The notes under the pieces were generated by a model. The model saw only the letters and a list, made by a program, of their open reading frames with translations, was not told the origin of the DNA and did no database searches. Shown piece by piece: positions 1 through 64,000 of a DNA stretch of 64,000 bases. The stretch covers positions 8,384 through 72,383 of the forward strand of contig JBKPCD010000144.1 in NCBI GenBank assembly GCA_046727175.1, written 5' to 3'. The stretch comes from Acidobacteriota bacterium (lineage in GTDB: Bacteria; Acidobacteriota; Vicinamibacteria; Vicinamibacterales; 2-12-FULL-66-21). A program made the position numbers and the translations under genes. Numbering within the stretch: the stretch's first letter is position 1; each line of letters starts with the position of its first letter.

Positions 1-150
1 CGTGCTGCGTTGAAGACCCGAGCGGCGCGCGAGGTCTGCTCGCGACATCGGCTGATGTCTGCGGATGAAATTGAGCGCGATGCGCCGATTGATTTGACGT
101 GCGGTCTCGCTCGTCGCGAGCTGGAAATTCGTGAGGTCTATCTTCCGCAT
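1..150 (-). CDS. ROK-family transcriptional repressor (NagC/XylR-like), first 50 codons only; the gene runs off the left edge
   Basis: Reverse translation from 150 gives MRKIDLTNFQLATSETARQINRRIALNFIRRHQPMSRADLARRSGLQRST, a typical ROK-repressor winged-HTH N-terminus. It is divergent from the GH3-xylA pair. It is not in the ORF track because it is truncated. Confidence 0.6.
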   Translation of the reverse strand, partial: MRKIDLTNFQLATSETARQINRRIALNFIRRHQPMSRADLARRSGLQRST

Positions 151-388
151 TGACGTAGAAGCCCGAGTCGAGCCCTACATTTTAGCCGCGCCGGACGGCA
201 TTCGAGTGTTGTGACAACGTCCGCAGCGGTATTCCTGTATTGTTTTTGCCACGAACTATATGAGCCACTGTGGACGCTGTCAAGTTGGCCGGCTGGACTC
301 CCACACGGAATGTTCATATGCTTACGTCCCGCGCGTCGTCCAAGTTCAACGACCGAATTAAACACGGTCGCCCTCGAGACCAGCCGCC

Positions 389-2737
389 ATGCCGACTGTG
401 CTTCGCCGAATCGCCTCTGTCCTCGCGCTGACCTGGGTCGCGACGCTCGCCGCGCAACAGACTCCGACCTACCGCGATCCGACCCAGTCCGTGGACGAAC
501 GTGTCGCAGACCTCCTGTCGCGCATGACGATCGACGAGAAGGTCGCGCAGCTCGAGGGCATCTGGGTACGGAAGAATCAAATCCAGGACGGCGACGGGCG
601 CTTCAATCCATCGAAAGCCAAGGGGCTGCTCGGGAACGGCATCGGCCAGATCTCGCGACCGAGCGAAGCCGGCAACACGCCGACCGGACCTCGCGGACGC
701 AACGCCCGCGAGCACGCCGAGTACGTGAACGCGATTCAGAAGTGGCTCGTCGAGAACACGCGGCTTGGAATTCCAGCGATGTTCCACGAGGAGGCACTGC
801 ACGGGTTCGCCGCTCCCGGCGCGACACATTTCCCGGTGCCAATCGCGCTCGGCAGTACCTGGGACCCGTCGCTGGTGGAGCGTGTCATGAGCGTCGCGGC
901 CAGGGAAGCGCGGGCCCGCGGGTGTCAGGAGGTCCTGTCACCCGTCGTCGATCTCGCACGCGACGCTCGTTGGGGACGCATCGAGGAAACGTACGGTGAA
1001 GATCCGTACCTCGTGTCGCGGTTGGGTGTTGCCGCCGTTCGTGGCTATCAGGGGACCAGTCTGCCGCTTGCCAAGGACAAGGTGTTCGCCACACTCAAAC
1101 ACTTTGCCGGCCATGGATCGCACGAAGGCGGCATCAACACGGCGCCGGGACTGCTCCCGGAACGCCTGATGCGCGCCGAGCTGCTCGTCCCCTTCGAGGC
1201 GGCAATCAAGGAGGCCGGTGCCTTCTGTGTGATGCCGAGCTACAACGAGGTCGACGGCGTGCCGTCACACGCGAATCGCTGGCTGCTCGACGACGTTCTG
1301 CGACGCGAGTGGGGATTTCGAGGGCTCGTCGTCTCCGACTATTTCGCGATCGAGCAGCTCGTCAGCCGTCACCACGTAGCTGCGGACAAAAGTGATGCGG
1401 CGCGACAATCGCTCGATGCCGGCGTCGATATCGAGCTGCCAGACCCCGATGGCTTTCCTGCACTCGTCGGCCTGGTAAAGGATGGGACGGTTGCCGAATC
1501 GACTGTCGATCGCGCGGTCGGTCGCGTTCTTCGCGCGAAGCTTTTCGCAGGACTCTTCGAGAATCCTTACGTGAATGTGGATGAAGCTGAGCGCGTCACC
1601 AACACACAGGAACACCAGGCAGTCGCGCTCGAGGCGGCGCGAAAATCGATCGTGCTGCTCAAGAACGACAACAGCCTGCTGCCCCTCGATCGCGGGAAGC
1701 TGAAGACGCTGGCTGTGGTTGGTCCAAACGCCAGAGGCGTGCACCTTGGAGGCTACTCCCGAGACCCGGGTCGTGGCGTCGACGTGCTGACGGGGATCAC
1801 CGCGAAGGCTGGTTCGGCGGTGAAGGTGCTGCATGCGGAGGGCGTTCGCATCACCGAGCACGAGCCGAACTGGTCGCAGGACAAGGTCGTGATGGGCGAC
1901 CCTGCGCTCAATCGTCAGAGAATTGAAGAAGCGGTCAAGATCGCGCGGCAAGCCGACGCGGTCATTGTCGTCGTCGGGACGAACGAATCGACGTCCCGCG
2001 AGGCGTACGGCGACACTCACCTCGGCGATGCCGCCGACCTTTCCTTGACGAGCCAACAGGACGAGCTCGTCGGTGCGGTCGTCCAGACTGGCAAGCCGAC
2101 CATTGTCGTGCTGATCAACGGACGTCCCCTCGCCATTCCTCGAGTGGCCGAGCGCGTGCCCGCAATCATCGAAGCCTGGTATGTCGGACAGGAAGGAGGC
2201 ACGGCAGTCGGCGAGGTGCTGTTCGGGGACGTGAATCCAGGCGGCAAGCTGCCGGTCAGCATCCCGCGCCACGTCGGTCAGCTGCCCGTGTATTACAATC
2301 GTCGGCCCACGTCGTTCCGTTCGTATCTCGATCTCACGAGAGAGCCTCTCTGGTCGTTCGGGTACGGCCTGAGCTACACGACGTTCACACTCTCGACGCC
2401 GACGGTTACGCCGGCGTCGATCGGCCCCGCTGGGCGCGCGACGGTAACTGTCGACGTGACGAACACGGGCACCCGTGCGGGTGACGAGGTGGTGCAGCTC
2501 TACATCCGTGACGTGGTCAGCTCGGTGACCCGCCCGACGAAGGAGCTGCGCGGGTTCGAGCGTGTGACGCTTGCGCCTGGAGAGAACAAGACTGTGACTT
2601 TCCCGCTCGGTCCCGACGCACTGTTGCTCGTCAATCGCCAGCTTCAGCGTGTCGTCGAACCCGGCCGGTTCGACGTGATGGTCGGAACGAGCTCGACGAA
2701 GCTGACAACCGCAGCCCTCGAGGTGGTCGCGCGATGA
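389..2737 (+). CDS. bglX: Glycoside hydrolase family 3 beta-glucosidase/beta-xylosidase, secreted
   Basis: 782 aa with an N-terminal signal peptide ([12 protein letters not shown]). GH3 motifs: [59 protein letters not shown]. Fn3-like C-terminus: [20 protein letters not shown]. Confidence 0.9.
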
Positions 2738-3891
2738 CACTTGATCCTACGCCGGCAGACAAGTTCACCTTCGGCCTCTGGACGGTTGCCAATCGCGGAC
2801 GCGATCCGTTCGGCGAGTTCGTCCGGCCGCCGCTCGATCCCGTCGTCGCGGTCCAGCGGTTGAGCGAGCTCGGCGCGTGGGGCGTCAACTTTCACGACAA
2901 CGATCTCGTGCCAATCGATGCGTCCCCGTCGGAGCGCGATCGCATCGTCCGCGACTTCCGGCGCGCGCTGGAGACGCACGGCATGACCGTGCCGATGGCG
3001 ACCACGAACCTGTTCACCGATCCGGTGTTCAAGGATGGCGCGTTCACCTCGCACGACGCGCGCGTTCGTGCGTACGCGGTTCAGAAGACGATGCGGGCGA
3101 TGGATCTCGGCGTGGAGCTAGGCGCGCGTACGTACGTGTTCTGGGGTGGCCGCGAAGGCGCCGAAGTGGACGCGGGAAAGGACCCAATCGAGGCGATCAA
3201 AAGGTTCCGGGAGGCGATCGATTTCCTCTGCGAGTACGCTCGCGATCAGCAGTACGACCTGCGCTTCGCGCTCGAAGCCAAGCCGAACGAACCTCGTGGC
3301 GACATCTACTTTCCGACGACCGCCGCGTATCTCGGCTTCATCGAAACGCTGGCCCATCCCGAAATGGTGGGCGTCAACCCCGAAGTGGCTCATGAGCACA
3401 TGGTCGGGTTGAACTTCTATCACGTCGTCGCGCAGGCAATCGAAGCGGGCAAGCTCTTTCACATCGATCTCAACGACCAGAAGCCAGGTCGTTTCGATCA
3501 GGACTTGCGGTTCGGATCGGAGTCAATCAAGGCGCTCTTCTTCGTCGTCAAGCTGCTCGAGGAATCCGGCTACATCGGGCCGCGCCATTTCGATGCGCAC
3601 GCGTATCGGACGGAGAGCGTCGAGGGCGTCTGGGACTTCGCGCGCGGCTGCATGCGCACGTACCTGATCCTCAAGGAGAAGGCCAAGCAGTTCGCCGAGG
3701 ACAAGGAAATCCGCGCGCTGCTCAGCGAGATCCGTCGCGACGACGGTGACGCGGTCGTTGGATCGTACTCGCGCGAACGCGCAGAACAGCTGAAGGCTCG
3801 CGCATTCGACCGGGATGCCCTCGCCGGCCGGTCGCTGCCTTACGAACGTCTGGACCAGCGCGTCGTCGATTTGCTGTTAGGAGTACGTTGA
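2734..3891 (+). CDS. xylA: Xylose isomerase (class I, actinobacterial-type, 385 aa)
   Basis: Motifs [65 protein letters not shown]. The ATGA start/stop overlap with the GH3 gene suggests translational coupling. Confidence 0.95.
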
Positions 3892-4128
3892 AGTTCCCTT
3901 TTCCCTTTCCCTTATCTTCTTTCGCTTATCTGCTTCACCGCCTTCACTACGCTCACAGAGAATCTTGTTTTCTCTTTTCTCCATTTCTCCTGTAAATCCT
4001 CTTCTCCCGCGCTCCTGTTCGCCGAATTATGCGCGAAGCATCTGCAGCAGATCCATCCGGCGTTGGATGACATATGCTCGGACTACGGATGCTGAAAACG
4101 CCAGCCTGGTTCCAAAATTCTCAGCCCA

Positions 4129-5556
4129 ATGCCCCGAAGCGCGAAGCTCCTCTTTGTTTCCGCCATGGCCGTCCTCCTCATGGCACAACGGCACGGGCCG
4201 TCGGTGCTGCCGCCGGATCCCGCAACAGATCTCGTCCGCACTCGCGCGTTTCTCACGACGACCGCCCCGACGCTCGATCTGTCAATCGACGGTGCGCTCC
4301 TCGGGAATGCGGTGTTCTCGATTCAGCGCGGCCTGTCGACAGTGCGATTCACCATCGATCGAAACACGATTCGGATGACGGGAAGCCAGCAAGGGGCGTC
4401 AACGGACGCCGTCATCGACATGATTCTCGCTCAGGTTCCGGCCGGGTCCACAATCGGCTGGACCCTTTCCGCCCCGCAATCCGCGAGCACTCGGCTCGAC
4501 GTGCGCAATGTCAACGCGTCCGAAGCGCCTGTCGACGTCTTTGACCTGAACGGTGCGGCAGGCCGCTACACGAGCCAGTCGGACCTGCTTCGTCGCAACG
4601 GTCCGATTGGACCGATCCGTGGCGTGAACAGCCGGCTGGTGCTCGCGTTTTTCTACCCATGGTGGGACCGCGCAGGGTGGGCGAGCCCGCTGTTCATCGA
4701 TGCACCACTACAACCGTACTCCACTGACGATCCTGCCGACCTCGCGCGGGTCATGAGTCAGGCGAAGAGCGCCGGGCTCGATGCGCTCGTCGTGTCGTGG
4801 GCGGGCAAAGACTACGCAGGAGGAATCGATCACCGGCGGATGCTGGCGTGCCTCACGGCGGCACAGACGGCCGGCACGAAGGTCGCCGCGCTCCTCGAAG
4901 CCACGGCCGCGAATCCGCAGCACGAGGACGGCGCCGCGGATCCCGATACCGTCTTCCGCTGGCTGGTGGACATCGTCGACAACTACGCGCCGCAGTCCGC
5001 CTATCTTCGCGTCGGCGGTCGTCCGGTCGTGATGGCGTACGCCGCGCAGCGCATGTCGCAGGCAGGATGGGCCGACGCCCTGAGTCGATTGCGTGCGAGC
5101 GGCCGAGACGTCCTGATGATCGGCGAGGGCATCAACGCGACGAGGCTCGGCGCGCTCGATGCGCTCTTTTACTATCCGTCGAACGACTTTCAGGGCGACA
5201 CGATTCGCGATTTCGATCGGACGCAAAGCGTCAGTGTTCGAACATATCACTTGCTACCCAACGACACCGGCATACGCAGGATCTGGGTCGCCACCGTCAG
5301 CCCCGGGTATGACGACACCCATCTGACGGATGGCCGCGTGCCGCGCGTCACCGACCGGGAGGGCGGCGCGTATTACGACCGTCAGTGGCAGGCCGCAATC
5401 GACCTGCGAGCCGACTGGATTGTAGTGACGACGTGGAACGAGTGGCTCGAGAACACCGAGATCGAGCCGAGCGTCCGGTACGGGGATCTGTATCTGACGA
5501 AGACGCGCACCTGGGCGGCCAAGTTTCATGAAAACCACGCGGTGGCGCGCCCGTAA
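4129..5556 (+). CDS. Secreted protein with a C-terminal GH99-like glycoside hydrolase domain
   Basis: Signal-peptide-like N-terminus. The C-terminal half has VLAFFYPWW, LVVSWAG, TVSPGYDDTH and VVTTWNEWLENTEIEPS, which resemble GH99-like domains. The N-terminal ~170 aa are unassigned. Confidence 0.5.
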   Translation: MPRSAKLLFVSAMAVLLMAQRHGPSVLPPDPATDLVRTRAFLTTTAPTLDLSIDGALLGNAVFSIQRGLSTVRFTIDRNTIRMTGSQQGASTDAVIDMILAQVPAGSTIGWTLSAPQSASTRLDVRNVNASEAPVDVFDLNGAAGRYTSQSDLLRRNGPIGPIRGVNSRLVLAFFYPWWDRAGWASPLFIDAPLQPYSTDDPADLARVMSQAKSAGLDALVVSWAGKDYAGGIDHRRMLACLTAAQTAGTKVAALLEATAANPQHEDGAADPDTVFRWLVDIVDNYAPQSAYLRVGGRPVVMAYAAQRMSQAGWADALSRLRASGRDVLMIGEGINATRLGALDALFYYPSNDFQGDTIRDFDRTQSVSVRTYHLLPNDTGIRRIWVATVSPGYDDTHLTDGRVPRVTDREGGAYYDRQWQAAIDLRADWIVVTTWNEWLENTEIEPSVRYGDLYLTKTRTWAAKFHENHAVARP

Positions 5557-5671
5557 TGGAAAGTGGAAAGTGGAAAGGGAAAAGGGAAAAGGGATAAGGG
5601 AAAAAAGGACCCAGTCTTCGCCGTTTGCCTTTTTCCTTTTCCTTGGCCCTTGTCCCTTGTCCCTTGTCCCC
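5557..5671. repeat. Purine/pyrimidine microsatellite hairpin filling the whole convergent spacer
   Basis: The left arm 5557-5608 is built of GGAAAGT/GGGAAAA/GGGATAA units. Loop 5609-5627. The right arm 5628-5671 is built of CCTTTTT/CCCTTGT units complementary to the left arm. Confidence 0.9.
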
Positions 5672-8140
5672 CTACTCGTACCTCAGCGCCAGAATCGGAT
5701 CGACGCGGCTCGCTCGGCGGGCGGGCAGCCAGACGGCCAGCAACGCGACGGCGGCGAGCACGAGGGGGACCGCTGTGAACACCAGCGGATCCCGCGGGGT
5801 GACGCCGAAGAGCAGCGTCGCCATCAGTCGTGTCAGCCCAAAAGCTGATGCGAGTCCGATCGCGACTCCGACGAGCGTCAACCGGAGGCCCTGCCACACG
5901 ACCATGTTCTTCACCTGACTCGCGTCGGCGCCGAGCGCGAGGCGAATACCGAGCTCCGGCGTGCGCTGCGCGACCGAGTACGCCATCAGCCCGTAGATGC
6001 CAATCGCGGCCAGCAGCAGCGCAGCACTGCCGAACACGGTCATGAGCCACATGTAGAAGCGGTCGCGCGATGTCGACAGCGAGACCACTTCGCTCATCGG
6101 GCGAACATCGGTGACGGGCACACCGGTCGCCTGGCGCAACCGTTCCTGGATGGCGGCGCTGAACGCATGCGGTTCGCCGCGTGTTCGGATCACCCAGGCC
6201 ATCGGCGTCAAACGCACGTTCAAGGCGTTCGCGGCGTCGGGCACCTGCGCCTGCGGTATGTACATCGTCGGCTGCGGATCGCTGTTGAGACCACCATCCC
6301 GGATGTCGCTCACCACACCGATGATGTGGCGCTCGGGCTCGTCCTTGAACTCGCGCATCGGTCCCCGTCCGATCGCAAGTCGATCGTTGAGCGGATCGCT
6401 GTTCGGCCAATACCGGCGCGCCATGGATTCGTTGATGATCACTACGGCCGGTGACTGGCCGGTATCCCGATCGGTGAAGGTGCGTCCTCGCTTGACGGCG
6501 ATTCTGAAGACTTCGAAGTATCCGGGCGAAACTGTCAGCCAGCCGCCTCCACCGTGCGAGGGACCCTCGAGAGGACGGCCAACAATGATGAACGGAAGGC
6601 CGTAACCGCCTTCGAGCGGAACACAACACGCCGCGCTCGCCAGCTCGACGCCGGGCACCGCACGAAGCTGCTCTACGCCTTGGCGAATGAGCTGATCGAC
6701 GCCCTCCGATTTCGAAAACTGAGGTCCCGTCAACGACATCTTCATCGTCAGTACGTTCTGAACGTCGAACCCCGGATCTACGGCGCGCAGCGCTATCGAC
6801 GTGCGGATGAGCAATGCCGATCCGACCAGCAGAATGACGGCGAGCGCCACTTCGCTGACCACCAGCAGTGCGCGCGTCTTGTTCTGCCGCACACCAGCAC
6901 CCGAGCGTGCGCCGCTGTTCTTCAGCGTGGCGCTCACGTCGGTGCGCGAGCCGTGCAACGCGGGAATCAGCCCGAACAGGATTCCCGTTCCTGCCGACAC
7001 AATCGTCGTGAACGCGACAACACGCCAATCAAGGCCAACCAGCGACCCGTCCCGGCCGACGCGCGGCAAACCGGCCATGTTGATCGCCAGCAGTGCGCGT
7101 ATGCCGATGGTGCCGAGAAACAGACCGACTGCGCCTCCGGTCGCCGAGAGCACGACGCTCTCGGTCAGCATTTGACGAATGATTCGGCCGCGTCCGGCGC
7201 CGATTGCCGAGCGAACGGCAATCTCCCGCCGCCGACTCGTCGCGCGCACGAGAAGCAAGTTGGCGACGTTTGCGCACGCAATGAGCAGAACGAAGCTGAC
7301 TGCGCCCACGAGCACGAGCAGGGACGACCGCACGTTGCTGACGATCGCCTGCTGAAGGGGCTGCACGGTAAAGCTGCGGTTCGGCCCAATCGCGTTGGGA
7401 AACTTCTGCCGGAATTCAGCTCCGGACAGCTGGAGACGCGCCTTCGCCTGATCGAGGGATACCCGAGGCTTCAGACGGCCCATCACTCTGAAGTAGTGCA
7501 GCTGATTGTTGGTATTCGGGTCGAGTTGAAACGGCACCCAGACGTCCGGTGGCTGGCCGAACTCCTGAACGTCGAACGCCTCTCCGAGCACGCCGATGAC
7601 AACGTACGGATCGCCACTGAGCACGAGCGTCTTGCCAATCACGGCGGGATCGCGGTCGAAGCGCCGCGTCCAGACCCGGTAGCCGAGCACAGCGACTTTG
7701 TCGCCATTGGGACGATCCTCGTCGGCGTTGAACGTGCGGCCGAGAACGACAGGCGCGCCGAGCAGGCGAAAGTAATCGGCAGACACCTGCCCGGATCGCA
7801 GCTGCTCGGGAACCGCGCCTGCGGTGTAGTTGACCACGCCCATTCGGAATGCCGAGACGTCCTGAGCGACATCGGCCTGCTGGCGATAGTGCTGAAACTT
7901 CGCGGGCGACGCCGCCGATCCCGTGCCTTGCGGCGAGCTGTTCAGGAACATCACGATGCGATCGGGATCGGGAAACGGCATTGGCTTCAACATGACCGCA
8001 TTCACAACCGAGAAGATGGCTGTGTTGGCGCCGATGCCGAGTGCCAGTGCGGCCACGGCGGCAGCGGTGAACCCGGGACTCTGGCGGAACATCCGAAGAG
8101 AGTGCTTCAGATCGCGGAAGAAGCCTTCAAGAGAGGTCAT
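5672..8140 (-). CDS. ADOP-family duplicated orphan permease (MacB-like, two FtsX halves)
   Basis: ~822 aa from the internal ATG at 8140 (MTSLEGFFRDLKHSLRMFRQSPGFTAAAV), the canonical ADOP N-terminus. Two MacB_PCD/FtsX modules. The track ORF extends to 8296 across a repeat element, which I reject. Confidence 0.85.
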   Translation of the reverse strand: MTSLEGFFRDLKHSLRMFRQSPGFTAAAVAALALGIGANTAIFSVVNAVMLKPMPFPDPDRIVMFLNSSPQGTGSAASPAKFQHYRQQADVAQDVSAFRMGVVNYTAGAVPEQLRSGQVSADYFRLLGAPVVLGRTFNADEDRPNGDKVAVLGYRVWTRRFDRDPAVIGKTLVLSGDPYVVIGVLGEAFDVQEFGQPPDVWVPFQLDPNTNNQLHYFRVMGRLKPRVSLDQAKARLQLSGAEFRQKFPNAIGPNRSFTVQPLQQAIVSNVRSSLLVLVGAVSFVLLIACANVANLLLVRATSRRREIAVRSAIGAGRGRIIRQMLTESVVLSATGGAVGLFLGTIGIRALLAINMAGLPRVGRDGSLVGLDWRVVAFTTIVSAGTGILFGLIPALHGSRTDVSATLKNSGARSGAGVRQNKTRALLVVSEVALAVILLVGSALLIRTSIALRAVDPGFDVQNVLTMKMSLTGPQFSKSEGVDQLIRQGVEQLRAVPGVELASAACCVPLEGGYGLPFIIVGRPLEGPSHGGGGWLTVSPGYFEVFRIAVKRGRTFTDRDTGQSPAVVIINESMARRYWPNSDPLNDRLAIGRGPMREFKDEPERHIIGVVSDIRDGGLNSDPQPTMYIPQAQVPDAANALNVRLTPMAWVIRTRGEPHAFSAAIQERLRQATGVPVTDVRPMSEVVSLSTSRDRFYMWLMTVFGSAALLLAAIGIYGLMAYSVAQRTPELGIRLALGADASQVKNMVVWQGLRLTLVGVAIGLASAFGLTRLMATLLFGVTPRDPLVFTAVPLVLAAVALLAVWLPARRASRVDPILALRYE

Positions 8141-8223
8141 GGTGGTTGGACGTGAACGGCGCGGAAGAAGTTGAATAGGTTCTGAGGCCTGGCCGAGATA
8201 GCGCAGACGAGCACCGTTTCCAG

Positions 8224-8379
8224 CAGGATGCTGAAAAACGCATCCTGCGTGAGGTTCCCGGTTCACAGGTTCCCAGTTCCCGGTTTTGGTTCTCATTACG
8301 GCGCAGAACCAGCACTTTCGAACCGGGAACCGGGAACGGGGAACCGGTGAACCTCGCTGGCCGCGGTTTTTCAGCGGCC
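8224..8379. repeat. Three-hairpin modular intergenic element (conserved termini, GGAACC-type core)
   Basis: 5' module CAGGATGCTGAAAAACGCATCCTG (8224-8247). Core arms 8251-8292 (GGTTCCC units) and 8320-8355 (GGGAACC units). 3' module GGCCGCGGTTTTTCAGCGGCC (8359-8379). The terminal loops TGAAAAAC and GTTTTTCA are reverse complements. Confidence 0.9.
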
Positions 8380-8387
8380 CGTTAGGG

Positions 8388-9026
8388 TTAGAAGATTCCT
8401 ACCATCAACCCTGTTTTGATGTTGATAACGTCCGCCCGTAGGCGGCGCTCCCTGGATTCCGTGGCGGTCCTGATCTCCAACGTCGTCCGAGCAATCTCGT
8501 AGTCGGTCCCCACGAACACGCCTATTCTCGGACGGAGATCGTACGTGAGCCGAACTCCGGGTTTGACGACCCACGTGTTCTTCGCATCGACGCCGACCAC
8601 TGGCACCCCGACCAGCTGAGAGAACTTCTCAAGTTCCTCCTCTTCGACTTTCACCTTGACCCAGGCGGGACCTGTGACAATGCCGAAGTGCGTCTGGATT
8701 TTCCCGCGAACGATGCGATACGACACGCCCCCGAGGAGCGGCCGCACATTGAGGTGTCCGTCGAGCGGACCCGACAGATCGACGCTGTACCATCCAAATC
8801 CGAAGTCAGGTCCCCAACCACTATGTTGGGCGGGACGACTCAACCGATACGCAACGCCGTACCCGATGGAATTATCGAGCTCGCTGTTGACCGGGAAATG
8901 AAACGAGACCTGGCCGCCGACCGCAAATCGCCCCTCGCTCTGTGCAGCAGTGGTCGCCGGCGTGAACGCCAGAACGGCTAACGCGAGAACCGTACACAAA
9001 AATGCCTTCGAGGCTGGCTGAATCAT
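8388..9026 (-). CDS. Outer-membrane beta-barrel protein (small porin/OmpW-like)
   Basis: Start taken at MIQPASKAFLCTVLALAVLAFTPATTAAQ (Sec signal). Alternating beta-strand pattern and a C-terminal aromatic residue (GLMVGIF). Confidence 0.65.
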   Translation of the reverse strand: MIQPASKAFLCTVLALAVLAFTPATTAAQSEGRFAVGGQVSFHFPVNSELDNSIGYGVAYRLSRPAQHSGWGPDFGFGWYSVDLSGPLDGHLNVRPLLGGVSYRIVRGKIQTHFGIVTGPAWVKVKVEEEELEKFSQLVGVPVVGVDAKNTWVVKPGVRLTYDLRPRIGVFVGTDYEIARTTLEIRTATESRERRLRADVINIKTGLMVGIF

Positions 9027-9180
9027 GGCGAATTGAATCCTCTCGTGATCGGGGTACGGGCGACAGCGACGCGATGAGCCGCGCGAGTTGAATTTTAGGC
9101 CGAATTGGCGTTTGAGCGGCAGGCCAATGATTGCCGATTTCAATTACGTGTCCACGAATCGCTCATGTCGGAATGACCGG

Positions 9181-11022
9181 TTAACAAGATTTGCAGCGGT
9201 GGTTGTTCTTGGCACCGAGCTTCTCGAGTAGCGCGATGGTTTCGGGGAATGGCTGGATCCGCTGCACCGGGCCGTTTGCCATGTCCACGGTGGTTTCGCC
9301 GGCACGGTTCACAGCCTTCACGTCCGCCCCTTTTGACACGAGGTAGAGGATCATCTCGTTATCACCTCGCGCCGCCGCATGGTGGAGCGCGGTATTCCCC
9401 TCGTGATCACGCGCATTCACATCGGCGCCGAGCTCCTCGACCAGGTACTTCACGGCTGGCAGCCATCCGCTCGGGGCATTGCGGTGCGAGTTGGCGGCAA
9501 ACCCCTCGCCGTAGCCGACGCCCGTGGCGGCCTGTAACGGCGGCACGCCGGGCCCGCCGATCGGCAACGGCGGCACGCCCGACACATCCTCGACCGTCTC
9601 GCGTCCTCCATCTCCGGTGCGCGGCCGACCCGCGGGCTTGACCGTCGGGATGTTCGGATCCGCGCCATACGAAATCAGGAGCCGCATCGCATCGACGTCG
9701 CTCGCGTACGCGGCGCGCCAGAAGGGCGTCGCGCCGATCTCGTCCACGCCCGAGAGATCGAAGTTGTATCCCGAGTACCAGACCTTCTTCTTCAATCGCG
9801 CGTTGACGTCGACGCCTTCTTCCAGCAGCATCTTCATCAGGTCGAGGTACGCCAGCTTCTGCTGAAGGTATGCGCGAGGCTGCGGGTACAACGCCTTGGG
9901 CGCCCACTGCACGTTCAGCACTGCGTAGAGGGGCGTGACGCCGTTATCGCTTGCGAGCTGAGGATCGGCCCCCTTCTCCAGCAGCAGAGCCGCGAGGTCG
10001 AACTGGCCGTTGATGATCGCCATCAGCAGCGGGCTCGTCGCGTCGCTGCCTGCGACACGATTGATCTCCGCGCCTGAGTCGAGGAGCACCTTCACCGCCT
10101 CGATGCGCCCTTGACGGGCGGCGAACAACAACGGGGTGAGGCCCCCCTGTGCAGTGACGAGCTCGGCGAAACGGAACTGACGGCTCACACCGGCAACGCC
10201 TCCCTGGGCCCCGCCGTCACGACCACTGCGACCGCGCTGCGCGCCGTCGTCTGCCGGCTGCGCCGCGACTGACGCCGCTTCCGCGGGAGTGTTGCCGGTC
10301 GTCGGCGCTGCATTCGGCCTGGCTTCAGGCGAGGGAGACGAGGCGGAATCGGGAGGCGCGGCACCGCGCGCGGCGCGGCCACCGCCGCGACCGCTCTGCT
10401 GCGCGCGCAGGAACGCTTCTTCTTCGGCGTTCGTCTGTCCTCTCAGGTCGGTCACCTTGCTCGCGAGCTGAATGTCGGCGCCAGCGGCGATCAGCACTTT
10501 CATCGCGTCGAGGCGATTCGAGGCCGCCGCGAACATCAGGGCGGTTTCACCTCTGACGGATTCCTTTGCGTTCACGTCAGCGCCGTGCTCGACGAGTACC
10601 TTGACCGCGTCCGGCTTTCCTGCCGCCGCGGCGAGCATCACGGCCGTCGTCCCGTTCGTCGTGGCGCTCTTGGGATCGGCGCCGGCCTTGATCAGCGTCT
10701 CGATGACTGCGGCGTGTCCCAGCTCGCTTGCCATCAGCAGCGGCGTGTATGCACCCAGCCGCGTCGTTGCCTTGATGTTGGCGCCGGCGTAGATCAGCAT
10801 CTGCGCGAGCTCCGCGTCGCCGTGACGTGCCGCCCAGTGCAACGCCGTCGTGCCGTCGCCCTGCGGGGCGTTCACGTCCGCACCTTGCCTGAGCAGTGCG
10901 CGGACTGCCGCGGCGTCGCCGAGCAGCGCTGCGTCCGCCACGCGCGATTCGCCCGATGATGCCGACAGTAGGCCGTTCAGGCACAGCGCCGCGAGCAGAC
11001 CACATACGCTGATGCGTTGCAT
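9181..11022 (-). CDS. Secreted ankyrin-repeat protein
   Basis: Start at MQRISVCGLLAALCLNGLLSA (signal peptide). Many ANK units (GTTALHWAARHGD..LL..GADVNA pattern) are split by a low-complexity Ala/Pro/Gly linker. It ends in HRCKSC. Confidence 0.85.
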   Translation of the reverse strand: MQRISVCGLLAALCLNGLLSASSGESRVADAALLGDAAAVRALLRQGADVNAPQGDGTTALHWAARHGDAELAQMLIYAGANIKATTRLGAYTPLLMASELGHAAVIETLIKAGADPKSATTNGTTAVMLAAAAGKPDAVKVLVEHGADVNAKESVRGETALMFAAASNRLDAMKVLIAAGADIQLASKVTDLRGQTNAEEEAFLRAQQSGRGGGRAARGAAPPDSASSPSPEARPNAAPTTGNTPAEAASVAAQPADDGAQRGRSGRDGGAQGGVAGVSRQFRFAELVTAQGGLTPLLFAARQGRIEAVKVLLDSGAEINRVAGSDATSPLLMAIINGQFDLAALLLEKGADPQLASDNGVTPLYAVLNVQWAPKALYPQPRAYLQQKLAYLDLMKMLLEEGVDVNARLKKKVWYSGYNFDLSGVDEIGATPFWRAAYASDVDAMRLLISYGADPNIPTVKPAGRPRTGDGGRETVEDVSGVPPLPIGGPGVPPLQAATGVGYGEGFAANSHRNAPSGWLPAVKYLVEELGADVNARDHEGNTALHHAAARGDNEMILYLVSKGADVKAVNRAGETTVDMANGPVQRIQPFPETIALLEKLGAKNNHRCKSC

Positions 11023-11036
11023 ATCGCTACTCCACA

Positions 11037-11123
11037 GAAAGTAAGAAGTTCGAAGTACGAAGTGAGAAGTAAAAGCTTCGCGACTCAAATCGGTCGTTCT
11101 TCACCTCTTACTTCTTACTTTCC
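11037..11123. repeat. Microsatellite hairpin (GAAGTAA-type units)
   Basis: GAAAGTAAGAAGTTCGAAGTACGAAGTGAGAAGTAAAAG ... TTCTTCACCTCTTACTTCTTACTTTCC, between the ankyrin gene start and the DUF1552 gene stop. Confidence 0.85.
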
Positions 11124-11126
11124 AAT

Positions 11127-12533
11127 TCATCCCGCCTCGGTCAGTGATGGCACGCCGGTCAGGTCGAACGCTCCGGTGCTGTCGCCGAAACGCTGGAGAT
11201 CGTCGAGGCCCAGGTCGTGGAGCAGCCTCAGCATCACGTTGGCCATCGGTGTGCCGTCAGGCGCCTTGACGTGCAGGTTCCCCTTCAGGTGGCCGTTCGC
11301 GCGGCCGGCGAGGAACAGCGGGCAACGCTTGTGATTGTGGACGTTCGAGTTCCCCATTGGCGATCCGTAGATGACGAGGGTCTTGTCGAGGAGGTTGCCA
11401 TCGCCTTCCCGCAGGTTCTTCAGCTTCTCGAGGAAGTACGGCACCAGGCTGACGTGGTGCTTGTTGATCTGCGCGAACTGCACAATGCGATCTTCGCGCT
11501 CGCCGTGATGCGACGCAGGATGGAACGGCAGGTTCACACCGCTCGCCGGATAGACGCGTGCCGAACCGTCACGTCCGAGCTTGAACGTGAACACGCGTGT
11601 GATGTCGGCCGCAAACGCCAGCGCCTGCAGATCGAACATCAACTTCACGTGGTCCTCGAACGAGTCGGGCACCCCAAGCGGCGCACCGGGCAGCTCCCGC
11701 TGCTCGCCACTGCTGTTGTACGCCTCGACCTTCTGGATCCGCCGCTCGATCTCGCGGATGTCGTTCAGGTACTCGCTCAGTCTGGTGCGATCGGTTGGTC
11801 CAAGATCGCGTGCGAGCCTTGCGACTTCGCCCGTCACCCAGTCGAGGATGCTGCGATTGGTCCGTCGGTTCTCCGCGCGCTGCTCGGGCGTCGCCCCCAC
11901 GCCGAACAACTGATCGAACGCGGCACGCGGATCGCGGACCATCGGGAGCGGCTCGGTTGGCGACGCCCAGCTGATCGTGTCGGTGTACACGCAAGCGTAC
12001 CCGTACGCGCAGCCGCCGGACTGATCGACGTTCTCGATGCACAGCTGCATCGACGGGATGGGCGTGTCCTGACCGAATCGTTGCGCGTACAGCTGATCGA
12101 TCGACGTGCCGACGTAGACGTCCGACCCTTCGGTCTGCCTCGGATGTGCCTGCGTGAGGAAGACTGCGCTCGAGCGGAAGTGGTCGCCGCCGATCTCTTT
12201 CGGCTGGAACGCCTCCGCGTTTCGCACATCGGTGTTGCTGACGATCGTGATGTAGTCGCGGACTGGTTCGAGCGGACTCAGACTGCTCGGCGAGAGGTCG
12301 AACGCACGACCGACAGCTGCCGGAGACCACATGTTCTTGGCGAGGCCATGCACCGTGCTTCCGGCTGCGCCATGCACCATCTCGATACAGGAGAAGCGTG
12401 TCCGGCCTGCCGCCGCCGTCTTGGCCAGCAACGTTCGCGCCGGCACCATCGCGTCCAGGAGCGGCAGGGCGATCGTCGCCCCCATTCCGCGAAGCACGGT
12501 CCGGCGTGAGATGTGCTTTTTCGTCAGATACAT
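11127..12533 (-). CDS. DUF1552 domain protein with a TAT signal
   Basis: Start at MYLTKKHISRRTVLRGMGATIALPLLDAM, with GAGGAG 7 nt upstream. Length and N-terminus are typical of DUF1552. It is paired with a DUF1592-type gene immediately upstream. Confidence 0.8.
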   Translation of the reverse strand: MYLTKKHISRRTVLRGMGATIALPLLDAMVPARTLLAKTAAAGRTRFSCIEMVHGAAGSTVHGLAKNMWSPAAVGRAFDLSPSSLSPLEPVRDYITIVSNTDVRNAEAFQPKEIGGDHFRSSAVFLTQAHPRQTEGSDVYVGTSIDQLYAQRFGQDTPIPSMQLCIENVDQSGGCAYGYACVYTDTISWASPTEPLPMVRDPRAAFDQLFGVGATPEQRAENRRTNRSILDWVTGEVARLARDLGPTDRTRLSEYLNDIREIERRIQKVEAYNSSGEQRELPGAPLGVPDSFEDHVKLMFDLQALAFAADITRVFTFKLGRDGSARVYPASGVNLPFHPASHHGEREDRIVQFAQINKHHVSLVPYFLEKLKNLREGDGNLLDKTLVIYGSPMGNSNVHNHKRCPLFLAGRANGHLKGNLHVKAPDGTPMANVMLRLLHDLGLDDLQRFGDSTGAFDLTGVPSLTEAG

Positions 12534-12565
12534 TGCCGACTCCTCTGCTGTCACTGTCCGCGTCT

Positions 12566-12776
12566 CGGAATTCGGGGTTCGGGATTCGCTAGCGTTCTTG
12601 CTTCGCCGGCCGGCCTCACACAGGAGGTCACGAGAAGGAGAACTACCTGTAGTTTCTCCTGGGTTCCTGGTCTCCTGTATTTATCTCGGCAGCCGCAAAC
12701 GTCTCAGACGCCGATTTTCGAACCCCGCCCTCCGACTCACCCGTAACGAACCCGAACCCCGAATCCCGAACCCCGG
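12566..12776. repeat. Nested palindromes: outer GGGTTCG-type arms enclosing an inner CAGGAG-type hairpin
   Basis: Outer arms: CGGAATTCGGGGTTCGGGATTCG (12566-12588) vs CGAACCCGAACCCCGAATCCCGAACCCCGG (12747-12776). Inner arms: ACAGGAGGTCACGAGAAGGAGAACTAC (12620-12646) vs CTGTAGTTTCTCCTGGGTTCCTGGTCTCCTGT (12647-12678). Confidence 0.85.
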
Positions 12777-12877
12777 CCTTCCGAGCTACAAAACTAGCTT
12801 TTCTCAGCGCGCGAGGGGCCCACCCCCGCGCGCTGCGGCTCGACTCGCTTCGCTCGCTCGCCGCGGCCGCAGGCGCT

Positions 12878-12901
12878 GCTACCGAGCTACCGAGCTACCG
12901 G
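12878..12901. repeat. Tandem 9-nt repeat CTACCGAGC x about 2.5, overlapping the DUF1592 stop codon
   Basis: GCTACCGAGCTACCGAGCTACCGG. The complementary unit GGCTCGGTAG recurs at 52058-52110. Confidence 0.85.
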
Positions 12902-15367
12902 CCGCGTCGGTTCGACCAGCCGCGTCATGTCGTTATTCGTCATCTCCGCCCGGCTCATTTGAAACGCCGGGCTCTTCACGATCCCGAGCACGAACTGCGC
13001 GAACCGATGGTCGGGCGCGGCCTGGCGGACGATCCCACGAACGGTCGGCATGTCGTAGTACTCGACACGTCGCCCGAGACTGTACGCGAGCAGGTTCTCG
13101 GTGAAGGTGCGCAGCACGACGTCCTGCCGCTTCAGGAGCGCCTCGCGCAACGCAATCGGACCGTTCAACACTGAGCCGTCGTAGAGCTCACCCGAGGCGT
13201 CGACGGGCACACCGTTGTCGCGCATGCGCCACACACCCGTGACGTCGAAGTTCTCGAGCGCGAGGCCGAGCGGATCGATGACCCGGTGACAGGAGCGGCA
13301 CTGGGGATTCGAGCGATGCTGCTCCATCCGCTGACGGACCGAGAGCAGCCGTCCGTCCTTGTTTGCCTTCGTCTCCTCGAGATCGGGCACGTCGGGCGGA
13401 GGAGCCGGCGGCGGCGAACCGAGCAACACTTCGAGCACCCATTTGCCCCGCAACACCGGCGACGTCCGGTCCGCGACCGACGTCATCGTGAGAATGCTGC
13501 CCTGACCGAGGAGCCCACGCCGGTTCTCGTCGGTCAGCGCCACCCGCTGGAAGCCCGTGCCCACGACGTTCGGAATGCCGTAATGCCGCGCGAGCCGCTC
13601 GTTGACGAACGTGTAGTCGGCCGTCAACAGCTCCAGCACGTTGCGGTCCTCGCGGACGACGTGCTCGAAGAGGAGCTCGGTTTCGCGCTGCATCGCTTCG
13701 GCAAGCGTGTGATCGAATTGCGGATAGAACAGCGGATCGGGATGAATCTTCTCGAGGTCCTGGAGACGCAGCCACTGCGACGCGAACCTCGTCGCGAGCG
13801 CGGACGACCGCGGGTCCGCGAGCATGCGGTGCACCTGCGCCTCGAGAACGGCCGGCGTTCTCAGGATTCCCTTGCGTGCGGCCGTCAGCAGATCTTCATC
13901 GGGCGGACTCGCCCAGAGGAAGAACGACAGCCGCGACGCAAGATCGAGATCGCTGACTCGATAGTTCTGACCTGGTCTCGCGCTCGACGGCATTTCCTCG
14001 AGACGGAAGATGAAGTGAGGGCTCGCGAGAATCGCTTGCAGCGCGGAGCGGATTCCATGCTCGAAGTCCCCCTGCTTGCGGCCATCCTCGAAAAACCCCA
14101 GCAGTCCCTTCTGATCCTCGGGTGTGAGGGGCCGCCTGTACGCCTGGCGCGCGAGTGTCGAGATGATCTTCGACGCGCAAGCGGCTTCCTCCTCGCGCGC
14201 CACCGGCCGGCAGCTGAAGATCCGGCGGCGGCTCGGCGTCTCGGAAATGCCTGTGACCTTGTGCGGGCCCATCACCGCCAGATCGCGCAGGTGCGGCAGG
14301 GTTGTCACGCCAATGGCGCTGCCGATCTGCGTGTCGGCCAGCGTGTGCTCGATGGGCGCGATCAAGTCGTCCACCGGTCCCTCGGATCGCTGGAGGAACG
14401 CGGCGGAAACACGCTGCGGTCCGGCCTTGACCACGATCGGCGGCGTCTGAAGGTTCATCCCGTTCGGATCCGACTCGCTCATGCGCGGGTTGATCTCGAA
14501 AAGCGCAACGCGCTCGCCGTTGATGGACACTTCGAGCTGCTCGTTGCGCGCCGTACTCCCGTACAGCTGACCCGTCGGGATGGAGTGCAGCATCATCCTG
14601 AACGTGTACTCGCCGTCAGCGGCGAAATTGTGGATGACCGAGAGGCCGCCGCGAGTCCCGAACGGCGCCCCCTCGACGTGCGCGAGCTGCGACGCGGTCC
14701 GCGCGACGCGATAGGTCGTCGAGCTCGGCGTCGCGTCGCGATCGCCGATGGCCTCGCGGCTGATCGTGCTCGCGGCGCGGAGGTACCCTTCCAGCAGCGT
14801 TGGCGAGAACACCTGCACGTCGGCAATGTTGTCGAAGTTGTGACTGATCGTGTCGAGCGGCAGGAACGCGGAGACGTCGACGTCGATCCCGAGCAGGTCG
14901 CGAATCGATCGCGCGTACTCGGCGCGATTCAGCCGCTGGAACGTGCGTCTGCCGGGATTCGGCCGAACAGCTGCCGCTTGATCGAGACGCGTTTCGAGCG
15001 ACGTCGCAAGCGCGACGAGCGTCGATGATTCAGGGCGTTCCGCGCCCGCGGGCGGCATGAGGCCCGCGCGCAGCTTGCGGATCATCTTCTCGGCGAGTTC
15101 CGGGTGTTGCTCAGCGCGTGCGGGGTCGAACTTCTCGAGAATCAGGCCGCCTTTCTCGTGGTCAGCATCGTGGCATCGGAGGCAGTACTCGTCGATCACG
15201 TCGCGCAGCGACGCGGCGGGCGATGTTGCCGCCGCATGTGCCACGGCTATCGGAATCGGAGGCTTCACGCTGTGTGCTGGTGCCGGACCGCTAGCCCGCT
15301 GTGCGAGGGGTGTCGCCGCCGCGACGGCGAGGATCAGTGAACTGACGGCGGCTGTGGGGGCTTTCAT
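12887..15367 (-). CDS. DUF1587/DUF1592/DUF1595/DUF1588/DUF1585 multidomain protein with two CxxCH motifs
   Basis: 826 aa with a signal peptide. Motifs: CLRCHDADHEKGG, FFLWASPPDEDLL, RLARHYGIP, CRSCHRVIDPLGLALENFD. This is the classic partner of DUF1552. Confidence 0.85.
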   Translation of the reverse strand: MKAPTAAVSSLILAVAAATPLAQRASGPAPAHSVKPPIPIAVAHAAATSPAASLRDVIDEYCLRCHDADHEKGGLILEKFDPARAEQHPELAEKMIRKLRAGLMPPAGAERPESSTLVALATSLETRLDQAAAVRPNPGRRTFQRLNRAEYARSIRDLLGIDVDVSAFLPLDTISHNFDNIADVQVFSPTLLEGYLRAASTISREAIGDRDATPSSTTYRVARTASQLAHVEGAPFGTRGGLSVIHNFAADGEYTFRMMLHSIPTGQLYGSTARNEQLEVSINGERVALFEINPRMSESDPNGMNLQTPPIVVKAGPQRVSAAFLQRSEGPVDDLIAPIEHTLADTQIGSAIGVTTLPHLRDLAVMGPHKVTGISETPSRRRIFSCRPVAREEEAACASKIISTLARQAYRRPLTPEDQKGLLGFFEDGRKQGDFEHGIRSALQAILASPHFIFRLEEMPSSARPGQNYRVSDLDLASRLSFFLWASPPDEDLLTAARKGILRTPAVLEAQVHRMLADPRSSALATRFASQWLRLQDLEKIHPDPLFYPQFDHTLAEAMQRETELLFEHVVREDRNVLELLTADYTFVNERLARHYGIPNVVGTGFQRVALTDENRRGLLGQGSILTMTSVADRTSPVLRGKWVLEVLLGSPPPAPPPDVPDLEETKANKDGRLLSVRQRMEQHRSNPQCRSCHRVIDPLGLALENFDVTGVWRMRDNGVPVDASGELYDGSVLNGPIALREALLKRQDVVLRTFTENLLAYSLGRRVEYYDMPTVRGIVRQAAPDHRFAQFVLGIVKSPAFQMSRAEMTNNDMTRLVEPTRPVAR

Positions 15368-15563
15368 CCAGATCGACCTACGAAGGACACAAACCCATCG
15401 CGCAGTATACGGCCGGATTGGGCCGATTGGAGCCCGGTTTTCAGCATCGAGGCCGCCGCGCGCCGAGCTTCAAGCCCGGCCTGTCTTCGACGGGCTGACG
15501 TGCTGACGACACGCGCATTTCACGCGGTCCACTGCGCGACACCCAACAGAGACATCCACCCGT

Positions 15564-15628
15564 GGCTGTCCCGTTTGGCTGTCCCGGTTGGCTGTCCCGG
15601 TTGGCTGTCCCGAGTGGCTGGCACCGGC
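15564..15628. repeat. Tandem 13-nt repeat GGCTGTCCCGGTT x about 4.5
   Basis: Unit starts at 15564, 15577, 15590, 15603 and 15616 (the last is degenerate). It lies ~200 nt upstream of the DUF1592 start and directly downstream of the creatininase-like stop. Confidence 0.9.
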
Positions 15629-15640
15629 GCCTGTCCCCTT

Positions 15641-16540
15641 TCACTTGGTGCCGGACTCGAGGAGCTGTTTGATCTGCCGGACGGCGTAGTCCACCTTCTG
15701 CTCGAACGCCATCTTCCCGAGCTCGGGAGTCGACGGGCGTGCGTCGCCGGTGATGCCGTTATTGACGCGTGGCGGTGCGTTGGGATCGTCCGAGCGCCCC
15801 CGACCGCCGCGCCCGACAGAATCGCCGACCGCGGTCTTCAGCAGCTCCTTTCGTACCCAGCCCTTGTCGCCGCCGAGATACAGCATCTCCGCCGTATCCG
15901 CGATGGCCGCGTGACCTCCCGAGGGCAGCCCCTTCTCCGCCAGGTACTTGTTGAAATCGGCGTTGGCCTTCGAATAGACCTCGTCGCAGTAATAGACGTG
16001 AACGCCCTCTGGCGCGTACTTGTCGTCAAGCTTCTTTGCGAGGTCTCGATACACGTTCGGCTGACCGCCACCGTGATCACCCATGAGGATGACGTTCTTG
16101 AAGCCGGTCACGATCGTCTGCTCGGTGATTCGCTCGAGGACCGCCGACAGCAGCTCGTTGGTCAGCCCGATCGTCCCAGGCAGCTGCGCGCTGGCGTTGT
16201 TCGGCGTGTACGGCAGGACGGGCATGGCAATCGCGTTCCCGAGCTTCGCCGCGATTGCCTTGACCGTCTCACGGCCCATCAGGTTGTGACCGCCGTTGAC
16301 GTTCTGCGGTCCACGCTGCTCCGTGCCCCCGGTGTAGATGAGCGCTGTCGTCTTGCCGGCCTGCAACGCGTCTCTGACTTCAGACCACGTCATCATCTCG
16401 AACTCGACGAGCGCCGCACTCGTACTCTGAATCGCTGCGGCGTGCCGGGCTCGCGTCGTCGCCCTGGGTGCTGCGATCTGTGCGAATGCGGTTGCGGAAC
16501 CGAGCGCAACCAACGGAATCGCGGCAAGCAAACGGATCAT
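15641..16540 (-). CDS. Creatininase-family amidohydrolase-like protein with a Sec signal peptide
   Basis: MIRLLAAIPLVALGSATAFAQ signal. TGGTEQRGPQ..GGHN and MGDHGGGQ resemble creatininase-family metal-site motifs. Confidence 0.55.
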   Translation of the reverse strand: MIRLLAAIPLVALGSATAFAQIAAPRATTRARHAAAIQSTSAALVEFEMMTWSEVRDALQAGKTTALIYTGGTEQRGPQNVNGGHNLMGRETVKAIAAKLGNAIAMPVLPYTPNNASAQLPGTIGLTNELLSAVLERITEQTIVTGFKNVILMGDHGGGQPNVYRDLAKKLDDKYAPEGVHVYYCDEVYSKANADFNKYLAEKGLPSGGHAAIADTAEMLYLGGDKGWVRKELLKTAVGDSVGRGGRGRSDDPNAPPRVNNGITGDARPSTPELGKMAFEQKVDYAVRQIKQLLESGTK

Positions 16541-16778
16541 GATGACTCCTCGTGTTCACTCTCGACGGTGTCTCGCGCGGGTCAGAGGAGAAGAATGCCA
16601 TCACAATCTACAACAAGTGGAATGCGTCTTGCCGAACCCGTCTCATTCGAGGCGGTGACTGCGACTTCGAATGCTCGTCAGGGCGCGCGATGGCCTGCCC
16701 GCGCAGCTCTCGAACGGTCATTGCATCGTCATGTCCGGCGTGGTGGTCGCGTACCGGAGGGGCACGGACATGCGGCGA

Positions 16779-19223
16779 TCACTCGATCCGCAATCCCACG
16801 ACAGGGTCGACGCGCATCGCGCGCAACGCGGGAGGAACGCATGCGACGACGGCAGCAAGCAGCAGCACGGCGCTCGCGGCCGCCATCGAACCAGGATCGC
16901 TCGGCTTGATTTCGAACAGGACTCGAGAGAGCGCCGTCGCGGCGAACCGGACGATCACCAACCCGCTGAGCAACCCCGCCGTAATCAGGATCGCGCTGTG
17001 CCGCATGACGAGCGCGCCGACGATTCGCGGGCGCGCGCCGAGCGTGATCCGGATCGCCAGCTCGCGCGTGCGGAGCGCAACCGACCAGGAGAACAGGCCG
17101 TACACGCCAATCGCTGCGAGTACTGCCGCAAGCGCGCCGAAGAAGACGAGCACCGTCATCAGGAGCCGGGGTTCGGCTGTCTTTGCCGCGAAGATGTCTC
17201 CCCAGGTTCGCGCCGAGCTGAACGGCACGCTGGGTGCGACACTCTTGAGAGCCGAGCGTACCGCCGCCACGGCCGCGTTCCGATCGGACGCGCGGACGGC
17301 AACCAGCAGCTCGCGGAACGGAAACTGGCGCGCCGTGAAGTAGATCGCGGGCTCGATGTTTTGACCGAGCGGCGCGTTGCGGACGTCACGCACGATGCCG
17401 ATCACCTGGAAGCGCATGCCCTGAGACGCCGGCGGATTCGTGCGCTTCAGATTCAATGCAAGCGGACCGATGCCGGACACGCGGGTCAGCAAATAGCTCC
17501 CGAGACTCGATCGTCCCGTCAGAAACCGATTGGCAAATGTCTCGTTCACGATGACGACGCCGTCAGTGTCGGCGGTGTCGAACGAGCTGAACGCACGCCC
17601 CAGCGCCATCGTCGCACCGAGCGCATCGAAATACCCGTCCGTCACGCTTTGAATCTGCGCCTGCGGCGCGTCTTCGGGCCTCGCTGGCGGCGGCTGCCCT
17701 TCGATTCCGAATGGCACGCGCCAGCCGACCTCGAGCGGCGGGAAGTTGCCGCTGCCGGCCGCTTTCACACCCGGCTGCTGCCGGATCTGCTCGACGAGCC
17801 TTGCATGCGTGTCGGCAACGACCCGCCAGTTCCTGAACGCTTCGCCATCGAGCTGTACCTTCGTCGTCAGCACATCGTCCGCCTTCACGCCTATCGGCGT
17901 GTTCATCATCCGGGCGACGGTGCGCACGAGCAACGCCGAGCAGACGAGAAGCGCACATGCCAGGGCGACCTCACCGGCAACCAACACCGAGTAGATGCGT
18001 CGGGCGCCGCGAGAGCTGGTCCGGTCACCAGCGCGCAGCTCCGTCGTCAGATGACCACGGATCAGCAGCAACGCCGGGACCAGACCGAAGAACGTCGTCG
18101 TCCCTGCAACGACGCCGAGACCGAGGCCCAGCGCACGCACGTTGATGCTGGCTTCGTCGAGTCGGGGAATCTGGACCGGTGTGAGCTTGACGATCAGCGG
18201 CAGCGCGATCGCGGCCGTCGCGATGCCAACCGCGGCCCCCGCAATGGAAAGGACGAGACTTTCTGCGAAGAGCTGTCGGACGAGTTGTCGCGGCGATGCG
18301 CCGAGCGCAACACGCACTGCGATTTCGCGCTCGCGTGAGAGCGCTCGCGTCAGGAGCAACGAAGCCACGTTCAGACATCCAATCACGAGCAGCAGCCCGA
18401 CGGCCCCGAACAGCACCATCAAGGCCGGGCGGTAGTACCCGAGCTGCTGGTCGAGCAGCGGGATGAGCCGGACGTTCCAGCCCTTGTTCGTCGCCGTGAA
18501 GTCGGCCTGCAGCCGCATCGCGAGGGCGCTCGCTGCCGACGACGCCTGTTCGAGGGTAACGCCATCCGACAGGCGCATCACGGATTCCATGAAGTGAGCG
18601 GCGCGGCTGTGTTGCGTGAGATCCCACTTGAGCCTCTGCCACACATCGATGTCATCGGGGTAATGGAACTTCGGCGGCATGACGCCGACGATCGTGTACG
18701 GCGCGCCGCCCAGATTCAGCTGACGGCCGACGAGCGAGGGATCCGCGTTGTAGCGCGTTCGCCAGAGACGATCGCTGATGACCGCGACGAGCTCGTTGCG
18801 TGCGAAGAACGGCCCGCCAACCGGAAATCCAGGACCAATCTGCGGCCGCACACCGAGGACCTCGAAGATGTTCGCGCTGACCTCAATCGTATTCACGCGC
18901 ACCGGATCCTGACCGGGCTCGACGAGGTTGACCGCCGGACGCCACCACGCCGCGGCATCTGCGAACGTCGGCAACAGCCGATAGTCCATGAAGTTGACCG
19001 GCGATATCGGTTCGTGCGCCAGACCACGCTCGTGGTTCGTGTCCCACATCGTCAGCAGGCGATCGGATTGCGCGTACGGCAGTGGCCTCAACACGACCGA
19101 GTCGACTACCGTGAACACCGTGGTCGCCGCCCCGGTCCCTAGGCCGAGGACAAGGACCGTGACAATCGCGAAGCCCGGATGTTGACGAAACTGTCGGACG
19201 GCGAGGCGGATGGCATTCAGCAC
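16779..19223 (-). CDS. ADOP-family duplicated orphan permease (MacB-like)
   Basis: 814 aa with a GTG start. N-terminus LAVRQFRQHPGFAIVTVLVLGLG. Two FtsX halves. Confidence 0.85.
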   Translation of the reverse strand: MLNAIRLAVRQFRQHPGFAIVTVLVLGLGTGAATTVFTVVDSVVLRPLPYAQSDRLLTMWDTNHERGLAHEPISPVNFMDYRLLPTFADAAAWWRPAVNLVEPGQDPVRVNTIEVSANIFEVLGVRPQIGPGFPVGGPFFARNELVAVISDRLWRTRYNADPSLVGRQLNLGGAPYTIVGVMPPKFHYPDDIDVWQRLKWDLTQHSRAAHFMESVMRLSDGVTLEQASSAASALAMRLQADFTATNKGWNVRLIPLLDQQLGYYRPALMVLFGAVGLLLVIGCLNVASLLLTRALSREREIAVRVALGASPRQLVRQLFAESLVLSIAGAAVGIATAAIALPLIVKLTPVQIPRLDEASINVRALGLGLGVVAGTTTFFGLVPALLLIRGHLTTELRAGDRTSSRGARRIYSVLVAGEVALACALLVCSALLVRTVARMMNTPIGVKADDVLTTKVQLDGEAFRNWRVVADTHARLVEQIRQQPGVKAAGSGNFPPLEVGWRVPFGIEGQPPPARPEDAPQAQIQSVTDGYFDALGATMALGRAFSSFDTADTDGVVIVNETFANRFLTGRSSLGSYLLTRVSGIGPLALNLKRTNPPASQGMRFQVIGIVRDVRNAPLGQNIEPAIYFTARQFPFRELLVAVRASDRNAAVAAVRSALKSVAPSVPFSSARTWGDIFAAKTAEPRLLMTVLVFFGALAAVLAAIGVYGLFSWSVALRTRELAIRITLGARPRIVGALVMRHSAILITAGLLSGLVIVRFAATALSRVLFEIKPSDPGSMAAASAVLLLAAVVACVPPALRAMRVDPVVGLRIE

Positions 19224-19307
19224 GTGACAACTCCTTCGTCTGGTCGCGGAGGTGTGGCCGACTGTTAGACGGGTGAAGGGGCGGGGACGTTGGATCCCCG
19301 GGACGCC

Positions 19308-20396
19308 CTACTTGAATCTCTTCACGAGATCGGCCTCGAGATCCGCGAGCGCGACGCCCACGAGCTGCAGGCTGTCGTCGAGCGTCTGCCCGCGATCGAG
19401 ACCCTGGAGGACCATGCCCATGCGGTTCCCGACACGCCGCATCAGGCTGTCGGCAATCACGAGGCTTTCCATGTAGGCGACAGCGGCCTGCTGCGAGTTG
19501 AGGCGGGTGAAACCCTCCATCAGGGCCGCGAGCGGGATCACGCCGGTCGTACGGAGGACGCGCACCGCGTCGGCGGCGTCCTCCGGTTCGAAGAACGACG
19601 CGAGCCCTTCGTGCAGCCACCCCGGGACCCCGCGCGGCGCGAGACCGTAGATCATCGCGTGAGTGAGCTCGTGCGCCAGCACCCGCTCGAACTGCTTCGG
19701 ATTCTGCAGTGCGCCCTTCACCGGCACGCGAATCCTGCCGTCGAAGAGCCCGCTGGACCATTCGGGCGCGCCGGTCAAATCGCGAAACTGCTGCTCGGTG
19801 TACAGCGTCACCGATATCGAATTCGAGGGAAAGGCGCCAATTGCTTTCCCGATCCGCCAGTACGCGGCATCGAGCGTCGTGATCGCGCGCTCGGCGAGCG
19901 CGCGATCCGTTCTGCCTTCGAACACGACCGAGAAGCGGCCGTCGTTCCTCTGGGTCAGATTCCGGTGGAGGGTGGACTCCTTCCGCCAGGCATCGAGCCG
20001 CTCCCGGATCTCGAGATCGCCGGGCGCCTGCCCCAGCGCCTGCTCGTACGCGCGAATCGCCTCCTCGACGTTCCCGTCGCGATACTCGATTTCACCAAGC
20101 AGGCGTGCGGCATCCTTGAGACGCGGCTCGAGCTCCAGGGCCCGTTTGAGCGACTGCCTGGCGTCGCGATCGCGGCCGAGCATGTGTGACGCGATTGCCG
20201 CGCCGAAGTGAAGCACCGCGTCCGAAGGCCTTCGCTCGAGCGCCTGACGAAAGATCGCTGCCGCCCGTTCACCGTCTCCCGCCTGAATCGCCTGCCACCC
20301 TTCCTCCCAGGACTGCCTGGCCGACTCGGATTGCGCAGCAAGCGACGATTCGGCCAGGGACACGAACAGCAGGAGCGCGGCGAGAAATCTGATCAT
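19308..20396 (-). CDS. Secreted TPR-repeat protein with a HExxH metallopeptidase-like (peptidase MA-type) C-domain
   Basis: Signal peptide MIRFLAALLLFVSLAES. TPR-like helices in the first ~150 aa. HExxH at LAHELTHAMIYG. Confidence 0.6.
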   Translation of the reverse strand: MIRFLAALLLFVSLAESSLAAQSESARQSWEEGWQAIQAGDGERAAAIFRQALERRPSDAVLHFGAAIASHMLGRDRDARQSLKRALELEPRLKDAARLLGEIEYRDGNVEEAIRAYEQALGQAPGDLEIRERLDAWRKESTLHRNLTQRNDGRFSVVFEGRTDRALAERAITTLDAAYWRIGKAIGAFPSNSISVTLYTEQQFRDLTGAPEWSSGLFDGRIRVPVKGALQNPKQFERVLAHELTHAMIYGLAPRGVPGWLHEGLASFFEPEDAADAVRVLRTTGVIPLAALMEGFTRLNSQQAAVAYMESLVIADSLMRRVGNRMGMVLQGLDRGQTLDDSLQLVGVALADLEADLVKRFK

Positions 20397-20541
20397 TGAT
20401 GAGCGGATACGAAATTATCGCGATTTCCGGCAACTTGTCACGAGGAATCAGGCGTGGACGTGAAATCGAAGCTCGGGGTTCGCGAGTCGGGTTCTGGGTT
20501 CGCCGAGAGGAGTGAAATCCGGCCCGCCGGTCAGCGCCTGA

Positions 20542-20700
20542 AAGCCATGCAGCTGGCTCGTCGAATCGCGACGTTCAGGCACTACACCACGCTTGACGCT
20601 TACCGCACCGGAGTATTCGAGACCTCTTGAAACGAAGGATGGCGAGTATTGGATCGCGACCGGTGCCGGCCTGGTGCGCTGGAATCTGAACGGGCGCTAG
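20542..20700 (+). pseudogene. Possible relic of a sensor gene (single Reg_prop-like repeat)
   Basis: A start-less open frame ends in LETKDGEYWIATGAGLVRWNLNGR-stop. This resembles one two-component-regulator propeller repeat. It lies in a 300-bp spacer and its stop overlaps the sialidase stop. Confidence 0.2.
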
Positions 20701-21779
20701 CCGCGCGTGGGCCACTTCCCGTCCGGCATCGGAACCGGCTCGAACCGATTCGGATCGATCACGACGTGCTTGATCCGTTCGCGCTTCCACGTGTAGGTGA
20801 CGTGCAAGAGCCCATCGTGCGTCTGGATGATCGCCGGGTAGGAATACTCGCCGGGGTCGCTTTCGAGCACGAGCGCCGCCTCCCAGAGCTTTCCATCGCG
20901 CGACAGCGACACGTTCAACGGGGTCCGTCCCTTCGTCGTGTGGTTGTAGACGATGACGTGTCGGCCGTCGCGAAGCGTCACGGCATCGATGCCGGAGTTG
21001 GGATTCGGCAACGTTGTCAACGTCAGCGGCGTCCAGCTCTTCCCGCCGTCGTCGGACCACGTCTCGAAAACCCGCTCGGATCGCGTGCGGCCGACAGCCT
21101 GCAGCTTTCCGCCGGGATGAATCAGGATGCTCGGCTGAATCGCGTCGATCTCCTGGCCGTCAGCGGGCTTGGGCGGCTCGACGCTTGACCACGTGCGCCC
21201 GCGATCGACGGACCGCTCGAAGTGCACCCGCCATCGGCTCGGGTTGTCAGATGATTCGGTGCTGCTTCCGCTGAGCAGCGATCCATCTGCCAGCCGTACG
21301 GGCTTGTTCTTGATTGGGCCGAGAACGCCATCGGGCAACTGCTGCGCGGCACTCCATGTCGCACCGTCGTCGCGTGACGTGCGCAGCATGCCCCACCACG
21401 CCCTGGGCGTCGGGCCAAGCTTATAGAAAAGGAGCAACGAGTCGTCCGCTTCCCGAAACAGGACCGGGTTCCAGCACGGATACTGGCCATCGTGGTGCAC
21501 GCCGGTTGCAACCTCGATCGGCGCGGTCCATGCGCCGTTCACCTGACGTGACAGCCAGATGCCGACGTCATTAGCGCCTTCGCGCGTGCCGCCAAACCAT
21601 GCCGCAACCAGGCCATGGTCGGTCTCTGCGATCGTCGAGGCGTGCACGCTCGGAAACGGGGCCGTCGTGAAAACGAACCCCGAAATCACGATCGGCGCCT
21701 GCGTCGTCTGATTCCGGACGGCTCCGACAGCAACGATCGCCGAAACGCCGAGCAGACAGCAGGTTTTGAGAGGTGCCAT
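20697..21779 (-). CDS. BNR-repeat exo-alpha-sialidase-like glycoside hydrolase
   Basis: Signal peptide. Three Asp-box motifs: SRDDGATWS, SVDRGRTWS, SDDGGKSWT. ATG at 21779, with an in-frame TTG at 21782 as an alternative start. Confidence 0.8.
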   Translation of the reverse strand: MAPLKTCCLLGVSAIVAVGAVRNQTTQAPIVISGFVFTTAPFPSVHASTIAETDHGLVAAWFGGTREGANDVGIWLSRQVNGAWTAPIEVATGVHHDGQYPCWNPVLFREADDSLLLFYKLGPTPRAWWGMLRTSRDDGATWSAAQQLPDGVLGPIKNKPVRLADGSLLSGSSTESSDNPSRWRVHFERSVDRGRTWSSVEPPKPADGQEIDAIQPSILIHPGGKLQAVGRTRSERVFETWSDDGGKSWTPLTLTTLPNPNSGIDAVTLRDGRHVIVYNHTTKGRTPLNVSLSRDGKLWEAALVLESDPGEYSYPAIIQTHDGLLHVTYTWKRERIKHVVIDPNRFEPVPMPDGKWPTRG

Positions 21780-21786
21780 CAAACAA

Positions 21787-21968
21787 GAAGTTAGAAGCCA
21801 GAAGTTAGAGCGAACCGTATCGCGATCGCACTAACAGGATGCTGAAAGACGCATCCTGAATGGCAGATGGCTAATGGAAAAAACCTGAGCATTTTGCCAT
21901 CTCCCATTTGCCATTTTCCATCAGGCCGGCGTTTTTCAGCGGCCTGCTAAGTTCTGGATTCTAGATTC
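21787..21968. repeat. Outer inverted repeat (GAAGTTA-type units) bracketing the modular element
   Basis: GAAGTTAGAAGCCAGAAGTTAG (21787-21808) vs CTAAGTTCTGGATTCTAGATTC (21947-21968); 18 of 22 positions are complementary. Confidence 0.8.
21835..21945. repeat. Three-hairpin modular intergenic element, copy 1 (ATGGAAA/TTGCCAT core)
   Basis: CAGGATGCTGAAAGACGCATCCTG + core AATGGCAGATGGCTAATGGAAAAAACCTGAGCATTTTGCCATCTCCCATTTGCCATTTTCCATC + AGGCCGGCGTTTTTCAGCGGCCT. Confidence 0.9.
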
Positions 21969-22945
21969 TATCGTGAGCGCTTCGTGCCGAATCGTGCGCG
22001 GTAAATGCTCGGCGGGACGCCAAACCGCCGCTCGAAGGCACGGCGAAACGCATCCGCGCTTCGGTAACCCACCGAATCTGCGACGGTCTCGACGGTGTGT
22101 TCGCGGCTCGCGAGCCGCCGACGCGCCTCATCGAGCCGCAGTCGCTCGACGAACTCCGCCGGCGTCGTGTCGAACACCTGCTTGAAGCGCCGGCTGAAGT
22201 GACGTGCGCAGAGACCGGCGCGCTCCGCCAGGCGCTCGATCGACATGTCGTGGTGAAGGTGGCCCGACATCCACGCGGCAAGGTCGGCAAATCGATCGGA
22301 CGACTCGGTCTGAAACTGCAACGGTTCCGAGTACTGTTCCTGACCGCCGGCGCGCTTGAGGTACACAATCAGGTAACGCGCGACCGCGAGCGCCATCCGG
22401 CGGCCGTGGTCCTCTTCGATGAGCGACAGGGACAGATCGATTCCGGCCGTGACGCCGCCGGACGTATAGAACGGGCCGTCCTTCAGAAAGAGCGCGTTCG
22501 GATCGACGCGCAGCCGCGGAAACCGACGCGCGACGTCTGGCGCGAACTGCCAGTGCGTGGTCACCGAACGGTCGTCGAGGAGACCCGTCCGCGCCAGGCC
22601 ATAGATGCCCGTGCACACGGAGACGATCCGTCGGATGTTCGGCGCGCGGCGTTTCAACCAGGACGAAACCGCTGCGTTCGTGCGCGGCGCGCGCAGGCCG
22701 CACCCTCCGGGAACAACGATCGTGTCCAGACGCGGCGCCGTTGCCAGCGTCGCGTCCGGATGGAGGCGCAGGCCCGACTCCGCGCGGAACGGCCGGTTCG
22801 TCACGCCCAGCACCACGAGCTCGTACCTCGGTCGGCCGTCGTCTTCCTGAACGACGTTCGCACCCGCAAACGCCTCCATCGGCCCGACAATGTCGAGCGC
22901 CGTCACGTTGTCGAAGCCGATGAACCCTATGCGTCTGGTCGTCAC
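21968..22945 (-). CDS. GlxA-family transcriptional regulator (DJ-1/PfpI domain + AraC HTH)
   Basis: N-terminal GATase1-like domain (IGFIGFDNVTALDIVGP, IVSVCTG). C-terminal AraC-type HTH (VADSVGYRSADAFRRAFERRFG). GTG start. Confidence 0.85.
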   Translation of the reverse strand: MTTRRIGFIGFDNVTALDIVGPMEAFAGANVVQEDDGRPRYELVVLGVTNRPFRAESGLRLHPDATLATAPRLDTIVVPGGCGLRAPRTNAAVSSWLKRRAPNIRRIVSVCTGIYGLARTGLLDDRSVTTHWQFAPDVARRFPRLRVDPNALFLKDGPFYTSGGVTAGIDLSLSLIEEDHGRRMALAVARYLIVYLKRAGGQEQYSEPLQFQTESSDRFADLAAWMSGHLHHDMSIERLAERAGLCARHFSRRFKQVFDTTPAEFVERLRLDEARRRLASREHTVETVADSVGYRSADAFRRAFERRFGVPPSIYRARFGTKRSR

Positions 22946-22989
22946 GTCGCCAATTAACGCCCACTCGGACGTTTCTTCACACCTCGAGA

Positions 22990-23058
22990 ACAGGAGATGA
23001 GAAGATCAGGAGTCATTTTTGTTTGGGAAAATGCACTCCTGGCCTCCTGATCTCCTGT
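22990..23058. repeat. CAGGAGAT-type hairpin in the divergent glxA-like/ADOP promoter region
   Basis: ACAGGAGATGAGAAGATCAGGAGT (22990-23013), 21-nt AT-rich loop, ACTCCTGGCCTCCTGATCTCCTGT (23035-23058). Confidence 0.85.
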
Positions 23059-23204
23059 AAGAATACCGTCGTTGAATGACGATGAACGCCTCCCGGACTT
23101 GATGTCCGGAATTGTCGGATTAAGGTCCTTGCGGACGTTGCCCGACAGAACGTAGTGTCGACTGGGATGGTGGCTCGCGGTCGGTCCCTCAGGAGGCAGC
23201 GAGG

Positions 23205-25646
23205 ATGGTGGAAGATCTGCTCAGAGATATCCGCTTCGGATTGCGAGCGCTCGCACGCAGTCCCGGGTTCTCCGCACTGGCCGTCGTCACGCTCGGCCTC
23301 GGCATTGGCGCGAACGCTGCGATCTTCAGCGTCATCAACGGCGTCCTGCTCAAGCCGCTCCCGTACGCGAGCGGCGATCGCCTGCTGCTGATCCGCCAGT
23401 CCGCCGCGCGCGCAGGGCGACCCAACGTCGGTGTCGCGATCAAAGAGCTGTACGACTACCGCGAACACACCCGATCGTTCGACGGCATCGTCGAATACCA
23501 CCAGATGAATTTCGACCTGTTGAAGCGCGGGGAGCCCGATCGCGTCAGTACCGGTGTCGTGTCGCACGATTTCTTCGACGTCCTCGGGATTGCGCCGATC
23601 CTTGGTCGCTCCTTCAGGTCGGCCGACGATGCGCCAGGCGCCGATGCCGTCCTGATCCTGAGCTACTCGTATTGGCAATCACGATTCGGCGGCGATCCCG
23701 CGATTGTCGGGCAGGTGTTCGAGATGAACGATCGGCCTCACACCGTCGTCGGCGTGCTGCCGAACGTTCCGCATTACCCGCAGGAAAACGACGTCTACAT
23801 GCCGGTCTCAGCATGCCCGTTTCGAGCGGCGGCGGAGCGCACGATCCCGCAGAACCGGCGGGCATTCTCGGCGCTGACGGTGTTCGGGCGTCTTGCGCCG
23901 GGCGTCTCGCACGAGCGCGCCGCGAGCGACGTGGCAGCGATCGGCGATCGCTTCACGCACGAAAACCCGGGCGTGTATCGGCCGGCTGGCGGATTCGCAG
24001 CATCGACGGTTCCAGTCCGCGACCAGCTGACCCGGAGCGCTCGACCGATGTTGCTGATCCTGATGGGGACGACGGCACTCGTACTCCTCATTGCCTGCGG
24101 CAACGTCGCAAATCTCACGCTCGCGCGGCTGCTGCGGCGCGATCGCGAGCTGGCCGTCCGCACGGCGCTCGGCGCGAGCCGCGGCCATCTCGTTCGGCAG
24201 TTGCTGACCGAGAGCACGCTGCTCGCGCTCGCAGGTGGCGGCCTCGGCGTACTGCTCGCCGCGTCCACCAGGACGATGCTGGCGAGCTTCGTCGGACGGT
24301 TCACGACACGCACCGGCGAGATCACAATTGATCCGTGGGTGCTGGCGTTCACGCTGCTGCTGTCGATGGTGACTGGCCTCGCTTTCGGCACCTTCCCGGC
24401 GCTGTCCGCGCGCGTGGACCTGTCGAGTGCGATGAAGCAAGGGGGCCGCGGCAGCAGCGCAGGCCGTGGTCGCGTGACGGCACAAAACCTGCTGATCGTG
24501 GCACAGGTCGCCGTGTCAGTCGTGTTGCTCGTCGGGGCCGGCCTTCTGCTCGTCAGCTTCTATCGCCTGCAAACGATCGATCCGGGTTATCGAGGGGATC
24601 GCGTGCTCGCGGCCGAAGCGTTTCCGAACTTCTCGAAGTACGCGACCGCCGAGAGCCAGATTCAATTCTACGAGACTGCGCTTGCGCGTTTGCAGTCCGA
24701 AGCCGGCATCCAGTCCGCGGCGGTCACGAATGCCGTGCCGCTCAGCGGCTCGCAGCCGGGGCCTACGCCGTTTCAGATCGAAGGACAGGTACCCGAGGAT
24801 CTCGAGAAGCGGCCAACGGCCGATGTCCGCGTCGTATCGCCATCGTACTTCGAGACGCTCGGAGTTCCGCTCTTCGCCGGCCGCGCATTCACGACTCAGG
24901 ATCGTCGCGAGGGCGCAGCGGTCGCGATCGTGAATCAGGCCATGATGCGGCATTTCGCGCCGCGCGATCCGATCGCGTCCCGGCTGTCGTTCGACGGTGG
25001 ACGGACGTGGATCACAGTGGTGGGCGTCGTCGGAAACGTCCGGCAGTTCGGTCTGGCCGAACCATCCATCGCGCAGATGTACATCCCGCTCGCGCAGTCG
25101 CAGGGGTTGGCGGGCCGGTTGCTGCTTCGCACCGCTGCCGCACCGGCCACTGCGGGAAGGATCGTAAGAGACGCCGTGCATGCCATCGACCCGAACATGC
25201 CGGTCGAGAACGTGCGAACACTCGACGATCTTCGCGACACGTATCTCGCAACACCGCGCTTGACGGCCACGCTGCTCTCGATCTTCGCGGCGCTGGCGCT
25301 CGTCGTGACCATGGCTGGCGTCACCGGCGTCATCGCGACGTCGGTTTCGCACCGGATGGCGGAGTTCGGTGTGCGGATGGCGCTCGGCGCGAGCCGCGAT
25401 CGATTGCTCGGGCAGGTCATCGTTCAAGGCCTCACGCTCGTCGTCAGCGGGCTGGCGATTGGGACATTGGCTTCCGTGCTGTTGACGCGCATCCTGTCGG
25501 CGTATCTGTTCGAGACGACCTCGCGGGATCCCGTGACCTTGGTCAGTGTAGCGGCGCTGTTTCTGATCGCCGGTGTTCTCGCGTGTGTGGGACCCGCATG
25601 GCGCGCGACCACGGCGAACCCGTTGGTGGCGCTGAGAACCGAGTAG
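23205..25646 (+). CDS. ADOP-family duplicated orphan permease (MacB-like)
   Basis: 813 aa. AGGAGG precedes the ATG. N-terminus MVEDLLRDIRFGLRALARSPGFSALAV. Two FtsX halves. Confidence 0.9.
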   Translation: MVEDLLRDIRFGLRALARSPGFSALAVVTLGLGIGANAAIFSVINGVLLKPLPYASGDRLLLIRQSAARAGRPNVGVAIKELYDYREHTRSFDGIVEYHQMNFDLLKRGEPDRVSTGVVSHDFFDVLGIAPILGRSFRSADDAPGADAVLILSYSYWQSRFGGDPAIVGQVFEMNDRPHTVVGVLPNVPHYPQENDVYMPVSACPFRAAAERTIPQNRRAFSALTVFGRLAPGVSHERAASDVAAIGDRFTHENPGVYRPAGGFAASTVPVRDQLTRSARPMLLILMGTTALVLLIACGNVANLTLARLLRRDRELAVRTALGASRGHLVRQLLTESTLLALAGGGLGVLLAASTRTMLASFVGRFTTRTGEITIDPWVLAFTLLLSMVTGLAFGTFPALSARVDLSSAMKQGGRGSSAGRGRVTAQNLLIVAQVAVSVVLLVGAGLLLVSFYRLQTIDPGYRGDRVLAAEAFPNFSKYATAESQIQFYETALARLQSEAGIQSAAVTNAVPLSGSQPGPTPFQIEGQVPEDLEKRPTADVRVVSPSYFETLGVPLFAGRAFTTQDRREGAAVAIVNQAMMRHFAPRDPIASRLSFDGGRTWITVVGVVGNVRQFGLAEPSIAQMYIPLAQSQGLAGRLLLRTAAAPATAGRIVRDAVHAIDPNMPVENVRTLDDLRDTYLATPRLTATLLSIFAALALVVTMAGVTGVIATSVSHRMAEFGVRMALGASRDRLLGQVIVQGLTLVVSGLAIGTLASVLLTRILSAYLFETTSRDPVTLVSVAALFLIAGVLACVGPAWRATTANPLVALRTE

Positions 25647-25967
25647 AGCTGAATCACTAATCCCTGATCGTGAATCCCTCATCCTCGAATCCTCGAATCC
25701 TCGAATCCTCGAATCCTCGAATCAGAATCCTCGAATCCTCGAATCCTCGAATCAGAATCCTCGAATCCTCGAATCCTCGAATCAGAATCCTCGAATCGCT
25801 GAATCCTCGAATCCTTGAATCATTCGATCAGGCAACTTGACCATTGAATCCTGGACTCGCGGCCGAGTCCCAACGTGCAATCGAGCGATTCGACGATTCA
25901 GCGATTCGAGGGATCCGAGGAATCCAACGATGAAAGATTCACGATTAGTGATCAGTGATCAGTGATT
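25647..25967. repeat. ~320-bp imperfect palindrome built from an 8-nt microsatellite (ATCCTCGA / TCGAGGAT)
   Basis: The left side 25681-25823 has about 13 perfect ATCCTCGA units plus degenerate copies, with a 30-nt higher-order period (three units + ATCAGA) x3. The right side 25879-25967 carries complementary GATTCGAG-type units. The outermost GAATCACTAATCCCTGATCGTGAATC pairs with GATTCACGATTAGTGATCAGTGATCAGTGATTC. Confidence 0.9.
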
Positions 25968-28625
25968 CTAGGAGCTGCGCAGCAACACCGCCGGATTGCT
26001 GACCAGCGCCCGGCGCGTGGGCAGCCAGCTCGCGGCGATGGTCACCAGCGCGACGATGGCGGTCGCGAGGATCAGTACGCCCGGATGGCGCGGGCTGATG
26101 TCGACCAGGATTGGACCCAGGACTGGTGCTCCAACGAACGCCACGATCGCACCCACACTCACACCCGCAACCCAGACGGCAGCCGTGCGCCTGGCGACGA
26201 GGCGGACGATGTGTGCGGGCGACGCACCCACAGCAAGCCTGATGCAGATCTCACGCGTGCGCTGGGCGATGCTGTAGGACACGAGCCCGTAGATGCCGAC
26301 CGTGACCAGCACGATCGCGAGGACACCAAAAACCGACAGGGCGCCCGCAGCGACGCGCATCGGAAACAGCGGGAGCGCCAGCAACCGCGACAATGAACCG
26401 TCCTCGAACAGCGCAAGCTCGGGATCGAGATCGCGCAGAGCGCGTTTCAGGGAGTCGAGCGCCACGGTCTCGTCCAGCGACGTGCGCACCACGATCGCGG
26501 TGCTCGGGTTGTACCACTGTGCGACAGCGTGATAGGCGACGGGTTTCGGTTCTTCGGACAGTGATCCGTACTTCCCGTCCTGGACGACACCGACGATTTC
26601 AATCCACGTTCCGCTCCGGCCTGTTCGAAATCGCCTACCAATCGGGTCTCCGGCTCCAAGGATTTGCGCGACGAACGCCTGGTTGACCAGCGCGACCCGG
26701 CGGCTCGTGCTCGTGTCGTTCTTGTCGAAATCGCGACCGGCGACAATTCGTGTCTGCATCGCCCGAAGGAACCCGGGAGAGATCTGATAGTAGATGGCCG
26801 ACGGCACCTCGGGGGCTCGCGGCTCCGGCTGTCCTTCGACGTACACGCGATGATTCGAGATGTCGAGCGTGAGCGGCAGTGAGCTGGCGAGACCGAACGA
26901 GTCGAGACCCGGCACGTTGCCGAGTCGTTCGAGCACACGATCCTGGAATCCACGTCCGCGCTCACCGTCGTAGCCCTGAAGTCCGATATCGACCCGCAGA
27001 GACACGGCCCCGCGTGGATTGAACCCGAGATCGACGGCCGCAGCGTGCTGAAGGCTCCGCACGATCAGCAGCGACCCGACGAGCAGCACCAGCGACAACG
27101 CGATCTGCGCGGCGACGACGAGGTCGCGAGCATGCCAACCGGGCCGGGGTCCGGCTTCTTCTCGCTTGAGCGCCGGCAGCAGATCGGTCCGTCCGGCGTG
27201 CAGCGCGGGCGTCACACCGACGATCAAGGTCGAGAACACGGCGAGGATGATGGCAAACACCACGACGCGGTAATCGAGCGAGAGGTCCGCGGTGATCGGG
27301 TAATCGATCGGCGCATGCCACTGCGCGAGCACACCCCTCAACCAGTGCGTCAGGAGCAGCGCCGCTGCACCGCCGCAGCCGCAGAGGAGGGCCGTCTCGA
27401 CGAGACCACGGCGGACGAGATCCGATCGTCTGGCGCCGAGCGCCAGACGAATCGCGCGATCGAGCTGCGTGTCAGTGACGCGCGCGAGCAGGATCCCGAT
27501 GACGTTGATGCACGCGAGCAGCAGTACGACGACGGCGACAACGAGCAACGCTGCAGCGAAACCGATGACGGGGCCGCGCAGCATGCTGCCGACCAGCCCC
27601 GGCGGCGAGAGCTCGATCCGCATTCCTTCGTTCAAATCCGGATATTCGCGCCCGAGCTGCGCGGCCACGGCATTCAGTGCGCCTCCGGCCTGGCCGCGGT
27701 CGAAACCTGGAGCGAGGCGGCCGAACACGAAGATGTTGTGCGTCTGCCGACGCTCGAGCCAGTTGTTGCCGGCCTCGATCTCCTCCTCCATCATCATCGG
27801 CACCCACACTTCCGGGCTGAAGAGCAGTTCCGTCCCGCGAAACGATACAGGCATGACGCCGATGACCGTGTATGAGCGGCCGTTCAGGATCACGGTGCGA
27901 TCGACGATCGCCGGGTTGCCGCCGAAGCGGCGCTGCCAGCAGCCGTAGCTCAGGACCACCAGGCGATGTGCACCCGGCACGCGATCATCGTTCGGCGTGA
28001 ACGCGCGGCCGAGCATCGCCCGCACGCCCAGCACGTCGAAGTAATTGCCAGTCGCGAGATACCCCCAGATCCGCGCGGGAGTGCCGCTGCCGCCAAGATT
28101 CATCGGCGCGAAGCGGTAGGCCGCGACTCCCGACAAGGCGGTCGTTCGATCGCGGACATCGCGGTAATCCGGGTAGGAATGCGTCGGCGTCGCGCTGCCG
28201 GCGCGATTCAGCATCACGATCCGATCCGGTTCGTGTACGAGTGGAAGCGGCTGGAAAAGAATGGCGTTTAGGACGCCGAAGACGGCCGCATTGGCGCCGA
28301 GCCCGAGACCGAGCGTCAGGATCGCGGCGGCCGTGAATCCCGGACGCGTCCGAAGGCTGCGAACGCCGAACCGGACGTCATGCGCCAGATGTTCGAGCAG
28401 CGGAATCCCACGCCGCTCGCGGTACTGCTCCGCGATCTGCGACACACCACCCAGCTTCAGGAGCGCGCGACGACGAGCCTCGCGCAGCGTCATCCCGGCG
28501 CGAAGATTGTCGTCGATGTGAAGAGCGAGATGGCTATCGAGCTCCGCCGCGAGCTCGCGATCGAGTCGATCGCGCCTGAAGATCGCGATGAGCCGTGCGA
28601 GCAACGCGCGACACCGGCCAGCCAT
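25968..28625 (-). CDS. ADOP-family duplicated permease with an N-terminal permease-prefix domain
   Basis: Prefix LDRELAAELDSHLALHIDDNLRAGMTLREARRRALLKLGG, followed by DVRFGVRSLRTRPGFTAAAI and two FtsX halves. ATG at 28625 is preferred over the GTG at 28643. Confidence 0.85.
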   Translation of the reverse strand: MAGRCRALLARLIAIFRRDRLDRELAAELDSHLALHIDDNLRAGMTLREARRRALLKLGGVSQIAEQYRERRGIPLLEHLAHDVRFGVRSLRTRPGFTAAAILTLGLGLGANAAVFGVLNAILFQPLPLVHEPDRIVMLNRAGSATPTHSYPDYRDVRDRTTALSGVAAYRFAPMNLGGSGTPARIWGYLATGNYFDVLGVRAMLGRAFTPNDDRVPGAHRLVVLSYGCWQRRFGGNPAIVDRTVILNGRSYTVIGVMPVSFRGTELLFSPEVWVPMMMEEEIEAGNNWLERRQTHNIFVFGRLAPGFDRGQAGGALNAVAAQLGREYPDLNEGMRIELSPPGLVGSMLRGPVIGFAAALLVVAVVVLLLACINVIGILLARVTDTQLDRAIRLALGARRSDLVRRGLVETALLCGCGGAAALLLTHWLRGVLAQWHAPIDYPITADLSLDYRVVVFAIILAVFSTLIVGVTPALHAGRTDLLPALKREEAGPRPGWHARDLVVAAQIALSLVLLVGSLLIVRSLQHAAAVDLGFNPRGAVSLRVDIGLQGYDGERGRGFQDRVLERLGNVPGLDSFGLASSLPLTLDISNHRVYVEGQPEPRAPEVPSAIYYQISPGFLRAMQTRIVAGRDFDKNDTSTSRRVALVNQAFVAQILGAGDPIGRRFRTGRSGTWIEIVGVVQDGKYGSLSEEPKPVAYHAVAQWYNPSTAIVVRTSLDETVALDSLKRALRDLDPELALFEDGSLSRLLALPLFPMRVAAGALSVFGVLAIVLVTVGIYGLVSYSIAQRTREICIRLAVGASPAHIVRLVARRTAAVWVAGVSVGAIVAFVGAPVLGPILVDISPRHPGVLILATAIVALVTIAASWLPTRRALVSNPAVLLRSS

Positions 28626-28649
28626 ATTGGATAGCCATATCACGGCTCA

Positions 28650-28790
28650 TATGGGAACACAAGAGGAACGGCTCACGGCGTTCGGCTTGGGGCCGCCCGG
28701 GCTTTGGCCGAAGCCGTTAGGGTAAGGCTAGCGGCGCTGTGTTGAGGTCATTCAAACGTCCAGAGTGAAGAGCCATGAGCCAAGAGCCGA
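28650..28790. repeat. GGCT(N)-unit / GAGCC(N)-unit degenerate repeat spacer
   Basis: GGCTCATATGGG..GGCTCACGGCGTTCGGCTTGGGGCCGCCCGGGCTTTGGCCGAAGCC .. GAAGAGCCATGAGCCAAGAGCCGA. Confidence 0.6.
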
Positions 28791-30164
28791 TCACGCGGTC
28801 AGCACAGCGTCCGCGGACATTCGGCGCATCGGCTGACGCTTCCAGTACGTGAGCGAGCGCCAGCACCACTCCAGCGGGCCAAAGCGGTACTGGCGGAGCC
28901 AGATCGGACTCACGATCAAGTTGATGACCCAGATCGCAAGCACGACGATGTAGAGCTGATACCGCTGGAGGTGACCGTACAACTGGAATCCGTACCCGGT
29001 GAAAAGGAACGCGGTGATCATCGAGTGCAGGACGTAATTGCTGAACGCCATCTGACCAACGGCGGCGAGTCGCGCCATCGCGCCTCGGAACCAGTCCGAC
29101 TTGACGATCAGCATGATCAGCCCGAGGTGTCCCAGCGCAATCGAGAGGCGGCCGAGATCGTAGGTCGACGCGGCGAACTCGTGCAGGACGGGATCGAAGT
29201 TGCTCGAGATCATCAGCCACGCCGTGTAGCTGTTCACCGGAATGCCGACACCGTACCCGATCAGCACGAACAGGGCGTAGAGTCGCGTCGGCTTCTCGGC
29301 CGCGAGCACGCCCAGCTTCATCAAGCCCATGCCAATCAGCATCATGCACCAGATGTCCCAGTTGAAGGGATGATAGTACGGGAACGAATGAACGAAAAGC
29401 ACGAACTTGGCGCGCGCGCCGATGACGCGGAGCGGGTTGTGCGATCGCCATTCCTCGGCATCCTTTGCGAGCTGCTCGGCCGTCGGTTGGGCGAACCGCC
29501 GGAACTGCTGATACTCGCGCCGCGCGTCCTCCTCTTCCTCGCTGAGCGTCTTCCCGCTCGCCGCGGCGCGGTCGGCGGCCTGCCCCTTCTCGATCATCCC
29601 TCGCTGCGCGAACCCATGCCCGATGTACGCGGCGGCATTGAGCACCAGCAGGATCGATCCGATGATGATGAGCGTCTTCGCGCGCAGCTTCCGGAACGGA
29701 TAGAGAACGAGCCCGCAGAGCGCGTACGGGTAGAGGATGTCACCTTCCCACAGCAGATAGGCATGAACGATGCCGAACAGCAGGAGCCAGAGCGTCCGAC
29801 GGTAGTAGATGTCCGCCGCGTCCGCGCGACTCTCCAGCCGCGTCGTCAACAGGATGACGCTTGCCCCGAACACGAGCGAGAAGAGACACCGCATCTTGCC
29901 CTCGGCGAGGACGTGCATCACGGTCCAGACCCACAGGTTGGCGCCGCTCGAACCCCCGGTGACCGTCGGATTGTCGTAGGCCGCAGCATTCAGGCCCATG
30001 GCCACGATGTTCATCAGGAGAATACCCAGCAGCGCAAAGCCGCGGAGCGCATCGAGCGCGCCGATTCGGTCGCGCTCGTCAACCGGTCGCGAGCTGCCGT
30101 CGAGGGTGTCGAATGCCACAGAAAGGTCCTGTGGCGACGTGAGCGCGTCGCTTTCGGTGAGCAT
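28791..30164 (-). CDS. DUF418 (YeiB-like) polytopic membrane protein
   Basis: Hallmark RIGALDALRGFALLGILLMN. Multiple TM segments across 457 aa. Confidence 0.75.
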   Translation of the reverse strand: MLTESDALTSPQDLSVAFDTLDGSSRPVDERDRIGALDALRGFALLGILLMNIVAMGLNAAAYDNPTVTGGSSGANLWVWTVMHVLAEGKMRCLFSLVFGASVILLTTRLESRADAADIYYRRTLWLLLFGIVHAYLLWEGDILYPYALCGLVLYPFRKLRAKTLIIIGSILLVLNAAAYIGHGFAQRGMIEKGQAADRAAASGKTLSEEEEDARREYQQFRRFAQPTAEQLAKDAEEWRSHNPLRVIGARAKFVLFVHSFPYYHPFNWDIWCMMLIGMGLMKLGVLAAEKPTRLYALFVLIGYGVGIPVNSYTAWLMISSNFDPVLHEFAASTYDLGRLSIALGHLGLIMLIVKSDWFRGAMARLAAVGQMAFSNYVLHSMITAFLFTGYGFQLYGHLQRYQLYIVVLAIWVINLIVSPIWLRQYRFGPLEWCWRSLTYWKRQPMRRMSADAVLTA

Positions 30165-30229
30165 GGGCGATCCCTCATCCTCTCTGCCGATCGCGGATGT
30201 TGTGTACGGGATACGGACGAACAGTGTAG

Positions 30230-30324
30230 CCGGATTCGGGTTCCGGATTCACAGGTTCCACGTTCCAGGTCGGTTCTTCTCCGGAACCTACCCGGAACCC
30301 GGAACCTGTGAACCCGGAACCTGG
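30230..30324. repeat. GGAACC-type microsatellite hairpin (core related to 8251-8355, without the conserved termini)
   Basis: CCGGATTCGGGTTCCGGATTCACAGGTTCCACGTTCCAGGTCGGTTC / TTCT / CCGGAACCTACCCGGAACCCGGAACCTGTGAACCCGGAACCTGG. It shares TTCACAGGTTCC with the 8224-8379 element. Confidence 0.9.
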
Positions 30325-31659
30325 CTACCGCCAGTATTTCTCCACGAATTCGAGGAACGCCTTCCAGTCGGCGGGTGTAGCCGTGTGCCCGCCCGTGTGG
30401 TAATGCCAGCCCAGATCGCCGTTCGTCAGCGCCGTGTCGAGCGGGGGGAGCGACGTGACACCCAGATCCTTCTTGCCGAGCAGTCGATACGCAGGACCTA
30501 CCGCGACCTCGGCGAGAAATTCACCGACGGGATCGGCCCATTGATCGCCGGTGCCGCCGGTGATGAACACGGGACGCGGCGCGCTCAGCGCAATCAGCAT
30601 GTGCGCATCCACCGGCATCTCGTTCCAGCGTCCCACCCACTTCTGGAAATTCCCAGCGAACTGCCACGGAAAGTTCTGCGCCATGTCGTCCACTGTTTCG
30701 CCCCAGTCGCGGCGCGCGAGCGCGGAGCCCATCTCGCCCGCGCAGCTCGAATACACCGCTGCGATGCGCTCGTCGAGGGCGGAGGCCCACAGAACCGTTT
30801 TGCCAAGCCGCGAATGCCCGTGCACCGCGATCTGCTTCGCGTTCACCGACCGATCGGTTTCGAAGTAATCGAGGATGCGACTGATGCCCCACGACCACGC
30901 GCTGATCGTGCCCCACTCGTCAGCCGCAGGCTGCTGCTGCCCCGCCGTCAGCGTCGCGCCGATGACGCCTTCGCTCCAGGCGTTCGCGCGATCCGGCTGG
31001 ACGTCCAGATACCCGACCGTCGCGTATCCCCAGCCGCGCGCGACGATGTCCGCAGAAACAGGCGAGTCGCTGAACGCATTCGGATTCATCGCTCGACCGC
31101 CGCCAGCGCCGGCGGCCGGCGACGGACCGCCACCAAAATTCACGAGGAGGATCACGGGAACGGGTTTCTTCGCATCGATCGGCGTGTACAGCATCACGTT
31201 GATTCGCGGAGCATCGGCCTTCTCACCGACCGTCCCCACAATCTTCTTCATCACTGCCGTACCCGAGCGCGCGTGTGCGTCGGTTTCCACGACCTGCCAT
31301 CTGACGCGCGGCGTGCTCGCCGGTATGCGGCCGTAGATCTCGGTCTCGTAGAGTCGAACGATCTCGGGACGACGCTGCTTCATCCAGACGGTGGCGTCCT
31401 TGACGGGCGCGCCGCTGGCGAGGACGAGCGGATCGGGCAATGTGTAAGGACGCACCTTGCTCTCGTCATAGTTCGACACGTGGCCCGTCTTCAGCGCGAG
31501 TCGCAACGGATTGCCATTGGGATCAGCGCCGAGATTCGTGCTGCGGCCGGATCCCTGGGGCGTCTCGGTTTGAACGGTGGGCGTCGGCTGCTGCTGTGCT
31601 CCGACGACCAGAGTCGCGCAGATGAGCGCTGGGCCCAGGTGGATGATTCGCGACGACAT
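30325..31659 (-). CDS. Carbohydrate esterase family 15-like (glucuronoyl esterase) secreted protein
   Basis: Start at MSSRIIHLGPALICATLVVGAQQQ (signal). Nucleophile motif GHSRLGKTVLWASALDERI, as in bacterial CE15. The track ORF extends to 31953, which I reject. Confidence 0.7.
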   Translation of the reverse strand: MSSRIIHLGPALICATLVVGAQQQPTPTVQTETPQGSGRSTNLGADPNGNPLRLALKTGHVSNYDESKVRPYTLPDPLVLASGAPVKDATVWMKQRRPEIVRLYETEIYGRIPASTPRVRWQVVETDAHARSGTAVMKKIVGTVGEKADAPRINVMLYTPIDAKKPVPVILLVNFGGGPSPAAGAGGGRAMNPNAFSDSPVSADIVARGWGYATVGYLDVQPDRANAWSEGVIGATLTAGQQQPAADEWGTISAWSWGISRILDYFETDRSVNAKQIAVHGHSRLGKTVLWASALDERIAAVYSSCAGEMGSALARRDWGETVDDMAQNFPWQFAGNFQKWVGRWNEMPVDAHMLIALSAPRPVFITGGTGDQWADPVGEFLAEVAVGPAYRLLGKKDLGVTSLPPLDTALTNGDLGWHYHTGGHTATPADWKAFLEFVEKYWR

Positions 31660-32090
31660 CACTTGATCCTCTCTCGCGTGCCGCGAGTTTATCTCACGTG
31701 CAGGCGACCATCGTCGCCTGAGTTCAGACGCGCGGGCGTGCCAGCCGTAGCTCTCAAACCGGCGCCGATGGCCGTCTTCGCCTAGGGGTACGGCGGGCAG
31801 CCTTCCCCCTGAGTCGAGAGCGAAGGCTGGAATGTGCTTCGCGATAAACGCCGATTCTGGCGCTTGCCGCGCTACTCGGGTTACTCGCGATACCAACTGC
31901 ACCGTGGCAAGCTCCAGTGCAGCGGGCCACACAATTGCTGCTGACTTCAGCAACCTGCCCAGCCGTCAGCCCAGCCGTCGCAACCGCCGCAGGTGGACAT
32001 CAACATTCACCGCAGCGGCCGCGCATGGTATGCGAGCCCCGTCTGGATCGCCATCGTCGTACTCGTGCTGTTGGTCGTCGTCGCGACACC

Positions 32091-32138
32091 CCCATCGCCG
32101 TCGCTCGCGGGGCCCCGACGCCCCGCTCCGCTCCGGCG
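32091..32138 (+). repeat. GC-rich dispersed direct repeat, copy 1
   Basis: CCCATCGCCGTCGCTCGCGGGG (22 nt) and CCGCTCCGCTCCGGCG (16 nt) are identical to 32465-32486 and 32498-32513. Confidence 0.85.
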
Positions 32139-32421
32139 GGCGCGCCTGCGGCGCGTAACCGCGTTTCGTCCTTTGAATGATGTTGACTGATGCCCGGGTG
32201 GCGAACGCCGCCCCGCCCTTTTCGTAGCGTTTCTCGCCGCATAACCCGCCGGTCACCTCTCAGTAGTCGAAAAATCCGATATACACGCATCGAGCCGAAA
32301 GAACATGCGTCGTCGTTTTGCAATGCAATACTTCCCTCGCCGACAGACGCCGGCTTGATCGTCGTTGATCCGCGGAACTAGCATCAACACTCTGCTTGCG
32401 GGCATGTCAGGAGGAGTGACG

Positions 32422-35400
32422 ATGCGCATCAAACCGAGCCGGGGGGCTTCGCCCCGCCGGACCACCCATCGCCGTCGCTCGCGGGGACCCGTTGTCGCCG
32501 CTCCGCTCCGGCGCGGCGCGTTTCTGGCGCGCCTAATTGCCCTGATCGCGCTGATGAGCGTCGCGCTTCCTGCGCGACCTGCGGCTGCGCAAATCGGCGG
32601 CAGCGGATCGATTCAAGGGACCGTTCTCGATCCGTCAGGTGCGGCGCTCCCCGGCGCGACGGTCACAGCCACGAATGTCGCAACGGGCGTCGAGACCACG
32701 CGAGCGACGACTGATGCCGGCGTGTACGCGCTCTCGCCACTTCCCCCAGGCGAGTACAAAGTCACGGTCACGCTCGACGGCTTTCAGACCTTCGTCCAGG
32801 AACACGTCATTGTCGACGCCCTCGCCGTCGTCGGACTCAATCCGAAGCTCACCGTCGGCGGAGTGACGCAGGAAGTCACGGTATCTGCCCAGCCATTGCA
32901 GCTCAGTACTGCCGACGCGCGCCTCGGCCAGACGATTCGCAACGAGGTCTACACGTCACTGCCGCTCGTCATGAACACAGGCGGACCGCGCGATCCGACC
33001 GCGTTCATGTTTCTAATGCCCGGCGTCCAATCCGTCGGTCGATGGGGCAACGTGATGGGTGGACAGGACTTCACGAACGACACGTACGTCGAAGGCGTCC
33101 CGATCACGAACTCCGTCGTGCAGGGGGAAGGACGCAATCTTTCCTTCGGCATCTCGGTCGAGGCCGTCGATCAGTTTCAGGTCGAGACGAGCGGCACGGC
33201 AGTCATGTACAACGGGCAGGGCGCGTCGAACTACGTCGTGAAATCGGGCACGAATCAGTGGCGCGGCAGCGGTTTCGAGTTCTTCCGTAACAAGGCGCTC
33301 GACGCAAGGCCGTTCTTTGCGGCGGCGAAGCCCGACGACGACCAGCACGAATACGGATTCACGTTGGGCGGGCCGATTCGGAAGAACCGCATGTTCGTCT
33401 TCGTCGCCTATGACGGCTACCGGGATCGCCGGCAGACGCCGACGACGCTCGTCTCGATCCCGACGGCGGCGCAGCGCAACGGGGACTTCAGCGCGCTGCC
33501 CGTGGCGATTTACGATCCGAGCACGACTCGCCCGAATCCGAACGGCACCGGCTTCATCCGCGATCCGTTCCCCGGCAACATCATTCCCGCTGATCGCATC
33601 TCGCCGATCTCGAGGTACTTCCAGTCGTTCCTGCCGTCGCCGACGAATGCGGCGCTGCAGAACAATTATCTCGGCGGCAACCTGCCGATCGGGTTCGACA
33701 ACCGGAACGTCACGATCAAGGTGGACTGGCATCCGTCGGCGAGACATCAGGCATCGGTGCTGTTTGCACATGGCAAGCGATCCCAGGCGACGCCGTTCCG
33801 GGGTGGCACGAATCCGCAGACCTATCTCCCGCTGCCATACACGGAGACGCGTCTGGTCGAGGAGATACCGACCACGGCGCAGGTGAAGCACACGTACGTC
33901 ATGCGTTCGTCGATGCTGAATCAGTTCAGCGTGGGGTTTTCGCGGCTTGCGGTGCCGATCGCCAACGCGACGATCGACGGGCGGTATCCTCAGCAGGCGG
34001 GTCTGCGCGGCTTGCCCCCGGGCGAGGCGGATTCGTCGTTCCCCGAAATCGCGTTCGCCGGACCAAATCCACCGACGCAGTGGCGCGGCACCGACGCGCG
34101 TGCATTCACCGAGTACCTCAACAACTACACGCTCCAGGACAACGTTCAGTGGTTGCACGGCAAGCACGCGGTGACTTTCGGGTTCCAGGCGCAGCGGATG
34201 GATGCAAACGAGCGCGAGCGCACGTACGGCAGCCTCGCGACGTTCGGCTTCAGCAACGTGCAGACTGCCGGCTTCGCGTCGAACGGCACGCTGCTCACCA
34301 CGACAGGCAGCTCATACGCGAGCTTCCTGCTGGGTGAGCTCAATGCCACGAACGTCATCGAGGACTCGCAGGTTGCGACGAGCGGCCGTTTCTACACGTA
34401 CGCGTGGTGGGCGCAGGACGACTACAAGGTCACGCCGCGTCTCGCACTCAATCTCGGACTGCGCTACGACATCCTGAAGCCGTACTCCGAAGTTTACGAT
34501 CGCTGGTCGTTCCTGAATGCGACGCTGCCCAATCCCGTCGCCAGCGGTTATGGCGGCGCCATCCAATTCGCCGGGTCTGGTGACGCCAGCTGTCATTGTC
34601 AGACGCCAATCGCGACCTATTACGGCGCCATCGGTCCACGCATCGGCGCGGCGTACAGCTTGAACAGCCGTCTCGTGTTGCGCGGCTCGTACGGAACCAT
34701 GTACTCGCGACGGGGCGCCGTCGGCGGGCGAGCCGGTGCCAGGAATGGCACCGGCACGCTCGGGTTCTCCGCAAACGCGTCATTCCCCAGCCCCGACGGC
34801 TTCACTCCCGCGTACAACTGGACCAACGGCGTGCCGTCGTACGCGAAGCCTCCGTTTTTCGATCCAGGGCTCAACGCGGGGTTCACGACGACGATTCCGA
34901 CGGGTGGCGGCGTGACCTACGGCGATCCGGAGATCGGCGGCCGTCCACCGCGGTATCAGAACTGGAATGGGGGCGTTCAGTACGCGCTGACGCCGACGAT
35001 GAGCGTTGGCGTGGCGTACGCGGGCAGTCACGGGGACTTCCTCGGCGGATCGGGACGCGGATACTGGTCGAATCAACTCGATCCGAAGTACCTCGCGCTC
35101 GGCAACCTGCTGCAACAACGCGCCTCGGCGGCGACAATCGCGGCCGCGCTGGCGATCGTCCCCGACGTGCGCCTTCCGTTCGCGAACTTCTCGGGCACGA
35201 TTGCGCAGATGCTGCGGCCGTTTCCTCAGTATTCGGGCGTGACCGACGTCTACGGCGACGTTGCCTCTTCGAACTATCACTCGCTGCAGCTCACGCTCGA
35301 GCAGCGGCGGCTGAAAGGCGTGGTCGTCAACTTCAATTACACGTACAGCCGGACCGAGGACAACCTCGCGTGGCGATCGGGATACCTGATCGACCAGGAC

Positions 35401-35982
35401 TGGGCGGTCGGCGTCAACGATCAGCCGCACATCATGAACGCGATTGTCGTTTACGACGTGCCGTTCGGCGGCAGCAATCGCGTGCTGCGATCCATCGTGA
35501 GCGGCTGGCAGCTGTCCGGCATCACGCAATTCCGATCGGGACGTCCGCTCGGCTCGATTGGCGCGAGCTGCAACCTGCCGAGTGCCGGCACCTGCTATGC
35601 CGACTTCAATCCGAGCTTCTCGGGCCCTGTGCGGATCAACGGCGACTACGGCGACGGTGACGTGCTCGGAGCGAATCCGCCGTCGTACATCGATCGCGAC
35701 GCCTTCGTTTCTCCGGCAGCGTTCACGTTCGGCAACACGCCGCGGACGCTCGCGTTCGGATTGAGGAACCCGAACGTGTGGAATCAGGATCTCGCCGTGC
35801 GGCGCACGTTCCACGTAGCGGGGACCGTCAAGCTCCGTCTGGGCGCCGAAGTCTTCAACGTGTTCAACACAGTCGTCTTCGGCGGGATTCAGACGAACAT
35901 CACCAATGCGAACTTCGGGCGCGTCAGCTCGCAAACCAACGCGCCGCGCGTTGGACAGTTGACAGTCAAGGTCGACTTCTGA
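32422..35982 (+). CDS. TonB-dependent receptor-like outer-membrane protein with a CarboxypepD_reg N-domain
   Basis: AGGAGG lies 7 nt upstream of the ATG at 32422. GSIQGTVLDPSGAALPGATVTATNVATG..YALSPLPPGEYKVTV, then a long beta-barrel ending QLTVKVDF. The N-region before the signal h-region is unusually long and basic and contains a dispersed repeat, so the start is uncertain. Confidence 0.8.
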   Translation: MRIKPSRGASPRRTTHRRRSRGPVVAAPLRRGAFLARLIALIALMSVALPARPAAAQIGGSGSIQGTVLDPSGAALPGATVTATNVATGVETTRATTDAGVYALSPLPPGEYKVTVTLDGFQTFVQEHVIVDALAVVGLNPKLTVGGVTQEVTVSAQPLQLSTADARLGQTIRNEVYTSLPLVMNTGGPRDPTAFMFLMPGVQSVGRWGNVMGGQDFTNDTYVEGVPITNSVVQGEGRNLSFGISVEAVDQFQVETSGTAVMYNGQGASNYVVKSGTNQWRGSGFEFFRNKALDARPFFAAAKPDDDQHEYGFTLGGPIRKNRMFVFVAYDGYRDRRQTPTTLVSIPTAAQRNGDFSALPVAIYDPSTTRPNPNGTGFIRDPFPGNIIPADRISPISRYFQSFLPSPTNAALQNNYLGGNLPIGFDNRNVTIKVDWHPSARHQASVLFAHGKRSQATPFRGGTNPQTYLPLPYTETRLVEEIPTTAQVKHTYVMRSSMLNQFSVGFSRLAVPIANATIDGRYPQQAGLRGLPPGEADSSFPEIAFAGPNPPTQWRGTDARAFTEYLNNYTLQDNVQWLHGKHAVTFGFQAQRMDANERERTYGSLATFGFSNVQTAGFASNGTLLTTTGSSYASFLLGELNATNVIEDSQVATSGRFYTYAWWAQDDYKVTPRLALNLGLRYDILKPYSEVYDRWSFLNATLPNPVASGYGGAIQFAGSGDASCHCQTPIATYYGAIGPRIGAAYSLNSRLVLRGSYGTMYSRRGAVGGRAGARNGTGTLGFSANASFPSPDGFTPAYNWTNGVPSYAKPPFFDPGLNAGFTTTIPTGGGVTYGDPEIGGRPPRYQNWNGGVQYALTPTMSVGVAYAGSHGDFLGGSGRGYWSNQLDPKYLALGNLLQQRASAATIAAALAIVPDVRLPFANFSGTIAQMLRPFPQYSGVTDVYGDVASSNYHSLQLTLEQRRLKGVVVNFNYTYSRTEDNLAWRSGYLIDQDWAVGVNDQPHIMNAIVVYDVPFGGSNRVLRSIVSGWQLSGITQFRSGRPLGSIGASCNLPSAGTCYADFNPSFSGPVRINGDYGDGDVLGANPPSYIDRDAFVSPAAFTFGNTPRTLAFGLRNPNVWNQDLAVRRTFHVAGTVKLRLGAEVFNVFNTVVFGGIQTNITNANFGRVSSQTNAPRVGQLTVKVDF
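32441..32513 (+). repeat. GC-rich dispersed direct repeat, copy 2 (inside the 5' end of the TonB-dependent receptor ORF)
   Basis: GGGGGCTTCGCCCCGCCGGACCACCCATCGCCGTCGCTCGC matches 54551-54590 at roughly 36 of 41 positions. The 3' part matches copy 1. Confidence 0.85.
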
Positions 35983-35997
35983 CCAGACCGTGGGTTC

Positions 35998-36023
35998 GGG
36001 AGCCGTCGCGCCGGGCGGCTCCC
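35998..36023 (+). terminator. Candidate terminator hairpin after the TonB-dependent receptor gene
   Basis: GGGAGCCG / CGGCTCCC 8-bp stem with a 10-nt loop, 16 nt after the stop codon. No U-tract. Confidence 0.35.
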
Positions 36024-36375
36024 CCCGACTGACAGAATTGTGCGTACGCTGCCAGATTCTGCTGATTATCTCCGGTTTTTGCGCTCATTCCGGCGCCCTC
36101 ACCGTCGCTTTAAATGTCCATGAACTGCTGAGAAAGATTCTGCGTGCCGGATCTGGCAGTCGGTTTGAAGGGACATCAGTCACGTTCGATGTCGGCCATC
36201 TGATTCTGGACGCCGAGCATCATCACCCGGCGACCCACGAGCTCGGGGGAGTATGGTTACGACCTTTCCGAGTGGCGACGGTCCCAAACCGACCGCGCGG
36301 AGTTTGCGCGGTGAGGTGGGAGAACGCACACTCGACACGGACGGTGAGACGGACGTAAGGTTGCTTCGAGCGCGT

Positions 36376-37173
36376 ATGCCCCCCGGCGGCGGTCCCGACC
36401 CCGGTTCCAATCTATCGGCCGTTTACGACGAACATTTCAGCGTCGTCCCCGCGAACACGCCCGACCTTCTCGACGCCGCGTACGCGCTGCGATATCAGGT
36501 CTACTGCGTGGAACACGCGTTCGAGGATCCGGCGCAGCAAACGGGCGACCGCGAGAGGGACCACTACGACGCGCACTCGGTCCACGCCGTGCTCGTGTCG
36601 AAACGAACCGGCGCGGTCGTCGGGTGTGTTCGTCTGATTCTTCCAGCCACGGGTCTAGGCGATCCAGGGAGTGCTCGTGCGCCTTTCGCCAACAGCGACC
36701 AAGCTCTGCCGATACGACGTCTTTTGAGCGCCCAGGATCGCCAACGGCTCGATACGTACCCGCGAGAGCGAACAGCGGAAATCTCCCGCTACGCGATCTC
36801 CAAGATGTTCAGGCGCCGCGAGGGAGAAAGCCTGTACGCCGACGTGCACATGGGCGACCTTCAGGCCAACGATGCCCGCCGCCTCGCGCCGCACGTGAGC
36901 CTCGGACTCATCAGGGGCGTGGGCAAGCTGGCCGCGTATCACGGGATCACCAACGTCTGCGCGGCGATGGCGCCTCCACTCCTGCGGCTGCTCGAGCGCT
37001 TCGGTCTCGTGTTCGAGCGGCTCGGCCCAGCGATCGAGTATCACGGCCTGCGGCAGCCGTGCATCGCGAATTGCGAAGCGCTCCTCGCGGGCCTGGAGCA
37101 CCGCAATCCGGATTATTACCGTGTTGTTGCGAAGGAATACCGCGGAGTGAGCGTTCCGAAGCCCGCGAATTAG
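36376..37173 (+). CDS. PEP-CTERM/exosortase-associated-type acyltransferase (FeeM/N-acyl amino acid synthase-like GNAT)
   Basis: FSVVPANTPDLLDAAYALRYQVYCVEHAFE, HSVHAVL, VGCVRLILP, AEISRYAISKMFRR, GITNVCAAMAPPLLRLLERFGLVFERLGPAIEYHGLRQPC match my recollection of the TIGR03694-type family. An alternative start is at 36253. Confidence 0.7.
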   Translation: MPPGGGPDPGSNLSAVYDEHFSVVPANTPDLLDAAYALRYQVYCVEHAFEDPAQQTGDRERDHYDAHSVHAVLVSKRTGAVVGCVRLILPATGLGDPGSARAPFANSDQALPIRRLLSAQDRQRLDTYPRERTAEISRYAISKMFRRREGESLYADVHMGDLQANDARRLAPHVSLGLIRGVGKLAAYHGITNVCAAMAPPLLRLLERFGLVFERLGPAIEYHGLRQPCIANCEALLAGLEHRNPDYYRVVAKEYRGVSVPKPAN

Positions 37174-37174
37174 T

Positions 37175-37222
37175 CAGGCTCTGGGCTCACGGCTTTGGGC
37201 CGCGCCAAGAGCCCAGAGTCTT
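37175..37222 (+). terminator. Hairpin of GGCTC/GAGCC units after the acyltransferase gene (terminator candidate)
   Basis: CAGGCTCTGGGCTC (37175-37188) pairs with GAGCCCAGAGTCTT (37209-37222) with one mismatch. It starts 2 nt after the stop codon. Confidence 0.5.
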
Positions 37223-37260
37223 CAGCCGAAAGCCTTGTTCGATCCCCACATCGGCGTAGA

Positions 37261-39465
37261 ATGCGCCACATGGCGCATCCATGGTCTCGCCGCGATTTTC
37301 TCGAGATCACCACTGCCGCCGGCGCATTCGCGTCGCTTGGCGCTCCTCGCGCGCCGGCGATCGGTGCCGCGACAGCGGCGGCACAGACGCCCGGCGCGGA
37401 AGGCTGGTTCGACACGCCGATGCGCTGGGTGCAGCTCACGCTCGTCGAGAACGATCCCGGCCGCTTCGACCCGCAGTTCTGGCTCGATTACTTTCGCCGG
37501 CTCCACGCCGACGCGGCCACGCTCAGCGCCGGCGGGATCGTCGCCTACTATCCCACGGACATTCCCCTGCATCATCGAAGCGCGTGGTTGGGGACGAGCG
37601 ATCCGTTCGGGGCGCTCGTTGCCGGCTGCCGCGCGCTCGGGATGCGCGTCGTCGCGCGAACGGATCCGCATGCGGTTCGTGAGGACGTCCGCGTCGCGCA
37701 CCCGGATTGGATTGCGGTCACGCGAAGCGGCGAGCCGCTGCGGCATTGGGCCAATCGCGATCTCTGGGTGACCTGCGCGCTCGGCCCGTACAACTTCGAT
37801 TTCATGGACCAGGTCCATCGCGAGATCGTGTCGAAGTACAAGGTCGACGGGATCTTCTCGAACCGCTGGGCGCCGCAGGGAGGCGACTGTTTCTGCGTTC
37901 ACTGCCAGGAGAACTTCAGGAACGCGACCGGCGGCGAGCTCCCGCGTACGACTGACGCGCGGGATCCGGCGCGGCGCCGATTCATCGAGTGGCGCAAGGC
38001 ACGGCTGACCGATCTCTGGAAGCGCTGGGACGCGACGGTGCGCGCGGCAAACCCCGAAGCGCGGTTCATTCCGAACGGGCCGCCGGATCTGAAGACGGCG
38101 GGCGAGCTCGCTGCGATTCAGTTCACGGACAATCAAGCGCGCCGCGGGCTCAGTCCGCCCTGGGCAAATGGCCGGCGAGCGAAGGAGTACCGGTCGGTGA
38201 TGGGCCGTCGACCGATTGGCGGCATCTTCAGCGTTGGCCTCGAAGAGCCATACCGGTGGAAAGACTCGGTCCAGAGCGAACCCGAGATTCGGCTGTGGGT
38301 CGCCGAAGGCACGGCAAATGGCATGCGCCCCTGGGTGACGAAGTTCTCCGGCGTGTTGTACGACAAGCGCTGGCTGCCTGCGGTCGAACGGATGTATCAA
38401 TGGCACTTCAGTCACGAGCGATATCTCCGCAACGAGGCTGCGCTCGCGCGCGTTGCCCTGCTTCACTCCGAGCAGACGGCGACCTACTATCCCGGCATCA
38501 CACAAGGCGATCGTCACGAAGATCACATGCTCGGGATGTACCACGCGCTCGTCGAGGCCCGAGTGCCGTTCGAGTTCGTGCACGAGGCGTTCCTCACGCC
38601 GGAACGGCTCGACCCGTTCAGGCTATTGATCCTCGCGGACGCGGCGGCGCTGTCCGACCCGCAGTGCGACGCCATCCGTCAGTACGTCAAACGTGGCGGG
38701 AGCATCCTCGCGACGTTTGCCACATCGTTGTTCGACGAAACCGGCCAACGTCGATCCGACTTCGGGCTCGCTGATCTGTTCGGGGTGTCGTTCGGCGGGC
38801 GAATCGAGGGGCCGATGCAGAACTCGTATCTGAGCCTCGACGAGGAGGGTGCGGGACGACGTCACCCGCTCCTCGACGGGTTCGAGGACGCGTCGCGGAT
38901 CATTAACGGCGTGTTCCGCATCGAGGTAAAGCCGACCCGAGACTTTCCGTCTCCGATCACCCTTATCCCGACGTATCCCGATCTTCCGATGGAGGACGTG
39001 TATCCACGCGTGCCGCATACCGACACGCGCGAGGTGTACCTGACCCAGGCAGGTCAGAGTCGCGTCATCTATATACCGTGGGACATCGATCGGACGTTCT
39101 GGGAAGTCATGTCGGTCGACCACGGCCGGCTGTTGCGCAATGCCGTGAAATGGGCGGTGAACGAAACGGCTCCTGTCGAGATCGACGGCCCGGGGCTGCT
39201 CGACGTCACGATCTGGCGGCAGCGCGCCTCGATGACGGTACACCTCGTCAACCTGACGAATCCGATGATGATGAAGGGACCGCTGCGTGAGGTGATCCCG
39301 ATCGGACCGTTTCATGCGCGAATCCGAATTCCTTCGGGAACCAAGCCGAAGAGCGTGCGGCTGCTGACAGCAGGAACATCGGCGCGCCTCGAAGAAGCAG
39401 GAGGAGTGGTCACGTTGACGGTGCCGTCAGTGGACGTTCACGAAGTAATAGCGATCGACTTGTGA
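37261..39465 (+). CDS. TAT-exported putative glycoside hydrolase (GHL6-like N-domain + GH42-type trimerisation/GATase1-like domain)
   Basis: Twin-arginine signal WSRRDFLEITTAAGAFASLGA. N-terminal TIM-barrel-like region. Central RVALLHSEQT..YHALVEARVPFEFVHE..FRLLILADAAALSD..YVKRGGSILATF resembles the beta-galactosidase trimerisation domain. Confidence 0.55.
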   Translation: MRHMAHPWSRRDFLEITTAAGAFASLGAPRAPAIGAATAAAQTPGAEGWFDTPMRWVQLTLVENDPGRFDPQFWLDYFRRLHADAATLSAGGIVAYYPTDIPLHHRSAWLGTSDPFGALVAGCRALGMRVVARTDPHAVREDVRVAHPDWIAVTRSGEPLRHWANRDLWVTCALGPYNFDFMDQVHREIVSKYKVDGIFSNRWAPQGGDCFCVHCQENFRNATGGELPRTTDARDPARRRFIEWRKARLTDLWKRWDATVRAANPEARFIPNGPPDLKTAGELAAIQFTDNQARRGLSPPWANGRRAKEYRSVMGRRPIGGIFSVGLEEPYRWKDSVQSEPEIRLWVAEGTANGMRPWVTKFSGVLYDKRWLPAVERMYQWHFSHERYLRNEAALARVALLHSEQTATYYPGITQGDRHEDHMLGMYHALVEARVPFEFVHEAFLTPERLDPFRLLILADAAALSDPQCDAIRQYVKRGGSILATFATSLFDETGQRRSDFGLADLFGVSFGGRIEGPMQNSYLSLDEEGAGRRHPLLDGFEDASRIINGVFRIEVKPTRDFPSPITLIPTYPDLPMEDVYPRVPHTDTREVYLTQAGQSRVIYIPWDIDRTFWEVMSVDHGRLLRNAVKWAVNETAPVEIDGPGLLDVTIWRQRASMTVHLVNLTNPMMMKGPLREVIPIGPFHARIRIPSGTKPKSVRLLTAGTSARLEEAGGVVTLTVPSVDVHEVIAIDL

Positions 39466-39477
39466 TGGCACCGCTTG

Positions 39478-39553
39478 ACAGGAGACCAGGAGATCAGGAG
39501 GACATCTTCTGGAACTCTTGTTGTTGGCCTTCGTGGCCTTGGTGGTCTTCGTG
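39478..39553. repeat. CAGGAGA-unit run plus a 9-nt GGCCTTCGT-type tandem in a convergent spacer
   Basis: ACAGGAGACCAGGAGATCAGGAGGA (39478-39502) and GGCCTTCGTGGCCTTGGTGGTCTTCGTG (39526-39553). Confidence 0.8.
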
Positions 39554-39603
39554 CGGTCGCCGTCGGCGCGTGACTGTGAAAGTCCTTCGAGTTGCAGCAC
39601 ATG

Positions 39604-41037
39604 CTAGTGTGCGGACGGGTCGGGCCGATCGGTAATCTGCAGCCGGGCGCCCAAAAGACTGCGCGTGAGAGGTCCGCCGTCGAAAACGAGCTCGTGGAGC
39701 GCCGCTGTGACGTGACGATCGTCGATCTCGCCATCATCGCGATCGTCGAGCGCGAGCAGCGCCGCTCGCCTCATCAACTCGCGCATGAAGGCCGCACTTG
39801 CTCCTGCGGTCTGTGCCACGACCGCGTGCCACGACGTAACCGACACGTTCAATCCGCGCGCGTAGAGATCGATCAGACGCCGTCGGCACTCCGCATCGGG
39901 AAGCGGAATCTCAATGGCGAGATCGATCCGCCCCGGTCGCGACGCCAACGCCGGCTCGAGAATATCGGGCCGATTGGTGGTCAGCAGGAACAGCACATCG
40001 GCATCATCCTGCAATCCGTCCATCTGGTTCAGGAGCTCATAGAGGAGCGGATTGCACATCGTCGCGGGATGGGACCGCTGCTCCGCGATCAGGTCGACAT
40101 CCTCCAGCAGCACGGTCGCCGGCTGCAGCACGCGAGCCATGGCACACGCCGGACGAAGCAGCCCGAGCTCGGGGCCGGCCAGCAGCAGGACCGTACGGTC
40201 GCGCATCTGCGACGAGAGATACATCGCGGTCAATGTCTTCCCCGTCCCGGGCGGGCCGTAGAGCAGCATTCCCCGGCGGAGGTGACGGCCGGCGGCACGC
40301 AGGCGATCGCGCAATTCCGCAAAACGAATCGTCTGCCGTTCGATCCGTTCCAGGAGACCCGCGGGGAGAATGATCTGATCGCGAGCGATTGTCGGGAGCC
40401 TGTGAAACTGTACGCTCAGCTCACCGTGACCTCCTTGCCCAAGCTGCAACACGCGGCTTCGATAAATGTTTCGCTCGCGCATCGCGCGCCTGATGGCAGC
40501 GAGCACACGGTCGGCGACAGCTCGATCGCGCGCCATGACTTCTAGCGAAACCTGGCGACGATGGCCGAAATCGCTCGGACCGCGGAGCAGCAAGGCGATC
40601 CGCTCGTCGTCGTCGCGAATCAGATAGAGCCCGCGCTGAACGCAGGTCACGACCTCGCCCTCCTGCAGATCCAGGTTGACGTACTGGACCGGCCCGTCGG
40701 TGACGGCGGTCGGCGAGGCGGCACTCATCCGCGCGAGCAGCTGCGCGAACGTGATCTCCATCCACTGCACGTCGCTCGATACGCCGATGAGCTCCGCCGA
40801 ACGGCCGTTCGACGCCAAGTACCTCTCTACGGCCAGGTGCAGGTTCGGATGCTCGTGTGCCTCGAAGGACTCCGTGACGATCGGGAAAGTCTTCACGTCG
40901 CCATCGAAATGCGCGAGGAGGGCACGCAACACCGACGGCGGCTCCGCCGATGCCTGGGCGGCTGCTTCCTGCAAAGACGTGAGAAACGCCGCGCCGAACG
41001 CTTTCATCGACTCCGGATCGTTCTGATCGCCAACCAT
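39604..41037 (-). CDS. Stand-alone classical AAA+ ATPase with an uncharacterised ~240-aa N-terminal domain
   Basis: Walker [12 protein letters not shown], Walker B VLLEDVDL, second region of homology [20 protein letters not shown]. The N-domain has no motif I recognise. ATG at 41037 is preferred over the TTG at 41121. Confidence 0.8.
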
Positions 41038-41280
41038 ATGGTTCGCTCGAGAGCAGGTCCGAACGGGCAGTATAGGCCGGGTCTCGCCGATCGTGACCGT
41101 GATAACCTTCTCGCCGCACAACTAGCGAGGCTCCGCCTGAGACCGTCCAGGCTCCGCCTCGCTAGATTGCATCGCTTGATTACGCCGCGCTGCCGCGCGG
41201 ACGGCCTTGACCGAAAACTTGACTCAAAAACTCAGATGCGAGTCGGTCAAGGCCTCTCGTCTCCAGCAACGGAGTGCGTC

Positions 41281-42849
41281 ATGAGGAACTCCTTCCTGTT
41301 CGGCTCGGTTGCTGCGTGTCTGTTCGCGGCATCGGCGATTCGCGCACGCGCCCTCGACGCGGAGCCGCTCGGCATCTTCACCGACCACGGCGACGTCGGC
41401 GTTCCGTCGACAATCGGCCCTGGCTCGTCGTCCTACGATCCGGTCGCGAAGACCTACACGATCATCGGCGGCGGCGAGAACATGTGGAGCTCCTCGGATC
41501 ACTTCCATTACGTGTGGAAGAAGGTCTCGGGTGATCTGACGCTGGACGCAACGATCGAATTCGGCGAAGGCAGCGGCGCCGGCACCCCGGAACCTCATCG
41601 GAAGGCGTGCCTCGTCCTCCGTCAGACACTCGATCGCGACGCTGTCTACGCTGACGCCGCAACGCACGGCGACGGGCTGACGTCACTCCAGTGGCGCGAC
41701 ACAACCGGCGGTGCCACCCACGAGGTGCAATCGGACGCGATCGGTCCGAAACGTATCCGGGTCGAGAAGCGCGGCATGTACGTGTCGATGTCGATTGCTG
41801 CGGCCGGAGAAGAGCTCCATCCGGCCGGTGGATCCGCGAAGGTCGAGCTCACGGGCGAGTTCTACGTCGGCCTCGCCGTCTCGGCGCACCACGCGGGCCG
41901 TCTCGAGAAAGTGACCTTCTCGGACGTTCAGCTGGGAACACCTCCTCCTGCAACCGGGGCGACCACCTTGATCAATACGCTCGAAACGATCAGCCTCCGA
42001 TCGAAGGATCGTCGTGTCGCGTACGTCGTCACGCAGCCCGGCCGCATCGAAGCGCCGAACTGGTTCCCTGACGCGACGAACACGTTGTACTTCAACACCG
42101 GTGGCAAGCTGTACAAAGTACAGGCTGATCCGCCAGGTGCCGCTCGGAACTCCAACAGGGTGAGCGTCCCTCAGCCTGTCGACCTCGGCATTCTCACGCG
42201 GATCAACAATGACCACGGCGTGACGACCGATGGCAAGTTCTGGGCGATCAGCGATCAATCACAAACGATCAATGGCCAGCGGCCCTCCCTCATTTACACG
42301 GTTCCTGTCGGCGGCGGCCCAGCCAAACGCGTCACTGAACAGGGCCCATCGTATTTTCACGGCTGGTCGCCGGACGGAACGCGGCTCGCGTACTGCGCGC
42401 AGCGCAACGGTAACTTCGATGTGTATACGATCGCCGCGGACGGCGGGCCGGAGACGCGCCTGACGACCGCTGAGGGGAAAGACGATGGCCCCGAGTACTC
42501 ACCCGACGGGCAGTACATCTATTTCAACTCCGAGCGAAGCGGCGCGATGCAGATCTGGCGCATGAAGCCGGATGGCTCCCAGCAGGAGATGGTCACGAAA
42601 GACGACGGTGAAAACTGGTTTCCGCACATATCGCCGAACGGTCAAACGATGGTGTTCCTGACATATGAGAGGGGTGTGGGCGATCACCCCGAGAACAAGG
42701 ACGTGATGCTGCGAGTCATGGACCTCAGCACCGGAAAGCTCGATGTGCTCGCGAAGCTGTTCGGAGGTCAGGGCACGATCAACGTATCCTCGTGGTCGCC
42801 GAACAGTCAGTACCTCGCGTTCGTGAGTTACCAGATCGTGCCGCAGTGA
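41281..42849 (+). CDS. Secreted protein: ConA/DUF1349-like N-domain + TolB-type (PD40) beta-propeller
   Basis: Signal [26 protein letters not shown]40 units: [51 protein letters not shown]. The track ORF from 40561 is an artefactual upstream extension. Confidence 0.75.
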
Positions 42850-42859
42850 ATGACAGTGC

Positions 42860-42879
42860 GACGCGTGCGGCGACGCGTC
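42860..42879 (+). terminator. Candidate intrinsic terminator hairpin after the TolB-like gene
   Basis: Stem GACGCGT / ACGCGTC (7 bp) with loop GCGGCG, 11 nt after the stop codon, followed by AGTGATTTCT. Confidence 0.4.
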
Positions 42880-43357
42880 AGTGATTTCTACACGACTCAC
42901 CTGTTTTTCGTCGCATGTTTCGAGGCCGCGAATCGAGTAATCCTTTCGCGGTCGCGTGACGACCGCTCGACGAACGCGCCACATTCCGACGAAACGCGAT
43001 ACACCTGAACGGCGCCTCGTGACACGCACGAATACAACTCAGCGTCGATCGCTCGGCACGAGCGTCCATCGGTGTCGATCTCGTGACGCTGGTACGTGCG
43101 TTGCTCCTTCGATGTGTACTGAGACCGACAGGACGCGGTAATAAGAGTGCTTTTGCGAGCCCGGCTGGAGGAATTCGCGGGCTTGCGTGGTTTGGCGTGC
43201 GCGATTCCCACAAACGCTGAAGTTCGACTGACGAGCGAGCGTCTCGCGCGTACGCGCGTGTACGCACGCAAAGAGCAGCGGTCCGCGACCGGTGTGTCGT
43301 CCGCTCCCGAAAGCGTCCGCGTCCGTGAACGTGAAGACGGTCTCAGAGGAGGTTTAG

Positions 43358-43768
43358 ATGGCAGGTACGTTCGCACAAAGCAGTCCCTGGACCGTTTCGC
43401 CATTCGGCACGTCCGGCATCGGCGGCAATCCATGGGTCTACCAACCCCAGTTCGCGCAGACGCCGACCGGCAGTCCCTACGGCGGATATGGGACGTTTGG
43501 CTCCTACTCGACACTGCCAGCGCAGCAGATCATGCAGTCGCTTCAGATCGTTCCTCAGCAGCTACAGCAGCTGCTGCAGCTCGCTCATGTGCAGCAGCAG
43601 CAGGTGCAGTATCTCCTTCAGGTCGTCCCGCAGCAGATCCAGCAGCTTCAGCAGGTTCTGGCGCAGGCGACGCTTCAGGGGATCGTCGGGCAGCCGTTCG
43701 GTAATCCGTTCCAGCACGCGTCACCCGGAGCGGGGACGTTTGGTGGACAGCCGGGCTATTTGATGTAG
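43358..43768 (+). CDS. Small Gln/Leu-rich coiled-coil protein flanked by Gly/Pro/aromatic low-complexity tails
   Basis: Strong SD (AGAGGAGG) 7 nt upstream of the ATG. 136 aa. The core contains IVPQQLQQLLQL and VVPQQIQQLQQVL. No signal peptide. CAG/CTG-rich DNA also gives shadow ORFs on the other strand. Confidence 0.55.
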   Translation: MAGTFAQSSPWTVSPFGTSGIGGNPWVYQPQFAQTPTGSPYGGYGTFGSYSTLPAQQIMQSLQIVPQQLQQLLQLAHVQQQQVQYLLQVVPQQIQQLQQVLAQATLQGIVGQPFGNPFQHASPGAGTFGGQPGYLM

Positions 43769-43862
43769 CTCGGACCGCACGTAATCACACATGGCCTGCG
43801 GTCGAGCGACCGCAGGCCGCTGTACGTCGCGACACATTTCATGATCAGGAAGGAGAACTCAG

Positions 43863-44414
43863 ATGTCAGAAGCATTCTTCGGGCTGGGACAGCCGATGTG
43901 GACCGGCCTTCCGGCGCCCGGCTTCAGCTGGTTTCAGCCGGCGTCACCGGCGATCAATCGCGCTGGCGCAACGCCGTTCGCGATGAATCCCATTCCGCCC
44001 GTTCCGCTGGTTCAGAACATGATCCCGTTCGCGGTGCCGGCCTCGTATCCGGGACTGAACGGCCCGGATGTGATGCCCAGCCCAAACGCACTGGCGTTGC
44101 TGTCGGCGACGGCTCTGCGGCGCGGCCAACCGATGGGCCCGACCAACGATCAGGAGATTGAGGAGTTCATCTACGAGACGCTCGACCTCCTGCCCGGAGC
44201 AAACGACGTCGAGCTGCGCTCGGAAGGCGGTCGCATCACCTTCACCGGCAGCGTGCATCACAAACGGTTGAAGCGCGACATCGGCGAAATTGGCTGGGCG
44301 ATTCCCGGTGTGAATGACGTTCAAAACAATCTGGTGATTACGACGCGGCGCCGGGCGCGGACCGCCGGCCGGGAGCCGGAACCGCCGAATCAGCCGGCGC
44401 GAAAGCAGGCGTGA
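43863..44414 (+). CDS. BON-domain protein with a Pro/Phe/Gly-rich N-terminal low-complexity region
   Basis: SD GGAAGGAG upstream. C-terminal BON-like segment DVELRSEGGRITFTGSVHHKRLKRDIGEIGWAIPGVNDVQNNLVI. No obvious signal peptide. Confidence 0.75.
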   Translation: MSEAFFGLGQPMWTGLPAPGFSWFQPASPAINRAGATPFAMNPIPPVPLVQNMIPFAVPASYPGLNGPDVMPSPNALALLSATALRRGQPMGPTNDQEIEEFIYETLDLLPGANDVELRSEGGRITFTGSVHHKRLKRDIGEIGWAIPGVNDVQNNLVITTRRRARTAGREPEPPNQPARKQA

Positions 44415-44661
44415 CGTTCGCGGCGTCGACCCACGCAGTCACGGGATCGATCGAGTACCAGCCGTGCTCGCGGCGATACCGCGCACGGCCGCACATCACG
44501 ATCGTCGTCCCTACGAACGGCAGGGGCAAGGGATGCGACGGACGGATCTCCGCCGCGCCCAGAGCTCCGCCGGTATCCGCGAGGCGGAGACGCCAGCCCC
44601 CGTCGAGCAGAGCGCGGATGTGAACGACACGGCCCACGACGGTCACGTGCCAGCCACTCAT
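44338..44661 (-). CDS. Hypothetical small protein (107 aa)
   Basis: ATG start and GC3-rich codons. VVGRVVHIRALLDGGWRLRLADTGG..EIRPSHPLPLPFVGTTIVMCGRARYRREHGWYSIDPV looks protein-like. Its 3' end overlaps the BON gene by 77 nt, so the C-terminus is uncertain. Confidence 0.35.
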   Translation of the reverse strand: MSGWHVTVVGRVVHIRALLDGGWRLRLADTGGALGAAEIRPSHPLPLPFVGTTIVMCGRARYRREHGWYSIDPVTAWVDAANVTPAFAPADSAVPAPGRRSAPGAAS

Positions 44662-44773
44662 GGTCGAGGTGCGCGCAACCTATCACGCATTTGACGAGGC
44701 TGCAACGCACATTTGACGACGATGCAAACGGGGCCGGGGACCCGGAGCCGGGAGCGCAGTATAGTTTCGCGTC

Positions 44774-47509
44774 GTGAAGCGCCCCCTTGTCCTGGGCGTC
44801 CTCCTGGGCGCGACGATCGTCGCATCGACGATTCAGCCTCGTGGGCCGCTCGAGAAACTCCCCGACGGCGTTCTCGTGTCGGTCGCCGGCGGTTTCCTTC
44901 AAATACAGGTCAAATCCGACGCGATGGTCCGCGTGCTCTTCTCGAAAGAGCGCAACCCTCGCGTGGACAGGTTGGTCGTCGTCGGTCCTGGTCGTTCCGC
45001 GGCTGCGGCCGACCTGAATCCGTTTCAGCGCGCACCTGTCGCATCGCACAGCACATCCGCCACTCCCAAGTGGTCTCTGAGCAGCACAGCGACCGCGGCG
45101 ACGCTCACGACGGCAAAGCTGAAAGTGAGCGTCGATCTCTCGGACGGCGCAGTGACCTTTGCCGACACTGCCGACAAGATCATCCTCGCGGAAACACCCG
45201 GCGCGCACCGGATGACGCCTGCGACCGTGCAGGGTGAGCAGGCCTACCACGTCCAGCAGATGTGGCGGAGCGATCCCGACGAATCACTCTACGGCCTCGG
45301 GCAACGTCAGGAAGGAAAACTCGACGTCAAGGGGTACGACTTCGATCTGTGGCAGCGCAACATGGTTGTCGTCATGCCCTTCCTCGTCTCGAGTCGCGGC
45401 TACGGGATTCTGTGGGACAACACGTCGTTCACGAAGTTCGGCGACATCCGGCCGTTCGAGCCAGTTCCGGGATTCCAGTTTTCACCCGCAGCAGCGGCCG
45501 CGACCGGCGGAATCGTCGGCCCTCTCGACGTGCCAGTCACGGGCAACTACCAGTTCCGGACGTACTCGAACGGCACGGTCGAGGTGTCGATCGATGGCAG
45601 AACCAGGATCAAGCACTGGAAACAGAACTGGGCGGCGGAATACGACCAGTTCACGGTCCACCTCGAGGCAGGCAAGCGGTACTCACTGGCGGTTACAGTG
45701 AGTTCGCCCTCGGATTTCCGCTTCGAGTGGAAGACACCGCCACCGACTTCGGACACGTCCTTCTGGTCGGAAGTTGGCGAAGCGATCGACTACTACTTCG
45801 TTTACGGGCCCGAACCGGATCAAGTCGTCGCGGGTTATCGCGATTTGACCGGGCAAGCATCGCTGCTCCCGCAGTGGGCCTACGGCTTCTGGCAATCGAA
45901 GAACAAGTACAACACGCAGGATGAAGTCCTGACGACGCTCGCCGAGTTCAGGCGGCGCCAGATTCCGATCGACAACATCGTCCAGGACTGGCAGTACTGG
46001 AAGGCGGACGCGTGGGGCACGCACGAGTTCGATCCGGCGCGCTTTCCGGATCCCGCCGCGATGATTGAAGCCATTCACGATCAGCACGCGCGTTTCATGA
46101 TCTCGGTCTGGGGCAAGTTCTATCCCGACACCGAGAATGCGAAGGCGCTCGCCGCGATCAACGGCTTGTACACGATCACGCTGAACGAACACACGCGCGA
46201 CTGGCTGAACTACCCGTACGCCTTCTACGACGCGTTCAATCCGGCCGCGCGGCGCATGTTCTGGGATCAAGTGAACAAGGCGCTGTTCACCAAAGGCGTG
46301 GACGCATGGTGGATGGATGCGACCGAGCCCGATCTCGTCCAGCCCTCGCCGCCAACGCTGGAGTCGCTTCGTCACAATATCGGCACGACGGCGATCGGCA
46401 CCGCGTCGCGCGTCATGAGCGCGTACCCGCTCATGAACAGTGAGGCCGTGTACGACGGCCAGCGCAGCGTTACCCCGAATCAGCGCGTGTTCATCCTGAC
46501 GCGCTCGGGCTTCCCCGGCATCCAGCGGTATGCGACTGTCACGTGGTCCGGCGATATCACGTCCGAGTGGACGACGCTGCGCAAGCAGATCACAGCAGGA
46601 CTTGGCTTCTCGATTGCGGGCGATCCGTACTGGACCAGTGATACGGGCGGCTACACCATGCAGCCTCGATTCGCGAAAGCGAAGGACGGCGAGGCGCTCG
46701 AGGAGTGGCGGGAACTGAACGCGCGCTGGTTCCAGTTCAGCACATTCTGCCCGATACTGCGCGTGCACGGAACCGATCGCCCGCGTGAAGCGTGGAACAT
46801 CGGCGATGAGAGCACGCCCGTCTACCGGTCCGAGCTGGCGCATCACCGCCTTCGCTACGCGCTCTTCCCCTACCTCTATTCCCTGGCCGGCGCCGTCACG
46901 CACGACGGTTACACGATCATGCGGCCGCTCGTGATGGACTTCCGCGGCGACACGAAGGCGCGAGCCGTCGACGATCAGTTCATGTTCGGATCTGTCTTCC
47001 TCGTGAACCCCGTGACCGAGTACCTCGCGCGCGGCCGTCCGGTCTACCTGCCGGAAGGCACGGCGTGGTACGACTTCTGGACTGGAACCCGCTTCACCGG
47101 CGGGCAGACGATCGACGCCGAGGCGCCATACGATCGGATCCCGCTGTTCGTGCGAGCCGGGTCGATCGTGCCATTCGGACCAGATCAGCAGTACATCGGC
47201 GAGAAGAACGCGTCTGCGCTGACGCTGTACGTCTACACGGGCGCAAACGGCCGGTTCTCGCTGTATGAAGATGATGGCGTCACCTACGGCTACGAGTCGA
47301 GTCAGTTCTCGCGCATTCCGTTCGTGTGGGACGAAGCGACGAAAACACTTATGATCGAGCGACGTGCTGGTTCGTTTCCCGGCATGATCGCCGACCGGAC
47401 GTTCAACGTCGTTCTTGTTTCTCCGGATCGACCCGTGGCTTATTCGGCCTCGCCGCAGGTCACCAGGTCAGTCCCCTACCGCGGGCAGCCCGTCCGTGTA
47501 GGTTTTTAG
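44774..47509 (+). CDS. Glycoside hydrolase family 31 (alpha-xylosidase/alpha-glucosidase type), secreted
   Basis: 911 aa with a GTG start and a signal peptide. KYNTQDEVLTTLAEFRRRQIPIDNIVQDWQYW, VDAWWMDATEPD, TRSGFPGIQRYATVTWSGD are typical GH31 catalytic-domain motifs. Confidence 0.9.
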   Translation: MKRPLVLGVLLGATIVASTIQPRGPLEKLPDGVLVSVAGGFLQIQVKSDAMVRVLFSKERNPRVDRLVVVGPGRSAAAADLNPFQRAPVASHSTSATPKWSLSSTATAATLTTAKLKVSVDLSDGAVTFADTADKIILAETPGAHRMTPATVQGEQAYHVQQMWRSDPDESLYGLGQRQEGKLDVKGYDFDLWQRNMVVVMPFLVSSRGYGILWDNTSFTKFGDIRPFEPVPGFQFSPAAAAATGGIVGPLDVPVTGNYQFRTYSNGTVEVSIDGRTRIKHWKQNWAAEYDQFTVHLEAGKRYSLAVTVSSPSDFRFEWKTPPPTSDTSFWSEVGEAIDYYFVYGPEPDQVVAGYRDLTGQASLLPQWAYGFWQSKNKYNTQDEVLTTLAEFRRRQIPIDNIVQDWQYWKADAWGTHEFDPARFPDPAAMIEAIHDQHARFMISVWGKFYPDTENAKALAAINGLYTITLNEHTRDWLNYPYAFYDAFNPAARRMFWDQVNKALFTKGVDAWWMDATEPDLVQPSPPTLESLRHNIGTTAIGTASRVMSAYPLMNSEAVYDGQRSVTPNQRVFILTRSGFPGIQRYATVTWSGDITSEWTTLRKQITAGLGFSIAGDPYWTSDTGGYTMQPRFAKAKDGEALEEWRELNARWFQFSTFCPILRVHGTDRPREAWNIGDESTPVYRSELAHHRLRYALFPYLYSLAGAVTHDGYTIMRPLVMDFRGDTKARAVDDQFMFGSVFLVNPVTEYLARGRPVYLPEGTAWYDFWTGTRFTGGQTIDAEAPYDRIPLFVRAGSIVPFGPDQQYIGEKNASALTLYVYTGANGRFSLYEDDGVTYGYESSQFSRIPFVWDEATKTLMIERRAGSFPGMIADRTFNVVLVSPDRPVAYSASPQVTRSVPYRGQPVRVGF

Positions 47510-47521
47510 CGACCCTGTCCT

Positions 47522-48613
47522 ATGACGCTGATCGAGACAACGGGAACCGTGACGCCCGACGTCTCCGCCACAGGCGACATGTCCTTCGCGGAGCGGCGGC
47601 GAACAGCCGATCGCATCTTCAAGGGTGCGCTGATGTTCAACGCCGCCCTGACGGTGCTCTGGCTGTTCGCACTGGTCACGCGGCGCGATGTGTTCTTCTT
47701 CGCGCACTACGAACTCGATCGCGCCGCCCTTGGGCGTGTCGGCGGCGGCATCCTCTTCTTCTACGTCATCTGGGGCTTCATCTGGTACGGCGTGAAGACG
47801 CTGCTCCTGAAATACTGGGTCGGGTTCTCGAAGGAAGAGCGCCGCCAGGCATTTTCCTCCCGCATGGATGAACCCTTCGACGTCTCGGCGTTCACCGCGC
47901 GACACTCCGAGCGCCGTATCCGCATCGCCGACATGATTGGCCGGCGCGGACGCTTCATCACGCTGGCAATGGCGGGCTTCTTCTACTTGTACGCGCGCGT
48001 GTCGGCGGAACAGTCCCCGGCTTTCGCGACGTTCTTCCTCCAGGACAATCTCTTCGACGCCGTCGCCACGAGCTGGATCTTCCTGGCGTTCTACTACCTG
48101 AACGGCTTTCTCGCGGCGGCGTTCTACGGACCGCAGTCGCGCGTCATGGACGGCGTCCTCGCGCGCGCGAATTGCCTGCTCATCACGACATTGTGGACGG
48201 CCTTCAAGTTCGTGATGGTGCCGCTCGGCGCAAGGCTGGCGGCCGTGTTTCCGCCTGACGCGTTCGCTCCGGTTTTCGCCCTGATCTGGGGCTCGTATAT
48301 CGCGTCGGACGCGCTGTCCGAAGTCGGCGGCGCGCTCTTCGGCAAACAGAAGATTCGCGTGCGCGGCGTGGGTGACGTGAACCGTAAATCGATCGGCGGC
48401 ACGGTCTCCGGTTTCGTCGGATCGCTCGTGCTCTGCCTGGCCGTCGTTCTGTCGCGCGGCCTTCCGGCGTCCTGGATCGTTCTCGCCGTCATCATCTCGA
48501 TCTCGAATACGCTTCTCGAGCTGTTCTCGCCGCGCGGCACCGACGACCTGGTCATGGCGACGGGCAACGCGGTGATTTGCCTGGCGTTCGGGCTCGTCAT
48601 GTACGGATCGTGA
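47522..48613 (+). CDS. Polytopic membrane protein of the CdsA/dolichol-kinase (CTP_transf_1-like) superfamily
   Basis: Multiple TM helices. The C-terminal ASDALSEVGGALFGKQKIRV..NRKSIGGTVSGFVGSLV..ELFSPRGTDDL resembles cytidylyltransferase/polyprenol-kinase motifs. It starts 12 nt after the GH31 stop. Confidence 0.5.
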   Translation: MTLIETTGTVTPDVSATGDMSFAERRRTADRIFKGALMFNAALTVLWLFALVTRRDVFFFAHYELDRAALGRVGGGILFFYVIWGFIWYGVKTLLLKYWVGFSKEERRQAFSSRMDEPFDVSAFTARHSERRIRIADMIGRRGRFITLAMAGFFYLYARVSAEQSPAFATFFLQDNLFDAVATSWIFLAFYYLNGFLAAAFYGPQSRVMDGVLARANCLLITTLWTAFKFVMVPLGARLAAVFPPDAFAPVFALIWGSYIASDALSEVGGALFGKQKIRVRGVGDVNRKSIGGTVSGFVGSLVLCLAVVLSRGLPASWIVLAVIISISNTLLELFSPRGTDDLVMATGNAVICLAFGLVMYGS

Positions 48614-49971
48614 GAGCCGTTCCGCTCTTCTTGCTCGTCGCTTTCGTTGTCGCGTCGTCCAGCGGCCGAACGTCTCCTCCGGCCGGAGTTCCGGCGCGAG
48701 CGATCCACGCCACGGAAGATTCGGGAACTCGTTTCAACGCGTTCACTACACCTTTTGAGACCGCTTCCATTGACAGCGACGACTGGCCGCAGTTCCGCGG
48801 GCCAGACGGCCAGGGCCATTCGGCCGCACGCGATCTTCCGGTGGAATGGAGTGAATCGCACAACATCGCGTGGAAGGTCCCGGTCCCCGGCCTCGGGTGG
48901 TCGTCTCCCGTCGTCGGGGGCGGGCGGGTGTGGCTGACGACGGCAACTGGCGACCGCGATGTTTCGTTGCGCCTGTTGGCTTACGAGATCGACAGCGGCC
49001 GCGAGCTCCTGAACGTCGAAGTGTTCCGGGTTCGAGGCGCCGAGGCCATCAATCCGAGGAACAGCCATGCATCGCCAACGCCGCTCCTCGAGGGTGACCG
49101 CGTCTACGTGCATTTCGGCGCGCTGGGGACGGCTGCGCTGACGACAGCCGGCGAAATCGTCTGGAAGGCGAGGTTCCCTTACACGTCACAACACGGCGCC
49201 GGCGGGTCGCCCGTGCTCGTGGGCGACCTGCTCGTCCTCAGCTGCGACGGCGCAGATGCCGCGTTCGTCATCGCCGTCGACAAGCGCACCGGAAACACGC
49301 GGTGGAAGACGGCACGACGGTATCCCTGGGACCAGGCCTATTCGACGCCGCTCGTGATTCGGGTCGGCGAACGCGATCAGATCGTCAGCGTGGGCGCCTA
49401 TCGAGCCGCGGCGTACGAGCCGGAATCGGGCAAGGAGATCTGGCGCGTTGGATATGCCGACGGGTTCTCGAACGTCCCTCGCCCGATCTACGGTCACGGT
49501 CTCGTGTACATCGCGACCGGATTTCAACAGCCCCTGCTCCTCGCTGTTCGCCCCGACGGCTCAGGCGACATCACGAAATCGCACGTCGCATGGACGCTCC
49601 GGCGCGCGGCGCCGCTGACGCCCTCGCCGCTTCTCGCTGGTGACGAGCTCTACATCGTCAACGATGCCGGCATCGCGTCGTGTCTCGACGCACGGTCAGG
49701 CGACGTGCACTGGCAACAGCGGCTCGGCGGAACGTACTCGGCGTCGCCGACGTTTGCCGACGGCCGAATCTACTTCCTCTCCGAGCAGGGGGCCGCGACG
49801 GTCATCGCACCCGGTCGGGAGTTTCGCAAGATCGCGACGAACGCGCTGGAGGGCGCCGCGCTTGCCTCACCCGCCGTGTCGGGCCACTCCCTGTTCGTCC
49901 GAAGCGATCGTCATCTCTATCGAATCACGGCGAGCAACGTCCGGCTGGACGAGACCTTCCGACATCGTTAG
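48610..49971 (+). CDS. Secreted PQQ-like (BamB-type) beta-propeller repeat protein
   Basis: GTG start overlaps the upstream TGA (GTGA). Signal VRAVPLFLLVAFVVASSSG. WPQFRGPDGQG and repeated propeller blades. Confidence 0.75.
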   Translation: MRAVPLFLLVAFVVASSSGRTSPPAGVPARAIHATEDSGTRFNAFTTPFETASIDSDDWPQFRGPDGQGHSAARDLPVEWSESHNIAWKVPVPGLGWSSPVVGGGRVWLTTATGDRDVSLRLLAYEIDSGRELLNVEVFRVRGAEAINPRNSHASPTPLLEGDRVYVHFGALGTAALTTAGEIVWKARFPYTSQHGAGGSPVLVGDLLVLSCDGADAAFVIAVDKRTGNTRWKTARRYPWDQAYSTPLVIRVGERDQIVSVGAYRAAAYEPESGKEIWRVGYADGFSNVPRPIYGHGLVYIATGFQQPLLLAVRPDGSGDITKSHVAWTLRRAAPLTPSPLLAGDELYIVNDAGIASCLDARSGDVHWQQRLGGTYSASPTFADGRIYFLSEQGAATVIAPGREFRKIATNALEGAALASPAVSGHSLFVRSDRHLYRITASNVRLDETFRHR

Positions 49972-49983
49972 GATGTTCGCTCA

Positions 49984-50101
49984 CAGGATGCTGAAAACGC
50001 ATTCTGAATGGCAGAGGGTAAATGGAAAATGGAAAAAACCTGAGCACTTTGCCATCTCCCATTTGCCATTTTCCATCAGGCCGGTTCTCTTTCAGTGGCC
50101 T
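49984..50101. repeat. Three-hairpin modular intergenic element, copy 2 (near-identical to 21835-21945)
   Basis: CAGGATGCTGAAAACGCATTCTG + AATGGCAGAGGGTAAATGGAAAATGGAAAAAACCTGAGCACTTTGCCATCTCCCATTTGCCATTTTCCATC + AGGCCGGTTCTCTTTCAGTGGCCT. A 37-nt exact match to copy 1: TTTGCCATCTCCCATTTGCCATTTTCCATCAGGCCGG. Confidence 0.9.
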
Positions 50102-50125
50102 GCTAATCAACAGTGAGCGTGACCG

Positions 50126-50935
50126 TTGGAACGACGAACGTTTCTCACATCGACACTCGGCGCGGGACTGATGGCAACCGCGAGCGCCGCGGGCGCATCC
50201 GGCCAGGGCGGCACCAAACCCCCGGCCGCGCCCGAGTTCTACGTCTGGCGACAGTACATCCTGCGCACCGGAACGCAGCCGCGTCGGCTGGCAGAGTTTC
50301 TTCAGAACGCCGCCATCCCCGCGCTCAATCGTCTCGGGCACAAGCCGGTCGGCGTGTTCGAGGTGTTCGCCGGCCTGGCCACGCCTGGTGTGTTCGTGCT
50401 GACACCATTCGCGTCGCTCGAGAGCCTTGCAACCATCGAAAGCGAGATCGATCGCGATCAGGAGTACATTCGCGCTGCCGACGCGTATCTCACCGCACCG
50501 GCGACGGATCCGGTGTACGTCCGCCAGGTACTGTCACTGCTGGCAGCGTTCCCCAACGTGCCGCGCGTCGAAGTTCCGTCCGCAACCGCTACGAAGAGTC
50601 CCCGGCTGTTCGAGCTGCGGACCTACGAGAGCCACAACGAACGGGCGCACCGCGCGAAGGTGCGGATGTTCACGGAAATGGGGGAAGTGGATATTTTCCG
50701 CCGCTGTGGCCTGACGCCAGTCTTCTTCTCGCGCACGCTCGTGGGGCCGCGCATGCCAAGCCTCGTGTACATGCTCGTGCACGAAAACATGGCCGCACGC
50801 GAGAAGAGCTGGGACGCGTTCCGCAACGATCCCGACTGGAAGAAGCTGCCGGCGACGCCTGGCTACAGCGACGCCGAGATCGTCAGCAATATCACCACTG
50901 TCTTTCTTCGACCCACCGCCTATTCTCAAATCTGA
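50126..50935 (+). CDS. TAT-exported NIPSNAP-family protein
   Basis: TTG is the first possible start (an in-frame stop lies 6 nt upstream). MERRTFLTSTLGAGLMATASAAGA. Two NIPSNAP-like halves (FYVWRQYIL.., LFELRTYESHNERAHRAKVRMF). Confidence 0.75.
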   Translation: MERRTFLTSTLGAGLMATASAAGASGQGGTKPPAAPEFYVWRQYILRTGTQPRRLAEFLQNAAIPALNRLGHKPVGVFEVFAGLATPGVFVLTPFASLESLATIESEIDRDQEYIRAADAYLTAPATDPVYVRQVLSLLAAFPNVPRVEVPSATATKSPRLFELRTYESHNERAHRAKVRMFTEMGEVDIFRRCGLTPVFFSRTLVGPRMPSLVYMLVHENMAAREKSWDAFRNDPDWKKLPATPGYSDAEIVSNITTVFLRPTAYSQI

Positions 50936-50938
50936 TCT

Positions 50939-52048
50939 ATGCGACGACGAGACTTTCTCGCAACCGCGACCGCCGCGCTGACGCTTCCGCTTACGAAACT
51001 CACGAGTGCGTCATCGGAGCGGCATCTGCTCTACATCGCCGAGCCGGGCATCCGTAATTACGTGCGATACGGCGGCGTCGGCGTCCTCGTCTACGACATC
51101 GGCAAGAACTACGAGTTCGTCAAACGAATCCCCACCTGGGACGTTCCCGCCCACCAGGATCCGGAAAACGTCAAAGGTGTTGCAGCCAGCGCAAAGACGC
51201 GGCGGCTCTACGTGAGCACGATCAGACGGCTGGGCTGTATCGACCTGATGACCGAGAAGATGGTCTGGGACAAACCGTTCGAGTACGGCTGCGATCGCCT
51301 CGCCATCTCTCCCGATGGAAAACTTCTCTACGTTCCCTCGCTCGAAGGCCCCCACTGGAACGTCGTCGACGCCACGACCGGCGACACAGTGACGAAGATC
51401 GTGACCAACTCGGGTGCGCACAACACGGTCTACGGTCTCGACGGAAAGAACGCGTACCTCGCTGGTCTCCGATCGCCGCTGCTCTCGGTCGCAGACACGA
51501 AGACCCACACGGTCGTGAAGACAATCGGACCCTTCGCCAACTTCATACGTCCGTTCACGATCAACGCGGCGCAGACACTCTGCTACGTCAACGTCAACGA
51601 GCTGCTTGGCTTCGAGGTGGGCGACCTGAGAACCGGTGCGAAGCTGCAGCGCGTCGAAGTGCAGGGCTACCAGCAGGGGCCGGTCGACCGTCACGGATGC
51701 CCCAGCCACGGCATCGGTCTGACGCCGGATGAAAGCGAGCTGTGGCTCTGCGACGGCCACAACAAGGCGGTGCACGTGTTCGACAACACGGTCATGCCGC
51801 CAAAACAGATGACGACGATCCAGGTCCGCGATCAGCCCGGATGGATCACGTTCAGCATCGATGGCAAGCACGCGTATCCATCGACCGGCGAGGTGTTCGA
51901 TACGCGGACGAAAAAGCTGATCGCCGCGCTCAAAGACGAAACCGGACGCGAGATCGGCAGTGAGAAGCTGCTCGAGATCGTCTTCGACGGCGCGAAGCCC
52001 ATTCGGGCTGGCGATCAGTTCGGGGTCGGGCTGAAACGAACTACTTGA
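50939..52048 (+). CDS. TAT-exported beta-propeller protein (YVTN/lactonase-like)
   Basis: MRRRDFLATATAALTLPL. Repeated ISPDGKLLYVPS / LTPDESELWLCD / FSIDGKHAYPS blades. It starts 3 nt after the NIPSNAP stop. Confidence 0.7.
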   Translation: MRRRDFLATATAALTLPLTKLTSASSERHLLYIAEPGIRNYVRYGGVGVLVYDIGKNYEFVKRIPTWDVPAHQDPENVKGVAASAKTRRLYVSTIRRLGCIDLMTEKMVWDKPFEYGCDRLAISPDGKLLYVPSLEGPHWNVVDATTGDTVTKIVTNSGAHNTVYGLDGKNAYLAGLRSPLLSVADTKTHTVVKTIGPFANFIRPFTINAAQTLCYVNVNELLGFEVGDLRTGAKLQRVEVQGYQQGPVDRHGCPSHGIGLTPDESELWLCDGHNKAVHVFDNTVMPPKQMTTIQVRDQPGWITFSIDGKHAYPSTGEVFDTRTKKLIAALKDETGREIGSEKLLEIVFDGAKPIRAGDQFGVGLKRTT

Positions 52049-52057
52049 GCGTCGCCG

Positions 52058-52110
52058 GTAGCTTGGTGGGCTCGGTGGCTCGGTAGTTCGGTGGCTCGGT
52101 AGCTCGCTTT
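52058..52110. repeat. Tandem GGCTCGGT(A/G)G-type units
   Basis: GGTAGCTTGGTGGGCTCGGTGGCTCGGTAGTTCGGTGGCTCGGTAGCTCG. This is the reverse complement of the unit at 12878-12901. Confidence 0.85.
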
Positions 52111-52154
52111 CGTGCCGGGATTCGGGGTTTGTGGCTCGGGAACAGCCCGCTTTG

Positions 52155-52360
52155 ATCCGCGGACATCTGCGAAAATCCGCGTCTCGTACGAACTCTTCAG
52201 ATCCGCGTCAATCCGCGAGAATCCGCGTCTCGTCGGTAGGTTTATCCGCGGACATCCGCGAAAATCCGCGTCTCGTGTGAAGGTCCTATCCGCGGACGTT
52301 CGCGGAAATCCGCGTCTCGTCGGAGGTCTTCTGCTCCGCCTCCATCCGCGTAAATCCGCG
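52155..52360. repeat. Array of 14 ATCCGCG heptamers in five clusters with strict 10-bp internal spacing
   Basis: Heptamers (two degenerate) start at 52155/65/75, 52201/11/21, 52244/54/64, 52288/98/308 and 52344/54. The cluster consensus is ATCCGCGGACATCCGCGAAAATCCGCGTCTCGT. Clusters are spaced 43-56 nt apart. The array spans the stop codon of the DAACS gene. Confidence 0.9.
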
Positions 52361-53587
52361 TCTCAGCCCGACGAGCGCCGCCAGTGCCATATCCGCCGTA
52401 ACGTTGGCCGTCGTGCGAAACGCGTTCGGAATCGGATCGACGGCCAGCAGCATCCCGATTGATTCCGCGGGAAGACCGGCGGCCATCATGACCGGCAGCA
52501 CGACGTAGACCGATCCGCTGGGCACGCCGCCCACCGTAAAACTGGCGAGCACGGCGACGAGCACCGTCTGCACCAGCCGCGGCGCGTCGAGCGGCACGCC
52601 GTACAGCCGGGCGACGAAGCAGACAACGGTCAGGAACCAGATCGGCGACGCGTACTTGAACATCGCGACGGCCAGCGGCAGCACGACCCCGCTCACCGCG
52701 GACGGCACCCGAAGCACGGTTCCCGCGCCCTCGAGCAGGGCCGGCAGCGAGGCGAGCGAGGAATGCGTGCTGAACGCCATCACCTGCGCGGGCGCGGCCG
52801 CTCGCGCGAAGTCGCGCGCCCTGCAACATCCTGCAAGACCCACGAGCGGATACAGCGCACTCGTAAACACGATCTGCGCGACGGATGCCGTGACCACGTA
52901 GAACAGGATCGCGCTCACAATCGAGACGCCGAGCTGCAGCATCATGCCCAGCGCCAGCGCGAACACTCCGATCGGCGCAGCGGCGACGACCCACGACAGG
53001 ACGATCGTCATCGTGGCGTCGACGGCAGCGAAGAAGCGGACGATGGGCTCCCGCCGGTCGACGGCGAGGCGTCCGAGCGCGAGGCTGAAGACGATCGTGA
53101 AGACGAGCAGCGGCAGCATCGCGCCATCGGCTGCGGCTTTCAGCGCGTTGGTCGGAATCAGGCTCGTAATCCAGCTCTCGAACGACGGGTTAGCCGTCGC
53201 CGGTGTCGCCGTGCCTGCGGACCTGGCCCGAAGCGTTTCGGTGACCGCTGGATCGACCGGCATGCGAGCGAACACGGAAGGCATCACGGCCCCGCTTATT
53301 GCGCCCGGGATGAGAAGGAGGGCGATCATCAGCGCGGCCGCGCGGACTCCTGCGCGCCGCACGAGGTCCGTGTTCCCCCCGCTCGCGAGCACGATGATCA
53401 CTTTCGAGACGACGAGCGGGACGATCGTCATCAGGATGGCGTTGATCCACAAGGTGCCGGTGATCCCGACGATCGATTCGACGAACGTGCGTGGCGGGTT
53501 CGGCAGGGTCGTCATGCCGGCGCCGACGATGACCCCAGCGACGAGCGCAGCGAGCGCCTGCGTGCCGACACTGCGTGTGCTCCGCAT
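52286..53587 (-). CDS. Dicarboxylate/amino acid:cation symporter (DAACS/SDF family)
   Basis: Start at MRSTRSVGTQALAALVAGVIVGAG. SDF-type motif AAGLPAESIGMLLAVDPIPNAFRTTANVTADMA. The last ~25 codons are encoded by the ATCCGCG repeat array. Confidence 0.85.
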   Translation of the reverse strand: MRSTRSVGTQALAALVAGVIVGAGMTTLPNPPRTFVESIVGITGTLWINAILMTIVPLVVSKVIIVLASGGNTDLVRRAGVRAAALMIALLLIPGAISGAVMPSVFARMPVDPAVTETLRARSAGTATPATANPSFESWITSLIPTNALKAAADGAMLPLLVFTIVFSLALGRLAVDRREPIVRFFAAVDATMTIVLSWVVAAAPIGVFALALGMMLQLGVSIVSAILFYVVTASVAQIVFTSALYPLVGLAGCCRARDFARAAAPAQVMAFSTHSSLASLPALLEGAGTVLRVPSAVSGVVLPLAVAMFKYASPIWFLTVVCFVARLYGVPLDAPRLVQTVLVAVLASFTVGGVPSGSVYVVLPVMMAAGLPAESIGMLLAVDPIPNAFRTTANVTADMALAALVGLRRGFTRMEAEQKTSDETRISANVRG

Positions 53588-53652
53588 CGCGCGCGAGTGT
53601 ATCAGCACCTCAGATACTGCGCAGGCGGAAATTCCCCGCCGGCCGCCACTCA

Positions 53653-53676
53653 CAGGAGATCAGGAGGTCAGGAGAT
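53653..53676. repeat. CAGGAGAT-unit run
   Basis: CAGGAGATCAGGAGGTCAGGAGAT lies between the GNAT stop and the DAACS start. The same unit family occurs at 22990-23058, 39478-39502 and 12620-12678. Confidence 0.8.
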
Positions 53677-54386
53677 TAATGTTTGAACGCCCACAGGGAC
53701 GTCCGCTGACGCCCGTCAGCGTCGAAGTTCTCCGGCGCGAGCCATCGCTCGAAAGCCGTCTTTCGTGACGGCCACTCCGTGTCCAGCATCGAGTACCACG
53801 CCGTGTCGCGGCTTCTTCCCTTCACGATCATGTGCTGACGGAAGATGCCTTCGAACGTAAAGCCGAGACGGAGCGCCGCCGATCGCGACGGCGCGTTCAG
53901 CGCGTTGCACTTCCACTCGTACCGCCGGTAGCCGAGGTCTTCGAATGCGTGTCGCGCCATGAGAAACATCGCTTCCGTCGCGCCGGTCGTCGCCTGCAGC
54001 GGCGGCGTGTAGAGGATGTTCCCGACTTCGATCACCCGATCGGCCGGCTTGATGCGCATGTACGATGCATATCCGAGCGCCGCATCGTCGCGCTTCCGCA
54101 CGATCGCGAAGAAGACGGCGTCCGCAGACGATGCCTTGCGCCGGAGCTCGGCGTCGAACGCCGCGCGCTCGGCGTACGGCCCATCCGAGAGGTAGCGCCA
54201 CAAGCGCTCGCGTTCGGGTCCCCGTGACTCTTCGAAGAGACGCGCGCCGTGCAGCGCCGGCTCGAGCGGGACGAGAACGACATGCCGCCCTGGGAGCGTG
54301 ACTCGCTCGGGCCGGCGTGCCGGGTTCGCGTCCACTACTGGACCAACGGCACCGGCACGGGACAGATCGGTGGTTTCCGAAGTCAT
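53676..54386 (-). CDS. GNAT-family N-acetyltransferase (RimJ/RimL-like)
   Basis: VTLPGRHVVLVPLEP..GYASYMRI..IEVGNILYTPPLQATTGATEAMFLMARHAFEDLGYRRYEWKCNALNAPSRSAALRLGFTFEG. An alternative ATG is at 54407. Confidence 0.8.
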   Translation of the reverse strand: MTSETTDLSRAGAVGPVVDANPARRPERVTLPGRHVVLVPLEPALHGARLFEESRGPERERLWRYLSDGPYAERAAFDAELRRKASSADAVFFAIVRKRDDAALGYASYMRIKPADRVIEVGNILYTPPLQATTGATEAMFLMARHAFEDLGYRRYEWKCNALNAPSRSAALRLGFTFEGIFRQHMIVKGRSRDTAWYSMLDTEWPSRKTAFERWLAPENFDADGRQRTSLWAFKH

Positions 54387-54550
54387 TCCTCCCCTCGAAC
54401 GGGGCATCGTACACGACGTCGGGACTTGCGAATCGATCCGATCCCGATTGGGCTGGAGTAAGCACCACCGGACCAGCGTGCTCCGGTTTCCACCTGAAGT
54501 ATTCGAATTGGATCCGTCTCTCTGCGTCGGTCGAACGTCCAATTACACGC

Positions 54551-54590
54551 GGGGGCTTCGCCCGGCCGGACGCCCCATCGCCGTCGTCTG
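54551..54590 (+). repeat. GC-rich dispersed direct repeat, copy 3
   Basis: GGGGGCTTCGCCCGGCCGGACGCCCCATCGCCGTCGTCTG, 25 nt upstream of the ATG at 54616. It contains the GGGGC-TTC-GCCC mini-hairpin. Confidence 0.8.
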
Positions 54591-54615
54591 CACTCGGATG
54601 TGAAAGGGGATTCGT

Positions 54616-55092
54616 ATGAGACCGCGCGCCCTTGCCACGCTGGCCGTCCTCTGCATCTCCTGGACAGCCGCAACCGTGATCCTCGGTGGAAGCGTTCCGG
54701 TTGGCGTGTATGCGATCGTCGAGAAAGTGGTGCTCGAGCCGAACGACGCGCACCCACAGCGGATCCAGATCTGGGGAGCGTTCTCGCTGGCGGAACGGAC
54801 GCGCTCTGCTCGCTTCGGACCAGCTCAGCGCGGCTACCTTTATTACAGCTGTCCTGAGGGACAAGAGACGATCTGCAGGAACGAGTGGTCCGACATCAAA
54901 TCTACAGCCGGTACCGGCCAGTTGCTCGCGTTCGGCGATCGGAATCGGCCGACCGACCGCGTGCGCGCAGCGGACGAGAAGCCGACATCGCCTTCGGCGT
55001 ATCCAATCCAGATGGGCGTCTTCAAGATGGGCTCAGGAGACGGCCCGGATCAGATCAAAGCGCGGTTGGCGGCAGTGTTGAGCCCCCGTTAA
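54616..55092 (+). CDS. Hypothetical secreted/anchored protein (158 aa)
   Basis: Signal or anchor MRPRALATLAVLCISWTAATVILG. No motif I recognise. It is the first gene of a same-strand cluster with the desaturase-like and LtaS-like genes. Confidence 0.5.
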   Translation: MRPRALATLAVLCISWTAATVILGGSVPVGVYAIVEKVVLEPNDAHPQRIQIWGAFSLAERTRSARFGPAQRGYLYYSCPEGQETICRNEWSDIKSTAGTGQLLAFGDRNRPTDRVRAADEKPTSPSAYPIQMGVFKMGSGDGPDQIKARLAAVLSPR

Positions 55093-55137
55093 CGATCGCG
55101 TGTTCCATCCGTCTTCCCCTAAAGAGGACGGTCTGCC

Positions 55138-56277
55138 ATGACGCCTGCGCTCGTCCCGCGATCGAAGAGCTCCCTACGGCACTCGGAATGGGACGCCGTG
55201 CTCGTGGCGCTGTCGCTCGCCCATGCGATCGTGCTGATCAGTGTTCCGTCGGCTGTCGTAATCGCCCTCGGCCTGTGGTGGAACTCCAACACAATTGCGC
55301 ACAACTTCATCCACACTCCGTTCTTTCGCTCGCGTCTGTTGAACCGCGCATATTCGGTGTATCTGAGCGTGCTGCTCGGCATTCCGCAGACGCTGTGGCG
55401 CGAACGACACCTGCAGCATCACAGCGGAAGTCATCATCGCTTGCGATGGACCCGCGCCGTCGCAAGTGAAGTCATTGTCGTGGCAACAGTGTGGATGATT
55501 CTCGCCGTGTCCGCTCCGCGGTTCTTCCTGACCGTGTACGTGCCCGGGTACATTACGGGTCTGACCCTCTGTTTCCTGCAAGGTCACTTCGAGCACGTCC
55601 GTGGAACGATCAGCCACTACGGATGGCTCTACAACCTCCTGTTCTTCAACGATGGCTACCACGTCGAGCACCACTTGCGTCCCGGTGAACACTGGACGCG
55701 GCTGCCCATGCGCAGACAGCCCGGCGCGCTGCAAAGCAAATGGCCGTCCGTGCTCCGATGGCTGGATGCGATTGGTCTCGAATCACTGGAACGCCTCGTG
55801 TTGCGATCGAAATGGCTGCAGCGCTTCGTTCTGACCGCGCATGAACGCGCGTTTCGCGTGTTGCTGGCGAAGATCCCGCCAGCACGGCGCATCACGATTG
55901 TCGGCGGGGGCCTGTTCCCCAGGACGGCGCTGATCCTTCGAAGGCTCCAGCCCTCGGCCGAGTTGACCATTGTCGACGCCAATGCCGCGAACCTCGAACG
56001 CGCACGAGACTTCCTCGACGACACCGTTGCATTTCAGCATCGCTTGTACGACCCCGGCACCCAGGACGAAGCGGACCTTGTCGTCATTCCGCTGGCCTTC
56101 ATCGGCAACCGGCCCCTCGTCTATCGCAGGCCACTCGCACCTGCCGTGCTGGTGCATGACTGGCTGTGGAGGACGCACGGCGACGGAACTCGTATCTCGT
56201 GGATGCTGCTCAAACGGCTGAATCTCGTCACCCGAGATCGGATCGCTGGATCGGCAGGCGCGACGTCTCGGTGCTGA
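55138..56277 (+). CDS. Membrane fatty-acid-desaturase-family domain fused to a C-terminal Rossmann-like domain
   Basis: Three His boxes: HNFIH, HLQHH, HVEHH, within ~200 aa containing TM segments. The C-terminal ~170 aa contain [27 protein letters not shown]. Confidence 0.6.
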
Positions 56278-58097
56278 GAGCGGTCTCGCTGCTCGCCGTG
56301 CTGCTCGTCGCCAAGACAATCATCCTCTTGGCGTGCGGGGCATCGCTTTCGTGGTGGGCACCTGTCGCGTACTTCTGGCAGGACGTCTTCACAGCCCTGA
56401 TGTTTCTGTTCTTCGACAGGGTCGTGAGATGGCCCGCGCTCGCCTGGGCCGTCTATGCGGTAATGGTCGCGTACGTGGCTGTCAACGTCCCCGTGGCCCT
56501 GGTTCTGTCGACCCCGCTCACGTGGACGATCATCCGAGCGGCGGGCGGTCCGCTCGCCGACTCGATCGCGCATTACCTTACGGTAACCAATCTGGCCGCT
56601 GTCTCCATGGTCGTCGTGACCGGGGTGGGGCTTCCGCTCTTGCTCCGGCGACGATTCGGCGCGATGACGCGGGCCGATCGTGTCGGCCTGTCGATTGGAG
56701 CTGCGATTCTGATCGCGGCGATCGGGCCATACGCGGCGTCACGACTGGACACACGCGGCCTGCATCGAAACGCGCTCGGCGCGCTGCTCCCGGCAGGTCT
56801 CCACACCAGCGCTTCACCAACCCGCGCCAGCCGGTCCGATCTCCACGGAATGGACATGTCCGGCGCAGACGAGTGGCGGAGGAGCCCGTTCGGAAGTCAC
56901 GCTGGTGAGGACCTCTCGCGTTTTCGCGGCATCGCGAAAGGACGAAACGTGCTGCTCGTCGTGCTCGAATCGACCGCGGCGCGATACCTCGGCCTCTACG
57001 GAGCCCCACGCGATCCGATGCCGAGATTGAGTGCGCTCGCGGCGCAGTCGATAGTGGTCGATCACGCATACGCAGCGTACCCGGAGAGCGTCAAAGGGTT
57101 GTTTGCGGTGCTGTGCTCGCGATTCCCCGCGTTCGACACCTCACCTGAAATCTACGCTCGCGTTCCATGCGCGTCGCTCGCCTGTCGGCTGAAAGAGGCC
57201 GGATACCGTACGGCGCTCTTTCATTCCGGCCGATTCGCATATCTCGGTATGCGATCCGTGATTGATGGCCGCGGGTTCGACACCCTCGAGGATGCCGGCG
57301 CGATTGGTGGACGGGTGGAATCGAGCTTCGGTGTCGATGAACGCTCGACCGTCAAACGTCTGCTCGGATGGATCGACACCCTGGAACCTCGCGATCGTTT
57401 CTTCATCACGTATCTGCCGATCGCCGGCCACCATCCCTACGTGACAACCGTTCGCGGGCCCTTCGCAGATTCTGACGAGTTCCATCGCAGCGCGCAGAAC
57501 ACGCGCGTCAGGGATCCCGATTTCACGCAATACCTCAACGCCCTGCACGAAAGCGACCAGGCGCTCAGCGAGCTGCTTCAGGGCCTTGCCGCGCGTCACC
57601 TCGACGATCGCACGCTCATCGTCGTCATGGGCGACCACGGGGAGGCATTCGGTCAACATTCCGGGAACTTTGCGCATACGCTGTTCATCTACGACGAAAA
57701 CGTGCGTGTTCCGTACCTCATCGTCGCATCCGGAATCTTCGACAGTTCGATTCGAACAAGCGCCGTCGTCAGCATCATTGACACGGCGCCCACGATCCTC
57801 GATCTTCTCGGGCTGCCGGTGCCCCACGTGTATCAGGGAGTTTCACTGCTCGACGCCACGCCCCGGATGGCCCTCTTCTATACCGACTACTCAATCGGCT
57901 GGCTCGGGTTGGTAGATGGATGCTGGAAATTTCTCTACGAGGTCGACGCGAAGCGTTCGCGACTGTTCGACGTCTGTCGTGACCCGGATGAAACAATCGA
58001 TCGCTCTGCTGATTTCGTCGAACGCGTGAACGAGTACCGCGATCGGGTGGAGGACTGGGCCGCCGCTCAAAAAGAAGCCATCCTGGCGGGCCGCTGA
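56271..58097 (+). CDS. LtaS/sulfatase-superfamily membrane-anchored transferase (phosphoglycerol/phosphoethanolamine-transferase-like)
   Basis: GTG at 56271 overlaps the upstream stop (GTGCTGA). ~5 N-terminal TM helices, then [42 protein letters not shown]. No C/S-x-P-x-R formylglycine motif. Confidence 0.75.
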
Positions 58098-59160
58098 CCG
58101 CCGACAAGCACGCCGAAGGAGGAAACGCGAGAAGGGAGAACGCGATTTGGACACAGCCACTTGTCCCAATCCGACGACGTTTCCGTCCGGACCGTGTCGG
58201 GATCGGCGATCGTAATGCTCGCCGCCGCGCCACTCGTCCTCTCGACGAGCTTGAGCCCTTCGCGAGGTCCAAGCACGGAGACCGACGTCGCGAGCGCATC
58301 GGACAAGGTACCGGTCGGCGCAACAACGGTCACGCTGCTGCGGCGCGTCAATGGCGCTCCCGTTCGCGGATCGATGATGTGAGAATATCGGACGCCTCCG
58401 ATTTCCACCCATTGCTCGGTGTCACCGGAAGTCGACACCGCCGCGTCTCGGAGGAGAATCGAACGCGGCGCGACATCACCCCGAAGGTCGGCGACTGCTA
58501 CAGTCCAGCCATCAAGGCCTGGCGGCGCATCCATCGCAACGATATCGCCGCCGATCGCAACGAGCGCGCTCGTGATGCCGTGTCGCCTCAGCACTGCGAC
58601 GACTTCGTCGGCAGCGAAGCCCTTGCCTATTCCACCCAGATCGAGCTGCATTCCTGGCTCGCGCAGGGTGACCGTCCGCTCGCGTGGGTGCAGAATCAAT
58701 TTGTCGCGACCGGTCAGAGCTCTCGCGGTTTGCAGTCGCGCAGGATCCGGGAACTCGCCCAGACGCCGTGCACGACGCCAGAGACGTGTTATCGGACCGA
58801 CGGTGACGTCGAAGGCGCCGCTGCTTTCGGTCGAAACACTCTGGGACGCAGTTAGCACGCGAAACAAGTCCTCGCTGACGCGTACCGGACCCGTTCCAGC
58901 GCGCCGGCCGAGTGCTGCGACTTCACTGTCCTCACGATAATCGCTCATGACGGCGTCGAGCGCCTCGATCCGGGCGAAGCCGGCGGAAGCGCTCTGGCGT
59001 GCCGCCTCTTCACTCGACGCGAACACCACGATTCGCGCGCCCGTCCCCATTTGAGGTAACGAGAATTCGTACCGCGCGAGGCGCGGAGCAGCGGCGCCGC
59101 TGCACCAGAACAGGAGCGCGCCGAGAAGCGCTCTCGTCATGTCAGCAAGGACACTGCGCA

Positions 59161-59161
<1 letters not shown>
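58067..59161 (-). CDS. apbE: FAD:protein FMN transferase (ApbE family)
   Basis: MGTGARIVVFA, LGGIGKGFAADEVV, VSTSGDTEQW, HIIDPRTG. The ATG shares one base with the upstream TGA (TGATG). Signal-like N-terminus. Confidence 0.85.
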
Positions 59162-60441
<1,280 letters not shown>

Positions 60442-60459
60442 AGGACCCTCCCACACCCG

Positions 60460-61482
60460 CTAATCATGGCTGTCTCGCGTTATCTGCGACCGAAACCCCT
60501 TCAGGTTCTCCTGTTCATCAACTGCGCGGACCACACGGATGCCGACGAACGTCGCGTCGGTGTGCCACCAGATGCTCTGCGGACTCTGCGGGTCACGTCT
60601 GCTCCAGTCGGGCGTCGAGCCGCGTCGCGCCCCGCTCCGCAACCGTCGCGCGTCATCGTCCCACGAGCCGCCGCGTGCCACGTGCGGGTACCGCTTGTTG
60701 CCTGGAAGCAACACCGGTCCGATCATGCGCGGCTGCACGCGTTGATAGTACTCGCGATCGTATTGATCGAGGCACCACTCGGCGACGTTCCCGTTCATGT
60801 CGTGCAAGCCCCAGGGATTGGGTTTCTTCTGGCCGACGGGATGCGGACGTTCCTCCGAATTCTCGGCGCTCCACCCGTACTCTCCGAGCTCGCGTGGATC
60901 GTCCCCGAAGGAATATGCCGTCCTCGCGCCGGCGCGAGCAGCGTACTCCCACTCGGCTTCCGTGGCCAGCCGATAGAGCTTGCCGGTCTTCGCTGACAGC
61001 CAGCGGCAATATTCCATCGCCGCATGCCACGTCATATCGATTGCCGGCTGACGGCCTTTGCCGTACCCGAACGATTCGTCGCCGTACGGGAGTGTCGGCC
61101 TCGTGACTGCATCGACCCCGGGCGGTATCGTCGCCTGCGAACGCGTGGACGAGGGGGACTCAGTATCGGAACCAAACGCAAAGAGATCGTATTCGTCCCA
61201 GGTCACCTCGGTCTTGCCAATCCAGAAAGGCCGGATTTCGACCTCGTGCTGCGGCCCCTCGTCTTCGGCCCGTCCCTTCTCTGCCGCCGGACTGCCCATG
61301 GTGAAGATGCCGCCGGGAATCCCGACCATGTCGAAACGCACGCTCGTGCCCGCGATGGTCTCCGCGTACGCCGCAGGTTTTTCGACGGCTACGCCAGCCT
61401 GCTGGCGAGCCGACTCGCCTGGTATCGTCGCGCTCAGCGCGGCGATCGCTGCAATGGCAAACCAGATCCTCGCGTCACGCAT
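60460..61482 (-). CDS. Formylglycine-generating-enzyme (SUMF1/FGE) family protein, secreted
   Basis: Start at MRDARIWFAIAAIAALSA. FWIGKTEVTWDEY, WEYAARAG, GLHDMNGNVAEW, RGGSWDDDARRLRSGARRG, FVGIRVVR. Confidence 0.85.
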   Translation of the reverse strand: MRDARIWFAIAAIAALSATIPGESARQQAGVAVEKPAAYAETIAGTSVRFDMVGIPGGIFTMGSPAAEKGRAEDEGPQHEVEIRPFWIGKTEVTWDEYDLFAFGSDTESPSSTRSQATIPPGVDAVTRPTLPYGDESFGYGKGRQPAIDMTWHAAMEYCRWLSAKTGKLYRLATEAEWEYAARAGARTAYSFGDDPRELGEYGWSAENSEERPHPVGQKKPNPWGLHDMNGNVAEWCLDQYDREYYQRVQPRMIGPVLLPGNKRYPHVARGGSWDDDARRLRSGARRGSTPDWSRRDPQSPQSIWWHTDATFVGIRVVRAVDEQENLKGFRSQITRDSHD

Positions 61483-61493
61483 CTTAGGCCTGT

Positions 61494-61575
61494 GGCTTTT
61501 GGCTTGGGGGCTTTTTGGGCTTCGTGCTTTTAGGCCTTTGGCGGGCGCAGAGCCACGAGCCTCGAGCCATGAGCC
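61494..61575. repeat. GGCTTTT-type / GAGCCA-type degenerate unit run
   Basis: GGCTTTTGGCTTGGGGGCTTTTTGGGCTTCGTGCTTTTAGGCCTTTGGCGGG followed by CAGAGCCACGAGCCTCGAGCCATGAGCC. Confidence 0.7.
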
Positions 61576-62993
61576 TACTGTTTTCGATGCACCCACACGC
61601 TGTCGAAGAGCGGCGCCGGCGCGCCTCGCACGTCGGCAATGACGGCATGACGCGATTGGACAATGGGAATCCCGAGCGCCGCGGTGATGTCACGCAGCGC
61701 GGGGCGTGCCTCGTTGTGAACGAGCGCGCCGTCCGGTGCGAGCATGCCGGCGATGTTGCTCATCGCAAGCATCAGCTCCGCATCATCGAAATACGGAAGG
61801 ATGTTTGTCGCGATGATCAAGTCGAATGGCTGTCCGTCGAGACGTTCGGTGACGATGTCGACCGGCTCGGCGGTCAGGACGTGCGCGGCGGCTGACCCGA
61901 CTCGCACCGTCTTCTCCAGGTGGCCCGCCGTTGACGCCGTGCGCCGGCGCTCCGACGCTTCGTCCCCAATCGATCTCCCGAGCCGTTCAAAGTAGTCGCG
62001 ATATTCCTGCCGCAGCTTTACCGTCTCGCTCTCCGCAATCCCGCTGACCAGCGTCAACACCGGCGGCGTGCGGTGTGAGTCGCGCAGGTGCTCGACCACA
62101 CGCGGATTGATGTCGGCGCCGACAACCGCGAGATCGTCGGCGCCAGCGAGACCGAGGGACAGGAGCGCGTCGATTACCGCCCACGGCTGGTAGCTCTCCG
62201 GCGGACCATCTTCCAGGAGTCCCGTCCTTGGAGCGAGGTCGAGCCCTGGCCCCACGATCAGCACGCGACGGATGCGGCGATCGGGCTCCAGAGACTGGAG
62301 CACGCCCAAGCCAAGATACACGACGTATCCCGCCTCGACAGCGGTGTCGGTGCTGAGGCCGCGCGTGCGATACAGCTCCGCGATCGCGTCAGCTGCCTGC
62401 GCGGAGCGTTGCGCGACGAACTCCTTTTCATGGACGAACCGCATCGCCCGCACGTATTCGCGAAGGAGTCCCGCATTCCGTTCACGGCGATCGGGATACG
62501 TCGCGTTCACGAGGCTGCGGAAGTAGGCGAGCCGCGGATCGGACGCCGGCGAATCGATCGCGCGCAGGAGCGCAGCCGCGCGCGAGCGAACCGGCGCGGG
62601 GATCCGGGAGAGATCGAGCCGGGACGTCCGCAGGAACTCCGTGCGTTCCTGCACGTCGAGGCCGTCGACAAGTGCCTTCGCGCTGAGTGCCGGCTCGATC
62701 GGCGGAAGCGATGTGAACCGCATCGACTGGAGCAGATAGAAGACGAGGTGATCGAGGTCCCCTTCGCGAACCCGTCGCAGATTCGTCTGGCGCACCCGCT
62801 CGACGTACGACGGGAACTCGTCCGCCGTGATGCCGCGAGCGCTGAGCGGCACGTGGAAAGGGGCCACGTCGGTCCAACTGATTCGCCTGACCGACAGGCG
62901 GTCTTGATCGTCGGTAGCGGTGGCCGTGCACGTGATGACCACCCATACCAATCCACAGACCGCCGCAGTCGAGAGAACTCGGGCGCGCAGCAC
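61575..62993 (-). CDS. Hypothetical protein with a C-terminal class I SAM-methyltransferase-like (CheR-like) region and an N-terminal signal/anchor
   Basis: RVLIVGPGLDLAPR..VVGADINPRVVEHL..FDLIIATNILPYFDDAELMLAMSNIAGMLAPDGALVHNE. The N-terminal 200 aa are unassigned. Confidence 0.5.
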   Translation of the reverse strand: MLRARVLSTAAVCGLVWVVITCTATATDDQDRLSVRRISWTDVAPFHVPLSARGITADEFPSYVERVRQTNLRRVREGDLDHLVFYLLQSMRFTSLPPIEPALSAKALVDGLDVQERTEFLRTSRLDLSRIPAPVRSRAAALLRAIDSPASDPRLAYFRSLVNATYPDRRERNAGLLREYVRAMRFVHEKEFVAQRSAQAADAIAELYRTRGLSTDTAVEAGYVVYLGLGVLQSLEPDRRIRRVLIVGPGLDLAPRTGLLEDGPPESYQPWAVIDALLSLGLAGADDLAVVGADINPRVVEHLRDSHRTPPVLTLVSGIAESETVKLRQEYRDYFERLGRSIGDEASERRRTASTAGHLEKTVRVGSAAAHVLTAEPVDIVTERLDGQPFDLIIATNILPYFDDAELMLAMSNIAGMLAPDGALVHNEARPALRDITAALGIPIVQSRHAVIADVRGAPAPLFDSVWVHRKQ

Positions 62994-63014
62994 CGCATTC
63001 AGCGCTGTGGATTC

Positions 63015-63063
63015 GGGGCGATTCCCTCGCCGCCCCGAACCCTGAACCCTGAACCTTGAACTT
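63015..63063. repeat. Small GC hairpin plus a GAACCCT x3-4 tandem
   Basis: GGGGCG-ATTCCCTCGC-CGCCCC, then GAACCCTGAACCCTGAACCTTGAACTT, running up to the stop of the TonB-dependent receptor gene. Confidence 0.8.
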
Positions 63064-64000
63064 CAGAAGAGCAGCTTGAGCCCCAGCTGCCCGTACCGGG
63101 GGAAGTTCGACTGCCGCACCGACGTACGATCGATTGCGCCGAACAACGCATTGTTCGGGTTGTTCTCGTACTGCCGCTCGTCGTACACCACCTGATTGAG
63201 CAGGTTGAACACTTCGAAGCGCAGCTGCAACCGCACGCTGTTCGTCAGGCGCGTCGTCTTTGCGAAATTGACATCGAACTGATAGAAGGGCGGACGCCGA
63301 ATCTGATCGTCACGGAACTCGGTGCCGGCGCCGGTGTAGTTCGTGTTCGGCCTGATGATGAAGTTCGGCTCGGTGCAGCCAGCAGCGATCGAGAAGCTCT
63401 GCAAAGTGACGACGCCGGCATTGTTCATCTGAGCCACGCACGGCTGAACGCCACGGATAAGGTTCGGGTCATCGAAGTTTATGTCTCGAATCGTCGCGTC
63501 CTTTACGTACCAGACGTTCTGCGGCAGGCCCCAGGGCCGACCACTGTTGAACAGCCACATGCCGGCGACTTCCCAGCCGCCGGCGATCGCTTCCAGCACT
63601 GGGTTCGCGTTGTTCATGAACTTGCGCTCGCGACCGAACGGCAGATGATATACGCCGGAGATCGTGACGCGATGCCGTCGATCGCTCTCGTAGGGCGAGC
63701 GCTGGACCACTCGGTCCACTTCCGTGATCGTCGGATTGGTGGTGGCGGTGCCCCCGATCTGATTACCGCCGCCGTTTTCTTCGATCATCTTCGACCACGT
63801 GTACGTGCCCGCGAGCGAGATGCCGTTCGATACGCGCTTGTTCACGAGCAGCTGCGCCGAGTTGTACCAGATCCGCCCGTCGTTGCGGTCTAACATCGTG
63901 ATTTGCGTGAACTGCGGAAACGGGCGACTGAGCTCGTAGCGCGACAACGTCGGACTGGTGAACCGCGACGTGCCTTCGAATCCAGGCACCTGATAGAACG
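63063..64000 (-). CDS. TonB-dependent receptor-like outer-membrane protein, C-terminal part (5' end beyond the window)
   Basis: The reading frame stays open to the window edge (..FYQVPGFEGTSRF). Beta-barrel-like sequence ending GQLGLKLLF. Confidence 0.75.
   Translation of the reverse strand, partial: FYQVPGFEGTSRFTSPTLSRYELSRPFPQFTQITMLDRNDGRIWYNSAQLLVNKRVSNGISLAGTYTWSKMIEENGGGNQIGGTATTNPTITEVDRVVQRSPYESDRRHRVTISGVYHLPFGRERKFMNNANPVLEAIAGGWEVAGMWLFNSGRPWGLPQNVWYVKDATIRDINFDDPNLIRGVQPCVAQMNNAGVVTLQSFSIAAGCTEPNFIIRPNTNYTGAGTEFRDDQIRRPPFYQFDVNFAKTTRLTNSVRLQLRFEVFNLLNQVVYDERQYENNPNNALFGAIDRTSVRQSNFPRYGQLGLKLLF

Follow-up and report, generated by a model that had tools for sequence, protein, structure and literature searches.

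Cyanobacterial STRR (short tandemly repeated repetitive) sequences, known from Calothrix and Nostoc, comprise several heptamer units per genome and are intergenic and limited to certain lineages; to our knowledge, their function has remained unknown for decades. MITEs of the Correia/NEMIS type are gene-adjacent elements of ~110-165 bp that carry terminal inverted repeats of ~18-20 bp, TA ends and a long hairpin. General MITE features are described in PMC3184786. The GGGAATC heptamers of Xanthomonas (Rehm et al. 2015, PMC4692102) are intergenic tandem repeats of a GC-rich genome that are mostly transcribed, where a large share (70-75 cases) consists of two convergent arrays capable of forming a stem-loop. 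Close species differ in repeat length and sequence but usually retain the type (single or inverted pair), and G-quadruplex or i-motif formation has been proposed for the Xanthomonas repeats; in Nostoc, only a few arrays form inverted pairs (PMC4692102). The TAACTGA direct repeats of marine Beggiatoaceae involve one unit, lie mainly just upstream of starts and are almost never inverted, and the idea that each heptamer binds a single cold-shock protein has been discussed (PMC4679880). An excess of heptamers and a slippage hypothesis both appear in this literature (PMC4679880, PMC4692102). REP, BIME and REPIN elements are dispersed and extragenic, where REPs stabilize upstream mRNA and occur within operons (PMC3733652, PMC3333891).

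Here we describe the spacers of a 64,000-nt stretch of a contig (JBKPCD010000144.1) from a soil Acidobacteriota bacterium (Vicinamibacterales), referred to as the window. Its elements are intergenic SSR hairpins, that is, imperfect arrays of a 7-nt (less often 8-nt) unit, often two-armed and sometimes in 2-3 layers. The inverted Xanthomonas heptamers and the cyanobacterial STRR sequences are the closest described cases, and the window hairpins represent the same general phenomenon. As in Xanthomonas, intergenic heptamers form inverted pairs, and the units GGGATTC and GGGGTTC are nearly identical in style. In contrast to the essentially single unit family of Xanthomonas, at least 10 families occur here, including 8-mers and many units without G-quadruplex potential, in another phylum and with layered nesting, stop-codon anchoring and a REP-dimer-like frame that are undescribed there. 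The several intergenic, lineage-limited units recall STRR sequences, although pairing is common in the window and rare in Nostoc. The Beggiatoaceae repeats are likewise abundant, intergenic and phylogenetically patchy, with anchoring opposite to that in the window. Our best explanation combines slippage and copying of modules, persistence after stop codons and a probable role at transcript ends; we assign this joint reading a probability of roughly 55%.

Repeat-filled spacers of the window

The overall observation of repeat-filled spacers is largely real. Of the 28 spacers that reach 40 bp, 19 show tandem periodicity with scores that no more than 8 of 200 dinucleotide shuffles attain, in agreement with an initial annotation that had placed arrays in most spacers. 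The best period among significant spacers is 7 (nine spacers) or 8 (five), with 14, 15, 13 and 12 also found. Segments of 150 nt scoring at least 9 make up 21 of 47 in intergenic versus 7 of 343 in coding DNA, where none of the coding segments has a period of 7 or 8, and 25 of 28 merged period-7/8 arrays fall in the non-coding 10.7% of the window (P = 1.4e-21). Tandem Repeats Finder (TRF) reports 17 period-7 and 11 period-8 arrays in the window; across 242 kb of related contigs, period 7 accounts for 70 arrays, period 6 for 12 and period 8 for 21. The over-representation of heptamers, measured on the window and sampled loci, thus takes the form known from heptanucleotide SSRs and STRR sequences: head-to-tail 7-nt copies, mainly intergenic and above chance. 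Elements are lower in GC (0.553) than coding DNA (0.643), as previously noted, or other intergenic DNA (0.614).

Essentially all arrays named by the initial annotation are recovered as TRF period-7/8 arrays (5557, 8254/8320, 11039/11097, 12565/12747, 12655, 12878, 21893, 23036, 25681, 28768, 30290, 39479, 50048, 52056, 53653, 61550 and 63033), while those at 20475 and 52124 are degenerate and singly non-significant. The elements are listed below with window positions and, for paired elements, fold z-scores (range -2.4 to -6.7).

3894-3935: solo TTCCCTT array (a 14-mer reading is possible) with no nearby complementary arm, 2 nt past the stop of the plus-strand gene 2734-3891; unit family common to 5557-5670.
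5557-5670: hairpin spanning an entire convergent spacer, one stop to the other (z -2.8), with arms of GGAAAGN (~7 copies, 5557-5604) and CCTTKTC (5632-5670), both G-quadruplex or i-motif capable.
8222-8387: framed element akin to a REP dimer or MITE (z -6.7), with left frame hairpin CAGGATGC-TGAAAAAC-GCATCCTG (8224-8247), GGTTCCC arms (8251-8285 and 8321-8355) and right hairpin (8359-8379); its tail CGTTAGGG adjoins the stop at 8388.
11037-11122: hairpin with GAAGTAN arms (z -3.2) within a conserved operon, exactly filling the DNA from the DUF1552 stop (11127) to the Shine-Dalgarno sequence and start (11022) of the ankyrin gene.
12558-12900: nested composite in an operon-internal spacer (z -3.9), with outer GGGTTCG/CGAACCC arms (12558-12588 and 12747-12776), an inner CAGGAGGT/TCTCCTGG hairpin (~12618-12679) and a GC-rich hairpin (~12800-12840).
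12878-12900: last part of the preceding composite, a GCTACCGA array whose unit provides the TAG stop of the DUF1592 gene.
15563-15637: 13-mer array TGGCTGTCCCGGT (4.5 copies, atypical period), 3 nt past the stop of a creatininase gene.
21786-21970: three-layer nested element (z -6.7), with outer GAAGTTA arms (21786-21809 and 21947-21970), frame hairpins (21835-21858 and 21922-21946) and inner AATGGMA/TKCCATT arms (21859-21921).
22990-23058: CAGGAGAT/ATCTCCTG hairpin (z -4.5), 44 nt away from an AraC-family start codon; no other 7/8-nt element occupies a divergent spacer.
25650-25966: nested hairpin filling a convergent spacer (z -6.6), with outer ATCAGTG-type arms (25650-25675 and 25937-25966) and, inside, 18 copies of ATCCTCGA (25681-25821, 30-nt higher-order period) opposite a TCGAGGAT-type arm (25881-25925).
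28650-28788: GGCTCA and AAGAGCC arrays of weak complementarity, 2 nt from the stop at 28791.
30239-30323: GGTTCCG/CGGAACC hairpin (z -5.7), 1 nt from the stop at 30325, whose 38-nt arms are 87% complementary and separated by a loop of 7 nt; its irregular unit TTCACAGGTTCC also occurs at 8251-8285.
37175-37222: GGCTC/GAGCC hairpin, 1 nt past the stop at 37173.
39479-39553: solo CAGGAGAC (2.8 copies) followed by the 9-mer TGGCCTTCG (3.2 copies), 13 nt past a stop and with no complementary arm.
49983-50106: framed element, again similar to a REP dimer or MITE, whose arms are AAATGGA/TTTGCCA; a near-copy of 21833-21949 that is kept in strains L001-L003.
52056-52140: solo CGGTAGCT (six copies), then a degenerate GGGATTC stretch, 7 nt past the stop at 52048.
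53653-53676: solo CAGGAGAT (three copies) touching the stop at 53676; 5' flank common to the 12600 copy.
61490-61576: GGCTTTT-type stretch and GAGCCAC (3.7 copies; z -2.4), pairing through G-U pairs only, on the plus strand; the array overlaps the stop at 61575.
62998-63061: GGATTCGGGG/CCCCGAACCCTGAACCC hairpin (z -2.4) with four copies of GAACCCT, 1 nt from the stop at 63063.

The pattern extends beyond the window, since stop-to-start heptamer hairpins with other units are found in Pyrinomonadaceae, Blastocatellia and other Acidobacteriota MAGs. Repeats in tandem are easily mis-assembled, and the arrays could in principle be an artefact of assembly or sequencing. The window elements recur in independent assemblies (one NCBI MAG and three JGI metagenomes), however, and dozens of unrelated MAGs, contigs of more than 1 Mb among them, show this architecture, which effectively rules out such an artefact.

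Pairing of arrays and sharing of units

Inspection of the arrays for complementary partners reveals about 12 pairs, in 11 spacers, that can form hairpins, with partner scores above all or nearly all of 100 shuffles. As in Xanthomonas, arrays of the same unit lie close together on opposite strands and can fold into a stem-loop. The previously proposed design of array, loop and complementary array applies to these pairs and only in part to the remainder: two pairs are weak (28650/28768 and 61490/61550), and searches against shuffles identify no partner for nine arrays (3894, 12838, 12878, 20475, 39479, 39525, 52056, 52120 and 53653). Unpaired arrays amount to about a third of the total.

The hairpins might also be incidental to periodic binding sites for a nucleoid protein or a cold-shock-type protein that follows single strands at 7-nt intervals, or to non-B DNA such as G-quadruplexes or i-motifs. 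The constancy of the period despite variable sequence would fit this reading, as would the likeness of GGGNNNN units (GGGAAAA, GGGATTC, GGGGTTC) to those of Xanthomonas and Nostoc (PMC4692102) and the location of all four G-quadruplex-capable motifs of the window within arrays. Yet a G-quadruplex or C-run pattern occurs in only four stretches among ~30 arrays, and most units lack the G-quadruplex-forming GGGNNNN pattern of Xanthomonas, where CAGGAGAT, GAAGTAA, ATCCTCGA and AATGGCA are among those unable to form the structure. The units have no motif in common, AT-rich units are frequent in other lineages (e.g., AGATTTT in L070), and no candidate protein was identified. We consider binding sites or non-B DNA a very improbable cause.

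How the arrays arise can be addressed from their units and boundaries. The initial annotation described units as private to each locus and favored either local generation or selection for hairpins; under local generation, every spacer would make its own array through slippage and fold-back or template-switch synthesis, with no transfer between loci. Several observations support local slippage. A same-species MAG of 99.8% identity lacks 82 nt of the long ATCCTCGA array, a copy-number difference between near-identical genomes that could be a short-read assembly collapse; the same array carries a 30-nt higher-order period; the two arms often differ in length; 4 of 17 hairpins have a mirrored unit order and the other 13 do not; and some arrays have a unit that contains the local stop codon. 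The claim of private units does not hold, as sharing between loci exceeds chance for octamers (6 pairs versus 0.13 expected) and heptamers (8 pairs versus 1.8 expected). Units recur at unlinked loci with common boundaries, flanks and module order: ACAGGAGR marks the start of all four CAGGAGAT loci, a flank is common to the 12600 and 53630 copies, and a module of TCGAGGAT followed by ATCAGTG (25881-25966) is found in relative L207 at a different spacer with its order kept. Together with the dispersed copies of the framed element described below, this contradicts local generation as the sole cause, which we regard as improbable. The report of no single spreading element is upheld. The location of three hairpins inside framed elements makes the copying of several small element families part of the cause.

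The best reading of the arrays is as fast-evolving SSR hairpins derived from slippage and the copying of small palindromic elements. A small vocabulary of palindromic and array modules would be copied into new spacers, which the copies and shared modules demonstrate in part, and arms would then lengthen or shorten in place by slipped-strand mispairing, one or several units per step. Since one unit makes up both arms, pairing can shift to any register, and the stem tolerates such gains and losses.

Framed elements and orthologous spacers

Three window hairpins are enclosed in a dispersed framed element of ~110-165 nt, which occurs in full three times in the window. Distinct copies number at least 19, mostly from soil metagenomes; 17 of them lie on metagenome or MAG contigs and two in the window. 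Each is an inverted pair of hairpins whose stems differ, and copies L116 and L158 have no repeat core. Terminal inverted repeats span ~18-20 nt, as in MITEs, with GCAGGATGCTGAAAAA at the left end matched by GCAGGCCGCTGAAAAA, the right end read as its reverse complement; TA is present at the left end in 15 of 19 copies and at the right in 17 of 19, where it is inseparable from the palindromic CTAG terminus. The outer tail of the frame hairpin is mostly CTAG, with GGTAG in a few copies (e.g., L130, L150, L167). It is similar but not identical to GTAG, which, like CGTC, is a conserved terminal tetranucleotide of the 20-40 nt imperfect palindromes of REP sequences.

The frame hairpins resemble REP and REPIN sequences in being 24-nt imperfect palindromes with an outer CTAG or GTAG-like tail, arranged as inverted heterodimers around a structured spacer in many dispersed extragenic copies. 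They differ in that CTAG predominates over GTAG and the spacer is itself a heptamer-repeat hairpin, and the majority of window array hairpins are frameless. The framed element is also similar to Correia/NEMIS elements in length, terminal inverted repeats, TA ends, folding and gene-adjacent location, except that its TA merges with the CTAG terminus, its interior consists of short tandem repeats and it has no known parent insertion sequence. Its copy patterns suggest that it is mobile; no clean empty site was seen among the loci compared, and neither a RAYT (Y1 transposase) nor another transposase was detected among the window genes scanned against Pfam. We take it as one of the copied modules, with terminal hairpins flanked by TA/CTAG.

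The two spacers of the conserved DUF1592-DUF1552-ankyrin operon measure 332 and 104 nt in the window, versus -4 to 89 nt and 3 to 114 nt in eight relatives of 84-92% protein identity. The relatives show an original length of 0-20 nt for these spacers, with expansion confined to some lineages. Between orthologous spacers, whole contents are replaced, as in strain L001, which carries a different element at an orthologous spacer, and hairpins occur at the same operon spacer in L210, L211, L207 and the window.

An alternative is purely selfish or neutral DNA, in which MITE or REPIN families with repetitive arms spread and decay without function and remain near stops through purging elsewhere. The patchy distribution across lineages, the occurrence of different elements at one spacer in related strains and the terminal inverted repeats and TA flanks of the framed element are all consistent with it. 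The corresponding spacers of close relatives measure 3-20 nt, which points the same way and argues against an essential function there.

Position after stop codons and transcript ends

All 14 co-directional elements lie nearer the upstream stop than the next start, and the median distance in co-directional spacers is 1 nt to the upstream stop versus 44.5 nt to the next start (Wilcoxon p = 0.001). Arrays occupy 3 of 3 convergent, 14 of 22 co-directional and, counting 7/8-nt arrays, 1 of 3 divergent spacers, and two convergent spacers are filled from stop to stop. The stop codon can be provided by the repeat unit, as at 12887 in the window and also in L207 and L214. Elements persist only at harmless sites, from an upstream stop that they touch or even provide to a point just short of the RBS or promoter of the next gene. 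The earlier statement that arrays occupy every type of spacer is therefore too broad, and its corollary, that they are not simply terminators, is weak given the placement against upstream stops and the single divergent case.

As stem-loops directly past stops that could serve both directions in convergent spacers, the elements resemble intrinsic terminators; their location one nucleotide (median) past the stop is that of a terminator, yet several lie inside a conserved operon and one is divergent. They further differ in lacking a U-tract and in having stems that are much longer, repetitive and below the genome in GC. Direct reading of the sequence identifies no T-runs downstream of stems, and a consensus scan for canonical terminator-like sites indicates no enrichment (11 versus 13.5, 14 versus 11.3 and 10 versus 12.4 expected). 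The scan flags no array-arm hairpin, with one 8-bp stem (39494-39512) overlapping the solo array at 39479. RNA folds of the sense strand have no stability advantage over those of the antisense strand, and selection on the RNA itself is thus not specifically indicated. Fold stability without strand asymmetry agrees with the functionless DNA considered above. Against that alternative, almost no DNA is left between stop and element in nearly all cases (0-4 nt), yet the hairpin stays, suggesting its retention; the lineages listed acquired hairpins independently at one and the same operon spacer; the window offers no canonical terminators in their place; and its scanned genes include no transposase. 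We consider spread without function unlikely, though a serious contender.

Under our preferred explanation, the hairpins probably act as structures at transcript 3' ends. Such stem-loops without a U-tract would end or pause transcription or block 3' exonucleases, and could do so also between genes of one operon, like REP elements in E. coli. A more speculative extension, which we view as quite unlikely, would treat the 7/8-nt period of Acidobacteriota, cyanobacteria and Xanthomonas, constant whatever the unit sequence, as the mark of a molecular ruler, either a replication or repair enzyme duplicating DNA in 7-nt steps or a protein that binds RNA or single-stranded DNA and reads it in such steps, and the stop-anchored stems as the main system for ending or stabilizing transcripts in place of hairpin-plus-U terminators. 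If true, register-tolerant stems anchored at stops would stand in for canonical terminators in array-rich lineages. The window repeats extend the poorly understood heptamers of cyanobacteria and Xanthomonas to a further lineage, where they take a more elaborate form, rather than representing a new type of system.

Periodic arrays and their pairing

The window has a GC content of 64% and a gene content typical of Acidobacteriota by Pfam scan, with four MacB/FtsX "ADOP"-type permeases, a DUF1592-DUF1552 gene pair, a TonB-type outer-membrane barrel and many glycoside hydrolases. By exact protein look-up, the species is also found in the NCBI MAG GCA_046735855.1 and among JGI soil metagenomes, and the nearest named homologues belong to Vicinamibacterales; the exact look-up of the GH99 protein returned no record, for which start-codon choice is probably to blame. 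Gene calls from a self-trained codon model, in which stops are firm and some starts approximate, leave 28 spacers that reach 40 bp or more (together 6.4 kb).

At nearly all places where the initial annotation had reported short-unit arrays, Tandem Repeats Finder (TRF) recovers arrays of period 7 or 8. The excess over shuffled controls is also borne out, as in 19 of the 28 spacers no more than 8 of 200 dinucleotide shuffles match the best tandem score. The top-scoring periods in those spacers are 7 (n = 9) and 8 (n = 5), followed by 14, 15, 13 and 12. Among 150-nt pieces, 21 of 47 intergenic versus 7 of 343 coding ones score at least 9, and none of the coding pieces has a period of 7 or 8. Merged period-7/8 arrays fall in non-coding DNA in 25 of 28 cases, where non-coding DNA is 10.7% of the window (P = 1.4e-21); arrays of period 6, 9 and 12 lie mostly within genes. 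The elements are indeed less GC-rich (0.553) than coding DNA (0.643) or the remaining intergenic DNA (0.614). Two long spacers, 31663-32364 (702 nt, upstream of the TonB-type receptor gene) and 42850-43357 (508 nt), have no 7/8-nt arrays and no Rfam family at or above the gathering score.

Self-complementary arms, first described as the common architecture, apply to about two thirds of the arrays; the rest have no partner or form weak pairs. For 12 array pairs in 11 spacers, the complementary partner beats all or nearly all shuffles. Spacers with paired arrays fold far better than their shuffles (z -2.4 to -6.7) and head the list of an inverted-repeat finder.

Layered, weakly paired and unpaired arrays in the window
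12558-12776: nested layers, GGGTTCG arms outside, CAGGAGGT hairpin inside
25650-25966: nested layers, ATCAGTG arms outside, ATCCTCGA arms inside
21786-21970: three nested layers
28650/28768: weak array pair
61490/61550: weak array pair
3894, 12838, 12878, 20475, 39479, 39525, 52056, 52120, 53653: arrays with no partner arm in the complementary-partner search against shuffles

The two arms of a hairpin often differ in length, and unit variants follow a significantly mirrored order in only 4 of 17 hairpins, so the arms alter independently once formed; the same test rules out arms as simple recent inverted duplicates. Other accounts of the units were set aside as well. All four G-quadruplex-type motifs (G3+N1-7 x4, either strand) of the 64 kb lie inside arrays (5577, 5647, 12751 and 63024), and a G-quadruplex explanation fails because only these four array stretches qualify. 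A provision of stops in all three frames by 7-nt units is no general rule, since several arrays (GGAAAGT, TTCCCTT) are stop-free on direct reading, and CsrA-type GGA motifs are present in only some units.

Several further repeats were observed. Arrays 3894-3935 and 5557-5604, of one unit family (TTCCCTT, complement AAAGGGA), are inverted on either side of the GH99-like gene 4129-5556. A 13-mer array, TGGCTGTCCCGGT x4.5 (15563-15637, 93% matches), begins 3 nt past the stop of a creatininase-family gene and falls outside the 7/8-nt rule. A 46-nt tandem repeat (52155-52364, 4.7 copies, 74% matches), whose unit consists of three ATCCGCG(N3) 10-mers, extends out of a convergent spacer over the 3' end of the sodium:dicarboxylate symporter (SDF) ORF (52286-53653, minus strand). 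With a fixed 7-mer every 10 nt, it looks more like a putative protein-binding-site array than like the heptamer hairpins.

Recurrent units and a framed element

The units had been regarded as private to each locus, a view that the window itself contradicts. Octamers at 7 loci give 6 pairs within one mismatch versus 0.13 expected, and heptamers at 14 loci give 8 versus 1.8, with hairpin partners collapsed in each case. Single-linkage clustering of heptamers at one mismatch chained everything together and hence was unused; exact unit dimers across the comparison loci are too rare to inform. All four CAGGAGAT loci start with ACAGGAGR, the copies at 12600 and 53630 have the upstream flank CGCCGGCCG.CC.C.CAC in common, and one irregular unit, TTCACAGGTTCC, occurs in both GGTTCC hairpins, 8251 and 30239. 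The octamer CAGGAGAT / ATCTCCTG (12620, 22990, 39479, 53653) is Shine-Dalgarno-like on one strand and anti-Shine-Dalgarno-like on the other; hairpin 22990-23058, 44 nt upstream of an AraC-family gene, therefore pairs both repeat kinds.

A conserved frame of two inverted terminal hairpins encloses three of the window hairpins.

Frame copies and remnants in the window
8222-8387: framed hairpin, the longest copy owing to longer arms
21833-21949: framed hairpin
49983-50106: framed hairpin
near 4086-4103: frame remnant
near 15433-15450: frame remnant

The left hairpin reads CAGGATGC-TGAAAAAC-GCATCCTG, and the right is its inverted counterpart with another stem, CAGGCCG...CGGCCTG. Both have TGAAAAAC as loop, the core consists of heptamer repeats, and the outer ends, CTAGCAGG...CCTGCTAG, are CTAG/GTAG-like. 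Further copies occur in comparison loci L089-L193, and a single scan of metagenomes for the left hairpin yields about 30 soil copies. Over all loci and the window, at least 19 complete distinct copies were found, 17 of them on other contigs, mostly from soil metagenomes. Most are 109-126 nt long and three are shorter (50, 50 and 85 nt); the range between the frame hairpins is 50-154 nt. Arms are mainly of ATGGCAN heptamers, and two copies (L116, L158) have no repeat core. TA is present at the left end in 15 and at the right end in 17 of the 19 copies, and a few copies have a GGTAG tail.

By this anatomy, the framed element appears to be a dispersed, REP-dimer- or MITE-like element. It is comparable to Correia-type MITEs, and it can be likened to REP dimers with structured spacers (PMC3733652). 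Across the whole window no Rfam family reaches the gathering score, and the framed element is absent from the curated RNA families; a permissive search at 49900-50200 gave a chance eukaryotic match only. Neither the frame nor the CAGGAGAT array has a match among viral contigs. The frame motif is found in none of 80 diverse Acidobacteriota loci and is therefore specific to one lineage. Within the frame family, arm complementarity inside a copy (13.8) barely exceeds that between copies (10.6), a small gap because ATGGCAN units are common to most copies; the two copies built from other units (window 8222 and L091) are alone in pairing clearly best with their own arm.

Anchoring at gene 3' ends

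Inspection of the co-directional spacers that carry an element reveals that all 14 elements lie nearer to the upstream stop than to the next start, with median distances of 1 versus 44.5 nt (Wilcoxon p = 0.001). Elements take up convergent spacers 5557-5671 and 25647-25967 completely, from stop to stop. The stop TAG at 12887 is itself provided by the array unit GGTAGCT, and a unit likewise provides the stop in two operon relatives, L207 (GGTAGTT) and L214 (TAGGGAC x5). Hairpin 11037-11122 exactly occupies the gap from a stop codon to the next gene's Shine-Dalgarno site and ATG, and L207 has kept this site and start. Only one 7/8-nt element, 22990-23058, sits in a divergent spacer. The argument that the arrays occupy all spacer types and hence are not terminators thus fails, and the elements belong to the 3' ends of genes.

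Sites matching a consensus terminator (stem plus T-run) show no enrichment in the window (11 versus 13.5 expected, 14 versus 11.3, and 10 versus 12.4). No array-arm hairpin is among the flagged sites; one short flagged stem, 39494-39512, overlaps the solo array 39479. Because of hairpin position and the lack of canonical terminators, it is plausible that array hairpins serve as candidate 3' stem-loops without a U-tract, acting in termination, pausing or exonuclease protection. A strong rival is that they are purely selfish or neutral DNA, and relatives do manage without them. Sense versus antisense fold energy over 37 hairpins has no bias, which speaks neither for nor against RNA function.

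The arrays also bear on annotation. The longest ORFs at 5672-8296, 9181-11088 and 25968-28643 have start codons that reach into or across repeat arrays; the codon model, Pfam domain offsets and orthologues point to true starts that lie further downstream (at about 8140, 11022 and no higher than 28604). Such spacers may mislead gene-start calls in Acidobacteriota MAGs and probably cause short-read assemblies to break or collapse.

Turnover among relatives and wider distribution

The DUF1592-DUF1552-ankyrin operon (window 11127-15367) is syntenic in eight Vicinamibacterales relatives at 84-92% protein identity, and the content of its spacers varies by lineage.

Spacers of the operon in the window and its relatives
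Window: spacer 1, 332 nt; spacer 2, 104 nt; nested arrays
L207: spacer 1, 89 nt; spacer 2, 49 nt, with a single frame-type hairpin
L210: spacer 1, 83 nt; spacer 2, 33 nt; plain GC-rich hairpins
L211: spacer 1, 50 nt; spacer 2, 114 nt; plain GC-rich hairpins
L213: spacer 1, 19 nt; spacer 2, 7 nt
P0009 contig: spacer 1, 18 nt; spacer 2, 6 nt
L212: spacer 1, 5 nt; spacer 2, 3 nt
L214: spacer 1, -4 nt; spacer 2, 46 nt; solo heptamer array in an operon spacer

Given the short spacers in relatives, the ancestral operon was tight and spacers grew in some lineages only. In the window lineage, the two spacers have lengthened from roughly 0-20 nt and now measure 332 and 104 nt. Spacer 1 of L207 holds unpaired arrays in series (GGTAGCT, GGGATTC, TCGAGGAT, ATCAGTG), the last two ordered as in the right half of window hairpin 25881-25966, at another locus.

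Closer comparisons also reveal differences. Strain L001 is 98-99% identical in two of the aligned segments and 89% identical across the SDF gene; in the adjoining spacer L001 has a frame hairpin and a GGTTCC array, and the window has a CAGGAGAT array. L001 4616-9470, set against window 52049-53675, has additional Tricorn/PD40 and kinase gene fragments, as well as a further gene of 160 aa, lying between orthologues of the window genes, and the junctions of these extra genes coincide with array-bearing spacers. In a same-species MAG, 99.8% identical, 82 nt are missing inside the ATCCTCGA array, which TRF resolves into higher-order repeats of 30 nt (95% identity). This difference fits slippage, though a collapse in short-read assembly may also be behind it.

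A profile scan for ADOP permeases in species-representative genomes gave 80 loci (1.27 Mb), and comparison with other Acidobacteriota places the architecture beyond the window, in several lineages each with its own units.

Array hairpins in other Acidobacteriota loci
L070 (Pyrinomonadaceae): AGATTTT/AAAATCA; hairpin spans stop to next ATG
L043: GGTTCAG/CTGAACC; hairpin spans stop to next ATG
L042 (Blastocatellia): CAGCCAT/GGCTGAC; downstream start not identified on direct reading
L026: the same architecture; hairpin spans stop to next ATG, read directly as in L070 and L043
L052, L046, L007: the same architecture

Across loci, 29 of 37 paired arrays have a long-ORF stop within 40 nt. A period-7 array lies just downstream of the matched gene in only 6 of 68 loci, many lineages have no arrays, and the close relatives L211 and L212 are almost array-free. 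Over 242 kb of Vicinamibacterales-like contigs, period 7 stands out clearly (70 arrays, versus 12 of period 6, 21 of period 8 and 39 of period 9).

Periodicity, pairing, stop-codon anchoring, unit recurrence, lineage-limited expansion and a size difference within one array are established by these observations. In the mechanism we propose, modules would be copied from spacer to spacer, one module family having REP-dimer or MITE anatomy, and their arms would lengthen or shorten through slipped-strand mispairing. Repetitive arms could pair in any register, such that stems would outlast arm changes. Selection would purge any disturbance of coding sequence or of the next gene's start region, pressing the elements against the stop codon.

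Bacterial heptamer repeats have a record going back to 1990, and work from 2007 documented that they occur in excess. The closest described case is the GGGAATC repeat of Xanthomonas, intergenic as here, with 70-75 cases as convergent pairs, lengths that differ among species, and transcription (PMC4692102). Cyanobacterial STRR heptamers come next; they have several units and seldom occur in pairs. The TAACTGA repeats of Beggiatoaceae, in contrast, are start-codon-anchored and unpaired (PMC4679880), the opposite of the window arrays. A polymerase slippage preference is the published idea for the 7-nt period (as summarised in PMC4679880 and PMC4692102). Full-text searches, over a library that spans part of the journals, turned up no account of these repeats from Acidobacteria or Vicinamibacterales.

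The feature is thus real, statistically strong and visually striking, and falls within a class that is known but little understood. New here are the phylum, how many unit families occur, the nested layers, the enclosure by a REP-dimer-like frame and the tight stop-codon anchoring. The window comes from an uncultured soil lineage and is unusually rich and diverse in such repeats, with at least 10 unit families, nested hairpins and strict stop anchoring, and its arrays turn over rapidly between close relatives. Array-rich and array-poor sister lineages with the same operons offer a comparative system for the 7-nt period and for the question whether such hairpins terminate or stabilise transcripts.

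Follow-up and report, generated by a model that had tools for sequence, protein, structure and literature searches.

A probable IS5-type MITE with a GGTTCC-unit hairpin core between an OMP-like gene and a MacB/FtsX permease gene in Acidobacteriota

The element at positions 8224–8381 of the 64-kb stretch of DNA analyzed here (the window) is very probably a non-coding, non-autonomous IS5-type transposon (MITE) that is moved in trans. Its terminal inverted repeats (TIRs) are those of full-length insertion sequences (ISs), its family duplicates the target site, copies occupy multiple loci, and filled and empty alleles of its own site coexist. The family is abundant in Vicinamibacterales-type Acidobacteriota. 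It is an ordinary IS-derived MITE rather than a new class of element.

The element is 158 bp long, carries no transposase gene and has no coding capacity; the ORFs that overlap it are chance only (≤62 codons). On the + strand, it starts with the left TIR module H1 (8224–8247, CAGGATGCTGAAAAACGCATCCTG), which reads CAGGATGC-TGAAAAAC-GCATCCTG and folds alone into an 8-bp stem-loop. The core (8248–8358) is an imperfect long hairpin built of 7-nt GGTTCC(C) units, the arms of which (8251–8285 and 8321–8355) pair as GGTTCCC/GGGAACC. The right TIR module H3 (8359–8381, GGCCGC-GGTTTTTCA-GCGGCC-CG) is likewise a small stem-loop by itself; it was first delimited as 8359–8379 (GGCCGCGGTTTTTCAGCGGCC), but the true end of the element is 8381. 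The reverse complement of this copy of H3 is CGGGCCGCTGAAAAACCGCGGCC, and its tip is CCCG, not CCTG. Across the three copies in the window, H3 has the general form (CA)GGCCG..TTTTTCAGCGGCC(T/C)G. The initial annotation had proposed that the ends form a TIR of ~12 nt. The reverse complement of H3 indeed aligns with H1, as CAGGnnGCTGAAAAA..., but over ~24 nt (roughly CAGGnnGCTGAAAAAsnC...CCTG); in the 8224 element, CAGGATGCTGAAAAAC and the right-end reverse complement CGGGCCGCTGAAAAAC agree at 13 of 16 positions. The element is flanked by CCAG (8220–8223, the reverse complement of CTGG) and TTAG (8382–8385, the reverse complement of CTAA), the two copies of the target-site duplication, each one base off CTAG. 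Beyond the right copy lies a 6-nt tandem duplication, GGTTAG (8386–8391), which holds the stop codon (8388–8390, minus strand) of the adjoining OMP-like gene (8388–9026, minus strand) and shifts this codon 6 nt from the element.

The predicted fold of the region has an energy of −98 kcal/mol (z = −8.4), with about equal stability on the opposite strand. Such stability on both strands, the mutual complementarity of the two end loops and the position directly after a stop codon would suit a resident, locus-specific structured RNA, or a terminator/attenuator in the gap between the OMP-like and permease genes, with the ends serving as RNA motifs (e.g. kissing loops UGAAAAAC/GUUUUUCA). However, an Rfam search of the whole window yielded 0 hits at gathering thresholds, and at E-value thresholds only far-sub-threshold models of eukaryotic miRNA hairpins. 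Scanning positions 8050–8500 for sigma-70 promoters and intrinsic terminators gave 0 sites, and a U-tract of the terminator type is absent. In an alignment of 31 copies of the right-end stem-loop H3, 90% of cells are paired and one compensatory change is seen, with covariation no better than in shuffled controls; a structural constraint on this stem-loop is putative and unproven. Under a plain TIR model, the end modules would not need to form stem-loops at all.

Comparison with orthologous loci revealed both filled and empty alleles of the 8224 site. The OMP-like gene is matched exactly on contig L188 of NCBI assembly GCA_046735855.1; this contig is identical to window positions 6925–11526, GGTTAG duplication included. 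A second filled allele, L129, is 97.4% identical to the window over 5.6 kb and matches the element at 158/158 positions; it lacks the GGTTAG duplication, which is private to the window and L188, and the TTA of its right target duplication serves as the OMP-like stop codon. In loci L190–L199, found through the 90% cluster of the OMP-like protein, the gene order is the same (ankyrin-repeat gene, OMP-like gene, MacB/FtsX permease gene), and identity to the window is 96.9–98.0% on both sides. These loci carry ~10 nt, ATCTTCTAGAAGCTAGTCG, in place of window positions 8215–8388; CTAG is present there once, overlapping the stop codon at the end of the upstream (OMP-like) gene. In gene direction, the empty allele reads ATCTTC-TAG-AAGCTAGTCGTGCTCG and the filled allele ATCTTCTAA(CCCTAA)/CGGGCCGC...GCATCCTG/CTGGAAACGGTGCTCG, and the break between them falls at the outer tips of both modules. 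The original CTAG target contained the TAG stop, and its duplicates are now CTAA, still a stop, and CTGG. The permease gene lies 83 nt beyond the insertion target; an exact look-up of its protein found no record. The intergenic gap measures 83 nt in the empty alleles and 247 nt in the filled one, which is accounted for by 83 + 158 (element) + 4 (duplication) + 6 (GGTTAG) − 4 (AGTC indel) = 247. One substitution and a 4-nt indel distinguish the right flank of the 8224 copy from the empty alleles, and the junction is not pristine.

The site is filled in the window, L188 and L129 and empty in L190–L199. As both kinds of allele stand at the same distance from the window, the polymorphism segregates in a species-level population. 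At 97–98% identity, it points to recent activity on the scale of populations, which makes the family useful as a strain marker. The absence of the element from the same locus in such close relatives argues against a resident structured RNA, as do the copies found in both orientations relative to transcription and the identity of the ends with IS ends. The perfect match of the element between the window and L129, in flanks that are 97.4% identical, has a neutral chance of ~0.02 and would fit constraint on an RNA; even so, we consider this origin very unlikely. The inserted hairpin may have a secondary effect at the RNA level, but the element did not originate in this way. When the flanks of 44 copies were joined and searched for as empty sites, none was found among the loci examined. 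One further candidate, L189, was rejected as an empty site; its OMP-like gene is 76% identical and the downstream region is not syntenic. At L200, a different 93-nt palindromic element (2142–2234) with 28-nt inverted ends, ATAACCAAGGGCTCTGCCCTTGAAATCC, occupies the same intergenic spot as the MITE, which suggests an insertion hot spot after the OMP-like stop codon. Neither the window nor the 200 loci contain a further copy of this palindrome.

In the window, three + strand elements share the end modules, as the initial annotation described: 8224–8381, 21835–21946 and 49984–50102. The second copy (21831–21950 with flanks) has a perfect CTAA/CTAA duplication, and the third (49980–50106 with flanks) has CTCA/CTAA; with respect to the flanking genes, it is oriented the other way round from the 8224 and 21835 copies. 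Both are canonical, with hairpin cores of ATGGCAA-like units. Local alignment of the canonical core with the 8224 core scores 8–9, the level of shuffled sequence, in agreement with the earlier view that the 8224 core is unrelated to the others. The about eight occurrences of the 10-mer GCTGAAAAAC counted previously were not recovered: three are exact and seven are found at ≤1 mismatch, against 2.07 expected. Element ends account for four of the seven, while two (6917 and 11415) lie within coding sequence and look like chance matches. As for solo copies, the one placed at ~4087 is a real, decayed left-end relic (4085–4108, + strand, CGGATGCTGAAAACGCCAGCCTG). It has the 15-mer GGATGCTGAAAACGC in common with the 49984 copy, and neither a core nor a right end is present within 300 nt. 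The other, at 15436–15448, is probably a chance match: it agrees at 12 of 13 positions, contains the candidate start ATG of the neighboring gene, and ~0.3 such matches are expected per window.

A scan for the H1 motif in one genome per species returned at least 103 loci, of which ~45 belong to MAGs of Vicinamibacterales or other Acidobacteriota; the remainder are chance matches. The acidobacterial loci hold complete H1-core-H3 elements of 112–134 nt, with about 35 canonical copies among the matches listed, in several Vicinamibacterales MAGs. Their cores are near-identical inside one MAG and differ between MAGs, yet remain of the ATGGnnn-unit type, which is the pattern of families amplifying inside each genome. 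Overall, more than 40 dispersed copies occur across several MAGs and metagenomes, in both orientations relative to genes. The termini are strongly enriched in related genomes, and the earlier reading as mobile DNA is borne out. Several variants were observed besides the complete elements. L036 carries, on the minus strand from ~3179, a 200-nt form bounded on either side by H1-type ends; only H1 is present in L064, where CTAG flanks it, and in L156, where CTAG precedes it; and L158 holds a canonical copy with an array of GGGACTG units nested in its core. The 8224 element had no match among PLSDB plasmids. A full-text literature search for the TIR sequence retrieved an unrelated primer only, and a search for Vicinamibacter with IS or inverted repeat found nothing relevant and no paper describing repeats of Vicinamibacteria.

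Duplication of the target was assessed on the 4-mers that flank 44 copies. These are identical on both sides in 17 copies, compared to 5.5 ± 2.0 in shuffled pairings; across 20,000 shuffles the maximum was 14 and none reached 17. Rare 4-mers (TCAA, GTAG, CTAC, CTAT and TTAG) covary on the two sides. The commonest MITE flanks, CTAG, CTAA and TTAG, conform to YTAR, and the IS flanks are CTAG/CTAG or TTAG/TTAG. IS5 targets and duplicates a 4-bp 5'-YTAR-3' sequence (PMC5009759), and the flanks indicate that the family, like IS5, makes a 4-bp target duplication at YTAR. A 2-bp TA duplication of the IS630/Tc1-like type, our first idea, was discarded, as the whole 4-mer covaries and the partner ISs are of the IS5 family. 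The window (64% G+C) contains 55 YTAR sites, which are ~7x denser outside genes. Many of them are contributed by stop codons, and this accounts for the copies located just after stop codons.

This duplication also bears on the REP/BIME/REPIN-type reading, according to which two inverted palindromic REP units would be multiplied by a RAYT (TnpA-REP, an IS200-like HUH enzyme) acting on single-stranded hairpins. There are resemblances: each end module forms a hairpin, H1 and H3 are mutually inverted like the units of a REPIN, TAG/CTA in the flanks is loosely reminiscent of the REP tetranucleotide GTAG, and the family, like REPs, is intergenic, abundant and multi-copy. REPINs, however, make no target duplication, whereas the 4-mers flanking this family covary as one, the empty alleles hold a single CTAG, and the ISs with the same ends encode DDE transposases of the IS5 family. 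We therefore regard a REP-type origin as extremely unlikely. The initial annotation had proposed to look for target-site duplications at the element boundaries, which the 44 copies show, and for a TnpA-REP/IS200-like partner, which is at odds with both the duplication and the DDE enzymes of the ISs.

These ISs are 1.3-kb elements of the IS5 family with the ends CAGGATGCTGAAAAA...TTTTTCAGxATCCTG, a DUF772+DDE transposase (NF033581) and CTAG flanks; ends of the element type were found in L078, L104–L114 and L201. In L078, the H1 motif is followed by an ORF with no core, and a 1312-bp IS spans 627–1938. Its left end is TTAG followed by CAGGATGCTGAAAAACGCATCGTG, and its right end GCTTTTTCAGCATCCTG (also written GCGTGCTTTTTCAGCATCCTG) followed by CTAG. 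The single ORF contains Pfam domains DUF772 and DDE_Tnp_1 and scores 274 bits against the NCBIfam model NF033581 'IS5 family transposase' (cut-off 140), and 201 bits against the IS1182 model, under its cut-off of 270. This transposase has thousands of close homologues, mostly on short metagenome contigs. H1 of the 8224 element matches the left end of the L078 IS at 22 of 24 positions and those of the L104–L113 ISs over the first 15 nt. A 90%-identical transposase (P0087, P0106) resides in a 1297-bp IS with the ends CAGGATGCTGAAAAAG and CGTTTTTCAGAATCCTG, which is bordered by CTAG on both sides at several distinct sites and, in L105 and L108, lies between two MFS_1 ORF fragments. On an Azospirillum plasmid, an ISAzs10-family IS runs CAGGCCGCGGAAAAAGG...CCTTTTTCCGCGTCCTG between two TTAG copies, and its CAGGCCGCGGAAAAAGG end is nearly the same as the MITE right end. 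The ends of the L078, L104-type and ISAzs10-family ISs identify the conserved termini as the TIR consensus of an IS5-group IS clade. In L104, a second, larger DUF772 transposase gene (1–1129) sits directly upstream of the 1297-bp IS and ends with a similar terminus, GCTTTTCAGCAGCCTG followed by CTAG, which implies that several related ISs share the TIR consensus and nest side by side.

IS5-group elements (IS5, ISAzs10 family) are ~1.2–1.3 kb long, with one ORF for a DDE transposase (NF033581) and a 4-bp YTAR duplication (PMC5009759), whereas the 8224 element lacks a transposase gene and has only the outer 15–24 nt in common with the ISs. The ISs recovered here agree with the MITE over the outer 15–22 nt only, so that an origin of the MITE as an internally deleted IS is hypothetical. 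Neither the 64-kb window nor the MITE-bearing contigs examined yielded a full-length IS with such ends, and tblastn of the IS transposase against the window gave no match.

Among the ~35 full copies listed in the unbiased scan, the 8224 copy alone has a non-canonical core. A metagenome scan for H1 with a non-canonical continuation returned 73 stretches, mostly unrelated chance matches, and four were relevant. One is the orthologous L129. At a different locus, L162 holds the same composite, H1-CGTGAGGTTCCC...GAACCTCGCT-H3. L125 has H1 and a GGTTCC hairpin but has lost H3; this copy follows a + strand gene, and its orientation with respect to its genes is reversed. At L163, a 74-nt deletion form of the GGTTCC-core element lies between CTAG and GTAG. 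The presence of the GGTTCC-core form at L162, L125 and L163 points to a low-copy subfamily rather than a local accident. The 'cassette-like', modular element of the initial annotation holds in that unrelated cores occur inside the same ends; 'cassette-like' itself overstates the case, with one odd core per ~35 listed copies and only three loci added by the targeted scan.

A stand-alone hairpin of GGTTCC units at 30228–30332 is related to the 8224 core and has no IS-type ends. It has the ends GTAGCC...GGCTAC and fills the 76 nt that separate two minus-strand genes, of which the upstream one has its stop codon in the CTA at 30325–30327. Local alignment of this hairpin with the 8224 core scores 35 (9.6 ± 1.7 for shuffled sequences), and the two have the 14-mer GGTTCACAGGTTCC in common. 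Judged by this similarity, the hairpin is likely a source or a sibling of the 8224 core, and the likeliest origin of the core would be a resident hairpin that became enclosed by two ends and was mobilized afterwards. The stand-alone hairpin may itself represent either a terminator-like structure or a further small mobile element. The proximity of such a relative within the same window, together with the single GGTTCC-core copy among the ~35 listed in the unbiased scan, could also suggest a one-off chimera formed in situ, in which a canonical MITE had its core exchanged on the spot, through recombination or template switching involving the nearby hairpin; such a variant would not be a transposable unit. 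Composites with identical junctions at other loci (L162, L125 and L163) speak against this, and so do the empty alleles, which lack both ends and the core and break exactly at the outer tips; a local replacement is, to us, barely credible.

Hairpins of short tandem units are common in the window and beside MITEs in related MAGs. At 25649–25965, an imperfect palindrome of ~320 nt built of 8-nt units (GAATCCTC) lies between convergent genes, with 14 tandem registers on its left arm and a fold of −125 kcal/mol. A hairpin of CTCCTGATCTCC-type units at 22990–23058 occupies a divergent intergenic gap, bounded by an AraC/DJ-1 regulator gene and the + strand gene that follows. Two tandem arrays were also noted: five copies of a 13-nt unit, TGGCTGTCCCGGT, at 15550–15637 in the gap of two minus-strand genes, and five copies of a 43–46-nt unit with three ATCCGCG motifs each at 52152–52371, overlapping the 3' end of ORF 52286–53659 (minus strand). 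The latter is not CRISPR-like because unique spacers are absent. The window further contains many ORFs of ~760–910 codons; that at 5672–8140 is a duplicated MacB_PCD/FtsX permease, and the remaining long ORFs hint at large families of paralogous permeases, as are typical of Acidobacteriota.

Taking the element as an IS5-type MITE, we propose the following mode of spread. A DDE transposase from a full-length IS elsewhere in the genome would bind the ~24-bp ends and cut at their CAGG/CCTG tips; the element would then be inserted at a YTAR tetranucleotide, in most cases CTAG or CTAA, and the tetranucleotide thereby duplicated. The core would be cargo that is dispensable to the transposase and hence free to differ between subfamilies: a hairpin of ATGGCAA-like units in the main subfamily and one of GGTTCC units in the low-copy subfamily. 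The GGTTCC core was probably captured from, or is shared with, resident intergenic hairpins such as 30228–30332. The 8224 copy entered, as one unit, the CTAG that overlaps the OMP-like stop codon, 83 nt upstream of the MacB/FtsX permease gene, and the target duplication preserved a stop codon for the OMP-like gene. Insertion on a stop codon before a MacB-type permease gene could alter read-through or mRNA stability. More speculatively, IS5-type MITEs might pick up resident hairpins and spread them to YTAR sites at stop codons, or the end hairpins might act in a single-strand step of transposition; we hold this to be improbable. If hairpin pick-up did occur, host 3'-end structures would be partly transposon-borne and shuffled, and the resident hairpins, which are common in these genomes, could be U-tract-less terminators or RNA-stability elements. 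The assignment gives an explicit annotation, open to testing, to a repeat family strewn across the intergenic DNA of Vicinamibacterales-type Acidobacteriota—abundant soil bacteria that are barely cultured and whose mobile DNA is essentially undescribed.

The Correia elements of Neisseria and the Tourist/mPing elements, the latter with PIF/Harbinger, likewise consist of TIR, core and TIR, with TA and TAA/TTA as their targets. They insert beside genes and give long RNA hairpins once transcribed, and the transposases of PIF/Harbinger are related to the IS5 family. They differ from the 8224 family in their hosts, in their TIR sequences and in their duplications of 2–3 bp. Among bacterial repeats, BrickBuilt and other IS5-type MITEs of Porphyromonas gingivalis contain internal short tandem repeats (PMC4596501). 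BrickBuilt resembles the 8224 family in its IS5-family-like TIRs, its internal short-repeat array, its intergenic location and its several forms with partial ends; unlike the hairpin cores described here, its array is a 23-nt minisatellite that is not a self-complementary hairpin, and its TIR is GAGACC....

The initial annotation could not assign the element to a known repeat class, yet its layout—target duplication, TIR, core, TIR, target duplication—is that of a standard MITE (review PMC10969869), with the TIRs and YTAR duplication of the IS5 group. MITEPsy1/ISPsy2 of Pseudomonas syringae pv. phaseolicola appears to be the closest described analogue of the 8224 family (PMC3189936). MITEPsy1 is 100 nt long, has the TIR ..TCTGAAAAAGCC, was trapped moving in vivo and makes a 4-nt duplication at CTAG/YTAA; its ends are near-identical to those of the IS5-family IS presumed to move it in trans (PMC3189936). 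Its activity is thus experimental, whereas the 8224 family is known here from sequence alone. Both are short and non-coding, and the TIRs of MITEPsy1 contain CTGAAAAAGCC, comparable to GCTGAAAAACGC and GCTGAAAAAGCC in those of the 8224 family. MITEPsy1 belongs to another host phylum and has no long internal hairpin, while the 8224 family, at 112–159 nt, combines stem-loop TIRs with a large, unit-built core hairpin and comprises two subfamilies with unrelated cores.

Follow-up and report, generated by a model that had tools for sequence, protein, structure and literature searches.

A three-hairpin intergenic element of Acidobacteriota is very probably an IS5-family MITE with a heptamer-repeat passenger

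Based on the collective evidence, the short repeated element found between genes in the 64-kb stretch of DNA analysed here (the window) is, with high probability, a non-autonomous IS5-family MITE of the ISAzs10-like clade, typically 110-130 nt long, non-coding and without a transposase gene. It carries terminal inverted repeats, is flanked by 4-nt direct repeats, recurs in unrelated spacers and has the ends of full-length IS5-family ISs. What had been described in the original prediction as three hairpins is best read as two self-complementary transposon ends with an internal palindromic passenger between them. The MITE is thus understood as ordinary mobile DNA dispersed in soil Vicinamibacterales, not as a new RNA gene.

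Results

Three copies and a remnant in the window

Both of the near-identical copies reported originally are present, with the exact limits given in Table 1 (copies A and B). They align with 103 identical columns in 120, copy B having one additional ATGGAAA unit, and the 37-nt exact block attributed to them (TTTGCCATCTCCCATTTGCCATTTTCCATCAGGCCGG) has exactly two occurrences, at 21893 and 50048, both on the plus strand, and none in 100 shuffles. A profile built from copies A and B revealed a third copy, C, whose 5' hairpin (CAGGATGC-TGAAAAAC-GCATCCTG) and 3' hairpin (GGCCGC-GGTTTTTCA-GCGGCC) are those of A and B, and whose centre, a GGTTCnC/GnGAACC heptamer hairpin, is unlike theirs. The solo end-like remnant is located in the spacer upstream of the gene at 4129-5556. 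Copy C and the remnant are additions to the original description, as are the terminal inverted repeats and the 4-nt flanking direct repeats.

The elements are low in GC (47-50%) compared to the window (63.8%). Copy A occupies the spacer between a minus-strand AraC/DJ-1 regulator (21968-22945) and a BNR_2 protein (20697-21779); copy B that between a plus-strand PQQ_2 beta-propeller (48577-49971) and a NIPSNAP-like gene (50126-50935), 12 nt past the stop codon of the one and 23 nt ahead of the start of the other. The two copies are therefore intergenic and in one absolute orientation, with minus-strand neighbours at A and plus-strand neighbours at B, just as first described. A coding frame, considered implausible from the outset, is not in evidence: the longest stop-free stretch is 37-39 codons in A and B (37-52 across A, B and C, spanning the entire element), and none of the three copies has a frame that looks like a gene.

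Table 1. Coordinates of the element copies, their parts and their immediate surroundings in the window
Feature	Position	Strand	Type and length	Remarks
MITE copy A	21835-21946	+	type 1, 112 nt	
Copy A, left end/hairpin	~21835-21858
Copy A, central ATGGnnn-heptamer hairpin	~21859-21919
Copy A, right end/hairpin	~21920-21946
Copy A, left target-site duplication	21831-21834	.		CTAA, identical to 21947-21950
Copy A, right target-site duplication	21947-21950	.		CTAA
MITE copy B	49984-50102	+	type 1, 119 nt
Copy B, 4-nt flanks	49980-49983, 50103-50106			CTCA and CTAA, one mismatch
MITE copy C	8224-8381	+	type 2, 158 nt	flanks CCAG / TTAG
Solo end-like remnant	4087-4108	+		CGGATGCTGAAAACGCCAGCCTGG; TIR-profile nhmmer E 6e-4
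Host heptamer hairpin, left arm	21787-21810	.		AGAAGTT AGAAGCC AGAAGTT AGA
Host heptamer hairpin, right arm	21951-21970	.		GTTCTGG ATTCTAG ATTCTA

Inverted ends and the folding of the element

The termini of the element are inverted repeats of each other (CAGGATGCTGAAA.. / ..TTTCAGCGGCCTG). In each copy of the window (A, B, C), the left 30 nt align with the reverse-complemented right 30 nt, and nhmmer gives reverse-strand self-hits for A (E 9.5e-12) and for B (E 3.6e-8). The two ends differ at positions 5-6 (AT vs CC; GGATGC vs GGCCGC), and the differences are matched on the other side of the stem, so that each end is still self-complementary.

The predicted three-hairpin architecture holds for the minimum-free-energy fold of copy B and for the whole-element fold in 37 of 44 distinct family members. 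It does not hold for copy A: the two halves of this copy are complementary to each other, so that its best fold (-52.9 kcal/mol, z -6.1) is a single long fold-back. The central hairpin, of 18-39 bp, forms in all 44 distinct copies when folded singly (mean z -3.6). Applied to 33 copies aligned with MAFFT, RNAalifold recovered the end hairpins alone; the heptamer units do not stay in register, which prevented scoring the central columns for covariation, and the copies were folded individually in place of this alignment. In the covariation analysis advised in the original prediction, one pair of the 3' hairpin is maintained through two-sided change (C-G to U-A) in three sequences, and the 5' hairpin is invariant in the sample. 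The latter is uninformative on structure because it never varies, partly as the search pattern spans it.

Stable folding of this kind, the 3' pair kept through two-sided change and a central palindrome maintained while its sequence differs between subfamilies are what a structured non-coding or cis-regulatory RNA family (sRNA-like) would exhibit, the three hairpins then being the functional fold of a transcript. Palindromy is, however, equally a property at the level of DNA, and selection on structure cannot be told apart here from slippage or templated repair within the palindrome.

A dispersed family in Vicinamibacterales

We scanned one genome per bacterial or archaeal species with a 19-nt left-end pattern (CAGGATGCTGAAAN{0,1}ACGCAT) and obtained 79 loci, 61 of them in a MITE or IS context and the other 18 isolated chance matches in coding DNA of unrelated taxa. 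All but three of the element loci (58/61) come from MAGs that bear a Vicinamibacterales or Acidobacteriota label. At least 15, 13, 7 and 7 copies are contained in single MAGs, numbers that are lower bounds as an exact 19-nt match was demanded. The architecture is constant: CAGGATGCTGAAAAACGCATCCTG on the left and CAGGCCGnCTTTTTCAGCGGCCTG on the right enclose a central hairpin made of ATGGnnn units, and 4 nt of flank border the whole on either side. Lengths group around 112-121 nt, and deletion derivatives (45-95 nt) retain the ends alone (L058, 45 nt; L027, 65 nt; L070).

Metagenomes scanned with 24 nt of the window-type core yielded 12 additional copies, eight of which are on separate contigs of one sample with flanks all different; the ATGGAAA unit number in these window-type copies ranges from 1 to 4. 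The copy count called for in the original prediction returned many dispersed copies. Our literature searches turned up neither this family nor its IS.

Target-site duplication

Identical 4-nt flanks are present at 21 of 47 complete copies, compared to 6.0 +/- 2.0 expected when the right flanks were shuffled among copies (20000 trials, maximum 15). The CTAG flank is a palindrome and cannot separate direct from inverted repeats; among the 31 copies with a non-CTAG left flank, 12 have direct-identical flanks (CTAA, TCAA, GTAG, CTAC, CTAT, TTAG, CCAG) and one has inverted-identical flanks. Three additional copies show 5-nt flanks, CTAAA/CTAAA. The commonest flanks are CTAG (16), CTAA (6), CCAG (5) and TTAG (3) on the left, and CTAA (11), CTAG (11), TTAG (4) and GTAG (4) on the right; at around half of the copies, the two flanks do not match perfectly. 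The IS5 group is described in ISfinder as making a 4-nt duplication at YTAR/CTAG-type targets, and the flanks of both the MITE copies and the full-length ISs discussed below fit a duplication of this type.

The flanks also bear on a REP/REPIN-type element, that is, paired extragenic palindromes moved by a RAYT (Y1) transposase. The likeness is real, for the element has two short palindromes, inverted and separated by a spacer, could fold into a long hairpin, is intergenic and occurs in multiple copies; REPs, according to PMC3733652, are short intergenic palindromes, often in inverted pairs and with a long hairpin possible. In the same account, a REP is a palindrome of 20-40 bp, one end of which bears a conserved tetranucleotide, GTAG or CGTC. 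The element lacks such a tag: the 4-mers next to it are variable, and those on the left and right change together as direct repeats, as expected of target duplications, which REPs do not have. Its termini equal those of DDE IS5-family elements, not those of a RAYT system. We consider a REP/REPIN origin extremely improbable.

A probable autonomous IS partner

At three loci, the left end is that of the MITE and a gene follows in place of the hairpin. The complete case among them (L038) is an IS of ~1.31 kb that runs from CAGGATGCTGAAAAACGCATCGTGA to TTTTTCAGCATCCTG and lies between TTAG and CTAG; it has an ORF of 364 aa matching Pfam DUF772 (3.9e-22) and DDE_Tnp_1 (5.8e-12). The protein scores 274 bits against the NCBIfam model NF033581 (IS5 family transposase; cut-off 140), compared to 201 bits against the IS1182 model, below the cut-off of 270. 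Its homologues number in the thousands; the best 120 are 86-100% identical and nearly all on metagenome contigs of 1.2-3 kb, and short contigs of this sort are typical of a repeated IS breaking assemblies.

Further full-length ISs were retrieved through the protein, hence independent of the DNA pattern. A transposase 90% identical to the L038 protein (P0327; loci L095-L102) belongs to an IS of 1297 bp with ends CAGGATGCTGAAAAA / TTTTTCAGAATCCTG, CTAG-flanked at several distinct sites. Among named relatives in the plasmid collection, the closest, with 62.7% amino acid identity, is an 'IS5-like element ISAzs10 family transposase' from Azospirillum sp. B510 plasmid pAB510f, and the ISAzs10 copy examined (L115) reads TTAG|CAGGCCGCGGAAAAA...TTTTTCCGCGTCCTG|TTAG at its ends or, more fully, TTAG|CAGGCCGCGGAAAAAGG ... 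CCTTTTTCCGCGTCCTG|TTAG. ISAzs10-like relatives of 1.30-1.31 kb are found in Acidobacteriota MAGs and in soil metagenomes.

The left terminus of the MITE is identical at 15/15 positions to the Acidobacteriota ISs (L095-L102, L038), and its right terminus, CAGGCCGCTGAAAAA, at 14/15 positions to the left end of ISAzs10. MITE and ISs have in common the terminal sequence CAGG-nn-GC-(T/G)-GAAAAA and 4-nt CTAG/TTAG flanking repeats. They differ in that the MITE is without a transposase, 112-158 nt long as opposed to 1.3 kb, and not recognisably IS-derived in its interior. Moreover, the Acidobacteriota ISs have matching ends whereas those of the MITE differ at positions 5-6, and the ends of the P0327-type IS are not self-complementary; self-complementarity of the ends consequently belongs to the MITE and to the left end of L038, not to the clade. 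When the transposase was searched with tblastn in the 64-kb window and all other 8-kb loci, only L038 and two contig-end fragments (L076, L078) were found, and nothing in the window: the full-length ISs come from other Acidobacteriota MAGs and short metagenome contigs.

Gene context and the search for RNA signals

On a gene map of ORFs with GC3>GC1, checked against Pfam-supported genes, ~45 of 47 copies are intergenic. Relative to the element, the flanking genes run both in the same direction (11 copies), both in the opposite direction (10), convergently (10-11) or divergently (8). Co-directional contexts accordingly reveal no orientation bias relative to the neighbours (11 same, 10 opposite), and this absent preference is in keeping with DNA inserting at random and speaks against an RNA element whose orientation matters. 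The Rfam/cmscan search suggested in the original prediction gave no match in the entire window at the gathering threshold and, at the locus with E<=10, a chance snoRNA as sole match, of no use at 16.9 bits against a threshold of 42. No promoter-like site was detected at copies A and B.

For the reading as an RNA family, divergent and convergent spacers being both occupied is a further difficulty, as is the lack of promoter-like or terminator-like sites; the boundaries of the element are explained by 4-nt target duplications and IS-identical ends, with RNA unneeded. In spite of the stable folds, we therefore regard an RNA family as very improbable. Individual copies may have been exapted.

A host terminator or mRNA-stabilising hairpin, duplicated but not mobile, could be envisaged from the position of A, B and C, each ~6-25 nt from the stop codon of an upstream gene, and from the GC-rich bases of the hairpins. 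Yet the terminator scan around copies A and B gave 0 sites, with no T-run after any stem, in agreement with the earlier view that this is not a simple terminator; eight copies are placed between divergent genes; and target duplications, IS-type ends and dozens of near-identical copies in unrelated spacers would be unexpected. This explanation appears highly improbable.

Orthologous spacers

The spacer between the PQQ_2 and NIPSNAP genes, which holds copy B in the window, was compared among relatives, the identities given being those of the PQQ_2 orthologues. At L081 (98% amino acid identity), a type-1 element sits in the same place with few substitutions. At L080 (90%, same downstream genes), the spacer is 73 nt long and without trace of the element, being too diverged for base-precise comparison with the window. 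At L116 (81%), the homologous right flank (CAACACGTGAGCGTGGAC vs CAACAGTGAGCGTGAC) is adjoined by an inversely oriented type-2 element, which over its first 60 nt is almost the same as copy C of the window. The simplest reading is that the elements of L116 and the window are independent insertions into the same spacer.

Copy A is present in relatives of 99% identity (L084), with one heptamer unit more and a 2-nt deletion in the loop, differences that, judged from the sequences, point to slippage as their likely origin. When metagenomes were searched for the exact sequence of an empty copy A site, 0 hits were obtained, and no nucleotide-precise empty site was recovered among the spacers and loci compared (L080, L087-L094, metagenomes). 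The BNR_2 orthologues of 89% identity (L087-L094) were considered as an empty site and rejected: the AraC/DJ-1 gene is cut to a remnant of residues 46-99 by a deletion which ends at the element terminus (..GCC|TG|TTAG), the last 2-4 nt of the element and the duplicated TTAG being kept. Two other candidates for orthologous loci were discarded, L082 (P0006) as not syntenic downstream and L117 (P0005) as not syntenic. An exact look-up of the window's BNR_2 protein returned no record.

Heptamer-repeat hairpins between and outside the transposon ends

The arms of the central hairpin are built of heptamers anchored by ATGG/CCAT, the three variable positions differing among MAG-specific subfamilies. 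One set of ends frames at least three heptamer hairpins. Copies A and B and the majority of loci carry the ATGGnnn type, copy C and L116 the GGTTCnC type, and L063 a GGGAAAn type that is similar to an end-less hairpin at window positions 5555-5665. Heptamer arrays are indeed common in this DNA: of its period-7/8 tandem arrays, 23/29 are within the intergenic 12%, and of the spacers 40 nt or longer, 14/27 contain such an array, in most cases as an inverted pair and sometimes nested. Copy A is itself inserted inside a host heptamer hairpin (Table 1). Literature searches for heptamer hairpins of Acidobacteria gave no description.

These observations raise the idea that the transposon ends are a frame which spreads interchangeable heptamer hairpins, the hairpins themselves constituting a functional, undescribed intergenic class of Vicinamibacterales, with the MITE as one route of dissemination and the self-complementarity of the ends selected. 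We regard this as unlikely; the hairpins could then be, for example, protein-binding arrays, sites of RNA processing or stability, or products of a dedicated mechanism. The origin of the heptamer hairpins and their entry between the transposon ends is the only part of the system that could be new, and hairpins that are functional or specifically made would merit study of their own.

Discussion

The evidence from ends, flanks, dispersal and relatives converges on a MITE. From the original choice between a REP/MITE-like and a small-RNA-like family, the MITE is retained on account of its terminal inverted repeats, 4-nt target duplications, dispersed copies and IS5-identical ends; REP falls away with the tag missing and target duplications present, and small RNA with neither an Rfam match nor an orientation bias.

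In the mechanism proposed, a DDE transposase supplied by a full-length IS presumed elsewhere in the cell would recognise the ~15-nt termini (CAGGATGCTGAAAAA and, inverted, CAGGCCGCTGAAAAA), excise the element and transfer it by cut-and-paste into YTAR-type sites (CTAG, CTAA, TTAG and similar), the insertion duplicating 4 nt of target. The 5' and 3' hairpins would be the two ends, each incidentally self-complementary, and the central hairpin a passenger of inverted 7-nt arrays whose unit number may alter by slippage and which differs between subfamilies. We infer that this transposase mobilises the element in trans and that the element serves no function for its host. Against a pure parasite it may be held that the ends differ yet stay self-complementary and that the central palindrome is retained despite sequence change, features not required of an element that is parasitic and nothing more. 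Secondarily, individual copies may affect neighbouring transcripts, including read-through.

The MITE and its IS partner have importance mainly for annotation. Both occur in abundance in the soil Vicinamibacterales, a lineage that dominates in soil yet has received little study. Assemblies break at them, as seen in the IS copies on 1.2-3-kb contigs, and they mark breakpoints of rearrangement and deletion, for example the AraC/DJ-1 deletion at an element terminus. Recognising the MITE for what it is avoids its misannotation as an RNA gene.

Intergenic tandem repeats of heptamers are known as STRR in heterocystous cyanobacteria. They are also recorded as TAACTGA repeats in Beggiatoaceae (PMC4679880), and an excess of heptameric repeats is recorded in PMC4692102. 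The arrays described here are like the STRR/TAACTGA type in having 7-nt tandem units restricted to intergenic DNA at many loci per genome, and are distinct from it in that the units vary by locus, are usually inverted as hairpins and, in one case, are inside a transposon frame. For the element as a whole, the parallel is BrickBuilt of Porphyromonas gingivalis, a MITE with an internal minisatellite between IS5-like ends (PMC4596501). BrickBuilt is likewise non-coding, with ends like those of IS5-family ISs from its own group of organisms, an internal tandem array of variable repeat number, 10-20 copies per genome and no transposase remnant. It has 23-nt direct repeats and is much longer, as opposed to the 7-nt units in two inverted arrays which form a hairpin here; the target duplications of the present MITE are more regular (4 nt), and its host belongs to a different phylum. 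MITEs with IS5-type ends are already well known, and what is new is this particular family.

Heptamer and octamer arrays in the intergenic DNA

Tandem arrays of 7-8-nt units are abundant in the intergenic DNA of the window, with 23 of 29 period-7/8 arrays placed in the non-coding DNA that makes up 12% of the sequence, and with such an array present in 14 of the 27 spacers of at least 40 nt. Usually two arrays are laid out in inverse orientation to form a long imperfect hairpin, and in some cases (e.g., 12565-12775) the inverted arrays are nested. The unit sequence varies from locus to locus, yet some units recur: CAGGAGAT at four loci, GGTTCCC and GAGCCAn at two each, and GCTACCGA, which is seen at 12878 and in complementary form at 52056. 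Similar 7-8-nt units flank copies of the MITE (the non-coding element with IS5-family-type ends and a heptamer-repeat hairpin as cargo) in other Vicinamibacterales MAGs. We found no description of 7-8-nt intergenic arrays in Acidobacteria in the literature.

Intergenic arrays of 7-8-nt units, by window position
Start	End
3894	3935
5557	5670
11037	11122
12565	12900
22990	23058
25659	25966
28768	28788
30239	30321
39479	39553
52056	52106
53653	53676
61550	61576
62998	63061

At 25659-25925, a very long array of 18 ATCCTCGA units comes after the MacB-like gene and is followed ∼70 nt downstream by the inverse array of GATTCGAGG; at L087, a locus carrying the BNR_2 orthologue, the position of this array is conserved and the unit count is different. 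Repeats of other periods also occur. A 46-nt unit with three ATCCGCG motifs (4.7 copies, 52155-52364) spans the gap between convergent genes and reaches into the gene ends, and the 13-nt unit TGGCTGTCCCGGT (4.5 copies, 15563-15637) is found within the spacer 15368-15640.

Variation and distribution of the MITE

The orthologous PQQ_2-NIPSNAP spacers differ in content. The window spacer (49972-50125) holds a type-1 element, its counterpart in a relative at 81% identity (L116, 1911-2039) a type-2 element (GGTTCnC cargo) in opposite orientation, and that of L080 none, reflecting either an insertion hot spot or turnover in place. In the metagenome copy L108 (∼4640-4790), a GGCCGG-type end is apparently present on both sides (..GCCGGCCTGGATGG .. 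CCATCAGGCCGGC..), which suggests that the ends may be exchangeable or homogenised between the two sides of the element.

Three element-bearing contigs (L046, L063, L066) belong to MAGs labelled Acetobacteraceae, Burkholderiales and Alphaproteobacteria. Because the L066 locus is nearly the same as L068 of an Acidobacteriota MAG, mis-binning is a likelier explanation than transfer.

Copy A at a deletion junction

In the BNR_2 orthologue loci L087-L094 (∼2280-2450; relatives at 89% amino-acid identity), compared with window 21947-22660, all that survives of the AraC/DJ-1 gene adjoining copy A is a remnant covering residues 46-99, and the MacB gene and its octamer hairpin lie in the opposite orientation to that seen in the window. 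Since the deletion stops at the exact terminus of copy A (junction GCC/TG/TTAG/AGCGATCGCG), this MITE copy marks a rearrangement or deletion breakpoint.
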